Assembly: GCA_051294905.1 (NCBI GenBank)
Contig: CM119371.1
Coordinates: 12,960,001 to 13,024,000, forward strand
Direction: 5' to 3'
Source of the DNA: Botryllus schlosseri
Taxonomy: Eukaryota
Length of the DNA: 64,000 nt
This document shows, one piece after another, positions 1 to 64,000 of the stretch. Position 1 is the stretch's first letter, and each line of letters begins with the position of its first letter. The position numbers and the translations under genes are program-made. Under the pieces are notes generated by a model. That model had not been told where the DNA came from. It searched no databases and worked only from the letters and a program-made list of their open reading frames with translations.

Positions 1-806
1 AATGAGAATTAGCGCAGTTTCTTAGGCTGTAGTGATACTCAGCCAGGAAAGTAATTGACCTAGCAGAGAGCAAAACGTTGTAAATAAAGCGAGCGAAACC
101 TCCGACAAATGATACGATAAAAGATTAGAATCGACAGTCTTACTAGAAGCAGAATAACTATCATGAGGGGTTAGACAACAGAAGCCCGGGAAGTGACCAT
201 CAGAAATTACTGCATACTGGCCGAACAAATTCATGACCACTAACAAATTGTCTTTTAATAGTCAATATTGATACCAAATGACACCACCCCTATTTCACCG
301 CAACATTTAGCAAATACAGCGCTGGAGTCAACCTTATATAAGCGCTAACCAAACGCCCCATTAGTTTTCCCATCTACTACTTAGCGCTTCGCGGATGGGA
401 ATACGCATTAAAGCGAACGGACACGACTTGTCATACTCTTGCTATTTCTGCTCCTTATTTCTCTTCGTTCCTCTTCTATGTCGCTTCCGCTTGAGGAGAA
501 AAACAGTCGGAGGCGTTTACGGATCGTGAATTCCCGGCTTAAGGGTGATTCTTCCTCCAATGGTCAGCACCTTGAAAATTGAGAACAATGTTGTTGCAAA
601 ATGCATGACAATTTGAAAGTTACATCATTCTAATTATTGCAGTTATGGCCGTGAATCGTTACAAGTGCGGTAACCATAAGTATTATAACTATACTTCAAC
701 TACAATATATTGTATAAAATAATTAACAGTTCTTTTACGTTGATCGAGTCCCAAATAGATGAAATATGTCAAAGAATTGGTTAAAATTTTTTGTATAATT
801 TGACAG

Positions 807-952
807 ATTCCGAAATCTTCTCAGAGTGCACCTTTCAAAAATTTGATATCAAGACTCCCAACATTTTACAATTCGAAGTTGGATGGCTTAACCAATACAA
901 GCGAAAAGTTTGTATCGCAATTGACAATTATGTAGAGAACGCTGCGAGACAT
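807..952 (+). CDS. Candidate internal exon (phase 1 to phase 0), unknown product; may belong to the 5' part of the NLR gene or to another gene
   Basis: Acceptor tttttgtataatttgacag|, open frame (D)SEIFSECTFQKFDIKTPNILQFEVGWLNQYKRKVCIAIDNYVENAARH, strong donor CAT|gtgagt. No family recognised. Confidence 0.45.
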
Positions 953-1322
953 GTGAGTAGGCCTACCCTTAAACGTTTCTCTGACATGGACATTAGGGCT
1001 CTTAAAAAATTTGAAAATTTTCTGTTCACCCAATGTAAGTGTTAGGTTATGTATAGAAACGATGTTCATCAAATTTGGTTCGATTCAAACAACTGGAAGC
1101 GGAGTTATTGCCATCGAAAAATTTGGATTTGAATAAAATAGTATTTACGGTGGGCACCACTATAATAAATAATTAAAGAATTGTGTCACGCTGTCATACT
1201 GTTCTTCGGGTTTCAATAACGTTTATCATGAAGGTACTTTTGGAAGCAGTATCAAAATTTTGTACCACCAACCAGTTATTCAATTACTATTTATATTCAA
1301 AGTAAATGCTCATTGCATGAAG

Positions 1323-2293
1323 CAGTTGTTGTAATGACTCGAGTCATGATTTTCTGTTGACTCGACTTGACTCGGGTCATCTTCTCAAAGTAGGGAAATG
1401 ACTTGACTCATTGCGCATGACTTGAGACTCAGACGGCCAAGACCGACATTTCATGGTTATTTCAAAGAATAGTACATTAAACCGCTATTGGGATTTCGTC
1501 TATTGACACTGGTATTTGAAAGTGTGACCAGAAACTGCTAAATGTAAGGAAAATTAGTATATTATAAATGCGACCCACTCGATATCACAAAAAATGTAAA
1601 AAGCTGGTTTAACAGGACTTAAATTGAAAACTGAGCAGCTAACACAATGACTTAGACTCTAACTCGAGTCATAATACCATAACTCGGTGGTGAATTGAAA
1701 ATGACTCGAGTCAAAACTATAAAAGTGAGATTGACTTGTGACTCGGAGCCTTGTGACTTGGTTACAACTAGGGCTGGGCAAAATCGAGTACCTGAGTGAT
1801 TCGATTCTGAATCACGTAAAATGCTTCGTAATCGAGTATCACTCATTATGACGTCACAACAGAATGTAATATGTCAAAATTCAAATATGTTCCTTTTAAG
1901 CGACGACAAAGACTATTATTCCTGGTATCCATCACATGAAAGATACTTTGGTATTTTTCGACCATGCTGATTTCATTGCACTTGGTGACAATGTTGTGGG
2001 ATGATCATGACTTCGGAAATGAATTATTTCCAGTAACGTTCGTAGCTTTGTACTATATGTTTTGTATGCTACGATACGGCCAATCAAGGTTTCAAGGCTT
2101 CGACAGGGATAATTAGTATCGAAACTATAATTCTCTTTGTTAAATTACCTTGCAGTGAATGCAGTGTAGAGTGGAGTATAATTTCAGTACTCGAAAAAAT
2201 CGTCTTTTACTACTCGACTCAAATCATTAAAATTAATACTCGATTCAGATTCGAGTACTCGAAACATTGTGCCCAGCCCTAGTTACAACCCTG
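1323..2293. mobile_element. hAT-type MITE (GACTCGAGTC-rich family) carrying a nested MITE
   Basis: Imperfect TIRs cagttgttgtaa/ttacaaccctg, exact 8-bp TSD GCATGAAG; family copies at 28207 and 57290. Confidence 0.85.
1769..2281. mobile_element. hAT-type MITE (TAGGGCTGGGCA family) nested in the terminus of the 1323-2293 MITE
   Basis: TIRs tagggctgggca/tgcccagcccta, exact 8-bp TSD GTTACAAC; relatives at 31956 and 60808. Confidence 0.9.
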
Positions 2294-2570
2294 GCATGAA
2301 GCCTCAATAGTTGCATGAGTGGGGTGACTAGACAAAGAACACAGTCACATTTGAGGCATATCATGAATGTCACTTACTATATGTGATCTTGTTCAAATGG
2401 AGGTTGATGAAAGCGTATTTCCCATTCTTTCCGACTCTGCTATAATTACACCAGACTGGCAACCTTCTTCATGATGATTCTTGCTGACCGAACAATATTG
2501 TCGCCGCCAACGGTACTGAGTGCAAATGTCTGATATGTCAATATAGGAACAGAATTAGTTGACTGTTCAT

Positions 2571-2836
2571 TAGGGCTCTTCAAAAATGACCTTTTTTCTC
2601 AAATCGTACTGGCTACTTGAAAAAATTGTTAGGTTGCCTAATTCAAGCCTAAACACAAAATTTGGTTCAATTCCAGCCAGTAACCGCTTTGCTACAGGAG
2701 AAGAAAGTTTCTATTTATCATATAAAAATAAATAGGTAATAAAAATTTTAAAAATTTTCTGTTCACCTGTAACCTAAAAATTTTATCAAGTAGCCAGTAC
2801 GATTCGAAAAAAAAAAGATATTTTTAAAAAGCCCTA
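2571..2836. mobile_element. hAT-type foldback MITE
   Basis: ~65-bp imperfect inverted arms tagggctct.../...aagcccta, exact 8-bp TSD CTGTTCAT; related sequence near 993, 5880, 31381 and 59499. Confidence 0.85.
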
Positions 2837-3282
2837 CTGTTCATGACCGTCCACGTTCAGAGTTGCATCTCAAAGATGCTGAAATAAGCCTAAATATAAT
2901 CCAAGCAATACGATCGTCCACTTTGACTGACTGAATTTCTAAAAATAATAAACGTAACACCTTGATAGCTTCCACATCTTACGTTTATATATACCGTCTG
3001 CTATCGGCACAACAAAGTATTTAAAAATAACAAAACAGATTCAACATACCACATCTCTCGCAAAGGCCTTTGCTTTCATTCAATTTGTCATCAAACTTCT
3101 TTAAATCCTCCTTTGTGGAGATGGCTTTGGAATTCTTTTAGGATCAATTCCGATATCGTTTTATCATATACAATCTATGGCGGGATAAACGTTTCGGATA
3201 AGTTCTAAAACGAACACAATTTTCCACACAAAAGTCAATTGCCACACGAAATGCCAAATGCTACGGTCTCATTTTACAAGGT

Positions 3283-3470
3283 ATGGCGAGGAAACGTAGT
3301 GGTACGTTCCATTATAGCTAAACACCAATGAATTGCGGGTTCGAGCCTGACACGTCGACTCCATAATTCCTACCGAAGTGTTGGCCGTTTATCTAGGCTC
3401 CTCCTCGCCATCTGATCCGCATAGCCATGTCTTAAAAAGCCTAGGAGTGGGCCGTGCTATAAGTGGGCAG
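3283..3470 (+). mobile_element. Possible tRNA-derived SINE remnant
   Basis: B-box-like GGTTCGAGCC near 3338 preceded by a weak A-box-like tggcg...tagtgg; no second copy or tail seen. Confidence 0.25.
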
Positions 3471-3471
3471 A

Positions 3472-4305
3472 TGGTTGCCGATGAACTCGGCCGCACAAAC
3501 TCGGCACTTGGTGAATTCGGCCCTCAGGAAATTTTGAAATGAAGTGTATTTACAGCTATTAATATGATGAATTATCAAACTAATAATAGTATTATCAAGT
3601 GATTCGTCAATCTTGTCAGGTCAGGGCATCCGTAGATCACGCAGTCACGGCGTGATTAGATCACGTATTGCGTAGCCGCGGGAAATAACGCAGCGCTCAT
3701 ATACTGACCACGCGCGGTCTGCTTGGAATTGATGGCGTGAGTGACGGGCCTGTGTCGTGTAAGTTTTGAGAAGATGGATCTTGGCGTTGTATGTGAGATG
3801 GAAACTGTGGAAGATCAAGCGGCACTTCTTCGTTTATCGATAACGACAAGCCAGTGTTCCTCATCAACAAATGTTTCGCATGATCACGTCAAAATAAATT
3901 ATTTTTTGCCTTTGGAGAGACGATTCCACTCAAGATTACCAGATCTACCGCGAGCCACGACACGTTTAAATCTCCTTTTTGATACTGTTCATTCATATTA
4001 AATGCATTTCTAATGTGAAGGTGTTCTAGTGCCAATTCCTCCAAGGGCCGAGTTCACCAAGTGAAGAGCGTCGCGTTATTTCCCGCGATTACGCAATCTG
4101 TGATCTAATCACGCCGTGACTGTGTGATCTACGCATGCCCTGACCCCCGTACAACATTGACAACCACTCAAAGTGCCTAGTTCACCGGCAAACATTCCAG
4201 TAACCAATCATGGTTCCCGGTACCGCTACGAGATCTACCACGGCCGAATTCACCAAGTGCCGAGTTTGTGCGGCCGAATTCACTAAGTGCCGAGTTCACT
4301 GGTAA
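3472..4305. mobile_element. Inverted-repeat element with AACTCGGC/GGCCGAATTC subterminal repeats
   Basis: aactcggccgcacaaactcggcacttggtgaattcggcc (3485-3523) is mirrored at 4242-4280; no clear TSD. Confidence 0.55.
3619..4145. mobile_element. MITE-like element with ~80-bp inverted arms, inside the 3472-4305 element
   Basis: ggtcagggcatccgtagatcac...gggaaataacgc mirrored by gcgttatttcccg...gtgatctacgcatgccctgacc; no TSD seen. Confidence 0.6.
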
Positions 4306-5520
4306 TTGGGCAGATACGGAATAATAATAATAAGAACCGGCCTGGTGTAAAGTGACCAGTGTAGTCGAACCACCACCATGAACACCACAAACAAACAAAC
4401 AAACATCTAACATGGAAAAGAAATTACCTTTACAGCCTTTGACAAACAGTTACCATTGAAACCAGCAATTTAGGTCTTATTCGAAAGCAGAATAACAACT
4501 GTTTTAGCGGACATATCAAATCAGATGTAGGAAAGTTCATGTAAAATAGCCCAAAATTTCATCTTACTGTGACCATATTCTATCAATATGGTCTAGCTAG
4601 CCAAATTCTCTGGGCCAACATACACAAGCTGCGTTTGGTTTTAATGATTAATAATCTTGTCACTGGATTCGAGGTATAATTGCACTCAAACATCAAATTT
4701 TGCTCCATTAATCAACATCAAGTTGAAATGTCCATTCTTGCACCAACTTTTATAAAATCACGAATCAGTGTTCAACAGGTATGTATCTATATGACTTGAC
4801 TTATGTACCTAGAAAATTCAAGCATAAATATTATGATATACCGTAGGTAGGCTTATAGGTACCGGTAATTCAGATGTTTGAAGCGACTTGGACAACTAGA
4901 TAATTATAGTGGTCTAATTTCACTAAATTAGAGCGAAATGCCAGCAATATAATTGTAATCTAATTCGGAAAAAACGGTTTAGCTCTAATTCTAACCTGGA
5001 AAAGCGGAAACTTTTCTATAGTTGTCTACACCTGTTTTGCAGAAAGTCAAACAGCTCTAGGCGTCATATACTACAGGCAATTCGAAATACCCCATAAGCT
5101 ATAGGCTACTGCGTATATACCTTTAACCCGCTACCTCAGTCAGTCACAATTCCTATATATTTACGGCATTTACCATACAGAAAGAGCGAACTATGCCTGA
5201 CCGAGACCTGTTCCGCGTCAAATCTTTGTCCGGCGCGATGACGTAAAATTTGAATCGCCAAAATATTCTAGAAGTCACGCATCGATAATCATATTCCTAA
5301 ACGTACAACATCTCACTTATTTAGTTATTCTCTGAATAAAACTATTAGCCATACTCGTTGAACATGCGAGATTACCGAAAGAGCGAATATATATAATGAA
5401 GATCATATATATCAGAAGAAAACAAAACTGTTCGACCTTAGAGCAACAACACGAATATACAACACCGGTGACATCCTCACGCAATAAAACGAAGGGAGAA
5501 CATTATTTTCTAATGGATCG

Positions 5521-5778
5521 AACGAAGCTACCGCATGAGATCGAACAAAACCCGATAGGAATTCATCGTGATTGAATGTACCGACAAAGTCATCCTTTCT
5601 ACGTATTTTAGTCATACCCGCGAGAGATAGAAAATTTGCATTATTAGGTTAACTACCGGATATAACGAAGCCTAATGCATGAGATGGAACAACACCGAGT
5701 ATGAATTTATTCTGATTGAATATAACCACAAGACCATCCAACTACGTATTTTAGACATTCCCTCGACACTTAGAAAAT
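5521..5778 (+). repeat. Diverged tandem duplication, two ~115-bp units about 145 bp apart
   Basis: aacgaagc..gcatgagat.gaacaa...tgattgaat...ctacgtattttag.cat.cc...tagaaaat occurs twice. Confidence 0.6.
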
Positions 5779-6449
5779 CAGAACCTAATCGAGATGATCC
5801 CGGATGATCCTTTTACGGTTTTGTGTTTGTTGGGCTAGAATTGAGTTTGCCGGGCGTGATTGTTCAATGTTCACTTTGGGGCAGTTCAAAGAAAAAAAAT
5901 TCAAAGTTCACTGGCTATGGAATGAAATTGTTAGGTGTATTAAAACACCACATTTGACTCAATTCCAACCAGTAGAAGTCAAGTTCTTGCAGTAGAAATT
6001 TTCAAATTATTATATATAAAAAAAATTAAATAATTCACATTTCTTGCGCACCCCATAGAATTGCTAGGCTGTCAGTAGAGACGATGCACACCAAATTGGG
6101 CTCAATTCCAACCAGTAGAAGCGATAGGCTGCAAGGTGTAAACTGTCAAATGATTGGTTCACCGAGAAGGCAGCCTCTAGGTCAGGGGTGGCAATTATTT
6201 TCCTCCGCGGGCCAAATGAGAAGTTGAAAATACGTTGACGGGCCGAGCAAAAATTTTCATCCATATTCTCCTGCGTATTTTAATTTCAATTCTAAATGAC
6301 ATTGTGCATAATAGCTGCTCAGTGATGAATGTCTTCATGTCAGGTAATAACTTATCTATTTGCCGTCATTATTCGAAACAAATGATAAACATATGCATTT
6401 TTAACTCTCTTCAAACCCCTATCCACGTTCTTCTATTAAGAGTCTAAAA

Positions 6450-6749
6450 CAGTGGTTCTCCCACTTTTTTAGGCTCGCTTCCCATTATGATAGTGAAAAC
6501 TAAATCATGATATTACAGAATATTAAAAAGTGTGACCAGAATGCTAGCAATCCCTACGGATAGTTTGATGGCATGGAAGATTATGGCTGTTGATGAGTGA
6601 ATACTGTAATATCAAAGCAGGACGATACACAGAGCAACAACTTTAAGCGGGAGGTAAATCGCACGAAGCGCGAAAAAAATTCAATCAGCTTCGGCTTCGC
6701 GCCCCCTTCTGATGCTTTGTCGCCCCCCCCCACAGTTCGAGAACCACTG
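6450..6749. mobile_element. hAT (Charlie-like) MITE
   Basis: TIRs cagtggttctc/gagaaccactg; TSD not preserved. Confidence 0.6.
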
Positions 6750-6974
6750 CATACAATGGCACAAAGCTTATTTTCTTGGTCGCTGCCTTCCGAGCCGCGT
6801 GCAGCTTAAATAGCCCCGATGTATGGTCACCTTCCCTTGACCGAGTGTCTCGTGTTTTTGTCATAAGACCGACCTTAATTAAAATACGTAATCTCGGCGA
6901 CATGGCCGGCAAAAATTAAAAGGACGGGTTTACCCCTGACATCAATATACAAATATTTAGTGCTAAGTCTACAC

Positions 6975-7698
6975 CAGGGCCGGCCAACCCGTGGCCCGCG
7001 GGCCACATGTGGCCCGCGAGAAGGTTTTGAGTGGCCCGCGAGGTAATTTCCGAAATTTCTAATATCATAAAAAACGGATTGCACAGATTGTGAACTTGCA
7101 AGGCCGACCAAATATTTGATTAGTCTGGCCGCAACACTTGAGATGTGATGACTAAAATATCAGTTTCGACTCATTGACAGATCCATCAACCATTCATATA
7201 TTGGTATATCTTCGTACACTACAATAAAGCAGAATAATTTGCGATAGATTTATCAAAGGTAAAAATTTTCTCCAAGCTTAGCGCAATGTCGTCACTCGAT
7301 TTCTTGTTCTTAATATTGTTGCCCTTTTGTGTAAATTGAAGAACACCCAATGTATCAGATTGAGTCGAACTATATTAGCTATCATGAGACAAAGTGTCGT
7401 TCAACATATGCGACCTTGCATTTGCGCTCGCAGTAAGACCGTCGACTATGAAACCTATAGGCACGAAATGATTGACGCATGTTGGTAGCAGCTTTCGATA
7501 TCGATATGTCCATGCGCCGAATAGCCCAGTCCTCGCAAACTTAGCCTAGCGATATACAGCAGGCCCGCAATATAGTCAAGTGACAATATTATTGACCTAT
7601 GAACTTCAAAAAATTTTCGCGCTTCGCGCGGATAGTGGCCCGCGCTGAAGCTCGTCAATCGAATGTGGCCCTTTGGCTGAAAAGGTTGGCCAGCCCTG
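6975..7698. mobile_element. hAT-type MITE (CAGGGCCGGCCAACC family)
   Basis: TIRs cagggccggccaacc/ggttggccagccctg, exact TSD GTCTACAC; full-length homolog at 27317-28041. Confidence 0.95.
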
Positions 7699-8306
7699 GT
7701 CTACACCTTCCTGGAATGTAAGTTTTCGGCTTTCTTTTTTGGCATGCCCGTTATTCCATTATGGATGATAGATATGATATAGTAATCGCGAGTACTGAAT
7801 GACTTGTTTTACGAATTAGGGATTTTGAAACGTATCACGTAGCAATTTGAAACACAGGCCGTATAATGTATAATGTGACAATGGCAACAGAGAGGGTTCG
7901 AACTAAACCATATGGAAAGCACGATTTCTTGTGACTTCAATTGCTACTCATAATTTGCTACATTGCCTTTATCTTGAATCTGAATTACGCATGCGAGGTA
8001 CGTAGGCAGCGTAATCGTGGCATATCAATGAACAGGCTTCCATGCAAACGAATTTCCTGTTTAGTTGATACATCCTATGGTTTCAGTCATTCGAAAAGCA
8101 AGTTCTATGTTTTGAATACCAAGCAACCTTTCGCGGGTCGCACAAAATAGCTTTGCGGACCGCATTGGTCCCGCGGGCCGCACTTTGCCCGGGCGTGCTC
8201 TTGGACACCAACGAAATGCAGTTTGCTATATAAATTTGACTTTATATACAATCTTGACAATAATTTGACTCATTTGGATTCATAACTCTGAACCTTGTTT
8301 CTGCAG

Positions 8307-9743
8307 ACGTAAACTACAGACGATTGATAGCGGTTATAAACCGTCATACTCAACAAGAAACTGCTGGCGGCATCAGGGAAGACTTCAAGAATGAAATTCT
8401 TTGCGAACCAGACTTCGAAGTGTTCCCGCAGATGAAAAAAGTCAGAGTTGCCGACTACTATAAAGGCCGATTTCGCAAAGAAAATCCTTCTGCTGCCGAA
8501 ACCTCAATTTCGCGGAGTGAGTTGACAGAGGAAATCGGGTTTCACCGCCAGCAAGACAACGACGGTAAATGGATCAAAATCGAAGAGATAATGGAATCGA
8601 TATCAAAAACAGATGAACTACCTCCACGCGATGAAGTTGGTTACACTGCTATCGTAGCGTCGGCGGGATCGGGCAAAACTACCCTAATGCGTAGAATTGC
8701 TCGAAAAGCGCTCGGTATTTCCACTGTGAAAGAAAAAGGTGAACGCGCCCCTTCCCATCCGAGACGAAAAATGATACATTACATGGAATTAAAGAACATG
8801 CAAGAAGAGAACGGTATAAAAGCATCCAAATTTCTATTTGGCGGTCTCTTTGAAACTGAGTTTGAAGAGGATGAAGCTTATAAATGGTTACTTGAGAATC
8901 AATCTGAGGCAATTATCATTTTCGACGGGCTTGATCAAATGAAGTGGGACTTTGAGGAGTCTACCTTACGAGATATCAAAACGTTTGAAAACGCGAGTAC
9001 CTCGACCATCATGTGCAACATCTTATCACGAAGAATCCTTCGCCACGCCAAAATCATCGTGTCGTCACGTGAATTCAAAGTCTCCGAGTTACCGGCTAAG
9101 GCGCGTCCGAAAGAAATAATCACACTTAATGGTCTCACACCGCAAAGCGCTTATAAATTGTTTACTTATCTGCTCTTTGAGAACGGGAAGCGTCTCTGGG
9201 AGAAGATTAAAAGCATGTCACCGCGATTATTACAACTAGTATCAGTCCCGGTTTTCCTGATTTTGATAGCAGTGGAGATGGGAATTGATCCAAATAGACC
9301 TCCTCCGTCTACCGTGACAGAACTGTACAGCAGGATCATGTTAATCTTACGGAGTGTGGAATATATCCGAAACCGTAAGCAAATCCTCTCGATTATCAAC
9401 AAATTGAAGGAAATGGCGTTTGAAGGCGTGAAAGAGGGACGAGTCGTGTTCTACAAAGCAGATTTGGATCGGTTTGGAGTTTCCGCGGATGAAGTACAGG
9501 ATTTGATGACGAAAGTGCCTGGCAACAACATCCTCAGCCGTCACTTGATGGAAGGCGACTTTACTTTCTTCTTCTGTCATCAAAGCATGCAAGAATTTCT
9601 GGCAGCTTGTTTTGTCTCGGAATTGAAGCTCGAAACGTACTCTCTGTTCGATAGCCAACAACTACATGAGAAACAATGGTCCGTGGTTCGAAGATTCGTC
9701 ACTGGTATCGTTTACATGAATTATACTAGCGACGTTCACAGCG
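8307..9743 (+). CDS. NACHT-domain exon of an NLR-like (NACHT-LRR) protein
   Basis: Acceptor ttgtttctgcag| (phase 1), uninterrupted ~479-codon frame, donor G|gtaagt (phase 1). Motifs: Walker A ASAGSGKTT, Walker B IIIFDGLDQ, sensor-1 IIVSSR, VPVF, winged-helix FFFCHQSMQEFLAA. Confidence 0.95.
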
Positions 9744-10374
9744 GTAAGTAATCGTGGTTTTCCGCAACTATTCTGCCCCAGCACTGATTAATTATGATGG
9801 ATCGCTTATATTTTGTAATGACTTTGATGGTATCGTCGCGATTGAAGGGGTGAAATAGTCGAAAGATCATTCACGGCATGAAAATAAGTCTTTATTTTTA
9901 GTCGGCAAAATAAAACTTTATATTTAAAATCTGCATATATTGGCAGATAATTGAACGTGAGCTTAACCAGGGCACGCTGTTGATCACTATGTGACATTGT
10001 TTGTTTGCTTTTTTTGAGTATTCATGACGTCTGTCGACTACAGTGGTCATTTACAGCAGGCCGTGTTTTTGCAATTTTGATTCCGTATTTTTCGACTTCT
10101 TGCACGACCGACTTCAAAGCTTTTTGAAATACAACGCTTCCGCGGATGAGATGGAGAGGAACCTATATAAAACTCCAACACTTAGGTATCAATTCTTGAG
10201 TCGAACTCAGTCGGACATATGACATTGATGCGCATGAAATGCTCCTGTTATTGTGAACTAGATATGAGAGTTCAATGACTCCATTTGAACCTTGCATCAT
10301 CGATGTCTCGTAAATCATACAATTGTGACGTAAATGGTAAGGCAAAAAAACATTACGAATACAACATGGTGATT

Positions 10375-11000
10375 CATAGTGTCCTACATGGTGTCGACAC
10401 AAGCAAATATCACGTCTCAGTGAAATTGTATCACGTCACAATTTCCATTTAGCTACAGGCAATTTGACGGTCATTTTTGACCGGCTTGCCGAGCATTAAA
10501 TTTGGTAAAACGGGTATCAATCGAAAGTTGACCCTGCACTTATTACGGAAATATAAATTTTATTCCGCTGGTGGCCCTGGAACTCCCACAATGAGCCTCG
10601 AATTTTTCATTGTTATGGAGATTGGCATTGCAACACAACAATGCTGTCTAGCGAAACGAGAGAGTAGCTCATGACGCAACAATGCTGTCTTGCGAAACGA
10701 GAGAGTAGCTCAAGAAAAAAAGAGCCAGAAAGCATCATTGCGTCCCAATGCCAACCTCCATAACAATGAAAAATTCGAGGCTGATTGTGGGGGTTCCAGG
10801 GCCGCGAGCGGAATAAAATTTATATTTTCGTCATCAGTGTAGAGTCAGCTTTCGCTTGATACCCGTTTTACCAAATTTAATGCTCGGTAAGCCGGTCAAA
10901 AATGACCGTCAAATTGCCTGTAGCCAAATGGAAATTGTGACGTGATACATTTCACTGAGCTGTGAGATTTGCTTGTGTCGACACCATATAGGACACTATG
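10375..11000. mobile_element. Long foldback (palindromic) element with ~265-bp arms
   Basis: catagtgtccta.../...taggacactatg with near-continuous reverse complementarity; the centre holds a tandem ~38-bp duplication (caacaatgctgtct.gcgaaacgagagagtagctca). Confidence 0.9.
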
Positions 11001-11016
11001 GTGTATTGCTTGACAG

Positions 11017-11330
11017 TCTCGGATCAAACACAGAAGAGACAAATTCTTGCTCGATCGATTCGTTCGCGACTGCAGGAGAAGACTGAAATAGACGACAAAT
11101 ACGGACGCCTGGATCTCTATACAGCAATCTGCGAATCGGGCGACGACAATCTTATGAAATATATTTCCGTCATCGACGCATCACATATCTCATTGAGTCG
11201 CGATGAAGCTCACGTCGTTGGATTGCTTGCAGCAAGGAATCGAAGTCTTCGTTTTTTGAATTTAGCCTACTGCAGTATGGACGAAGAGCTTATTGGCATC
11301 ATTGCAAGGTGTCTGGATAATCGAATACGT
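11017..11330 (+). CDS. NLR exon: end of helical domain 2 plus first LRR-like units
   Basis: Acceptor ttgcttgacag| joins in phase with the NACHT exon (G+TC = Val). Encodes LDLYTAICES and LRR-like SLRFLNLAYCSM; donor CGT|gtgagt (phase 0). Confidence 0.9.
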
Positions 11331-12138
11331 GTGAGTCATACTGTTTCAAATGATTCATTTCGTAGGAAAACTATATTATGTGTTATTCTGGAATTCATGT
11401 CAGTTTGAGCCCTCCCCTGTTCAGACATGGTGCGATATTCACATCTTTTCGCTGTGATGCACTATTCGTAGCAATCGCTTGAGTGTAATAATTTCACGTC
11501 GCTTAGGTCTATTGCGGGAACCATAGCAATTTTCAAAATCGTATTCGATGGGAACGATATAGTGGCAACCTGTTCAGTGAACAATAACATACCGGTACAT
11601 GATATATGAGTATTAAGGAGTATTTTCATCGATCTCAAGTACCTCCAAGCGTAACTTCTCTAAATACTGGATTTGCATAGACGTCAACTGCTGTCACAAA
11701 GAGACTCATCCAGAGTCAATCAACGATCGCGCATATGACTATTGGTATAATTTAATTGCAGCAAATTGTGCTCAATATATGACGCTGGTAGACGTCACAT
11801 TGGCTTGATGCACTCTTCAGAGTAAATGTTATGCAAATGTTCATTTTGCGGGTAACACAATATCAAAGTTTATTAGCGAATATTAAAAACAATTCAACTG
11901 ACGATCAGCCTGGATAAACTAGCTTTCGTAAACTTCGCCCTTAGTCTACATAAACTTTGATTAATAAACTTGAGTGAATGCTGATTCCAACTTCCAGCTT
12001 CGGCATTGCTGTCTGCTTATTGTATTGTTCAGTTTTTTTTTAGCTGTGAGTTTTGCTGTGAATAAACCGTCATTTACTCATTAATTGATATAAAAATATT
12101 AGACACATACGCATTGACATTACATATTGACTTAGCAG

Positions 12139-12329
12139 CAACGTTCCTTCTAATTTTTGACGAGTCTTCGCGTACGAACCAACTCACTGCGCCGTCCTTG
12201 GAAAACAGTGCGTAACGACTGAAAAAAGGTCATCACGTCGATTTTTTGTGCGCAGCTTAGATTTTCTATGCGCAGAGGCCATGTCAGCACTGTGTAATCG
12301 CGCACGTGCGGAGCTTAGAGGAAACATTG
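12139..12329. mobile_element. Short hAT-type MITE
   Basis: Imperfect TIRs caacgttccttctaa/ttagaggaaacattg; flanks cttagcag/catagcat (6/8). Confidence 0.55.
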
Positions 12330-12719
12330 CATAGCATCCCGAGTAAAGATATCCTTTACTGCCTAAAATTTAGAAAGAGAATTAATACGCTGGTCTGCCA
12401 CAATAATCTTTTTTTTCCGATTTGGTCTCTTCAAAAAATAATGTCTAGATAGGGCCTATTTTTGACTGCATGGTATTGAATTATTCGTCACTTATGACAA
12501 ACCAAATTCAGGTATATTACCAGCGAAAACATTCCAAACACCAACATACGGCTTCGTCGAAAATTAGGTGTTCGGTTGATCCATGCTGATTATGTTTTCT
12601 AGCGCGATCAAATTTGGTACAACCGATCAGTTTGATAACGTAACGGTTCCAGTTGTATCAGATGTGAGTGAGAGGGTGTGTTATAATAGACTCTTTGATT
12701 CGAGCATTCGATGAGCTAC

Positions 12720-15700
12720 CGTGCGGACGTGTCTGATTACGCTCACGGGACCAACAATCAAAGGCGTGTTCTCAACCAAGAACTGTTAGAGTATGTCTCG
12801 CTGGGGAAAGATCGTATTGAACGAGGAAGATATTGCCATTTCTGCTAGAAGAGCTAACAGGAGAGATCAACAACATGCTTCAAAAGAACCAAGATCGGCT
12901 GTTGGACGAGATTTTCACCATCAAGAGCAATACCTCCGAGATATCTGCTAAAATGGACAAACTCAATACAAGACTAGAACCTAACAGATGTCGAAGCTAA
13001 CCGAGAAAGTATCGAGACTGCATTCAGTCGCATTGACGAGCTTGACCGCATATCTTGCCTCGATTTATTAGAACTTCAAGGCATTGTGAAGAAAGAAAAC
13101 GAGGATACAAAGGAAGTTGTTACAGATGTTTGTAAAACGATGAGGGTAAGATTGAATGAAAAGGACCTATTATTATGCTATCGTAAACCTCTCCGAGATG
13201 CTACGAAAACATCCCCTATCATGATGAAATTACTTGATCGAACTATCAGAGATGAGATCTACTTGGCATGATTGAAACTTCGCGACGTTTCGAGCACAAA
13301 GTTGGAAAATGCCAACTCAATCTTTATCACGGAAAATCTCACCGAGAGGACCCCGAAGTTATTGTATGACGCCCGTCAACTGAAAAAGAAGCAAAAATCT
13401 GATTTCCTATGGACAAGACATGGGAAGATCTGGGCAAAAAAGAACGTTGACTCATCACCATGTCTAATCGAAAAACATAGTGATCTACAGAAGACCCTGT
13501 GAACAACTATTCTCCCTCACGCAACCTATTCATAGTAAGCGCATTATTTTTCATTGTTTGATTCATTATTATGCCTTTGCCCCACTATTCTTTTGATCTT
13601 GCTAGTAGGCGACATGACAAACACAATACCAATGCCAGAACTGTTTGCAACCTCAATCAGACCTCCATGAAGGTGCTGATTTGTCCCCAGAAAGCTTCAA
13701 CTTTATCAATGTCAAGAAATGTGAATATGTTTGCCTGGATAAATTGACCGATATCTTATCGCGATCCTCCAACTCAGATTGATTCACAATATGTCATTTT
13801 AATATGAGATCACTTCAGAAGAACTATGATGTTATTTCTGAAATTATAACGTCGCTGAATAGTATGCATACTCACATCGCCATTTCTGAGACCAAACTCA
13901 AATCTGATCTGACTTCTAATATAGCATTGGATGGATATACGTTCCTTCATTCACCGACCCGTTCCAATGCGAGCGGGGTACGTCTCTATATCAAATCTAA
14001 TCTGCCATTCACTGTGCTAAAGGCCTATAATCCTGCGTATCGAGACTGAGTAGCTATGGGTCAATTTGGAAGATTTCCAGGATAACAGGCCCCTAATCAT
14101 TGCGATCATTTATAGACACCCTAGATCTAGCGTGAATGATGTCACCGAATTCACAGAAGAAATGAATCGAGCCTTGTGTAAAATCAATGGAAAGCCGAAC
14201 GATTGTTTCATCATTGGAGATCATAATGTTAACCTCAAAGCAAAAAATAGCTCGACTGTTAACCGGTATATCAATATGTTACGGAGCTGTAACTTCGTAC
14301 CATTCATCTCCCTACCGACCGGGTATTCGGACAGTTCTAGTACTCTTCTTGACCATATTTACACGAATTTATCCACCCGGGAAATTCAACTGTGTGTGTG
14401 CTCAATGGTCATATGTAATATCTGACCACTTGCCTGTTTTTGCGATAGTTGATTTGAGAACTAGCAAATGTAAACCCTTGCGTTGTTATAAACGTGTCCT
14501 CTATTGTATTGATCCTTCCCGTTTAGCAACCGAATCTGAATATGTGTTCTCTAGATTATTTGACAAACCCTTAACCTTGAGTAATTTTGAAGCATACTTC
14601 GATGCTTTCAAGAATGCCATTGACGAGTTATTGAACACTCATGCCCCTATGATCACACTCAGCTGGCGCGACCGTAAATTACTCCGCAAACCTTGGATAT
14701 CGAAAGGTATTGTGATCTATATCAGACGGCGTAACACAATGCATTATCCTCTTTTTGTTAAGGGCAATGCTGAGCAGAGGACATTTTATAAAACTTACTC
14801 GAATAAGTTAACTCGTATCAAAAAGGCTAAGCAAAACTATTTCTTGAAAGCTTTCGTAGAAAATAGAAATAATCCAAAAACAGTATCATTCGTAGGGATT
14901 CCAAAACCTCGAGTAAGGCATTGAGTATCACTGATTCAACTGGCGAGATGATAATTACCCCGGGTGAGATGCTGAATCGTTTAATGACTATTGTTGCACG
15001 TTAGGTAGGCTACATCGCTAGCGCGCGAATTGCCATCGCCGTCTGAGAGCCAGTCATTTGCCTCGACTTCCTCGAAATTCATTTAATTGAGATCAACATC
15101 GGAAAGCGAAATTGTACAGACTATAGTTGACCTTCGCAGCAATAAGGATAACGGTGTAGACGGCATCCCTGCCGCTTTTTTGATATTAATTAGTCCGTAC
15201 ATCTCTTCACTAGTTTGCAAGATATTCAACTTCTGTATAAATAATGAAATCTTTCCGAACCCCCTAAAAATAGAGAGAGTAGTCCCAATCTTCAATCAAG
15301 GAGATGACACCAACAGAAGCGACTACAGACCAATTCCTTTACTACCAACCACGGCTAAAGTGTTCGAAAAGCTAGTCCATATGAGGTTGATGGATTTCAT
15401 TGATAAAGAAGAAATTCTTTCGAAACATCAATTTGGTCTTCGGGAAGGATTCAATACGTCCCAGGCAATTCTCGATGTGACGGAGAAATACTATAAGGTG
15501 ATTGAGCGTAACAAAGTAGCATATAGTATATTCCTTGATCTCAAGAAAGCGTTTGATACCGTTGATCATGACATCCCTCTTGCCAAGTTATCGACCTGCG
15601 GTATCAGGGGTGTTGCCAATGACCTATTCATATCTTACTTGAGCAATAGATCTTAATGTGTCGATATCTCTGGGACATGTCTGATGTGTTCGAAATGCGT

Positions 15701-16110
15701 TGACAGTAAGACCTCATGTCTGAGGCATGTCTGGAGTAAGTTCGAACTCCGTTTTCGATCGCACATCATGTCTGGGACATATCTGGCGCATGTCGGGGGG
15801 CGTGTGCGAACTGTGTTGACACTCGGACATCGTGTCTGGGCATGTCTGTGGTGTGTTATGGTGTCTGGGGTGTGTTATCGTGTCTGTGACGAATCTTGAG
15901 TGAGTACAGACTGCTATTTTTGTTCATTCTTCTTGCAGAAAATATTAACAATTTACAAGCACAATTACAAGCACCGACCTATGACAGCTTGTTATATGCT
16001 TGTATTTGGCATTTACAAGCTCCATCGAGCTTGTATCAAGCATTTATTAGCTCGTTACAAGCTATTTTACAAGAATTATTTTTACAGTGTACCCGAAAGT
16101 ACGAATCACC
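12720..16110 (+). mobile_element. Decayed CR1/L2-group LINE (ORF1 plus APE-RT ORF2), internally deleted
   Basis: ORF1 fragments (IFITENLT, FLWTRHGKIW); AP-endonuclease motifs (NMRSL, IAISET, IYRHP, GDHN, TLLDHIY, SDHLP); RT motifs (YRPIPLL, QFGLR, FLDLKKAFDTVDH). Many stops and frameshifts; C-terminal-like fragment at 15900-16110. Boundaries approximate. Confidence 0.85.
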
Positions 16111-16571
16111 GCCGCGTCCATAAGAATAAGGATATATTGGTGTTACACTCTCTTTAAACGTTGGGATTAACTCGAATCGGTCATAAATGATAATTTGTGA
16201 TACACACGTTAACTAAGGACCAATCACGTGACTATTTACCATACATGATACATATTCAACACCATGCCGCCGCAGCCTATAGGCCTACCCACAACGTTAG
16301 TCAAGTCATCAACAGTATATACCTGAAGGGTCACCATGTCGCCGCCCCTATACCTCAAAAGGTGGCCATGCCACCACGAGTTTTTACGGCACCATGTCGC
16401 CGCAGCCTATACCCGAAAAGGTAACCATGTCGCCGCACCCATAAGACACAATGGCACCATGCTACCGGAGCCAATAGTTATAACGGCCAGCATGCCACCA
16501 CGAGTTTCACGGCACCATGTCGCCGCGCCCATAAGCCACAATGGCGAATCGCGAGCGATCTACTATACTAC
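16109..16571. repeat. Terminal fragment of a DNA element with tandem subterminal repeats
   Basis: Repeated caccatgtcgccgc..ccata/cctata units ending in tactatactact; homologous to 26440-26811. Confidence 0.6.
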
Positions 16572-18548
16572 TCAAGAGATCCCAGTCTGGTTCAAACAAG
16601 GGATCACCTCTCTTATTCCAAAAAATGAAAACACCAGGGACCCCAAGAACTACAGGCCGATAACATGCCTTACAACCATGTACAAATCACTGACCAAAAT
16701 CCTGGCAAAACGAAGCTACAAACACCTAGAAAACTTTATTCCGCCTGAGCAGAAAGGGTGCAAGGACCACCTGCTACTTGACAAAACCATTCTTGAAAAC
16801 AGCAAGAGGAGACACACTAGCCTCAGCATGACATGGGTAGACTACAAAAAAACTGTCGATTCAGTCCCTCACACATGGATACTGAAAACTATGCGTATGT
16901 ACAAAATGAATGCGATCATTATCAGATTTATTGAATATTCAATGAAAAATTGACATACAAAACTGTTGATCAAACATGACCAAGGTGAACAGAAACATGT
17001 ACAATTCAGATACGGAATGGTATCTTTCAAGGCGACTCATTTTAACCACTTCTATTCTGCCTCAGCTTAGCTCTACTCAGTGAGTTGCTGAGAAAAAATG
17101 AAACAGGATACGTGATGAAAAAAGCAGCAAACTCTCAAGCTCACAAGATTCATCACCTTTTGTTCATGGATGATCTAAAATTCTATGCGAAATCCGATGC
17201 GGACCTAAATAACCAAATGAAAATTGTTCATGAGTTTTCGGAAGATATAAAAATAAAATTTGTCTTGGATAAATGCTCAAAACTTACCATACGACGTGAA
17301 AGAGCCACCAGCACTGGCGACATGAACTTAAAAATAGGCGAAACCATAACAGAATTTGAATACCGAAGACCACTATAAATATCTAGGGATCTGTGAAAGC
17401 GGCAACATTAAACATGCTGCAATGAAATCCAGTCTAAAAAATACATTAGCAGACTCCGGTCAATTCTCAAAACTGAACTCAAGTCCAAAAACAAATTCAA
17501 TGATATAAACAGTCTTGCAGTGCCTGTCTTGAGAGATAGCTGTGGTGCTCTGAACCGGCGAAAAGATGAAATTAAAAGATTGGACACAAAGACGAGAAAA
17601 CTGATAACAACGCACCACATGCACACCCAAAATCTGATACACAAAGACTGTACATCCCCAGAAAAAAAGGTGGTCGAGGACTACGAGAAATTGTACAAAC
17701 TTTCAAAACAGAAATCATCGGCTTGTCACAGTACATCAACAACAGCGATAACATTTGTAACTGCAAACTCATTGCATGGAAAGATAAACAGCGCAAAACA
17801 AAATCTATGAGCTATCGTCACAACAAGTAGCCTACGTCAGGGAAGTCAACATTGAAACAGCTAACCTGTACACTGATGAAAACACTGTTGCCAAACCCAC
17901 AACAATAGCAAAAGCAGCACGAGTTCGATACAAAAATGCAACGCTCAAACTGAGAGAAACGATATGGGAGTCGATGCCTCTTCGTGGACAGCACAAGAAG
18001 TTAAGTTCACAGTTCCATGAAGACGAGCTTTCATGGACCTGGCTATCCAGTTCTGGCCTGAAACCGGTAAGCGAAGGATTCCTTTTCGCAGCACAAGTCC
18101 ATTCGCTTCCTACAAAATACTATCGCAAAAGAATTCTGATGCAAAACACAGACGGCAAATGCAGAATGTGCCAAAATCAAATTGAAATTGTAGCACATCT
18201 CATGTCCGGCAGTGGTGTACTTGCAGCTACCAAATACACATGGAGACACAATAGAATTGGTCGCTACATTCATCTTGAATTATGCAAACATTTTAACATC
18301 AACACTAGTAGTAAGGATTGAATCGTTTGGTGCGCACCAATCAAATTTCGCCACGTCGCCCTAATTGTCACGCCTACTGGACGCCCAAAGCCACGTCACC
18401 CTAATTACCACGCCTATACGACACCCATTGCCACACCCACATATTCTAATGTTTTGTGAATTTCAATACCGATTTTCCATGTGTATTTAGCAATATGTAT
18501 TGAATAACTTGTTTCCGAGAAATAAATAACATTCATTATACGTTAGAT

Positions 18549-20470
18549 CAGTGCTTTTCAACCTTTTTGAGCTTCATTCGCACTTTTTTTGTAAAATAAA
18601 TTTCATTCGCACAAAATTAACCGAATACTATTATACAAAAAGAAGATGAAAATACAACATTTATTTTCTCAGATATGCAACAAATTGGTTCCAATCTATC
18701 TTAAGCTATCAAGTATCTCATTAAATAGGCTACTATTTTCGCTCGTTTTGATTTCAACTATTTCATTAAAACGCTTTTACTATAGTGTTTGGATGACCAG
18801 GTCTTGAAGTCTGTTCTGCACTCCTATCCAACATACAGCGCATTTTTCAAGAGTGAAAAATGCTTGCTGGACAAAATCGATTTTGAGAGCTGACAAAGAA
18901 GTCTAGGAGACTCCTGTATGTCGGAAGTGTGAATAACTCGACTGTTTGTGATGAGGCTAAAGCCTTATGTCTTGGAATATAAGGTCAAAATGATCAAGGC
19001 GAGTAGGCACATTTGAGCTCATCACCTTATGACACGTTGCTCCAACTTGTTTATCGCTTTCCCATTTTATGTCACGCGAGTATGTGGTAATAGCAAATAA
19101 ACTCACGATACTGGGTGTTCTGCACTTTAGCTCAATCTAACTTGAGATTTCATAACTGTTTGAAAACGTTAAAGCAGTTATTTAGACAACCACCAAAATC
19201 TGAGTTTTTTATCGTGGCATCTCGCGACCCGAGCCTCACCCATTAAAATAAATTCATTTTTAATATTACAGTAGTATGCTATGATGTGACGGACATGCAT
19301 GATATACAGAATGCGCGCACAACTATTCTATCCAACACAGCCCTACAAAATATGTCCGATTGACGTGATTTCAAATTAGGGTGAATTAAATCCCTGTGCG
19401 TGTCACAGTTGTACTACTGTTTACCTACTCAGATTGCAAGAACGGGACTATTCCGTGCTGACAATGGAGCATATGCATATCGAATGAATTGGCCATCCAG
19501 TATCGGTCATCTTTGGCAAGGTTTTGTCGACGCTTATGTTTTTGCACCGCATTTTATCAGCCGTTTGTAGACCAAAACTTTCCGTCTTCATGTGACCCGA
19601 CGCAGAAGGGGTTCACCTCGAAACGAATGAGTCTCATATACGTGAACTCGCTCGTTGCAGATCCCTAGTAGCTACAGTAGTTCATCCCAACGGTTCTCAC
19701 GATAAAGCTTATTCGCTCAAGTACCCAACACCGTGACCTTAGATTTGTGAAATCTATCGCAGGATTTTTGCAATAAATTTAACAAATATCACATAGCCTA
19801 CTTATTAACACACAGCTCTGGCACCGTGTTGACCCAAAATTATATCTTTTGCAGTCCGTCCATACTTTATTAATCCTTGAAGGGGTAAGATTTCCATTAC
19901 AGTAACCTGCAAATGGGAGTCTGTGATGATAGTATTTACTACTATCCTCGTCCCTCGCACTAATCGAACATGTATTGCATAATTATGATGATTGTTTAGC
20001 GGAAAGTAAGCAGAAAGTCAATTTAACGTCATTTTCCCAGCCTGTCGCATGCTCAGAAGGGCTGATATACTGTATGTCTCCCACTACACCAGCTTCCAAA
20101 CCAAGCTTTTGGTTAAGTAATAATTATAGAGCGAAAATGTTAATCCACTATACGGCTTGTGAGAGCTACGACGAGTGGTGCGTTGTAACTTAACAAGTTT
20201 TTACAATTGCGTCGCAACAACAAAAGTTACACTGCCGCTAATTTCCTATAAGGTATATTTGAATTATTCCAGGCCAGAAAAATTGACAATTATTATTCAC
20301 GATTTTCCTTCGTACTCATGTGGGATTTTCATTCGCACCGTTCGCACCACCTTTGTCGTTCGCACTCATCCGGGTTTTTCATTCGCACCGTTCGCACCAT
20401 GCTCGTCATTCGCACTGCAATTTTTTCCATTCGCACAGGTGCGAACCGTCACACAGGTTGAAAACTACGC
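18549..20470. mobile_element. Degenerate hAT-type non-autonomous element with CATTCGCAC subterminal repeats
   Basis: Left end cagtgcttttcaacc; degenerate right end caggttgaaaactac; cattcgcac arrays at both ends. Confidence 0.55.
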
Positions 20471-21234
20471 AAATTTGACTCAATTTCAAGCCGTAGAAGC
20501 GGAGTTATGTCAGTTTTTCTTTGATAATTCTAGGATTATCGTTTTTATTTCTCGGAAGCAAGTCATTATCAAAACATAGTGATCAAAATTATTGCAGAGC
20601 AATACCGATTTTGCGTAAATTCTGAATAAAATCCAGAGTGTAAGAGTCTTTAGTGCATCGGAATAGTGTACTTTACAAAATTTATATGATTTTTCTTGCT
20701 GCGTTCCGGGATAAACTGTAACTCCGTGGTCAGATGCGAGATAACAGCGACTCATAGCTCATTTAGATACCTAATCTACTTTAAAATTAGTACCCGAGTA
20801 TTTGCTGCAATTATACTGCCAGATAGTTATAGCCAGAGGGTTTCGATGGTGACGTACTTGTATAATGCACATTTCGGAGAGATTAAGTAAAGCAATGATC
20901 TCAGATACATCCATTAAATTAAGGTAGAAGTAGCTATTTACGAATAAAAGTTAGTATTCTAGGTCTATATTTCTGTTTAATACTGAAAATGTCATGAAGT
21001 TGAAGCAATCTGAAATTATAAACGCTGTAGTATTAGGTACATATACGCGAAAAGCTACTTTAGTATTCTGATGGAGTGCAAATACTTGTTTACTTATCAA
21101 CTTTGAAGGCTTGCGCAGTTTGTGGTGTGATACGCAAAATTAGTGTGTTCAAATCAGACCTGTCGTAAACATAGGGATGTCGCATTAGTCCTAAATACAC
21201 ATGATAGAATATCAAGGAAAAGTATCATCTAACG

Positions 21235-21880
21235 CAGTGGTTCCCAACCTTTTTCCACTCGCGTACCATTTCGAGGTTTTCTGGAATGCTCGCGTACCAC
21301 CTACATAAGTTCCACCATTTATGACGTCATATTCATGTATCTGACCTATGCGAGGTGTAATAACAAATTTTATTAAACTAGGCATTATCTGCCAGGGTTG
21401 ATGGGATGCATGGCACTGTTTTTTCACCACCAGTCACAAGAAGAACAACATAATGAAATAACAAAAGTCAATATATTTAATGCGATGGCTGAATTTGTTT
21501 ATTTCAACTAGCTGGTCGATGCGTGGCTCACAGCGCATCTAAAGTCATGTATAGGCGAACCATGTCGGTCTCGTTTCTTCGACTTGATAGTCATCGGGGA
21601 TGAAAATCCTTGCTAGCACTGTCACGTAGAAGTGAAAATTGGCAGCTGAGAGCTTGGTAAGGTAGCGTCGAGTAAGAGGAGTCCATGCTAAGCCAGCAGT
21701 TTATTGGAGAACAACCTTTGTGTTTCGTCTTTGCTCTCTGGTCCTCCTGGATATTTATGAGTTCTTCATGCTCTCCAGTCCCGACAGGCAAGTCGGCTGG
21801 ATCAACAGAGTATGGATCGGTCATGTAGGCACAACATGTCACAGTGGCGAGAAAAAAAGACGTACCTTACCACGGACGTA
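21235..21880 (-). mobile_element. hAT (Charlie/Buster-like) terminus with decayed transposase C-terminus
   Basis: TIR cagtggttcccaacc; minus-strand fragments EELINIQED..CWLSM..SY..L and GFS..MTIKSKKR resemble the hAT dimerisation domain. Confidence 0.65.
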
Positions 21881-21929
21881 CCATCAGGGCCGTAATAGCA
21901 CTTCATCCCCCCCAAACGTTGGTCTTGGG

Positions 21930-23070
21930 TAGGGTTGCCATACGTCCGGAATTTCCCGGACATGTCCGGAATTTCACTGTTAAAACTGCGTCCGGGAGGA
22001 ATTTCTAAAATATGCCTAAATGTCCGGAATTTTGAAGGCTTGAGACGCAGGCTCATAATTTTCTCGTAAATCAACATAATAACTGATAAGATTTATGCTA
22101 CATGAAATTTTTTCTTCGCGCTGCGCACGATTTACCATCACCTATATTGACCTTAATATGGGGGCTACCACCCTCGCAAAAACTGCAATATAAAATAAAA
22201 ATAAAATAACCTTCATTCAGTGAAATAAGCCTAATTGTAATCGCAATTATAGGTGAAGGGTATATTCCTGGAGACGGTCAGGGCCGTTTGAATGCTTTAT
22301 TCAAAGATATAGTGCGTGGTTCTAAACGTGGGGGGTCGTTTGCCTTTATTCTGGGTTTCGCCAAGATATTGAACGTAATTAGGTAGTAAAATGGCCCGTG
22401 AGTAAGTCCGGGCAAAGGTGCTGACTTCTTTTAGTAATCAACTCGTCAAATTTTGATCTGGGCCACATAACATTTTCAAATTGGAGATGGAGTCGCGGCC
22501 ATAAAAGGTTGGAAACGACCGGACGTGGGGTGTTTATAAAGCTCCCTGGTGTACTCCGGTGTTAGGCTGATATATAATCTTATCGATGTGACATGAACAT
22601 GACTTAATGATGTACAATTGCACTCACTGTATTTTCGAAGTCATCATTCTGCACTAGCCCTACCGCTAACTCTCCTCATGTGGGCGGAGATCGGGTCAAA
22701 CGATAAAGTAATATATGGAAGAAGCAATATTATTGACAGAATTCATTCAAAAAATTTAACGACCATATGCATATAGAAACCAGACGCATAAAGCAAGCCC
22801 CCCAAGAAGTTGCATCGATTACCCTATGGTGGGCCCAAAATCATTGTTTATTTGGGCGGGAGGTGGCTGAAAAAATATGGTTTCGGTCATGGTTACACAA
22901 CACACAGCCACATACTCCTGAACCGGATCGTGACCACATCTGGTCGATAAGCAAAGCTTTGCTAGTGTGACGTCATATTGACAGACAATGTGCTCATACC
23001 TCCTTTTGAAATCCACTAGTCGGCGCTAAAGAGTGTCCGGAATTTGAGTCACAGAAATATGGTAACCCTA
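21930..23070. mobile_element. hAT-type MITE (TAGGGTTGCCATA family)
   Basis: TIRs tagggttgccata/tatggtaacccta, TSD gtcttggg/ctcttggg (7/8); older relative at ~56950-59220. Confidence 0.85.
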
Positions 23071-23591
23071 CTCTTGGGCCCCCCATAGGATGATAAACCG
23101 AACTTTTGGGGAACTTCCCCCAGACCCCCTTTGGATATCCGCTCTTTGCTGCTACTTGTCATCTAGATTGGGTGTCCGTACAGTGAGTCAGCTAAGGACG
23201 AAAAATGTATAATCTGGATTATATTTATTTTTCGAAAGCGAGTTATTATAAAGTCTCGGAATTTAATCATCTAACGTATAATGAATATTATTTATTTTTC
23301 GGAAGCAAGTTATTCAATACATATTGCTAAATACACATGGAAAATCGGTATTGAAATTCACAAAACATTAGAATATCTGGGTGTGGGAATGGGTGTCATA
23401 TAGGCGTGGTAATTATGGTGACGTGGCTTTGGGCGTCCTGTAGGCGTGGCAATTAAGGCGACGTGGCGAAATTTGATTGGTGCGTACTAAACGATTCAAT
23501 CCTTACTACTAAAATTTGAACAAAAAATTGGTATGACACCAGTGACAGAAAACGACCAAGTAAAAATTATGTTGGATGTATCAGTTATAAC

Positions 23592-24468
23592 TAGGGCGTT
23601 TTTTTTTGACATGTCAAAATTTGTCAAAATGTTGTCAAAATTGTAGCGGTAGGTCAAAATTTGTCACAATTGTTCATTGAGTCAAAAAATTTTTGACGTC
23701 TGCATTTCGTTTGTATCGTAGAATTTGCACTGTCGATGACCGTATCATTTGATATTTCACAGCTTTTAGCCTACTTTACAGGCCTACCGTGGTAAACGGC
23801 TAATTTTGTGCTCATTGTGAATCATAAACGGTCAAATAAAACAAATAGTAGACATGGTGGACATAGTAGACATATTATGGTCAACGTACCGCAATATCCT
23901 AACTGAAGAATAACTTCTTGGCCATTGCATCGTTCTTATATTGAGAAGCGCATGATAAAAAATTGTGATGTAGACATCATTGTCAGAATGAAGCAACACG
24001 GTGTGTCACCAGCAGTGTACGCACAACTTGAGTGTTGTCAGTCAAAAACCGCTGCTGTTGAACGTCCTTGGCAAGTTTCTTAGTAAGGACATGCACTTTC
24101 TACCGAAGAATGTAGTAAAGTAGCCTATCTCTCGTTGTACTACATTTTCTTCCCACCATAATACGTATTGTAACCGCTGGAATTCTTCATATGGGCAGAT
24201 TACGTTAAAATAATGTTTTTTTCATGTAAAAAGTTGACTGTTTCTCAGCCAAAAACGTTATTTCAGGCCAAACTACTTCGTTAGGACAGCCAGTTCCAAC
24301 CAGAAATGAAGATAAGTGGTACAATTTTAACATTATGTGGGAAAACACCTAATTTGCATACGGTAGGTCAAATTTTGGTCAAAATTCAGTTTGTTTAGGT
24401 AAAAAAAAGGAAAATTTCAATTTTTTTAGGTCAAAATCTTATTTTTTTAGGTAAAAAAAGACGCCCTA
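23592..24468. mobile_element. hAT-derived non-autonomous element inserted in the R4-type endonuclease region
   Basis: TIRs tagggcgt/acgcccta, TSD gttataac/attataac. Removing it restores SVITDREIRSNRPD; transposase-like remnant (AAVER...SKDMHFLPKNV) at ~24030-24150. Confidence 0.88.
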
Positions 24469-26439
24469 ATTATAACTGACCGCGAAATCCGGAGCAACCG
24501 CCCGGATATGATAATCAAACTAAAAAAGGCAAGAGAATGCTTGTTCATTGAACTGGCTGTCCCAGCTGATCACAATATAATGCAAAAAGCATCAGAAAAA
24601 CAATCCAAATACGTAGACCTCAAAATGGAATGCGAGAAAATGTGGCGATGCAAAATAAACATTGTACCGATAGTCATTGCCGCTACAGGGGTCGTTAGCA
24701 AAAAACTCATGAGACATATCTAACAGATTCTGGGTAACGTTCGATTCGACATGATCCAAAAGATCATGTTATTGGGCGCTGTGCAAATTCTTCGGAAGGC
24801 CTTAAATGCACCACTGGACTAAAATTACACTTGTGAATCACAGCATAATTTCTGTAATTTCAATTCTTCATGTTCAATCATCTCTTCCTCTGCTCTGAAA
24901 CCCTTGCTAATTCTTCATCTACTGCAATGCCGTAATCTGACTTCTCCATGTATTGCATAGGAATAACAATTTGACTGTATTACTGAAATTTAAAAAATTT
25001 ACTTCAATCTCGCCATTTTCTTTTGGGGGCAGGTTGCTTCCTGGATTATGTGTATATTTATCAGTTCTACTGTGAATAAAGAATATAATAATAAAATCTC
25101 GGTAATGTTTTTTGTCATGTCTGTGTTATCATCAAACAAATATGTGATTCGTTTCAAGTCTTACGATTCGATAATAACTTTCGCAGTCGGTATAAAACGA
25201 AAGTTCATTGAAATATAATACTCACGAGTTCAACAATATTCTATATCGATGTATGCAAATAATCCGACAGCTACAAGCGGATTTAAAACTTGATGCTGTC
25301 TTGTGGTTAACTCAAGTCAGTGGCCATGTTTGTGTTGATTTCAAGAATGATCATGACGAGTTGGCCGGGTAAATTAGTTAATGTGGCTGTAACTATGACC
25401 GGAAAGAGTTGCCGACATTCCAATATCTTTTACACTGTAATATACGGATTTAATTGTGATAAATTATTTCTCAGTTATTGTTCAGACATTCAAATCTCGT
25501 ATACTCAAAATATAATATGTTTATGTCAAGTCGTATATGCACCGATCAGTAAAGACTTTGTCTTACAGAATAAGTAACGACCTTTACGGTTGAATAAAAA
25601 GACCGGTCATATGAATACAGCCTGGATGAATTATTCAAGTTTGTAAGGTGTAGTGATATAATCAAGTAAGTAAAGACTGGATTTAACACTCGTGAATGTT
25701 GTTGTGAATAATTCTTCTGAGCATGGTAAGATGTACTAACGATTACATTTCCAGCTACAACGAAAATAACTAGATTCTAATAAAGTTGTGGGAATTCATG
25801 AGTTTGCGTGTTTCAAATCAATATGTGAACATTACAAGTGAGAAACACTATTGGTAATATCGGGTATAGCACAGTGCCATGTTTAGTTTATAGACTTTGA
25901 ATAAGATTATTTTGATGTCAAGGTGCGAATTACCGCATTCGACTACAATTCAACTTCAGTTGTGTAGCGAGTGAGAAATCGCTATGTCTGAGGTAACATC
26001 TTGTCAGCAGCCGTAGGATGTTGTAAACTATTTCACACCTATTGAATGTGTGTTAACCTCTCAAAGGATAGGGTTAGAACAGAAATAAGTGACAATTTGT
26101 TGGTTCTGTTATTCCTTACTTATTACTTAATAGTTATTATTGTCATTATATATCCACGTGAAATCCAGTACCGTGTCAAACTAGTTACCAAAATATTACC
26201 TTGTGAGTGATCGGCATGTCTGTAACACCAAGTCACGAAAGATGGCTATGTGTGGGTCATTATCTTGTCAGCGATCGCGATATTTGTAATTTTTTTCACA
26301 CCTTTTTGAAGTGTTAGTTTGCGAGCGCGGTTATTGTTGGTATTCGAATCACCGTCTACGCCGGCTCTGTGACAAACTAATTACCAAAATATTACTTGCG
26401 CGTGATTCCTAGATTTAGTTTGCTGAAAGTACGACAGGT

Positions 26440-26811
26440 CACCACGCCCATAAGAATAAGGGATTGGTGTTACACTCACTGCAAACGTTAGGATTAATTC
26501 GGATCGGTCATATATAATAATTTTGTTATTAAGTAATCGCGTCACTCTTTCTATACTTAATACACCATCACGTCATCAGCGATCCCTATACCTGATACCA
26601 ACAAACAATCTGCGCAAGAGTCACCTCATCAGAGATAAGGGGTCTGAAAGGGTGCCATCACCAACACGGGTTTTCAACCATCAACGTCATCAGTGAGAGG
26701 TCACCTCATCAGAGATCCCTATACTTCCAAGGCAACACGAGTTTCGAGGCACCTCACGAGAGGGCCCATAAGAACCCCTGCCACATCACGGCCGATTATA
26801 CTAACTACTAA
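26440..26811. repeat. Second copy of the 16109-16571 terminal fragment
   Basis: Shares cccataagaataagg...ttggtgttacactc...ggattaa.tcg.atcggtcata and a tactaactacta end. Confidence 0.6.
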
Positions 26812-27316
26812 CGTCTTTGCCTGAACACCAGACATTCAACGAACTGTGCTCCATTGTAAATTTAATATATCGATCTATATTCTATAATCCGCTTCGTCGC
26901 TATATACGGCACTACCTGTTGACAACCTTCGTTTCATAGCTTTTGAGTTTTCTGCTCCTCTGCAGGCCTTCACAAATTCTTTTCATATGTCAATGTCACA
27001 ATAGAGGTTATGGGTCCTCCTGGTACTATATTTTAGGCTGGCTTCGTAATCTTCAAGCTATATGCTTGGGTATTATAGCTAATACTTGGAAATTACTCTG
27101 TAATGAATAAAAGACAGAAAACTAAATATAGTTTGTAAATAGTCATTGCTGTATCTACAAGAGCACATCTCGGATACCTCGCACAGATCACTGTTACTAC
27201 CGCGTAGATACGTCATGTAGCAATATTACCAGTAAACATAATTACAAAACGAAAAGTAAAATATGGGGCCAAGCAGTTATCGACAAATAGTTGCGACAAA
27301 ATCTGTCTAGTTAAAC

Positions 27317-28041
27317 CAGGGCCGGCCAACCCGTGGCCCGCGGGCCACATGTGGCCCGCGAGAAGGTTTTGATTGGCCCGCGAGGTCATTTCCTCTAATT
27401 TCTAATATCATCAAAAATGGATTGCACAGATTGTGAACTTGCAAGGCCCACCAAAAATTTGATTAGTCTGGCCGCAACACTTGAGATATGATGACTAAAA
27501 TATCGATTCCGACGCATTGACAGATCCATCAGCCATTCACATATTGGTATATCTTCGGATACTGCAATAAAGCAGAATAATTTGCGGTAGATTTATCGAA
27601 AGTAAAAATTTTCTACAAGCTTGGCGCAACATGTTGTCACTCGATTTCTTGTTTTTATTACTGTTGCCCTTTTGTGAAAATGGAGGAACACCTAATATAT
27701 CAGACTGAGTCGAACTATATTCGCGATTACGAGACAAAGTGTCGTTCAACATATGCGACATTGCGTTTGCGCTCGCAGTAAGACCGTCGACTATGAAACC
27801 TAGGCACGAAATGATTGACGCATGTTGGTCGCATCTTTTGATATCGATATGTCCAAGCGCCGAATGGCCCAGTCCTCGCAAAATTAGCCCAGCGATATAC
27901 AACAGGCCCACAATGTAGTCAAATGACAATATCATTGACCTATGAACTTCGAAAAATTTTCGCGCCTGGCGCGACTAGTGGCGCGCGCAACAATTCGTCA
28001 ATCAAATGTGGCCCGTTGGCTGTAAAGGTTGGCCAGCCCTG
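27317..28041. mobile_element. hAT-type MITE, same family as 6975-7698
   Basis: Same TIRs; exact TSD AGTTAAAC. Confidence 0.95.
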
Positions 28042-28206
28042 AGTTAAACATTTAATATGTGGACCTATCAATTGGCAGCAGAATTTGGTATATTTTGAAA
28101 ACAGTGTGTTCTCATTAACTCGAACTTTTACAAAAATCGCAATTGTCACAGCCAAAGATAGTGCCAAATTCTGCCGATTTTCTTTTGCAGTCAATTGACT
28201 ATTAGG

Positions 28207-28715
28207 CAGTGTTGTAACCAAGTCACAAGCTTCCGAGTCACAAGGTAATCTTACTTTTATAGTTTTGACTCGAGTCAAGTCGCGTCATTTTCAATTCACC
28301 ACCGAGTCAAGTCAGTGAGCAGGGGGTAGAGTCCGAGTCATTGTATTATTACTCGAGTCCGAGTCCAAGTCATTGTGTGGATTGATTGGTTTCCAGTTAA
28401 AGTTTTGAACAACTTTCATAACCCTGTTTTGTGATATCGAATGGTTCGCATTTATATTATACTAATTTTAACCAGTGTATTTTTAGATACTAATACTAAC
28501 AGACGAAATCCCAACAGTGTGCAATGAAATGTCGGTATTGACCGTATGAATCTCGAGTCATATGACTAGGTACGAGTCATGCGCAAATAATCGAGTCCAA
28601 GTCGAGTCAATATACAGATTGACTCGAGTCGTGTCGAGTCATTTCGTAGTTTAAGAAAATGACTCGAGTCAAGTCGAGTCATCAAAAAATCGTGACTCAA
28701 TTCATTACAACTCTT
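28207..28715. mobile_element. hAT-type MITE (GACTCGAGTC-rich family), reverse orientation relative to 1323
   Basis: Ends cagtgttgtaa/ttacaactctt; exact TSD CTATTAGG. Confidence 0.88.
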
Positions 28716-29816
28716 CTATTAGGAGAAAATTATCCCACAATCTGATAGCAAGATTGTTTTCTGAATGTGCAGAAACTAGTAATGTCGCACACAGCAGCGA
28801 ATTTGCGATCCAATACATAGGCCCACTTGGCATAATTTTAACAGCGAATTTAGACGACCTAGTTGTCTGGATTGATAGAATAAACGAACGACTAGGGCAG
28901 TGGTTTTAAACCGGTGTGATGTGACACACTATTGTGTCATTCACGTCTCGCAAGGGTGCCGCGAGAAATTCTTCAATTTTCGAAATTATACGCAAAATTA
29001 TTCTAGTCTACAGCAAACAATCAATAATCTAAATCGGTTTCGATGTGAAGTTTGTATATTTAACAAATCAAAGTTGCTGTCATGCAGGCAATCAATATCC
29101 ACCGCTAATTCGCTTTTAATGACATATTTCTTCGAAGGCTCGATTAGGTTTTGCTCAATACGTTGATTCATCGCAGAGAAGAGTAGACATGACGGTGCCT
29201 GTGTGATAATGCAATTTTCAAATCCGCATTATCGTACTAATCGCAAGAGACAAATGAACTCATTTGGAAGTGATGTTCACGTTGACGAATCCGAATTACG
29301 AACTAGCCATCCATATTGTGATTGTTAGATGCGTGCCTGCACTGAGGTTGAAATATGGGCTTGTAGCGAAACGTTATTACAGGTGACGAATTTGAGAATT
29401 GAGAAGTAACGTTCATGAACCTATATCAGTAAACATATTTTCCGGCCATAGAGGTAATTATCCCGGTTTGGTGAAAGCTTGGAAATATAGTCTTGAACTG
29501 TTGTTGGTTGCCAGTAGAACTATCCACACGCGTGCTGCACGATCTGCGTGGAAATGCGTTTGCCATCCATGGTTAATTATAAAACGAAAGTGTATTCCTA
29601 GAATCGGTTGAAGCCGTTTGAATGGTTTAATAAGAGACCGTGGTTCCAAACCTAGGGTCGTTTGCCTTTATCATGGGGATCGCAAACATGTTGAACATAC
29701 TCAGTTTCCAAAATATACCCTGAGTAAGTCTGGACAAAGCTTTGAGAGTTCGACATCATATTGGCAGACATTGTATTCATTTGTCATTGTTGAGCCCGCT
29801 AGCAGGCACTAAATAG

Positions 29817-30774
29817 TAGGGATGGTGTGAACGTGAGGGACACGTTCGCGTTCTGTGTGTGAACCTCGGAAATTTAGAGGTTCACGTTCACAAACGAACC
29901 TTGGTAGGTTCTGCACTGTGAACCTTTTTCATATATTACAATTTTCCACCTCATTATAGCATTATAAGTTAAAATTCATCACATTTCAACTGCGGGCCAC
30001 TCTATGCATTGCGCTGGCAGCATAAAAAAAATCAACACAAAACGAGCATGCACCTTGACAATCTCAAAATTTTTACTTGCATTGTTACAAAAGTTTGCTT
30101 GAAATATCCAGTTTCCCGTTTGTAAATATTTAGTGACTCTTTGCTTTGAGCTTGACCCGCAATCACACAATATCAAGAACGAAATACGCTACAGTTTAGT
30201 CAGCAAACGATGCTTATTCAACCAATCAATGTAATTCATATAAAGAATACATCGTTGTCTAATGTAAAAAATCTAGCTGGCGTACGGGGACCATCTCGAT
30301 TTTATATGTTTATTGTATCATAAAGAACAAATCCATGTGATTGGGGTGTTGGCTACGCCTGCATAACTTATTAATGGGATAAAATCGGTAGCAAGTATAG
30401 AAATCCTTTCTACACTCTGCTCAGTAACAATGTAGCAATACTCCGGTCTGGCCTAGACCGTTCAGGCGTAAGCTTATATTCTCTTACAAGGCTTCGTCGA
30501 TATTGACTTTATGTGATTATTATATCATTTGCTTGCTCCAGATGATATATTTGGGGACGTTTAAGAAGTTGATATGCACTTCAGCTATGTGGCCCGAGTC
30601 GTCGCTAGCGATCGTGTTGTACATTAATATATCACTTCACTGAAATGTAGGGTTGGAATTAGCAAAATGACGTCACGTTACGTCATGAAGTCCACGTTCA
30701 CGTTCACACAGAACCTTTAAAACAGGTTCGCGTTCACACGAACCTGAACCTTTCAGAGGTCCACACCATCCCTA
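29817..30774. mobile_element. hAT-type MITE (GTTCAC/GAACC-rich), present only in copy 1
   Basis: TIRs tagggatggtgtg/cacaccatcccta; exact TSD CTAAATAG. Confidence 0.9.
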
Positions 30775-31119
30775 CTAAATAGTACCAAAATAGTGACACC
30801 ATAGACCACTAACATAGTGACACTAGCATTAATATTTGAATCTGGAAATGACTAATATTCTTGGAATCCAAATCCGTGTCGATTTTGAAATTATTTCTAA
30901 TAAAGGCAGTGAATTCGCATCATGTTGCTTCGGAAAATATCTTTCCAGTGAAATTTGATTGCCTACGAATTTGCTGAAAGCACGAAATATCAGCATTGGC
31001 TTTGTAATGTACGTTGTACGGAATATCTTTCAGCCGTAACGTAAATATATTCTGACCTCCATACCATCTTTCACGATTAGTTCTCCTCAACCTTTCATAA
31101 AGTATTTCCATCGTTCCAG

Positions 31120-31224
31120 GTGAAGAAATTGGATTTGTACGCCAACAATGTCCCAGCAACAGCATTGCGTTCACTTCTCGGGCATCGTCGGATTGAATCG
31201 CTATCTGGAAAATTGGATTGGGAT
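31120..31224 (+). CDS. NLR LRR exon A1 (alternatively a terminal exon reading on to TGA at 31240-31242)
   Basis: Acceptor tttccatcgttccag|, phase 0, matching the 11330 donor. Encodes VKKLDLYANNVPATALRSLLGHRRIESLSGKLDWD (LxxLxLxxN motif), then gtgaga. Confidence 0.8.
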
Positions 31225-31380
31225 GTGAGATCGATTCCGTGATTTAATTGCGTACTCACAAGCATATAGGCGCCGGAGTATAATTTATGTGGATATGCAG
31301 AGACTTGTGACGTGACAATCGCTCATGATCCGTGACGCCATAGTTGTCATAAGAAGTATTATACTACATATCCTCTGTAT

Positions 31381-31865
31381 TAGGGCTGTTAAAAAACATG
31401 TTATTCAGATTTCAGTGGCTATGTTATAAAATTGTTAGGTTAACGAAAACAATGCTGCACACCAACTTTGGGTGAGTTGCATTCAGTAGAAGCGATTTTT
31501 TTGCAGTAGAAACTTTTGGATTTATCATGAAAAAAAATGTCAATCCCATAAAATTGTTGGGCTGTCAGTAGAGATGATGCACACCAAATTAGGCTTAATT
31601 TCAACCACTAGAAGCGAAGTTTTACTGCAGTAGAATAAATTTGTATTCGAATGAAATAGTTTTTACGGTGACTAACTCTCTAATTATTTACTTAACTAGC
31701 TGGTTCGTGGTACAGTACTTCAATTTACCTTTCAGTACAACATCCATTGTAGTAGAATATTTATTAAAATTGAAGACTTTTCGGTGCCTCTTTTCAAGAG
31801 TTAACGGCACACTGAAGGAAGTTAAACAGATTTGGTTTTGCTTCTAAATCTGTTCAAATCCATTT
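31381..31865. mobile_element. Left arm of the foldback MITE that is complete in copy 2 (59499-60348)
   Basis: tagggctgtt... after flank ctctgtat; right arm absent, and sequence rejoins copy-2 homology at ctcctaatcaacaaagtg. Confidence 0.75.
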
Positions 31866-32479
31866 ACCACTCCTAATCAACAAAGTGTGCATCTGATTTT
31901 CAGGCCAACACAATTAGTTTGACATCGCATAGCGAAATTGTTCACTGATCATAATCAGGGCTAGGCAAAATCGAGTATCTGAGTGATTCGATTCTGAATC
32001 TTATATTAAGCGTCGAGTCGAGTATTCGACTATCACTCATTATGACGTCATAGCATAACGTAATATGTTAAAATCTGTTACTTTTATGCCACCACAAATA
32101 TTATAATGCCTGTTGTTATACATCAAATTAAAGATACTTCGGTAATTTTTCGAACAGTACGATTTCATTGTAGTTTGTAGCAATGTGGTGGGATGATCAT
32201 GACTAAGGCAAGTTTTTGCAGCTTCTGCAACTTTTTTTACAGCTTCCGACAGCTTCGTAGATACTCAGAATCTATGTACTATGATGTTTTAAGCTGTTTG
32301 AAGGGATTTTATTGTGCAAATTTTTTCAACTTTTCCCAATTTCTATTGAACCTTTTATCAAATATCGCGTAAAAACATAAAGGAATGATTTAAAAACAGG
32401 CTATAAAAATAAAGTATTTTTAGTGTGGTTCTATTCTTTTTGATTTGAAGAGGCTTTTTGGGGTACAGAACTTTAATAT

Positions 32480-33554
32480 ACATTTTAATAATATATTCAT
32501 ACTAGAAATATATCAAAACCCGAAGCTTTTCGAGCCAACACTCATCAGGGGTAATCGTCGGCATAAAGAGAATTTCAAAAACTTGCATATAACTACATTG
32601 TATACATCCAATTGTGACGTCATAGAAACAAAACAACATCAAGTGCAGACAAACCGCGAGCGCAGCTAGTGGCCAATTTTTAGCTGAAGCAAACGTTCCT
32701 TTTGCTGGCATAAGCGTGGTTGATGGATCTTAATGAATGTTGATTCCAGCGCGGACAAGTGGAACAGTGTGCGGCCTTTACCCAAAATTGAGAATCTGTC
32801 GTCACTATAGTTATTGGCGCAAGTAGCATTCTCAGCTAAATGCCTGCCAATGGCAGAGTTCATTGCCACGGCCTGATTGTGTTCCAACACCCTTAGGTCA
32901 GTTTCAGTTTCAGCGGCCTGTCCCTGGAACTTTAATGTACGAAGTCTAATAACGCGCGGTACATGTTGTTTGATACGTTCCTGCAGGCGCTGAGTTGTTC
33001 TTCCTACGTACCGACAATCACAGTGGCACTTAAATTCGTAAACTAAATGGCTTTGTTGAGAAGCGGGAAGAACATCTTTGCGCGTTGCAGGAAGTAGTTG
33101 TTTGGTGGTGAATACAACGTTCGTCTTGACGTTGTCGTAACAACGGTCTACGGCGGAGATTAACTGTTTCTCAAAACGAGAAGAGATGGGGCCCAACCAC
33201 GGTAAATGTATGTATACATTATTCTCAGGGCGTTCGTTTGTGTTTTGGGAATCGCTGGCATTGAAATTGTTGAGTTTTCTGTCCATAGAGCGCTTGATGA
33301 TATGTTCCGGGTAACCGTTATCAATTAAAATTTTCCGGATATATTCGAGTTCCGAGTTTAATTTTACATCCGAACAGACCATCAATGCTCTATGTACCAA
33401 TGTTCCAATTAAATTCAGTTTACGGCGGTTTGGGCTGAACGAATTCCAACGCAGATATTGTCCGGTAAATGTTGGTTTCCGGTACACCGAAGTAACGATG
33501 TTAATACCCCGTTTCTCTACAAGAACGTCCAAGAACGGTAACGAGCTGTCGCAC
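32480..33554 (-). mobile_element. Inverted 3' part (1075 bp) of the Penelope-like element
   Basis: Reverse complement of 34431-35505; its 288-aa translation matches the + copy and I saw no mismatch. Confidence 0.97.
32518..32552 (-). ncRNA. Minimal type I hammerhead ribozyme (mirror copy)
   Basis: Reverse complement of 35433-35467. Confidence 0.8.
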
Positions 33555-33555
33555 G

Positions 33556-35319
33556 AGCATACACATCACCAAACCCGACAAAGGTTCTGGTGTTGTTATT
33601 TTGAACAAACATGATTACGTTCTTAAAATGAATTCAGTACTGGGTGATGAATCGAAATTCAAGGCACTGGGTCCCGCTGCTAATTTTGACGATACCGCGA
33701 GGACTGAAAGACGGATACAACGCCGACTTTTCCGCTTGAAGGAAAATGGCTCCATATCATCGGAGATTTACGCGTCCGTCAGGCCAGTCGGATCGCAGAG
33801 GCCACGAATGTATGGACTTCCGAAAACGCACAAACCCAACGTGCCCGTTCGGCCGATTCTTTCCATGATTGGATCGGCTCAGCACAAGCTCGCGAAGTGG
33901 CTGATTGATATTTTAGAACCAGTGCGTTCATTGTATGGCTCGCACTGTGCCACCGATTCATTTACGTTTGCGCGCGAGATGAAAACCGCCAACCTGCCGC
34001 ATTCGAACATGTTCCTCGGGTCTTATGATATCATTAGTCTTTTCACGAACGTACCGTTGAAAGAGACAATTGATATCTGTGCTTGTGCGCTATACGATAG
34101 TGATTTGCCACCACCCCCTTTCTCGCGTAAAGTTTTGGTTGAACTTTTGAATATGGCCACTTGCTCTGTTGAATTTAGTTTTAATGATACTATGTATAGA
34201 CAAACCGATGGCTTAGCGATGGGATCCCCTCTCGGCCCGATTTTAGCTAATATATTCGTGGGATTCCATGAGAACAAATTATTCACAGCTGATACAATCA
34301 AAAAACCTTTTATGTATCGTCGATATGTGGACGACACATTCGTCATCTGCGATAACGAGGCAGAGTTTGACGATTTTCTGGATAACTTGAATGCGCTACA
34401 TCCTTCATTGAAATTCACATTTGAAAAAGAGTGCGACAGCTCGTTACCGTTCTTGGACGTTCTTGTAGAGAAACGGGGTATTAACATCGTTACTTCGGTG
34501 TACCGGAAACCAACATTTACCGGACAATATCTGCGTTGGAATTCGTTCAGCCCAAACCGCCGTAAACTGAATTTAATTGGAACATTGGTACATAGAGCAT
34601 TGATGGTCTGTTCGGATGTAAAATTAAACTCGGAACTCGAATATATCCGGAAAATTTTAATTGATAACGGTTACCCGGAACATATCATCAAGCGCTCTAT
34701 GGACAGAAAACTCAACAATTTCAATGCCAGCGATTCCCAAAACACAAACGAACGCCCTGAGAATAATGTATACATACATTTACCGTGGTTGGGCCCCATC
34801 TCTTCTCGTTTTGAGAAACAGTTAATCTCCGCCGTAGACCGTTGTTACGACAACGTCAAGACGAACGTTGTATTCACCACCAAACAACTACTTCCTGCAA
34901 CGCGCAAAGATGTTCTTCCCGCTTCTCAACAAAGCCATTTAGTTTACGAATTTAAGTGCCACTGTGATTGTCGGTACGTAGGAAGAACAACTCAGCGCCT
35001 GCAGGAACGTATCAAACAACATGTACCGCGCGTTATTAGACTTCGTACATTAAAGTTCCAGGGACAGGCCGCTGAAACTGAAACTGACCTAAGGGTGTTG
35101 GAACACAATCAGGCCGTGGCAATGAACTCTGCCATTGGCAGGCATTTAGCTGAGAATGCTACTTGCGCCAATAACTATAGTGACGACAGATTCTCAATTT
35201 TGGGTAAAGGCCGCACACTGTTCCACTTGTCCGCGCTGGAATCAACATTCATTAAGATCCATCAACCACGCTTATGCCAGCAAAAGGAACGTTTGCTTCA
35301 GCTAAAAATTGGCCACTAG
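33556..35319 (+). CDS. PLE reverse transcriptase plus GIY-YIG endonuclease, N-terminally truncated, no internal stops
   Basis: Motifs ITKPDKG, MYGLPKTHK..VPVRPI, SYDIISLFTNVP, GLAMGSPLGP, RYVDDTF, FLDV, VYRKPT; GIY-YIG-type VYEFKC.CDCRYVGRT...RIKQH. Confidence 0.95.
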   Translation, partial: SIHITKPDKGSGVVILNKHDYVLKMNSVLGDESKFKALGPAANFDDTARTERRIQRRLFRLKENGSISSEIYASVRPVGSQRPRMYGLPKTHKPNVPVRPILSMIGSAQHKLAKWLIDILEPVRSLYGSHCATDSFTFAREMKTANLPHSNMFLGSYDIISLFTNVPLKETIDICACALYDSDLPPPPFSRKVLVELLNMATCSVEFSFNDTMYRQTDGLAMGSPLGPILANIFVGFHENKLFTADTIKKPFMYRRYVDDTFVICDNEAEFDDFLDNLNALHPSLKFTFEKECDSSLPFLDVLVEKRGINIVTSVYRKPTFTGQYLRWNSFSPNRRKLNLIGTLVHRALMVCSDVKLNSELEYIRKILIDNGYPEHIIKRSMDRKLNNFNASDSQNTNERPENNVYIHLPWLGPISSRFEKQLISAVDRCYDNVKTNVVFTTKQLLPATRKDVLPASQQSHLVYEFKCHCDCRYVGRTTQRLQERIKQHVPRVIRLRTLKFQGQAAETETDLRVLEHNQAVAMNSAIGRHLAENATCANNYSDDRFSILGKGRTLFHLSALESTFIKIHQPRLCQQKERLLQLKIGH

Positions 35320-35432
35320 CTGCGCTCGCGGTTTGTCTGCACTTGATGTTGTTTTGTTTCTATGACGTCACAATTGGATGTATACAATGTAGTTATATGC
35401 AAGTTTTTGAAATTCTCTTTATGCCGACGATT

Positions 35433-35467
35433 ACCCCTGATGAGTGTTGGCTCGAAAAGCTTCGGGT
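35433..35467 (+). ncRNA. Minimal type I hammerhead ribozyme in the PLE 3' region
   Basis: accc-CTGATGA-gtgttggctc-GAAA-agct-TC-gggt: stem I accc/gggt, intact core, palindromic stem III AAGCTT, predicted cleavage after C35463. Confidence 0.8.
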
Positions 35468-36046
35468 TTTGATATATTTCTAGTATGAATATATTATTAA
35501 AATGTCTTTTTGATTTGAATAACAAAGAGCTATTTGATGGGTTAGCTGCATCTCACTATCTATGACACAGTAGTTTGCAAGCAAGAAGTTCAATTACCCC
35601 TGCCAAGAATACGACCATGCCCGAATAATAGCCTTTGTTAATAGATCACGTTATTAATTCTGTCGTTTAAATTTGAGATACCTTCCCATTTCACGAACGT
35701 TCAGGCGAGACCACCGAAAATAACATTTTCACTGGGTCACCTTTGTAAAACTATTGATTTTGTTAAAGTTGCCAGGTGTGAGTTTTTCTGGACCACCTTG
35801 GGTCAAGCTTGCAGACCTAGGGTTTGGGGTGCGTTACTTGACTTTTTTTAGTAGGAGAGGGTTATCGCTATGCTGTTTGGCTTTTGTGGGAAATTATTCC
35901 CGCATTGTGTAATTTTCTTGCTGTGTACCGGGAAAAAATCCTCGGTAAATAAAGTAACTTTCATTGTCGAGGAACGCATAATTTCGGTACTTGAAAAAAA
36001 TCAACTTTTACTACTCGACTCGAATCAACAAAATCGCAATATTCAG

Positions 36047-36169
36047 GTTGTCAAGCTGATTGTCGGGCCATCGGAGCTTGTTGAATTGAAGAACGAAGAA
36101 GATGTCATCAAGATAGGTGGTACAAAGGTTTTAGGTCACCTCAGTATCAAGGTGATTCAACTTCGATAA
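36047..36169 (+). other. Coding-like block B1 (exon or remnant of a transposon accessory ORF)
   Basis: VVKLIVGPSELVELKNEEDVIKIGG..GH aligns in frame with B2 (VVKLTVGGWDVILKNEEDLIKISG..GH); no convincing shared donor. Confidence 0.35.
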
Positions 36170-36607
36170 CAAGTCCATACTGTACACAACACTAGGGACG
36201 TAAAGCGATGACTTTGCGGTATAGTATCGCCAGGCTGTAGCTTATGACGTCATTATGAGCGTCATGAAGACATCATGCTTTTGTCAAGAATAGTAAGAAA
36301 ATAACTTGTGAAGTACATTTAGGATTTTAAGAGCTTCTTGGGGGTACAGAACTTCAATATACAATAAAAATCGAAGGATTGCGGTTTTTTATCGCTATTT
36401 TCAACAGAAAAGCAATATTTTTCAAATAGTCTGAAGTGTTTCACTGGAAAATTCTGTGGTGGGGGTGGGGGCATTCAAGGTATATTCTTGAAAAATTTAT
36501 GTATAACACTATTGTGGCAGTAAGCGGTACTTGACACCATCATTATCGTGCCATACAAGTGACATAACTGCGAGTTGAAATCGAATAGTTAATTTTCCTC
36601 AATTTAA

Positions 36608-39600
36608 AGGTCAACTATATCGACGAAAACAACTTTGGCTAATTCTATAGAGTTTATTCTGCTGATTCCAATAATGTGCATCTTACCTTCTAAAATTAAG
36701 TATTTTCTGAGATATCGTAGTTAAAACAGCCAACTGCTGAGAAACGGTTGTAAAATCATCAACCATGACGAGTGACGTAGCTAGCATGATGTTTTGCAGA
36801 AGTGGAAGCCAGAGGTAAGTGGCTCAACACATATCGGATGATTTATTATGCGTTTAATTACTTCGTTAGGTTCGACTTGGCTATTAAATCGTCATTTTAT
36901 GTTACTTTAGCTTTATTTAATTTACCATGGATAATGTAGAGGGAGTTATAGTGAAAAAACGGAAATTTAATCTTGGTGGACGGAGGTGCGTTGCATATGG
37001 CTGCTCAAATAGCCAATACAGTCTACCGAAAGTGTCTTTCCATACGTTTCCCGATGTTAACAAAGATAAAGAACGCCATGAGACGTGGGTGAGAATGATC
37101 AGAAGGACCCGCGATAATTGGAAAGGGCCGCCGCCGAAATCTTCTCCTGCATATCACGGTTGTGTTTTATGTTCTGACCACTTTGACGAGGACCAATACC
37201 TTCCCGTAAATAAGGTGAAAGAATCATTAGGGTTTCGCTGTCGAGTGGGATTATTGAAGCCAGGTGCCGTTCCAATGAAATTCTATAACAGAAGTCATGA
37301 CAGGGAACCAAAAAAGCCTAAAGTAGCATCTGCAGTTCAAAAACTAGACAGAGCAAGAAAACGAGCAGCAACGACAATGGACACAGACACCGATGACAAG
37401 GTAATAACTTGCTGTACTACATGTTTATTGTTCGATCTGCAATATTTAGCTAGAGAAGCCGTCTTTGATATGACTTGACACTGGACATTCATTATCTATT
37501 TGAAACACCTTGAACAGACAGAAAACTCATTGCGCTCAATGCAGGTCTCCAAGTTTCTAGAAAGTGTTGGACAAACAGATGAGGATGCACCTGGATGCTC
37601 TACAGCATTCCCTATGTTATGCAAGTCCAGTCCACATGCTGTCCAGTCCATCCATTTTAGGAGCAAGGGTATGAATAATTGTTTGTTGAAGTTTTAGCAG
37701 AACCTCACGTATTAGTTTTCCAGGAGTTACAGCAACCCCACCTATGTCGGATTTCTCCAGTCAGTTCGGCGAAAGTTTCTTGCCTTCCAGTCAGTACATC
37801 AGCAGCGGTAGCAATTCTGATAGTGAATCGGAAGTCGATGATTACCTGCCTGAAAGTGATGAATCTTCTGAGTAAGTCATTTAAAATGTTGAAGTAGCGT
37901 TTCGAATTACAAGATGAATTTTTGTTATAGGCTTTCTGAGGATGAAGATGTTCATCTGACGTTTGTCATGGTAGAAAAGAAGAAGCTGGTTAATCTATTT
38001 TCACAGTGCCCAGTCTGTAGCTCAGAAGCTTCGCTCCGGGAGAACTGTTCTGGCAGCTTATTGACTATTCATCAGCTATGTGACAATGATTCTTGCAAAT
38101 TTAAACGAGTTTGGAAAAGTCAGGAGCAACTGAGCAGAGGAACCAGTGAAGGAAATATTGCAATAAGTAATGCGATATTCATGAGTGGATCTTCCCCTGC
38201 AAAGGCTTTGAAGATGTTCAAGTTCATGGGAATGCATGTTATCTCCTATGCTGCTTACATGCAACACCAAAAAACTTTCATAATTCCATCAGTTGATTAT
38301 ATTTATGACGAAGAGAAGGCAGCATGTATGGCAAGGGTGGCAGGACACTCATTAACCATTTCGGGTGACGGAAGGTTAGATGCTTTTTATCATACCTAAC
38401 CTTGTTTATTAGGAATGAATACCTGTCCAAATCATGGTGTGTTTTAAGAGCTGATAGTCCGGGGCACTCTGCCAAATATATGGTTTACTCTTTGATGGAC
38501 ACAACCACAAAGAATATTTTATGTTGCGAGTTGGTTCAGGTGTGTATGTTTAGCATTTATTGCACTCTTAAAAATTTATAAAGCACAGTTGTATTTTTCA
38601 AGTCAAACGAAACTGGAGTAAGTTCGTACATGGAGAAGGAAGGTCTGCGGCGTTGTCTAGCTTCAGTAATGCAATCCGCTACAGTAAAAGAGCTTGTGAC
38701 TGATAGACATCCACAGATCCGAAAGTACCTCCGTGATGAATGTCCAGAAGTCAAGCATTCCTTTGACACTTGGCACATTGCAAAGGGTATCATACTCATT
38801 TATCTCTCCTTGTTTTCGTGGTTAATGTGCCGACATCAGCTATAGTGACTCAGTTGCACGCTATTTCAGGATTGAAAAAGAAATTATCCGCCTTGTCGAA
38901 GAGGAAGTACTGTAAGCGTATTGCACTGTGGCAAAAGGCCCTGACAGCACAACTTTACTTCTGTGCAAGGCGAGGGGATGGAAATTGAGAGGTTAACACC
39001 GAAGTTTGGAAGGCTGTTGGTAACCACATCACCAACCAACATGTTCACCCAGAGAACACACATTTTCCTGCTTGTGAACATGCGGAGTTGACTATTCCAC
39101 GGCAATGGTTCAGTGAAGGTATGCAAAAATAATTCAATGACGGCACCACTTATTATTCGAATACAAGCAGAATGCTGCTAATATGTGAATGATCAAATCT
39201 ATTGGTTCAGAATCAATTCAATACCAGAAACTGCATGACCTGATTTATTCTAGACGTATGATGAATGACATCAAGCAGTTGTCTGGGTCAAGCAACACTT
39301 CGGGAAATGAAACCTTCAACGCCCTTCTGAATCACTTTGCTCCCAAGCTATATCATTACAGATACAGAAGTCAGCGTGCAAGGCAAGTAGGCTTATGCAG
39401 CTCTGTTTCAATCGAATATCTGTCCAATGGAACCACCACCTCTTTAGGATGCGACTAGCTGTTCTGCATTTTAATGAGAATAGCTGCAGGGAACACAAAA
39501 GAAGCAGGTCAGGAGAACCGCTTTTTGCGGTGAAGTATGTCAAATACAAGGAAGGGTGTCAGATAAAAAAAGTGCTGACGGATGCTACATACAGTAAGCC

Positions 39601-40529
39601 GCTGCAGTCTTTGATTACTCGAAAGCACATTGTCATAAGACTTTTCTGTACCACAAAGGATACTGTACAAATGTGCAGAAGGAGGTTTGGAGGCGTGTCC
39701 GACATTCAATCAATGATCAGGAGGTAAGACCAGAGCCCCCTCCACTCGCTGCTGCACGAGTAAGATTGCCACGGGAGCAAGCCATCAGGGAGCAGAGAAG
39801 CCGGTACAGCAGATAAAGATACAGGATCGCAATAGGTAATTATTATTTTGAGTTTTGCTGCCAAGGTATCTAACTTGTGTTACAAAATGTTCTTGATTGT
39901 ACATGGGGATTGAATTTGCTGATATTAAATTTGTTATTTCTAGTCACGTTGACAGTCATGGAAGAGGAGATCATACTGGCGCATAGAACCAATGAAGATA
40001 CTGTCCAATCTTCAGAACATCGGGATCTGCATTATTTGCCAGGATTTTTCGCAAATTTCTTACTAATACGAGATGATCATTGATATTCTATCTGCATTTG
40101 TATAAGTAAAATCTTGTGAATAGGATCATTTTGTTGTGTACAATAATGATAGACAAATGCAGCTGTCAGAATGCAGACCAAATGATCGGCGGTGTAGAAA
40201 CTATGAATCTAGTTTATGCAGTGGAGATGGATTCTGGTATGATCGCATGTCGCTATAAGTTCAGTCCATAGCCTCCACATCTACACCTTATGATGTTGAC
40301 ATTATACCAGTACAGTACAGTCACGGCGCCAGGAATCATCATGCTACTGACGTCATCGATACGGCTCACTGATTTTACCAGCGTTTTGCTGGTGGTGGGA
40401 CTTTGCCATCTTTGCGGCTTCATATCTCAGAAACTAATTAGTTTTGGAAGGTAAGATATATCTTGTTGGAATCGGCAGGAAAAACTCTATAGAATTAGCC
40501 AAAGTTGTTTTCGTCGATATAGTTGACCT
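36608..40529 (+). mobile_element. Full-length Kolobok DNA transposon
   Basis: TTAA on both sides, AG...CT termini, 48-bp perfect TIR AGGTCAACTATATCGACGAAAACAACTTTGGCTAATTCTATAGAGTTT extending imperfectly inward; encodes a THAP-DDE transposase. Confidence 0.92.
36927..39816 (+). pseudogene. Kolobok transposase (THAP zinc finger, C4 motif, DDE core), 10 predicted exons, one premature stop
   Basis: Exons 36927-37400, 37518-37668, 37724-37871, 37931-38374, 38449-38539, 38603-38786, 38870-39118, 39211-39382, 39448-39593, 39659-39816 join in phase (exon 2 acceptor least certain). Motifs CVAYGC..FHTFP..W..LCSDHF..AVP, SGDGRADSPGHSAKY, MEKEG, VTDRH, FDTWH, NETFN..FAPK, LAVLHFNEN; TGA at 38986-38988. 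Confidence 0.88.
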
Positions 40530-40961
40530 TTAAACAAGCTTCAATTAAAATGTATTTAAATTTATTCAACTCAAATAACTACGCGATTGCAATACAATAA
40601 AACAAAATATTACTTATTTCCAATAAGAGAGAGGGAGAGAGAGATAGAGAGAGCGCGAGAAAGAGAAATAGACCAATATGAAGAACTTGAGACGCTGTTT
40701 TGCGTGGGGTTCAGAATTTTGTAATGCTTCGAGCAAAATAGATATTGACGGTGCAATATATTTCCACGAAAGTCTCGGTCAGTATAATTCATGTGGCAGT
40801 TTCGTGGTTCATGTGTGCAAATTCAGTCGACCTCAAGATGTGTTTTGATGACGCGATCTCACCGCTTTGTCCGCAGTTGTCCGCAGTTCATGTATAATTG
40901 TATATCTTAGAGCTTGTTGTTGGTAGATTGTGACGTAACTGACAACACTTTATTTTCACAG

Positions 40962-41111
40962 GATTCCAGTTTATCTTTCAAAATTATTTTTGCCATGCGA
41001 GCAGTGAAATATCTCAGTGACCCATTCGATACAAAATATGTCAAATTGATTGAAGAACTGTCAATTCAACAGGATGGTTTGCGAGAGTTATCAGAGTATA
41101 GAACAGAAAAG
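40962..41111 (+). CDS. Putative exon C1 (phase 0-0, 50 aa), unknown domain
   Basis: tttattttcacag|DSSLSFKIIFAMRAVKYLSDPFDTKYVKLIEELSIQQDGLRELSEYRTEK|gtaggt; splice positions and frame conserved in C2. Confidence 0.6.
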
Positions 41112-41427
41112 GTAGGTTACAGGTATTTTTCTTACACAATTTATATAGTACTAAGTATGCTATAAATGTGAACGTTGAGTCATGCTTGACCGATTCGACT
41201 ATTCGATTTTTCTCCACATTCATCCGTACTTCGGCTGCCAGTAGGTAATCAGGTAATCAATATCGACTATCAAATAAAAATAAGGAACAGAACGCTTTTT
41301 AGTGCGCGCTTGAATTCCTAATTTTTAATTGGACCATTTAATACGAAAAGCGTATGAGAAATTGAATTTGATATGTTTAGTACCTGGAGAATGTGCAGTG
41401 TAATGAGACGCTTGTTTCAATTTAAAG

Positions 41428-41550
41428 CTTTTATTCCCAATGTCTACTGACCTTGCGTATCAAGTATTGCGAGTCGAGTCTCGAGTGCACGCACAAGGGA
41501 TTCAAGTAATCAGCCTTGCTAATCAAGACAAAGTCGAAGTATTGATTTAA
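41428..41550 (+). CDS. Putative terminal exon D1
   Basis: ttcaatttaaag|LLFPMSTDLAYQVLRVESRVHAQGIQVISLANQDKVEVLI-TAA; same frame and stop position as D2; weak acceptor. Confidence 0.4.
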   Translation, partial: LLFPMSTDLAYQVLRVESRVHAQGIQVISLANQDKVEVLI

Positions 41551-41650
41551 AGTTGTACGCAATTGCAAGCAGAATTAGCTTTTTAAAAATCTTATTAAAA
41601 CTCCTTAAAGTGAAAGTAGAATATTATAGGGCCTGAAAACAACTCAAGAA

Positions 41651-42630
41651 CAGTGTTGGGATCAAGTCACTACCTTCGAGTCACGAGTCATTTCGAGTCA
41701 TTGCACATTTTGACTTGAGTCAAGTCAAGTCATTCAATTTTCGAAGGTGTCTGGAGTCAAGTCAAGTCACTCGATTTTTGGAGGTGACTCGAGTCAAGTC
41801 GAGTCAAGTCAAGTCAAGTCACGAGTCAAGTCACGATTCAAGTCAAGTTGCCTTTTTGAAGTATGAGGCATGATTACGTCATTGCATTTTGCTAGCTGTC
41901 TGAATTACAGATTTAGTGGTCATTGATTCTGATACAATGAATGAATATATAGTTAAATATACACGCAAGAAATCGCTGTTTCGCTCACATATACGTAGCA
42001 CTGCTGATGCTGCACTACGGAAGTAATTGCACAGCCTCAGTTTATAGTTACCGTCCAAAATAGAGAATAGAGAAACGAATTGATAAGATGCACTACATTA
42101 CCCATTTGCAAATTGATATCATACAATTCGAGGGGGCGCCAATGGTTGAGGACTATATAAACTATATTAGAATTCGATTTCAATAAAACAAGAGGTTTGG
42201 TTAAGGTAAGAACAGAGAATAGAAATAGACATTATGTTATTGAATTATTTTACTATACTAGTTTACGACAACGTAATCTGTAAGCTTCGATCACTTCGTT
42301 TGCGGTCAATTCATGTGTGAGAGAACAATGGAGGTCAGTAAAACGCACGATCATTGAATGATTGGTCGCTCTCACGGGTTACACCAGCATTTCGAAAACA
42401 ATCCGACCATATGCAAGATACACTGAATTTTATCGACACCGATTACTTGATGACTTGAAATTGACTCGTGAATTTTGCTTCGAGTCTCGAGTCAATCCAC
42501 ATTTCTGATACGCCGAGTCAAGTCAAGTCAAGTCATTTTAGCCAAGTGACTCGAGTCAAGTCAAGTCATACGAAAACGGTGACTCGAGTCTGACTCGAGT
42601 CTAGTCACGACTCGAGTCATCCCAGCACTG
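41651..42630. mobile_element. hAT-type MITE (AGTCA-repeat-rich), only in copy 1
   Basis: TIRs cagtgttgggat/atcccagcactg; TSD ctcaagaa/ctcaagag. Confidence 0.88.
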
Positions 42631-42982
42631 CTCAAGAGTAAGTAGTCTCGAAAGTATTTCAATTCGATGGTTCGCAAATATTTTGCAATTTATCGGTTGT
42701 GGCTGATTTACGAAATTGCAAGATGTGTGTCTGCGATTAACTCAAAATTATTAGTAACGCCACTAGTAGGAATATTCATGAAAAGTAGATTTAACAGTTA
42801 CGTTGATGGCGATTGCGATTTCCTATGACGATTTCACAATCAAGGTGATATTTCCGAAGATGAATGTTTTACGGCATAAATAACTTGTGGAATGGAGTTG
42901 AATGTGAAGTAGGGTTGTTCAAAATTTAGAAAATGTTTGGAATACTGCGTATCCATGGCGTATTCCAATGATTAGTGTTAAA

Positions 42983-43360
42983 TAGGCTTACCATAAGTCC
43001 TCTTTTAAGAGGATTAGTACTCTTTTTGGACTTTTTTGAAAGTGTCCTCGGAGGATGCCCTTTTGTCCTCTTTTTTGAGATTTTGTCCTCTTTTTTGAAA
43101 ATTTAAGTCAGATTTAGAGCAAATTGCGAGTGATATGCCGCAAATTAGCACAGAAGTGAAGCTCCGGCGGGTATTTCGGAGTGAAAAACGGTGAATTTAG
43201 CTCTGAGCGAAAAGATGACCTTTTTTTTTTTTTTTTTTTAGTCAACCGATCACAAAGTGGGAAAAATTAACCGGTTTTTAAGAATTATGCTCCGGTTTTG
43301 CAAGTTGCAAATTTCTGAAAAAGTGTCCTCTTTATAGATTTCCAAAATTTGGTAAGCCTA
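42983..43360. mobile_element. hAT-type MITE
   Basis: TIRs taggcttacca/tggtaagccta; exact TSD GTGTTAAA. Confidence 0.92.
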
Positions 43361-43799
43361 GTGTTAAAACACAATAATGGGCCTAAAAGAAGCTCGCAAG
43401 AGAGTCGGTAAGATTTGTCTAAATGCGTTTGAAAGTCATGTGTAATCGGCTAAGCATCAATGATTACTGCAACAACTGACTCGGATTCGGGTGCTTCGCT
43501 TTACTAAATTGAAAGTCTGCTTAGCTGAGGTCGATTATGTTAGTAGCGGCTGTGGTTCTGTACAAGCGCGGTGTGTGTTGATGAGCAATTAGTAGTACAG
43601 TAGAACGTGTTCTTTGAATGGTTTAGAGTCGATAGCAGTAGTTTATGGTTTGGAGTAACAATATTGCAGTCATGGCAGAGAAAAACAGCGAAAGATCGTA
43701 CGAATGCCGCAGCAAAGAAAAAGATCTAAATCTGAGCAGTACCGTAGTTGGTCGGATATACTTGCGATTACATCTGTGGCTCGAGACTACCTACTATAC

Positions 43800-46185
43800 C
43801 AGTGGTCGGGAACCTTTTTCGTCCGAATAGCCATAATTGCTTTATATTTTCCATTTTATCTCCCGAAGAGCCATACATGCCAAAGAATTGTTACGTCACA
43901 ATTGAAGACTAATGACGTCATAATAGCACTAATTCCAGCTCACTGTAACATGGGATTCGTCTTGTGTGCCATATTTTTTCTGTAAAAACTCGTGGGTCCT
44001 AATCATGCGGGTTACCTTCTTTGAAAATGCGATACATGAGTTACATAGATCTTTTGCAAGTTTCATCTTTTTAATTGTATTATAGTGAGAGCCGTATGAT
44101 ATTTTTCGAAGCTTCTGACAATTAGCATTTCCAACAGTAACGATGTGTATCTACCCGTTTTACAGTTAATACGTCTCTTGGTGTTGCATGATATTACTGA
44201 TGGCTTTGCGGTCTGGTTGATAATTAATGAGTTTAAGATTTAAACATAATTTGAGACTTTCGACAGTTATACTAGATCGTAGGTTCATTTTGATCAGGGC
44301 TTTTTCTTATTCACGGCCGAATTTCGATTTCATATATAGCGTAAGGCCGCATGTCAGGGACCAGGGTACAGTCGTATATCACCTGGACGCCAACTATCAA
44401 TTTTAAATAGGCTTCCTGGAGATTTCGTATCGCAGGCAGCACTTGTGGTTTGTGCACCATCACAGTTTTCTTGTGAAATACCTTGCGCATGAAAGATTTT
44501 AATTGTAGAGGCGGAACGCCCCAGCAGGCATATTATACGCATCGAAATCGCAAATATTATGGACATGAAATGTTACCGGAAATAGACGTCTAGTCGCGCA
44601 GGACGAGAACATTTTTTCATCATTATGAATGGACTTCGTCGATAATATTGGTAGTTGCACGCACATATTTCTATCAAATATTTATCCTTTCTCAGCCCCC
44701 TCTGATCTGATTTTCCGGTGGAGGGGGTGCCTTCGAAAATTTTGGGCACATAATTAATGATGATGCATCTTCAGGTTGTTATTAACCACTGTGTTGCATA
44801 TCGTTGTATTTTGACTTCCCATCAGAATTGTCGGAAAAAGACAAAATATATATTGGAATCACCCAAACGTACCAGAAAAACCTTCATTCGTGAGACCCAC
44901 GTGAATCCAAATTGGCTCTTCTTGACAAGGCGTATCAGTTTCCTTTGTGGTTTGCATTTGTACAGTGCGGGGTTCCGATTACAAGAACACCACTATATTT
45001 TAAAAGGGAAACGTCAAGACACTCAAAATCGCTCATCGCGCGAAGAAAATTTTCAAGTTGACTTAAACTTCCCAAATTCAAATTGCATTTTGACGGCCGC
45101 CAACTCGCGCCAATTGACGCACAATTATAGTTGTACGGTCGCAAGTTGACCACCCCGGATATTGGTGCTCTTTTTAGATGCGAGGATCCATGATCAGTTG
45201 ATCACATGCGTAGGTGGAGCCAACATGGTCACCACAGCAGTACATATCCACCGTACGGTGGTAAGGTGTGATACGTCAATGACGTGGGGTCATGGGAGGC
45301 AATTGAAGTGAGACAGTGCCTCACCCTTTGTCGACATGAATAAACGAAATTTGTGTAACTTTCAATGTTTCTATTATTGTTATTTTCTATCGATGTTCAT
45401 GAATGACTTAATATTGAACAGTTTTACTCATTAAGTTCACGTAATTTGCGTATTTATTGTTCGAAAGTAAAGCGCGAAATGAGAGGTAAGGCACAGGTGA
45501 GATACAGATGGGCCAAGCGTCATCTGTGAAAGTGCAATTCATAGTATTTAGCGTCGACTTGAATATAACTGATATTAGTCGAATGTAAACTAAAATTCGT
45601 ACTAATTCCGAAAATCTAGAAATTCATGGACTTCTCAAATCTCAAAGTATCGGTGGTATAACAAATCGTTGCGCTACACGCTACATTTTAACGGCAGTAC
45701 TACAAAGCTATTCTTACGAATAAGAATCGTGGATAGCTATGGCGTTGTTTGTAATGTGAATTTGTAATTGTGCATGTCACTTCCACGGCTGCATTGTCAT
45801 ACAGTAGGTTAGTTATCTATAGTCATACCGGCGTCACCATGTCTGTTATTCTCTTTCTGCAATCAACGTGTTGTGCAATCCAAGATTGCGAGGCGGTTAC
45901 ATCGAATTCGCGAGTCATATTCGTCGCCGGCGCGACAGCAACTTAAATTTGAGGATTTTGAAAAGTAGGTCGGAACCCCTAACCATGAATACGTTACTGT
46001 CTTGGCCTCTCAAAGACATGTTTATACTGCCACGAGAAGAATTATTGGCTGTGATGAAAATCTACTAACAAGTCACTGCAATATTGGTAAATTAAAAGTA
46101 CAAAAATTAAAAATTCAACAAAGAGCCATATCTTATACCCAAAAGAGCCATATATGGCTCGCGAGCCATAGGTTCCCGACCACTG
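43800..46185. mobile_element. Non-autonomous hAT element (2.4 kb)
   Basis: TIRs cagtggtcgggaacct/aggttcccgaccactg; exact TSD TACTATAC; partial relative at ~55605-55930. Confidence 0.92.
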
Positions 46186-46214
46186 TACTATACCAAAAGT
46201 AATGAGAGACTTTC

Positions 46215-47742
46215 TGTTATGTTCGTGCATTTTACGTTGGTATCGTTTGTCTCTTAATTTGTCTAGGATTAGTAATTACCGCCAATCATTATTTCCTCGT
46301 GTGTCGTGCTTTGTATTTATACCCTGTGTTCTGTTGTCTGCTGGGTTTTTCGCAGATGTGGTCAGTAACGAAGTACTTCTACTTTTTGGAAGTACTCAAG
46401 TAGTTTTCCTCTACTTCTGGTACTTACTCAAGTAGATCTGATTTTCTCTACTTTTACTTCTACTTCGTAAAATTTTGTGATCTACTTACTTACTTTTCGC
46501 TATTTTCAGTTTGTCAAGTAGAAGTAGTTTATTACCCCTAATGTGAAAGATAGCCTGAGGAATTTCGGGGCTGTTTTCACGGAGTATCAACATTCAATTT
46601 TCATAAAAGTCAAGTAAATCCTATAATTTTGTTGTGCTTCGCGCATAGTAGTGGTGGAATGACAAATATGTTTTCATGAAAGTATCAGTGAATATAATTC
46701 AGGTACCGGATTGCTTGGTTCCTCTCACACCTCATTGTCGCCCATATTAAATATTTCATCACAGTAAATATGGCCCATCATGACGTTTGAAACTACCGAT
46801 TCGCAATCTAGCAGTTACCAATCACATCGTAATCTAGCAGCACATTACGTGTCTTGCTAATCTCGAATATCCAGCTGTTTAACGCTACACCTGTTTCAGA
46901 AGATCACCTTTGAAGCTTTATGGACAAATTACATGAAATATATTTTCTGCTGTTTAAAAGTGGTATTTGTGTTTCACTTTCAATTGCGAGCATCATACTT
47001 TGAGTTCTAATTATTTTCAGTTCTTTTGTCTGCAGAACAAACATGTTGAACCTTAAAAGCAAGTGTAGCAATGCCTCTATTTTCCGAAATAAAAGGTACA
47101 CTAAATATAACTTTTACGATGCACAATATTTGTTATTTCCTAATCGCGAAAAGTGATGAAACCGTATCCGATACAACTTCTACGTATTGCTCTTCGCCTG
47201 AACTTGGGGCCTTATAATATGGGGTGGGGTGCCATATCTAACGGGGTCTTCTAGTAAACAAAGGGTTAGTATTGCATTCTCATATCAATACTATAATTTT
47301 CATCCCATGGCGCGAAACAATGCTTATGCTGTCGAAAATTGATACCTCCTAGTATGCATCAATACGAATCAAGCTCTCTGCACCTACAGCATAGCTGAAT
47401 TCGCAGCTTTTGACAGTCCATGCGTACGAATTATGACTGTTTTCAAAAGTACTTACTTACTTAAAAGTAGATTTAAAGTCAGTCAATTTTACTTCTACTT
47501 CAAGTAGTTTTAGGGGGCTTATTGAAAAAGTACTTCTACTCGTACTTGAGTAGATTTTTTCGTCGCTACTTCTACTTCTACTTGAGTAGTTTTCTTGACT
47601 ACTTTGACCACCTCTGGTTTTTCGTTTAACTGCACTCTGGATCGTGTCGCCTGTCTTAAGTCATACTGCTGATAATATCCTGATTTCTTATTGCAACCTC
47701 GTCGTATTGAGTTATTGTTCAAACAAGATCAAGAACATAACA
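46215..47742 (+). mobile_element. 5' LTR (~256 bp net) of a Ty3/Gypsy element, split by a MITE
   Basis: TG...CA with perfect 10-bp inverted termini TGTTATGTTC/GAACATAACA, followed by a PBS and gag. Confidence 0.85.
46353..47616. mobile_element. hAT-type MITE (TACTT-rich) inside the LTR
   Basis: TIRs cagatgtggtca/tgaccacctctg; exact TSD GTTTTTCG. Confidence 0.9.
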
Positions 47743-47744
47743 AT

Positions 47745-47763
47745 TGGTGTCAGAAGTCGGATT
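47745..47763 (+). promoter_or_regulatory. Primer-binding site, tRNA-Leu-like
   Basis: TGGTGTCAGAAGTCGGATT, 2 nt after the LTR end; resembles the complement of a tRNA-Leu 3' end (recalled, not searched). Confidence 0.75.
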
Positions 47764-47792
47764 CATAGTTATTTCTGCGACGAGTATATATC

Positions 47793-48880
47793 ATGGAAGC
47801 AAGTATATTGAAGCTTCTAGAGAAGCAGCAGGAAATGATGGCGGAACAACGCGAACAGCGTAAAGAGCTGGAGCAGCAAAATGCTCGGCACAGAGAAGAT
47901 TTGGACCAACAACGCGCACAGCACATAGAAGATATGGCACAGCAAAAGCTGCAGCATGAGGAAGCCATATCGCAATTAGTGCAGAGGTTGAATCCCGGTG
48001 CGTCAACATCAGAAGCTACCGCTCCCAAGTTTGATTCGTTTGTAAAATCAAAGGAGAAATGGAACCAATATCTGCAACGATTCAACCATCACCTTGCAAT
48101 TTATGGCATTTCCAACATGGAGAAAAAAAGAGCGGGTCTACTCTAATGGGTTGGACCTGAAACGTATTCGCTCCTACGTAATTTGTTTGCTGCTGCTGAT
48201 GTCAGTGCGCAATTTTTCGACGCGTTGACTGAGAAGTTGTCTACACACTTCAAGGACTCAATTCATGTGCAAGCAGCCAGATACGAATTTTACAATCACA
48301 AATTGCAACCGGGATAATCGTATGGAGATTGGATCGCTACTCTACGCGGAATCACCAAGGATTACAACTTCACATGCTCGAGAGAAGGCTGTGATCAGAG
48401 CTACGTTGATGAACTAATGCGCGATCTCGTCATTAAAGAAACGCCGCACGCGGATGTGAGACGGCATTGTCTAACACAAACCAATCCATCCCTTGACGAC
48501 GTTCTCAAAGTAGCCGCAACATACGTGAAAACGCTGGAAACTGATAGAGTTATCCAGGGCGAGAGTAACGGTAAAGATACTCCCATCGTCAATAAAATGA
48601 CGGGAAGTTATCAGAAGGGTAAATAACCTTCCAAATCAATCCAGGGCAGCTTCCCGGAAAGACTGAAATCCTGCATCCGCTGTTTCATCGATCGCCAGAG
48701 AAAAGACTGTCAATATCGGCATGCAGTATGTCAGAAATGTGGTCGTAAAGATCATATCAAACCTGTTTGCAACTGTGCATGTCTACCAAACCTAGCGTCA
48801 CGCAACGGGTCAGATCCGTCAATTTCTGCTCAGTGCCACTCCTCTCCTTCGACATCGATCAACTATATCGACGCGTAGGA
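47793..48880 (+). pseudogene. gag: Ty3/Gypsy (Mag-like) gag with stops; pol and 3' LTR absent
   Basis: Coiled-coil N-terminus, PKFDSF..EKWNQYLQRF, LL*WVGPETY, MRDLVI, tandem zinc knuckles ending CQKCGRKDHIKPVC; cut off at a MITE-like end at 48883. Confidence 0.85.
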
Positions 48881-49176
48881 AACAGAGATGAGCGGATTTG
48901 AAATTTCTATGTCCTAATCTGATCCAAATCCGAACCTTCAAATTCAAATCCAAATCCTAATACATAACTTTTTCATATTCTAGTCCATGTCCAATCCTAA
49001 TCCGATTCCAAATGGAAATTCAGAAAAAATACTAATTTATGCAATGGAGGGATTGAAAATTTTCTTTCACAACCAACGATTCACTTGATTCAAGATAACT
49101 TAGTCACCATAAGTACATTAATAACTGATCTGAATAAATTTTGTCGCCGTTCGCCACACGACATTTCAATCTCTGC

Positions 49177-49400
49177 TTGTAGATGTTATTGTTGTATAAT
49201 CTGACTCCAGAAGGTTGCGTTTACAATTCGCGGCGTGTTCCCTTGCGTTCGACGGACCGGCGTAGCCAAGCCGTACGGCCGTGTTGGCTGACGTACCACG
49301 AAGCCTTTCTATTGCACACGTATTCGATGGATCACACTGACGAATATATTCTGCTTCTGTCTCCACGAGTTGTAACTTTATTGGATCACGTACGACAACG
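49177..49400. repeat. ~220-bp repeat with an inverted copy at 55040-55258
   Basis: ttgtagatgttat...aatctgactccagaag...gtattcgatggatcacactgacgaatat is reverse complemented at 55040-55258. Confidence 0.8.
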
Positions 49401-49463
49401 GACGTCCGAATCAGCGAATAATGAATGAATGAATATCTCTACGTGGTATTACATACGCATATC

Positions 49464-52400
49464 CAGTGGTGGCTTTTGGGGTGGGCGATGTGGGCGGTCG
49501 CCCAGGGCCCCCCTGTTTGAAGAGGGCCCCCCTCCTCGGTTTACGCGCTTTTTTCCAACTATTTCTCCGGTTTACGCGCTTTTTACCAACTATTTCTCCG
49601 GTTTATGCGCTTTTTTTCCAACTATTACCATTTTCTATATAACCGTGGAAATCCTTGTATCCATGAAGAATACGGTACAGTACCGTAAAAAGGCGTGAAT
49701 CATAATTCTCATTTTTTAGTTATCATTTTTCGAGTAACCATGAAATCCATGCACCTATGTAGAATATGGTCTCGTAACAGTTGTCGATCATCAAATTTAT
49801 GCGCGCGTTAAAAGAGCTTACTTTGATTTTATGAGGGAAGGCTTTGGTTATCATTTTGTGAATAACCGTGAAAATACATGCAGGCCTACCCATGTAGAAT
49901 ATGGTAGGCCAACCGTAAACAGTGGTCGATCATTAAATTTCTGCACCGGTTAAAAGAGCTTACTTTTATTTTATGGGGGGCCCCTCATTTACGCAATTTA
50001 TAGTTATCATTTTACGAATAACCGTGAAAACACATGTAGGCCTACCCATGTAGTACTGTAAACAGTTTTCGATCATCAAATTTCTGTGCGCGGTAAAAGA
50101 GCTTACTTTGATGATTTTATAAGGGGGGCTTCTACATTTACGCGATTTTTGGTTATCATATTGAAAATAACTGAAAATACGCGCAGGCCAACTCATGTGG
50201 AACACGGTACTGTTAACAGTTGTCGATCACTAAAATACTGCACGCGTTCAGCGTGCGAGCTCACTTCGATTTATGAGGGGCCCCTTCTACATTTACGCAA
50301 TTTTTGGTTATCATTTTGCGAATTACCGTGAAAATATATGCTCACATGTAGAATATGGTACCGTCAACAGTTATTGATCATTAAATCCTGCACGCGTTGT
50401 ACGAGATTACTTCGATTTATGAGGGGGGGGGGGCTACATTTACGAAATTTTTGGTTATCATTATGCGAATAACTGAAAATACGTGCAGGCCTACCCATGT
50501 AGAATATGGTACTATAATCAGTTGTCGCTAATTAAATTTCTGCACGTGTTATAAGAGCTTTCTTATATTTGATGAGGGGGGGGGGGGGGCTGCTACATTT
50601 ATGAAATTTATAGTTATCGTTTTGCGAATAACCGTGAAAAGATATGTACCCATATAAAATATGGTACCGTAAACCGTTGTCGATCATCAAATTGGTGGAT
50701 TGTGTGAGAGACGCGATCGCATCCGCTAACATAAAATTTTTTCCTGAATGATTATCACTTCCAGTATATTTTTGAATAATATTCAACACCTTTTTCTCAG
50801 TGCTATAAAATTACAATAACATTCACAAGAAACTACTACAGTGTATACAGGAAGTATATATTTTCAGTGACTGGTGCATCTCATTCATTTTTAGTAATAG
50901 GCTAACTGGTTTATTTCAGTTTTTAGATTTGACAGAAATAATTTGGATTAAGTGATTTTGAGATATATCCGAGTAGCCTACATCACAATTTCAAATTTTT
51001 AAATTCAATATCCTGCTTTTCAAGCCAGCGCATGATAAAAAAACAAGCTTTTCCGGCTCATTCAATCGTAAAATTGATAGAATTTTTGGTAGGTCTGTAC
51101 ATGAGCTATCTTGTATAAGTTATAATTTAGCTTTTTTGTGTACTGCACTCAAGTTTAAAGTCATTTCTAATAAAAATCATTGCAGTATCCTTCTCATTTC
51201 TGTCAACTTGAAAATTTTCATGACTGGTCATCATATGGAAGCTATTATAAGAATGCTGAAAAATGAGTTTTTATTGACAATATAATTTTTAAGTTGTGAC
51301 AGCATTGTATGTTGTAGGCAGAATAGGCGATTTGGATAATGTTTAGTTCCTCTTAAAACTAGTGTTTGAAATTTTCGTGTGGACAATGTTGCGCCAACAA
51401 TATTTGAATTGGACGCTGTGTATGACTTGATTTTGAAAATTATTATGAGCCTAGTTTTGACCCCTTACCTCATTTTATTGTCAAGTTCAAGAGCTTCTTC
51501 TATTTTATCTTTAGGCGTTTAGACGAGGTTGTCTGGGTAAGATGTTTTATGACCGGCACCATTGCAAGGATTCATCGTAAAATTTACCATAAACATGCAG
51601 CTGTCTTGGTTGCGTAATTTCTGGGACAAGTGGTGATTTGTAATATACCGGTATTTCATCTTTTCTGTAGGTACTTTTGCTGTGTTAGCTGTTAGGAATA
51701 AATCACTTTTCTTTCACTGTATTAATATAGTCCTTGTTGAGTGATCCGGTAATAATTCTTGATGACCATAAACTCCTCTTGGTTGAGTCATCTTGTCAAA
51801 GAAGGGAAGTCATTGTTGTTGTTGTTGTTTTGAGTATTCATGAATCATGATGTCTTGACTGCTTCGGTAAGTTCACACCAAGCCCAGATCATTTTGTATT
51901 ATAGTTTCCATTTAGTTGTTCTTGTTTACTTTTGGTGTCATATTTACTATCATCATTCTTCATATTTGCTACTAATTTGAAGAACTAAATGCATCAATTC
52001 AATCGTCCGGTCATAGTAGTTTCTTCATTCATTGGAAGTTTCAATTCTATGGATGTGTTCTATAAACTTCATTGTTTAGTCACCTTAGTGATCGAATAGC
52101 TCTTGGTCCTCATTCAGGGTTGTAACCGAGTCAAATATTAATTCTGCTTATATATTTTGATCTGAGCCAATAAGTCGAGTCACCAAAATATCACGATTCG
52201 AGTCATTGAAATCCTGCCATCGTTTCCTTGAAAAAGTATGATCTTTTTCTTTTTCAGTTACTATTGCCACTGTATTCGTGATTACTTTCACGCATGAAAA
52301 TGTCATGTTGAACTTGAATGACACAGCTGCCTTTTATAGTAAATAGTTACATACAGGATTAACATTCCGTATAGTATCACAGAAACTGTAGACATGCAAT

Positions 52401-52525
52401 ATATAATAGTTGTATTGATAGTGGAGGGGGGTCTGGGGGGCAGAGCCCCCCATAAGCTGCGTTTATGGATATACGGGCCCCCTGGAAGTTTCGCCCAGGG
52501 CCCCCCAATCCTAGGGCCACCACTG
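49464..52525. mobile_element. Non-autonomous hAT element (3.06 kb) with an internal satellite
   Basis: TIRs cagtggtggc/gccaccactg, gcccagggcccc subterminal motifs, exact TSD CGCATATC. Confidence 0.9.
49640..50695 (+). repeat. Tandem array of about seven diverged ~150-bp units
   Basis: Anchor gttatcatttt.cgaataaccgtgaaaa recurs near 49720, 49848, 50004, 50153, 50308, 50455 and 50614. Confidence 0.9.
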
Positions 52526-55361
52526 CGCATATCTCTCATAGCCACGAGAGAGTACATGCACAAAACATCGTACGATTTCATATTCTGTTGTCTACATTCA
52601 CACGACAAAATATACGAATCACAAAAGTCTTAACGGGTCTCAGTAAGGTTTACCAACTCCTTATTGAATATTATTAAAATGGCGCTATACCAATATATTC
52701 CATTAAAAGTCCCCCCTTCCTATCAAAAGAACTTGACGTAAAAAAAACGAATATGTTGGTCAATATCTCATACCTAATCACAGGGACTGAAGCTAATCCT
52801 AGGGATTGGAGACAGGAAACGATTTTATATGCAGGGGCAAAATTAAACTAATGAAACGAAATACCACCCAAGCGTGGTATTCGGAAACCCTATTTTACAT
52901 TACCATCTCGTAACGACTCGCAATATCATTGTTCCGTCCTACTGGCAACTGAAACTCATATCAACAATAGGTAGCGTCCAAACGCAACCAAGACATAATT
53001 TAACTAGCGCAAAAGCGGTACCACCGTGACATTAAATGTCACATCGCATGCAATACCACAAAGTAATGAAAATGAATAATAAAGATCAACAACTAAAGCA
53101 ACTACAATGCAATTCATAGACAGAAAAATCTATGTGTACTGACGAATGCCATGCAAGGTCAACACCATAATTCATCCAGCAATCATGCTTCAAAACACAC
53201 AGAACATGCTATTCACTGTCATTCACTTACTTCTTCTACTTTCTCATCATTACTGTTTACCCATCCAGCGGGAACAGCAATCATTCTTCCCACCAAATCC
53301 GTGTTGTTCTTACGCAACAACAGAGGGCTTATGGCAACTCAACGACAATTCTGCTGTGACCATATCATATATGACGCACAGTTCCGTGAAGCATAAGTGG
53401 GCCTACAAGAGCCTAACATTTTGATATCAGCATTTATTACTCCAACGCATACTTCAGCAAGGAGGTTCGGTGACCCCACCTTACATTCTACGACGGGAGT
53501 CACAACATGATGCAGCAATCCTGCATTTACATAACATATCAATATACAAATCACACTTTTCACTACGCATATCTTTACTCTACGCGATTCAACGATCGAT
53601 GATGCAGCAATCCTGTATTTACACAACGTATTAATGCACAAGGCACAATTTTCATCACGCATATCTTTATTATACACGATTTATAGCAACACATAATCAT
53701 TCAAATGTCTCGGTCTAACAATTCGTCTCCTTCTGGACGTATATATTCGACGTGACTCGTTGAGAGTTCTGCCTTCATTACATGATTGGGTCTTAGCGTT
53801 ATCGTGCAAAATCAATTCATGCCCAGGATTATCGCGATCTACATCAACAGGTCGCTGTCATCACTACCGGACGAAATTACACGTTCGTTACACGGATTTA
53901 CCGCGGAATTTAGCACCATTTGTCCGCATGAACGGGCGGAAACTGCCGAACAAAATCATCGAACACGTCGTCATCTCAACAAATGGCGAAAGTAACATCA
54001 GTCTGTTTATGCAGACTACTGAAATACAAATTAACAACATTAGGCGCTCAAAAAACATTAACATCCCTTAATATCTCAAAGCAATACATACACGATATCA
54101 CGGCAACATTAAAGGATACATTACATTGGGCATTCAGAAAACCGATAATATCACTCGTACGCAAACTAATTAGCAAGATACTGTTATGGGTATAGAAAGG
54201 CCAAAATTTCACCTGCAATCATTTTATTCTAAATTGACATGAAACTTCCTAATTCATATCACGTAGCATTTAACATTGGTATATATATATACCAACAGAA
54301 CGAGAGTGCGCCCTATTTATTGTATTGCATGCAAAGCAATGTTTGCAAATGTCATGCACTATATACCGCAGTGCATATTTTTCTCAATGATATAGTCAAC
54401 ATAAGGGTATCGTCGTATGGCAGAGGCCTAATATCTCTTCATAACGCTTGCAATATATCATCATTCATCACACATACATAATAAGCTATTCCGCTATTAG
54501 ATGCATCATGGCATCGAATAAATAGGGTAGCCTTCCTGCTGCGGGTTAACCCGCACACATCTCTCATCAGAACATTATGCTATATAAGCACCATATGGCA
54601 TATGTCCTACATCAATTAGCAGCGGAGGATTTGACCCGCAGGAAATACGACCCCTGCCTGGGTTTAGAAACCAATGATTGCAAGTTACTTTACTAAACTA
54701 TACTTTGCCAATATCCCAAAAACAGTAACCGACTAACGTCGTAGTGCAAGAGAATAAAATCGATTTACCTTTTATTTTTCTAATCCGTGTGATGCATGAT
54801 TGGATCACCACTGTCCGCAAATCTGCACAACTTCTGCGATTTCAAACCGACTTCTGACACTGCAGATGTTGTTTTCATTTTTTTCTTATCTCTGGGTTAT
54901 TGATCGTCCAAAGCAAAACCCCGCTGCATATCTTCCTGGCAATAAAGTCTCGTCGTTTTCTCTGAATGGCGTTTCTCGCCGTTGTGCAAAGCGAATCTTC
55001 ATAATAATCGTTTCCATGGTCCGTTGCTCGGTGGGCCGGTCGTCGTGATTAAGTGAAGTTACATGTCGTGGAGACAGAAACAAAATATATTCGTCAGTGT
55101 GATCCATCGAATACGTGTGCAATAGACAGGCTTCGTGGTGCGTCAGCCAACAAGGCCGTACGGCGTGGTTACGCCTTTCCGTCGAACGCAAGGGAACACG
55201 CAGCGAATTGTAAACGTAATCTTCTGGAGTCAGATTATACAGCTATAACATCTACAAACATTCGCTCTGCGTTATATGATGACCCCGATGTGATATTCTT
55301 ATCGGGAATTTCACTTCATGGAATTAAGCATTGTTGGCAAGACTCCTCATTGATCAAATCT

Positions 55362-55590
55362 TAAAATGGCGTTAACAATATATTCGGTTATAAATTCCCC
55401 CTTCTTACCAAAAGAACTTTCTGTAAAAAAAACGATTATATTGTTCAATATGTTCGGTTATAAATATTAAATTCCCCCTTCTTACCAAAAGAACTTGGTG
55501 TAAAAAAACGAATATATTGTTCAATATCTTCGGTTATAAATTCCCCCTTTCAGCCAAAGAACTTCGTGAAAAAACCGAACATATCGTTCA
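55362..55590 (+). repeat. Three ~70-bp tandem units; single related unit at ~52675-52770
   Basis: ttcggttataaattccccctt.ttaccaaaagaactt..gtaaaaaaacgaatata repeated. Confidence 0.8.
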
Positions 55591-56486
55591 AAACGTTATA
55601 CCTAGGGCAATGGTCGGGAACCTTTATTGTCTGAAGAGCCATATTGGCCTTATTTTTTTCATTCCACCTCCCAAAGAGCCATACATGTCAATCAGCTGTT
55701 GCGTTACAATTGAAAATTCCTGACGTCATGCTAGTACTATAATTCGAATTCACCAAACATGGGATTCGTTGTGTGTGTCACATTTCTTCTGTAAAAACCC
55801 GAACTAATCATGCTGACTGCCTTACTTGAGCATGCGAAACTTGAGTTACGAGAACGTAGGTTCGCCGTGATGATCCTTTGAAATGCGATAACCCATGATC
55901 ACATGCGTAGGCGGAACCTAACATGGTCACTACATTATAACTAGCGTGACTTCCAGCAGTATACTAATAGTGAAAAAAGCAGTAGCCTATCCGTCCACTA
56001 AAATCGCATCGTGCATCGAATACTGACATATCACCTATTTAATGCTGGCGTATGAATAAAATCATCTCGATATGAGGGTAGGATTTAGATCAGGGGGGCC
56101 AAACTCAACTTGGGTAACTGGCCGGATTCAAACCTTGAAATCGCTCGTGGACCGGACGAGTCAAATTCTTCCAAAATGTTAATTTAAATTCCAATGCCCT
56201 TTTTGTCACTGTACTACTTAATCATGAAGCCAGTGTACATATTGATATGTTACATTATTTGACGGATCATGTGGGTTCTGGTCTAGTAACACTTTTATTC
56301 GCAAATAATCAATTTGGCAAAAATACAATTTGCGAGTTGAATAGATAGATAAACCGTTAAAGCAGTGGCCCTAACGACGGTATAAGGAGGTATGCTTCTA
56401 CGCTCTCTTATTGTTTTCTGTTATCCTGTTTCAGGTTTCTGTGGGTGTCAGGACCTGTTTGACCCAAAACTGACAGAGCGCTGCGA

Positions 56487-56833
56487 AAACAGATATTAAC
56501 ACCATACTTCGTCACTGTTTTATTTTCCGTGTGACCTGAATATAACAGTTTTGCATTGCGTTTTCGCTTCTATGAAGAACTACTTTGCGATACATTTTAA
56601 CACAAACCTGTGAACTCAGTGTGCACATTTTGTCACTGGAGTGGGTATAATTTGGCCTCAAACAGATATTAACACCATGCTTCGTCACTGTTTTAGTGTC
56701 CGTGTGACCTGAATATAACAGTTTTGCATTGCGTTTTCGCTTCTATGAAGTACTACTTTGCGAAACATTTTTACACAAACCTGTGAACTCAGTGTGTACA
56801 TTGTGCCACTGGAGTGGTTATAATATGGCCTCA
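56487..56833 (+). repeat. Tandem duplication of ~173 bp
   Basis: aaacagatattaacaccat...ggagtgg.tataat.tggcctca present twice head to tail. Confidence 0.9.
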
Positions 56834-57169
56834 ACGTTCGTTTTCTTCTTCACCACTGATTTAGATCATCACAGTGCTGTGTGGGTATTCTCCGAACGCA
56901 TCGTTGCATCACAATAACAATGCTCTTGTTGAAAAATATGCGAAGGGATGATTGTCTGCGCGGAACATGTTCGGAATTTCACTGTTCACGTTGTGTCTGG
57001 AGGGAAATTTTAATATATGCCTCAAAGTCCATAATTTTGAAGGCTTGAAAGTCAAAATCTTTTCCGAATAAACATAACCAATAATAGCAGATTTATGATA
57101 CTGAATTTTTTTCTTGGCGCCACGCGCAATTTGGTACACTTTGTATCAATTTAAATATAGGGCCACCTC

Positions 57170-58950
57170 CAGAGTTGGATCAATTACATTAATTCAATTC
57201 AGTTTCAATTACAATTACTCTATTGCATGTTTTAATTTCAATATGATTACAATTACTCTATGCTAAAAATATCAAATTACAACTACGATCAAGGTTGTAA
57301 CCTAGTCACAAATGCTCCGAGTAACAAGTTAATCTCATTTTCATAGTTTTGACTCGAGTCAAGTCGAGTCATTTTCAACTCACGACCAAGTCCAAGTCAG
57401 CGATCAGAGGGTGGAGTCCGAGTCATGGTATTATGACTCTCGAGTCCAAGTCATTGTGTTGACGGCTCAGCTTCCAGTTAAAGTCTTGGTAACCCACTTA
57501 TTATTTATTATAACCCTTTTTTTTATATATCGAATGGTTGGCATGTTAATACATTTATTTTCCTCACTTGTAGCAGTTTCTAGTTGCATTTTTAAGTACC
57601 ATTACCCATACACGAAATCCCAATAGTGTGGTCACTTTTCTATTCTTTGAAATTTCAATGAAATGTCGATCTTGCCCGTCTGAGTCTCAAGTCATATGAC
57701 TTGGTTCGAGTCATGCATAATGAATCGAGTCCTAGTCGAATCAATACACTGTTTGACTTGATTTGAGTCGAGTCATTTCGGAATTTTGCGAAAATGACTC
57801 GAGTCAAGTCGAGTCATCAGAAAATCCTGACTCGAGTCTTTAGAACCCTGACTACAATTACAATTACTGCTATACATGTAAGTACAATTATAATTACAAT
57901 TACTGGCAAAATTCTGATTGATTCGCTAGAGAGGTGCTCTTTGGCATCTGTAGCGACTTATTTAGCAACAATCTCAAGCTATTCATGTTTTATTCATGAT
58001 TCGTACTACGCAGAATACCCTTTAATTAAAAAAAAAAACTTGAACGTATTCAAACTATTCCTAATCATGAGCTCTGAAAAATACAAATTTTTTTTTTATT
58101 TATTTAAACAACTACTAACAATCAGTAATTCGAGCGACTGGCAACGACTAATGGCGAATAGGATACAAAATAGTCGATGAAATGTACTCAAACGAATAGT
58201 CAGAGCTGTGTGAGGTGAATAAAATGTAATTGGTAAGGCAATAAGGTTGATACCGATAACTTGTGTAAAATTAAAATAAATGCAAAAGTAAAGAAGCTCC
58301 TGATAACTACCAATTACAAAAATTTGGTTCGCAGTTACATTTTCACTTGCTCATAACTGTTTGACTGCATTTGATGAACATTAGGATGCGGAAAGGTTCT
58401 GCCCCCAGTAAATTAAGCTGAGATGGAGGTAAGACTGGGATAACATCTCTACAAATGTGTCATCTAGCGTGATGAAGTATTGGTTGAAAACTTGAATTTC
58501 TTTTTGCAATTGCTGCAGCAAGCCCCAGTACTGGAAAGAGATTTTAAAAAAAATGCTGACCGTGCTGTAGGAAATGGTTCAGCACAGGTTACAGAAGAGT
58601 TTATTTGCTTTTCGTCCATTTATGAAATGGTAAGATCTTGTTCGATAGCCTATATTGTAATTCACCAAGTTTTCTGTTAGAGCTGAAGTTGGCCTATAGG
58701 AAACAGTTTAGTATGGCTGAATTAGTTAACGAGGTACGCATAGAACACCCATGTTAATGGGCTACTTATTTTATGTTGTAATTGTCAGGTTTCAATAACA
58801 ATACAATTGAAATTGTATTTAGTAACATTTTTATCAAATTACAATTACAATTACACAGAATAGAAAAGCTTCAATGGCAATTAAAATAACATGAAAAAAT
58901 AAAAGTAATTACATGCAGCTCAATTACAAATTACAGTTGATCCTACTGTG
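57170..58950. mobile_element. hAT-type MITE (CAATTA-rich) inserted in an older TAGGGTTGCC-family remnant
   Basis: Ends cagagttggatcaa/ttgatcctactgtg; TSD gccacctc/gccgcctc. Confidence 0.8.
57290..57850. mobile_element. GACTCGAGTC-family MITE nested in 57170-58950
   Basis: Ends caaggttgtaa/ttagaaccctg; TSD actacgat/actacaat. Confidence 0.85.
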
Positions 58951-59249
58951 GCCGCCTCGCTCGCAAAAATGAAATTGAAAGTGGATAAAATTAGCCATCA
59001 TTCACTGAAATCAAATCGTAATCTCAATTATAGAGTACGGTGCATTCCTAGAATTGATTGAAGCCGTTTGAATGGATTAGTAAAAGACCGTGGCTCTAAA
59101 CCCAGGGTCGTTTGCCGTTATTATGGGGATCGCAATGATGTTGAACATACTCAGCTTCCAAAATATGCCCTGAATAAGTCTGTGCAAAGCTCTGTTAGTT
59201 TGACATGATATTGGCAGACATTGTATTCATATTTCATTCATCATTCCAG

Positions 59250-59354
59250 GTGAAGAAAGTGGAATTGCGTGACAATAACTTCTCAGCAACAGCACTACGT
59301 TCATTTCTCCGACATCGTGGGATTGAATCGCTATCTGGAAAATTGGATTGGGAA
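59250..59354 (+). CDS. Paralogous LRR exon A2 (alternatively a terminal exon reading to TGA at 59370-59372)
   Basis: tttcattcatcattccag|VKKVELRDNNFSATALRSFLRHRGIESLSGKLDWE|gtgaga; same length and phase as A1, 25/35 aa identical. Confidence 0.7.
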
Positions 59355-59498
59355 GTGAGATCGATTCTATGATTTAGTTGTGTACTAACAAGCCACTATA
59401 ATTTTATGTGGGTATGCGGAGACTTGTGACGTGACAATGGTACGTGATTGGTGACGCCATAGTTGTGATAGAAAGCAATATACATACATTATCTGCAT

Positions 59499-60348
59499 CA
59501 GGGCTGTTCAAAAAACCTTCAGATTTCTTCGGCTATGTTATAAAATTGTTAGGTTGGCGAAAACGCTGCATGCCAACTTTGGGTCAATTGCAACCAGTAG
59601 AGGCGATTTTCTTGCAGTAGAATATTTTCGATTTATCATTAAAATTCAAATTTCAAATTTTTTCTCTCGACAACGTAAAATTGTTGGGCTGTCAGTAGAG
59701 ACGATGTGCACCAAATGTGGCTCAATTCCAACAACTAGAAGCGAAGTTATTGCGGTAGAAAAAATTTAGACTCGAATAAAATAATTTTACAGTAGCTAAC
59801 TCTTCAATTATTTATTCAAATAACTAATTTGTGGTACGGAACTTGAATATAGCTTTCAATACAAAATCCATTGTAGTAAAGTATTTATCAAAGTCGAAGA
59901 TATTTTGGTACCTCTTTCAAGAGTTAACGGCACACTGAAGGGAGTTAAACAGATTTGGTTTTGCTTCTAAATCCATTTAAATCCCTTTAGTGTGCCGTAA
60001 AGTATTTGAGTTTAAATATTGTACTACAATGGATGTTGTATTGAAAACTAGAATTATTTCCTATAAAATAACGGAATTGGAATTTTTACTACGGCAATAA
60101 CCTCGTGGCGGTTGGAATTGAGCCAAACTTAGTATGCATCATCACTACTGATTGCCTAACAATTTTATGGGGCTGAAAGAAAAATTTTGATTTTTTTTTT
60201 AATTATAAATTCAAAACCTTTTTGCAGCAAGAATCTCGCTTCTACTGGTTGGACTTGAAGCCAAATTTGGTTTACAGCGTTGTTTCAACCAACCTAACAA
60301 TTTTATCACATAGCCAGTGAATTCTGAAGAATTTTTTTAACAGTCCTA
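59499..60348. mobile_element. ~850-bp foldback hAT-type MITE
   Basis: cagggctgtt.../...aacagtccta with inverted arms and a central hairpin (acggcacact.aaggga...tccctttagtgtgccgt); degenerate TSD atctgcat/ctctgctt. Confidence 0.8.
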
Positions 60349-60807
60349 CTCTGCTTTCATCCCGAAGCCGTAGAGTATTTACCCACTGATATGATGTTTT
60401 AATATCACCACGGTGTCATTAATATCGGGAATTTGGTGAGATAGTGGATTATGTAGCGTAGTGGCAGCAATAAAGCGCTGAGCTAATTTCACGACCTCCT
60501 CAACAGAAATCCGCTTGCTACTACATTGACAATGAATCAAATGATCGAATTGCGATGATCGAATTGCTCATAAATATTTTGTCATAATATGTCACATACG
60601 TAAGAAAACGGCGCATGCCCCAACAAAATGCATTGTGTAAATAAAAAGTAACATTGTCAGCATCGTCAAAATTCAGGAGTGTGCATGTCGACATGAATTA
60701 GTGCGCAACAGAATAATACTTCTCCTAATCAACAAAGTGCGCATCTGGTTTTCAAGCCAACACAATGATTTCGACATTGCATAGCGAAATTGTTCACTGA
60801 TTATAAC

Positions 60808-61326
60808 TAGGGCTGGGAAAAATCGAGTATCTGAGTGATTCGATTCCAAATCATATATGAAGCTTTGAGTCGAGTCGACTATTCGATTATCACTTGTTAT
60901 GACGTCATAACGGAATGTAATATGTAAAAGTTCAAATACGTACCTTTTATGTCACCTTTAATAATATAATCCTTGTTGTTATGTATAACAATGAAGATAC
61001 TTCCGTATTGTTTCGAACATACCAATTTCATTCCAGTTTTTGTCAATTTTGGGCGATGATCATAACTTTGAAAATATGTTATTCCAGTAACGTTCGTAGC
61101 TTTGTATAATATGTTTGATATGCTGCTATGCGACAAATCATGATTTCAAGGTTTCAAAAGTGAATAATACTGTCAAAAATACAATTTTTGTCAACAAAGT
61201 AACTTTCAGTGTCGACGAACGCACAATTTCGGTACATGAGAAAATCGACTTTTACTACTCGGCCTGAATCATCAAAATTGATATTCGGTTCAGATTTGAG
61301 CATTCGAATCATTGTGCCCAGCCCTG
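60808..61326. mobile_element. TAGGGCTGGGCA-family MITE at the same site as the fragment starting at 31956
   Basis: TIRs tagggctggg/cccagccctg; shared left flank gcatagcgaaattgttcactgat in both duplicate copies. Confidence 0.85.
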
Positions 61327-61524
61327 GTTATACCAACGTTTTTGATTGCGGTGTTTTATTTCCCTTGTAATATAGGAGTCACTATGATGTCCATGGAGTA
61401 ATTCTGATTTACATGCTCACAATAGGAAACTGTCCATTTTCGCGATACGATCAAAAAGACGAAATTAGCTCATGAATTCGTGTCAATGCAGGAATATGGT
61501 TCCGGGTGCTTACGATTTGATTAA

Positions 61525-61780
61525 AGGTCAACTATATTGCCCAAAATATTTTCGTCTCAATACTTATACTTTTTCCACGGATTTCGCCATGATACTTCTT
61601 ACCTCATATAAACGAGTATTGTTGGAGATATCGAGCCACTAAACTAGCAAAATGCCACCACCGGCAAAAACGCCGGTAAAATCAGTGACCCGTGTCATAG
61701 AAGTATAGCACATGATGATCTGTGATGCTGCGGTCGTCACTGTATGTAAGATATGACGTCGCGATGGATGGTGGATGATC
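61525..61780. mobile_element. Terminus of an older Kolobok-related element
   Basis: TTAA followed by AGGTCAACTATAT; the next ~250 bp resemble the reverse complement of 40280-40529 (ccaccacc.gcaaaa.cgc.ggtaaaatcagtga.ccgt). Confidence 0.7.
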
Positions 61781-61929
61781 GATACAATGCACAATCTCAA
61801 GTTTTAAATCTGGATAATATTCAGGTTGTCAAGTTGACTGTAGGTGGATGGGATGTTATATTGAAGAACGAAGAAGATCTCATAAAGATAAGTGGTAACT
61901 GGATTGAAGGTCACATGAAGGTTGGATAG
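61768..61929 (+). other. Short ORF B2 (53 aa) starting 243 bp inside the Kolobok-like end
   Basis: MVDDRYNAQSQVLNLDNIQVVKLTVGGWDVILKNEEDLIKISGNWIEGHMKVG*; in-frame homolog B1. Confidence 0.35.
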
Positions 61930-62423
61930 CAAGATGATTCAAGTTTGATATTGAGTCCATGCTAATGATTGGAATGAAGTTTCGCTCATTACACTGACTT
62001 TACTGCACGGAGCTGTCAGCTACACTAAGCACGTACAACGATGACCTTGCGGTGTAGGATAGCCAGGATGTAGATGGTGACGTAATGATAAGCGTCATGA
62101 AGACGAGTTGCTTTTGTTGAGAATAGTAAGCTAAAAACTTGTGCTGATTTTATTAGTAAAGAATTTGTACATGATGAATTTATAAAAAAAATTGTCGGCA
62201 CTGTACTTTAATTATCAAGTCCATTCGAAATGTTAGGTTACATCTTTCAAAAATATAAGGATTGTGTCTCTTTCACATCGCATTTTCCAAAAGACAAGCA
62301 TCATATCCATCGCTTCACCAGCATTGGCCTTCAGTATTAACATTATTCTCTCATGCATGACCTTGCCTCTGAGAGTTTCTTATTGGTGCAGATTGTGACG
62401 TAACTTCCATTTTTATTTTGCAG

Positions 62424-62579
62424 GATTCCAATCTATCGTTCAAACGGGTTCATGCTGTAGCAGTCGTTGCATTTCTTGGAATACTTTTTGATGCTGAATT
62501 TATCAAATTTGAAGCACAAATACAACTGTTGGCCGAGCAGGATGATTTGCAGAAGTTATCTGAGTGTAAATTAAACAAG
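62424..62579 (+). CDS. Putative exon C2 (phase 0-0, 52 aa)
   Basis: tttttattttgcag|DSNLSFKRVHAVAVVAFLGILFDAEFIKFEAQIQLLAEQDDLQKLSECKLNK|gtatta; 6-nt frame-preserving length difference from C1. Confidence 0.55.
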
Positions 62580-62663
62580 GTATTAGATACATTTCCTATT
62601 ATATTATTGTAAAATATTTCCTGATATTGTTCAATTTGCATGATACTTTTAGACAAATTTCAG

Positions 62664-62822
62664 CCGTTATCGAATTTGAACTTGGAGTTGAGACAAAAAC
62701 TTCCATTCTCAATTTCTACTCTACTTGCATCTCTAGTATTGCGAGTCGAGTCACGATGGTACGTAGATGTCGTGAAAGTAGTCAGCCTTGCTAACCGTGA
62801 AGAAGTAGAAGAAATGTTTTAA
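62664..62822 (+). CDS. Putative terminal exon D2
   Basis: aaatttcag|PLSNLNLELRQKLPFSISTLLASLVLRVESRWYVDVVKVVSLANREEVEEMF-TAA; shares VLRVESR, SLAN and the stop position with D1. Confidence 0.4.
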   Translation, partial: PLSNLNLELRQKLPFSISTLLASLVLRVESRWYVDVVKVVSLANREEVEEMF

Positions 62823-63879
62823 TTTTATATGCAATTGTATGTAAATAATAGATGTGTCCACGATGGGTTGAAACTACTTCAAGTGGAGGTAGAAAGTGAC
62901 AAGTTTGAAAAGTACCTTGATAAGTACTTGAGTTTCGAAAAGTAGTTTTAGTCGATCGTTCGTAAGTGTTTAGTGATTTATCGCTAGCGCTTACTTTGTA
63001 AATTACGAGATGAGTCTCTGCGACTAACTAAAAATGATTATTATTGCAAATTTGTATAATCTTGGAAATTAGATTCAACAGTTACCATGATGTCACTTGT
63101 GATTTCTTAAGACGGTTTCACACATCACAGTGATTCAAACGCAACACAAAACTACTTTCTATTTCTCAAAATCCAATCTGTGAAAAGTAAGTAATTTTGT
63201 GTGAAAGTAGTCTAAAATCATGTCATATTCTTATGTATAAAAATTGTTAGACATGATATATTTCTGTCCTAAGGAAATAGAATGCACTAGGCACGATTTT
63301 GACATAAATCTCCTGACTGAGCATCATCCGTTGAACGCGGTATCTAAACCACCTTGACGTCTGCGACATATATCCTTCATAACATTGGCTGACAACTAAA
63401 TAAAGTTTGATCTCTGCATGACTGCTGGAGCGTGAAGGTCCTGTGAAAATTTCGATAAATTGCTGATCCATTACCGCGGCGTTCTGAAGAAAATGGCTGC
63501 GGCCAAATTTTTATTTTCGTTTTTCCCTTCAATTTGAGACCATATCATTTTTAGAGTGCTGTGCCCCTTTCAGGCACAATTTTGCATCAATTTCATAAGT
63601 GAAATCATTATTTTAACCACATATTTTTAAGAAGTAGAAGCCGATCATCTCGTAATATGCGCTCAGGCATTGGCGTAGTCTGAGGTGAAAAGCAACAATG
63701 CTTGCTCCAAGTCTAGGTTTCGAAAGCAGGTGGATGATATTTAAAATAGCGTATGCTTCTGTCCGTGCCAGTTTTATGCAGGTTCCAATATGTTTTACTC
63801 TTCGGGTAAATTTCAACCTTGGCGTAAACATAAGAGACATCGTTACATAGGCTATCCAGCGTTCCTTACAACATTTATC

Positions 63880-64000
63880 TAGAGGTGGTCAGTAACGAAG
63901 TACTTCCACTTGTCGTAGTACTTCAGGTACATTTATTCTACTTGTCCTACGTACTCAAGTGGTTATAAGATTTCATGCTACTTCTATTTGGCAGTTTTCA
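63880..64000. mobile_element. Left end of a TACTT-rich MITE (46353 family), runs off the window
   Basis: tagaggtggtcagtaacgaagtactt matches the 46353 terminus. Confidence 0.75.

What the first reader, a model, noticed from the sequence alone, without database searches (positions are those of the whole stretch)
8307..63135. One NACHT core followed by two paralogous, splice-compatible LRR/3' cassettes: a possible alternative-C-terminus NLR
Seen: the exon ending at 11330 (phase 0) can join either A1 (31120) or A2 (59250). Both have intact ttccag acceptors, the same 105-nt length, an LxxLxLxxN motif, the same gtgaga donor and the same read-through stop six codons later. I found no second NACHT exon between them. 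Shared MITE insertion sites show that the two cassettes arose by segmental duplication. Established: LRRs set NLR ligand sensing and autoinhibition, and invertebrate NLR families diversify by duplication. Inference: because each cassette ends in a stop, they would be used mutually exclusively, giving receptor isoforms with one nucleotide-binding core and different sensor ends.
Basis: partly seen in the sequence, partly recalled or inferred. Interest (0 to 1): 0.8.

Follow-up and report, generated by a model that had tools for sequence, protein, structure and literature searches.

The report
NLR gene plus orphan LRR tail
One complete innate-immune NLR receptor gene is followed by a head-less copy of the tail of a different family member; the tail is intact and could in principle be spliced on, but nothing yet shows that it is used.

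Summary
The sequence features are real. There is one NACHT exon (8307-9743), a second exon ending in phase 0 at 11330, and two homologous four-exon 3' cassettes. These are c1 (A1 31120, B1 36047, C1 40962, D1 41465-41550) and c2 (A2 59250, B2 61825, C2 62424, D2 62737-62822). There is no second NACHT exon in the window or within 10 kb either side.

The origin claim fails. c1 and c2 are not local duplicates of each other (AU test p=4e-56). c1 is an "alpha"-type cassette, matching the window's NACHT lineage. c2 is a "beta"-type cassette, 91% identical to one that follows a NACHT exon only 63% identical (DNA) to the window's. c2 lies in a duplicated segment that starts at 55934 and runs on past the window's end, at least 9.8 kb against beta loci. 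That start is 133 nt past the exon-2 donor of the parent-type gene.

The locus therefore reads best as a complete NLR gene plus a NACHT-less fragment of a paralogue, in a family of at least 98 NACHT copies.

c2 is undecayed and phase-compatible, so alternative or additive use remains possible, but it is untested. Four RNA-seq runs gave no reads on the last 91 nt of exon 2. Only 2 of 22 related genes show a second cassette by coordinates.

The parts
8307..9743 (+). NACHT exon. 8307 is the second base of a codon, so at least one unidentified 5' exon lies upstream. The donor GT is at 9744. The reading frame is open for 478 codons, with Walker A and B motifs.
   Evidence: PF05729 E=8.9e-16; NOD2_WH E=4.4e-07
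10363..10997 (.). Window-specific inverted-repeat element (arms 10375-10652 / 10724-11000) in intron 1. It ends about 17 nt before the exon 2 acceptor. It is absent at this site in paralogues p9 and p1.
11017..11330 (+). Exon 2 (first LRR-like part). It enters in phase 1 and ends in phase 0 with donor gtgagt.
11331..31119 (+). Putative intron of 19,789 nt, swollen by mobile elements. It holds reverse-transcriptase ORFs at 15087-15656 and 16327-16953 and a high-copy 730-bp element at 27296-28041.
   Evidence: Reads laid here were almost all partial repeat matches.
31120..31224 (+). A1, first exon of cassette c1 (105 nt, phase 0-0).
36047..36151 (+). B1 (105 nt, phase 0-0).
40962..41111 (+). C1 (150 nt, phase 0-0, alpha type).
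41465..41550 (+). D1, terminal exon with a stop. With the first AG and phase 0 the stop comes after 14 codons. A longer conserved frame ends at TAA 41548-41550.
55934..64000 (+). Duplicated segment that carries c2. It is collinear with a beta-type locus from 55934 and with other loci to at least genome position window+65737 (beta loci) and window+70419 (p1). Its 5' end corresponds to 133 nt downstream of the exon-2 donor of the parent-type gene.
59250..59354 (+). A2, first exon of cassette c2 (105 nt, phase 0-0).
61825..61920 (+). B2 (96 nt, phase 0-0). It has a 6-nt in-frame deletion seen in none of the 7 other B exons aligned.
62424..62579 (+). C2 (156 nt, phase 0-0, beta type).
62737..62822 (+). 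D2, terminal exon with a stop. With the first AG and phase 0 the stop comes after 9 codons. The longer conserved frame ends at TAA 62820-62822.

Best explanation
The window holds one complete NLR gene of a hugely expanded, tunicate-like family. It consists of unidentified 5' exon(s), the NACHT exon, exon 2, and the cognate alpha-type LRR cassette A1-B1-C1-D1. The exon 2 to A1 intron has been stretched to 19.8 kb by mobile elements.

About 14 kb beyond the gene's terminal exon begins a NACHT-less fragment of a different (beta-type) family member. It starts inside that gene's exon 2 to A intron and runs through its four 3' exons into its downstream flank.

Such fragments are expected by-products of birth-and-death evolution in NLR clusters, because the long repeat-rich intron is a large target for duplication or deletion breakpoints.

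Shown: the exon anatomy, the absence of a second NACHT, the different ancestry of c1 and c2, and the position of the breakpoint.

Inferred: that exon 2 splices to A1, and that c2 is currently an unused, still undecayed fragment.
For: 1. The family is large. There are 98 listed NACHT matches (216 candidates, 89 scored), and none lies in the window other than its own. The best named proteins are Styela clava NLR-like, at 31-34% identity.

2. In Styela homologues the sequence right after the exon-2 equivalent aligns with an A-type exon, so an A exon is the expected next exon (by eye).

3. Cassette tree of 10 cassettes:
- c1 groups with the cassettes that follow alpha-type NACHT exons (support 86/91).
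- c2 groups with g3827, g1860_second and L041 (support 92/97).
- c1 + c2 as sisters is rejected (p-AU 3.9e-56).

4. Identities fit this split. The window's NACHT exon is 81-86% identical in DNA to those alpha genes and 63% to the beta genes. c1 is at most 82% identical to any cassette, and c2 is 91% identical to g3827's.

5. Homology of c2's segment to the beta locus starts at 55934, which is 133 nt after that gene's exon-2 donor. No beta NACHT or exon-2 relic lies in the window or its 10-kb flanks.

6. A2 with its flanks has 13 full-length copies at 93-94% identity in the C1 0.16-3.8 Mb cluster (41 matches listed of 1044 candidates).

7. Orphan cassettes occur elsewhere. p9 has a second cassette with only exons A and B. 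g1860 has a complete second cassette with a different 5' breakpoint.

8. By coordinates, 2 of 22 other alpha-type genes have two A2-like hits downstream, 15 have one and 5 have none (truncated lists).
Against: c2 shows no decay. All four exons are open, with canonical AG/GT sites. It has one residue change of its own in A and none in C.

The three exon indels against g3827 are all multiples of three, while 24 of 28 small intron indels are not.

My rough estimate is that a neutral c2 lineage would stay unbroken by chance with probability about 0.13. This uses 5.0 frame-breaking indels per kb per pair, and an assumed (recalled) 4% of substitutions giving stops. The estimate is weak, but it does not favour decay.

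All three second cassettes examined lie on the beta side of the tree, and a single origin for them is not rejected (p-AU 0.234). An inherited alpha-plus-beta arrangement is therefore not excluded.

No RNA read supports the 11330>31120 junction either.
Confidence: 0.62

Rival explanations
1. Transcripts from the single NACHT core run past D1, and exon 2 splices either to A1 or to A2. This would give two receptor isoforms with different LRR ends.
For: - The two cassettes are on the same strand.
- Both acceptors are intact and both junctions are phase 0.
- c2 is a complete cassette with its own stop and is undecayed.
- A second cassette of the same tree side follows two other alpha genes, and a single origin of these is not rejected.
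Against: - c2 derives from a truncated gene of another subfamily, not from c1.
- Using it needs transcription through the terminal exon D1 and about 18 kb of repeat-rich DNA.
- Only 2 of 22 other alpha genes show two A-type hits.
- p9's second cassette lacks C and D.
- The 5' breakpoints of c2 and g1860_second differ by about 2 kb.
Confidence: 0.1
2. Additive use. Because A, B and C are all phase 0-0, C1 could splice to A2 and skip D1. This would give a longer receptor with two LRR modules in tandem, as in Styela homologues with 2-5 repeated units.
For: - Phase symmetry of A, B and C in both cassettes.
- Styela proteins differ in the number of repeated C-terminal units (by eye).
Against: - There is no RNA evidence.
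- D1 keeps an intact acceptor region and stop.
- The same rarity argument applies (2 of 22).
Confidence: 0.04
3. c2 is expressed on its own as a NACHT-less transcript. It could start from a promoter in an upstream mobile element, or, if the organism is a tunicate, form by spliced-leader trans-splicing onto the A2 acceptor (recalled knowledge of tunicates, not tested).
For: - The exons and acceptor are intact.
- Mobile elements lie upstream of 55934.
Against: - There is no upstream ATG-bearing exon within the segment's homology.
- By my reading of the translations, A2 has no Met, so a product would lack an obvious start.
Confidence: 0.1
4. Assembly artefact: c2 is a misplaced haplotype or a collapsed or misjoined paralogue.
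For: The family has many near-identical members.
Against: - c1 and c2 are only 80% identical and of different types, so they are not haplotypes.
- The window has no N.
- The best other copy of A2 with its flanks is 94% identical, not 100%.
- The collinear homology runs on into the downstream flank.
Confidence: 0.03

Closest known systems
Styela clava NLR-like proteins (P0001-P0011; source names such as 'NLRC5-like' and 'NACHT, LRR and PYD domains-containing protein 2-like')
   Same: They share the same NACHT core, at 31-34% identity over 96-97% of the exon. After it they have the same order of parts: an exon-2-like stretch and then a stretch like exon A (by eye). Two of them carry precomputed LRR_6 (PF13516).
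   Different: The window's family has a much shorter C-terminal part, about 165 residues in four exons. No N-terminal region was identified here. The species differ.
Exon-modular LRR domains and LRR exon skipping in human NLRP3 (PMC6642158; seen only as search listing and start of abstract)
   Same: The LRR part is built from separate exons, which makes alternative combinations possible without frameshift. Here A, B and C are all phase 0-0.
   Different: There it is skipping of an internal exon of one array, shown by RNA. Here it would be a choice between two complete terminal cassettes of different ancestry, and no RNA supports it.
Exon shuffling and alternative splicing of LRR exons in brown-algal ROCO genes (PMC11378527; seen only as search listing and start of abstract)
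   Same: This is a candidate immune receptor family in which LRR exon cassettes are reshuffled among members. Here the A-exon block is 91-94% alike across genes whose NACHT exons are 63% alike.
   Different: The nucleotide-binding core is different (ROC-COR, not NACHT), and the kingdom is different.
Truncated paralogues in NLR clusters under birth-and-death evolution (general knowledge, recalled)
   Same: c2 is a head-less 3' fragment with an intronic breakpoint, lying next to a complete family member.
   Different: c2 shows no disabling mutation yet.

Membership tests
NLR (NACHT-LRR, STAND NTPase) | NACHT nucleotide-binding domain with P-loop | tested here: met
   PF05729 scores 58.6 bits against a cut-off of 26.7. 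The frame is open for 478 codons.
NLR (NACHT-LRR, STAND NTPase) | Winged-helix / helical module after NACHT | tested here: met
   PF17779 NOD2_WH scores 30.3 bits against a cut-off of 23.1.
NLR (NACHT-LRR, STAND NTPase) | C-terminal leucine-rich repeats | tested here: inconclusive
   Exon 2 and the A exons, searched singly, match no Pfam LRR model. The LxLxxN pattern is seen by eye. Among the Styela homologues, 2 of 11 carry PF13516. The joined cassette protein was not searched.
NLR (NACHT-LRR, STAND NTPase) | N-terminal effector domain (CARD, PYD, Death, TIR etc.) | not tested
   The 5' exon(s) were not identified. 8307 is mid-codon, and no clear coding block lies in 7560-7800.
Gene with alternative, mutually exclusive 3' exon cassettes | One donor compatible with both acceptors in phase | tested here: met
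   11330 is phase 0, and both A exons start in phase 0 after ttccag.
Gene with alternative, mutually exclusive 3' exon cassettes | Transcripts with both junctions | tested here: inconclusive
   There was zero depth on 11240-11906 in 4 of 4 runs, and no joint at 11330 or 31120 was listed (20 joints in all, 15 shown). A2 was outside the stretch laid.
Gene with alternative, mutually exclusive 3' exon cassettes | Arrangement kept among related genes | tested here: not met
   Of 22 other alpha-type genes, 2 have two A2-like hits downstream (a lower bound from truncated lists). One of the two second cassettes is truncated.
Truncated paralogue (partial gene duplicate) | Lacks the 5' exons of its parent type, with the breakpoint inside a parent intron | tested here: met
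   Homology starts 133 nt after the parent-type exon-2 donor. There is no beta NACHT or exon 2 in the window or its flanks.
Truncated paralogue (partial gene duplicate) | Disabling mutations or relaxed constraint relative to intact members | tested here: not met
   There are no stops or frameshifts. pN/pS is 1.17-2.43 in 10 of 10 beta pairs, whether or not c2 is in the pair, so the measure cannot discriminate.

The most novel reading that the evidence does not exclude
An alpha-type NLR gene followed by a NACHT-less beta-type LRR cassette is an inherited, maintained arrangement in part of this family (the window, p9 and g1860). Because every internal cassette exon is phase 0-0, one NACHT core could then be joined to either LRR module or to both. 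That would be combinatorial sensor diversity by cassette choice in an invertebrate chordate.
Probability: 0.1. Interest if true: 0.75.

Novelty: new member of a known kind. Interest (0 to 1): 0.3.

Why it matters
If cassette choice were real, it would be a way for an invertebrate NLR to multiply its recognition ends without duplicating the signalling core, and a single cDNA experiment could test it.

As the evidence stands, the locus is an ordinary product of NLR cluster turnover: a complete gene beside a head-less fragment.

The family itself is of some interest:
- It has at least 98 NACHT copies.
- Its LRR exons are phase-symmetric, with pN/pS above 1.
- Exon B has an in-frame indel hot spot.
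- The A-exon block is 91-94% alike between genes whose NACHT exons are only 63% alike in DNA, which points to exchange or homogenisation of 3' cassettes.

Tried and rejected
**RNA evidence**
- The look-up of sequencing runs listed no RNA holder for the NACHT exon. There were 7 small-share rows, all under 0.1.
- The single lay used window:11240-31239 and runs X10, X13, X14 and X16, reading 5,850 million letters.
- 4,939 reads were laid, and 4,844 of them lay only partly on the stretch. All the signal sits on mobile elements, for example 16576-17242.
- There was nothing on the last 91 nt of exon 2. The only listed joints near A1 (to 30693, 30761 and 30774) are strand-switch joints in repeats, 350-430 nt upstream of it.
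- This shows only that the gene was not detected in those subsamples.

**Local duplicate of the gene's 5' region**
- The pair 6949-7698 / 27296-28041 (90% identical) at first looked like a duplicated 5' element.
- It is a high-copy mobile element, with 3,079 candidates and copies of 92-100% identity on many contigs. This idea was rejected.

**Second NACHT relic at 51471-51698**
- This came from a relaxed tblastn and was not reproduced. It was rejected.

**A mobile-element insertion disabling the A1 acceptor**
- The 1.3-kb insertion that ends 17 nt before A1 has its last ~43-60 nt shared with p9's second cassette.
- By alignment start points it is probably also shared with other copies, among them the only listed cassette of an alpha gene (C1:2113631).
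- It is therefore old and not evidence of a dead acceptor.

**Other tests that could not decide**
- dN/dS and unique-change counts do not discriminate c2 from NACHT-attached cassettes.
- The reading frame across the C to D junction could not be settled without RNA.
- The 5' exon(s) were not found.
- The search of earlier findings returned nothing.
One of them (g1860) was chosen because its coordinates already suggested two cassettes.
Full report
**Observation**

- An exon ends at 11330 in phase 0.
- A1 (31120-31224) and A2 (59250-59354) are both 105 nt. Both follow ttccag, both are followed by gtgaga, and both have a read-through stop after five more codons.
- The large upstream exon (8307-9743) is a NACHT exon (PF05729 58.6 bits; NOD2_WH 30.3 bits).
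- It joins exon 2 (11017-11330) in phase 1.

No other NACHT or exon 2 is present.
- The window's own protein hits only its own exons.
- A beta-type NACHT and exon 2 from a paralogue also hit only those exons, in the window and in 10 kb on each side.
- A weak hit at 51471-51698 from a relaxed search was not reproduced.

**What the cassettes are**

The closest named proteins are Styela clava NLR-like proteins (31-34% identity over 96-97% of the exon). The genome is probably a tunicate's, though I did not establish the species.

The genome is held as G000 (495 Mb), and the window is C1:12960001-13024000. It carries at least 98 NACHT matches to this exon (216 candidates, 89 scored).

I fetched DNA downstream of two close paralogues, p9 and p1, and later four more loci. 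Aligning these cassettes shows that each cassette has four exons.
- c1: A1 31120-31224, B1 36047-36151, C1 40962-41111, D1 41465-41550.
- c2: A2 59250-59354, B2 61825-61920, C2 62424-62579, D2 62737-62822.

All exons have AG/GT sites. A, B and C are phase 0 to phase 0, and indels between copies inside exons are multiples of three. D carries the stop.

The frame across the C to D junction is ambiguous without RNA. The first AG in phase 0 gives a short tail. A longer frame, open in c1, c2 and two beta cassettes, ends at the same TAA in these; in a third beta copy a 1-nt deletion removes that stop.

No further cassette exon exists in the window or its flanks.

**Origin**

c1 and c2 are 80% identical. 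The repeats they share are also present in p9 and p1, so they are old family features and not marks of a local duplication.

A2 with its flanks has 13 full-length copies at 93-94% identity in the cluster at C1 0.16-3.8 Mb.

A maximum-likelihood tree of ten cassettes (874 columns) gives the following.
- c1 sits with the cassettes that follow alpha-type NACHT exons: p9_first, p1 and g1860_first (support 86/91).
- c2 sits with g3827, g1860_second and L041 (support 92/97).
- Holding c1 and c2 together costs 108.9 log-likelihood units (p-AU 3.9e-56).

The window's NACHT exon is 85.9, 81.0 and 80.9% identical in DNA to those of p9, p1 and g1860's gene. It is 63% identical to the NACHT exons upstream of g1063 and g3827.

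So c1 is the cognate type of cassette, and c2 comes from the other lineage, here called beta.

The homology of c2's segment to the g3827 locus begins at 55934. That is 133 nt downstream of that gene's exon-2 donor. It continues past the window's end, to at least +65737 against beta loci and +70419 against p1.

The simplest reading is a partial copy of a beta gene whose head is missing.

**Is c2 decaying?**

It is not visibly decaying. Against g3827:
- Intron divergence is 9.2% and 11.1% in two segments, and exon divergence is 6.7% and 11.3%.
- There are 28 small intron indels in 4,818 nt, and 24 of them are not multiples of three.
- The three exon indels are 3, 3 and 6 nt.

c2 has one private residue change in A and none in C.

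pN/pS is 1.17-2.43 in 10 of 10 pairs of beta cassettes, with or without c2. The family's LRR exons evolve too freely for this measure to separate a live copy from a dead one.

My rough estimate is that a neutral c2 lineage would remain unbroken with probability about 0.13. This is inference, and it uses a recalled 4% stop rate. It is not significant.

**Is the double arrangement a design?**

Three alpha genes carry a second cassette on the beta side of the tree: the window, p9 and g1860. A single origin of these is not rejected (p-AU 0.234; the group was named after seeing the tree).

Several points count against a maintained design.
- g1860 was picked because its coordinates suggested two cassettes.
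- p9's second cassette has only A and B.
- The 5' ends of c2 and g1860_second differ by about 2 kb.
- p1 has no second cassette within the 30 kb fetched.
- By coordinates only 2 of 22 other alpha-type genes show two A2-like hits before the next NACHT, while 15 show one and 5 show none (both lists are truncated, so these are lower bounds).

**RNA**

No RNA holder was listed for the NACHT exon.

The one lay allowed was placed on 11240-31239, so that a 11330>31120 joint or loose ends at 11330 would show. Four bulk RNA-seq runs were used and 5,850 million letters read.

The result was zero depth on 11240-11906 in all eight strand columns, and no listed joint at 11330 or 31120 (20 joints in all, 15 shown). 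Of 4,939 laid reads, 4,844 matched only partly, on mobile elements. Splicing is therefore untested in either direction.

**Verdict**

The locus is best read as a complete NLR gene with a repeat-swollen 19.8-kb intron, followed by a head-less, still intact 3' fragment of a paralogue of another subfamily (confidence about 0.62).

An additive C1>A2 model is equally possible, because only D carries a stop. Together I give these about 0.14.

Comparable known cases are the exon-modular LRRs of human NLRP3 and the LRR exon shuffling in brown-algal ROCO genes. I saw both only as search listings and abstract starts. I found no paper on this family in the one tunicate NLR search I ran. That is a single search and no proof of absence.

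Noticed in passing
window 10363-10997: An inverted-repeat element (arms 10375-10652 / 10724-11000, 91% complementary) sits in intron 1 and ends about 17 nt before the exon 2 acceptor. Paralogues p9 and p1 lack it at this site. It may displace the branch point and could bear on the lack of reads on exon 2.
   Followed up: partly
window 6949-7698 and 27296-28041: These are two copies (90% alike) of a 730-bp high-copy element. The genome holds 3,079 candidates, and one copy on C14 is 100% identical over 729 nt. Older relatives (66-70%) lie at the same relative place upstream of the NACHT exon in at least 9 paralogues.
   Followed up: partly
window 32480-35505: A perfect (100%) 1,075-bp inverted repeat (32480-33554 / 34431-35505) overlaps a 604-codon ORF with a reverse-transcriptase match, inside the A1-B1 intron. 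It is either a very recent head-to-head element or an assembly quirk.
   Followed up: partly
window 36921-37478: An ORF with a THAP domain (E=4e-15), probably from a DNA transposon, lies in the B1-C1 intron.
   Followed up: partly
window 16576-17242: This is the only strongly covered bin in the RNA lay (14-88x per strand column in 3 of 4 runs; near 0 in X13). The reads carry fixed differences and loose ends, so they come from expressed copies of a reverse-transcriptase element elsewhere in the genome.
   Followed up: no
cassette exons A and C of five beta cassettes; exon B of all cassettes: pN/pS is above 1 in 10 of 10 pairs. The 3' half of exon B is an in-frame indel hot spot (exon lengths 96-117 nt). 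In exon A the variable residues lie in the first 12 residues, the stretch with the LxLxxN motif. This is suggestive of diversifying selection on the sensor surface.
   Followed up: partly
G000 C1:1063961, C1:3827169 versus C1:3475867, C1:1767055 and others: The A-exon block is 91-94% alike in cassettes behind alpha-type and beta-type NACHT exons that are themselves only 63% alike, while exons C and D separate the two types. The cassettes look mosaic, which suggests gene conversion or 3' cassette exchange.
   Followed up: partly
L040/L043 (g3827) positions 9417-10316: In this beta gene the exon-2 coding sequence is split by about 590 nt. The interruption holds copies of the same inverted-repeat family as the window's intron 1. 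The parent-type gene used for comparison may itself be interrupted.
   Followed up: no
window 49710-50693: A tandem array with a unit of about 130-150 nt (74-79% alike) lies between the two cassettes. An inverted pair 49177-49396 / 55039-55257 (90%) brackets about 6 kb.
   Followed up: no
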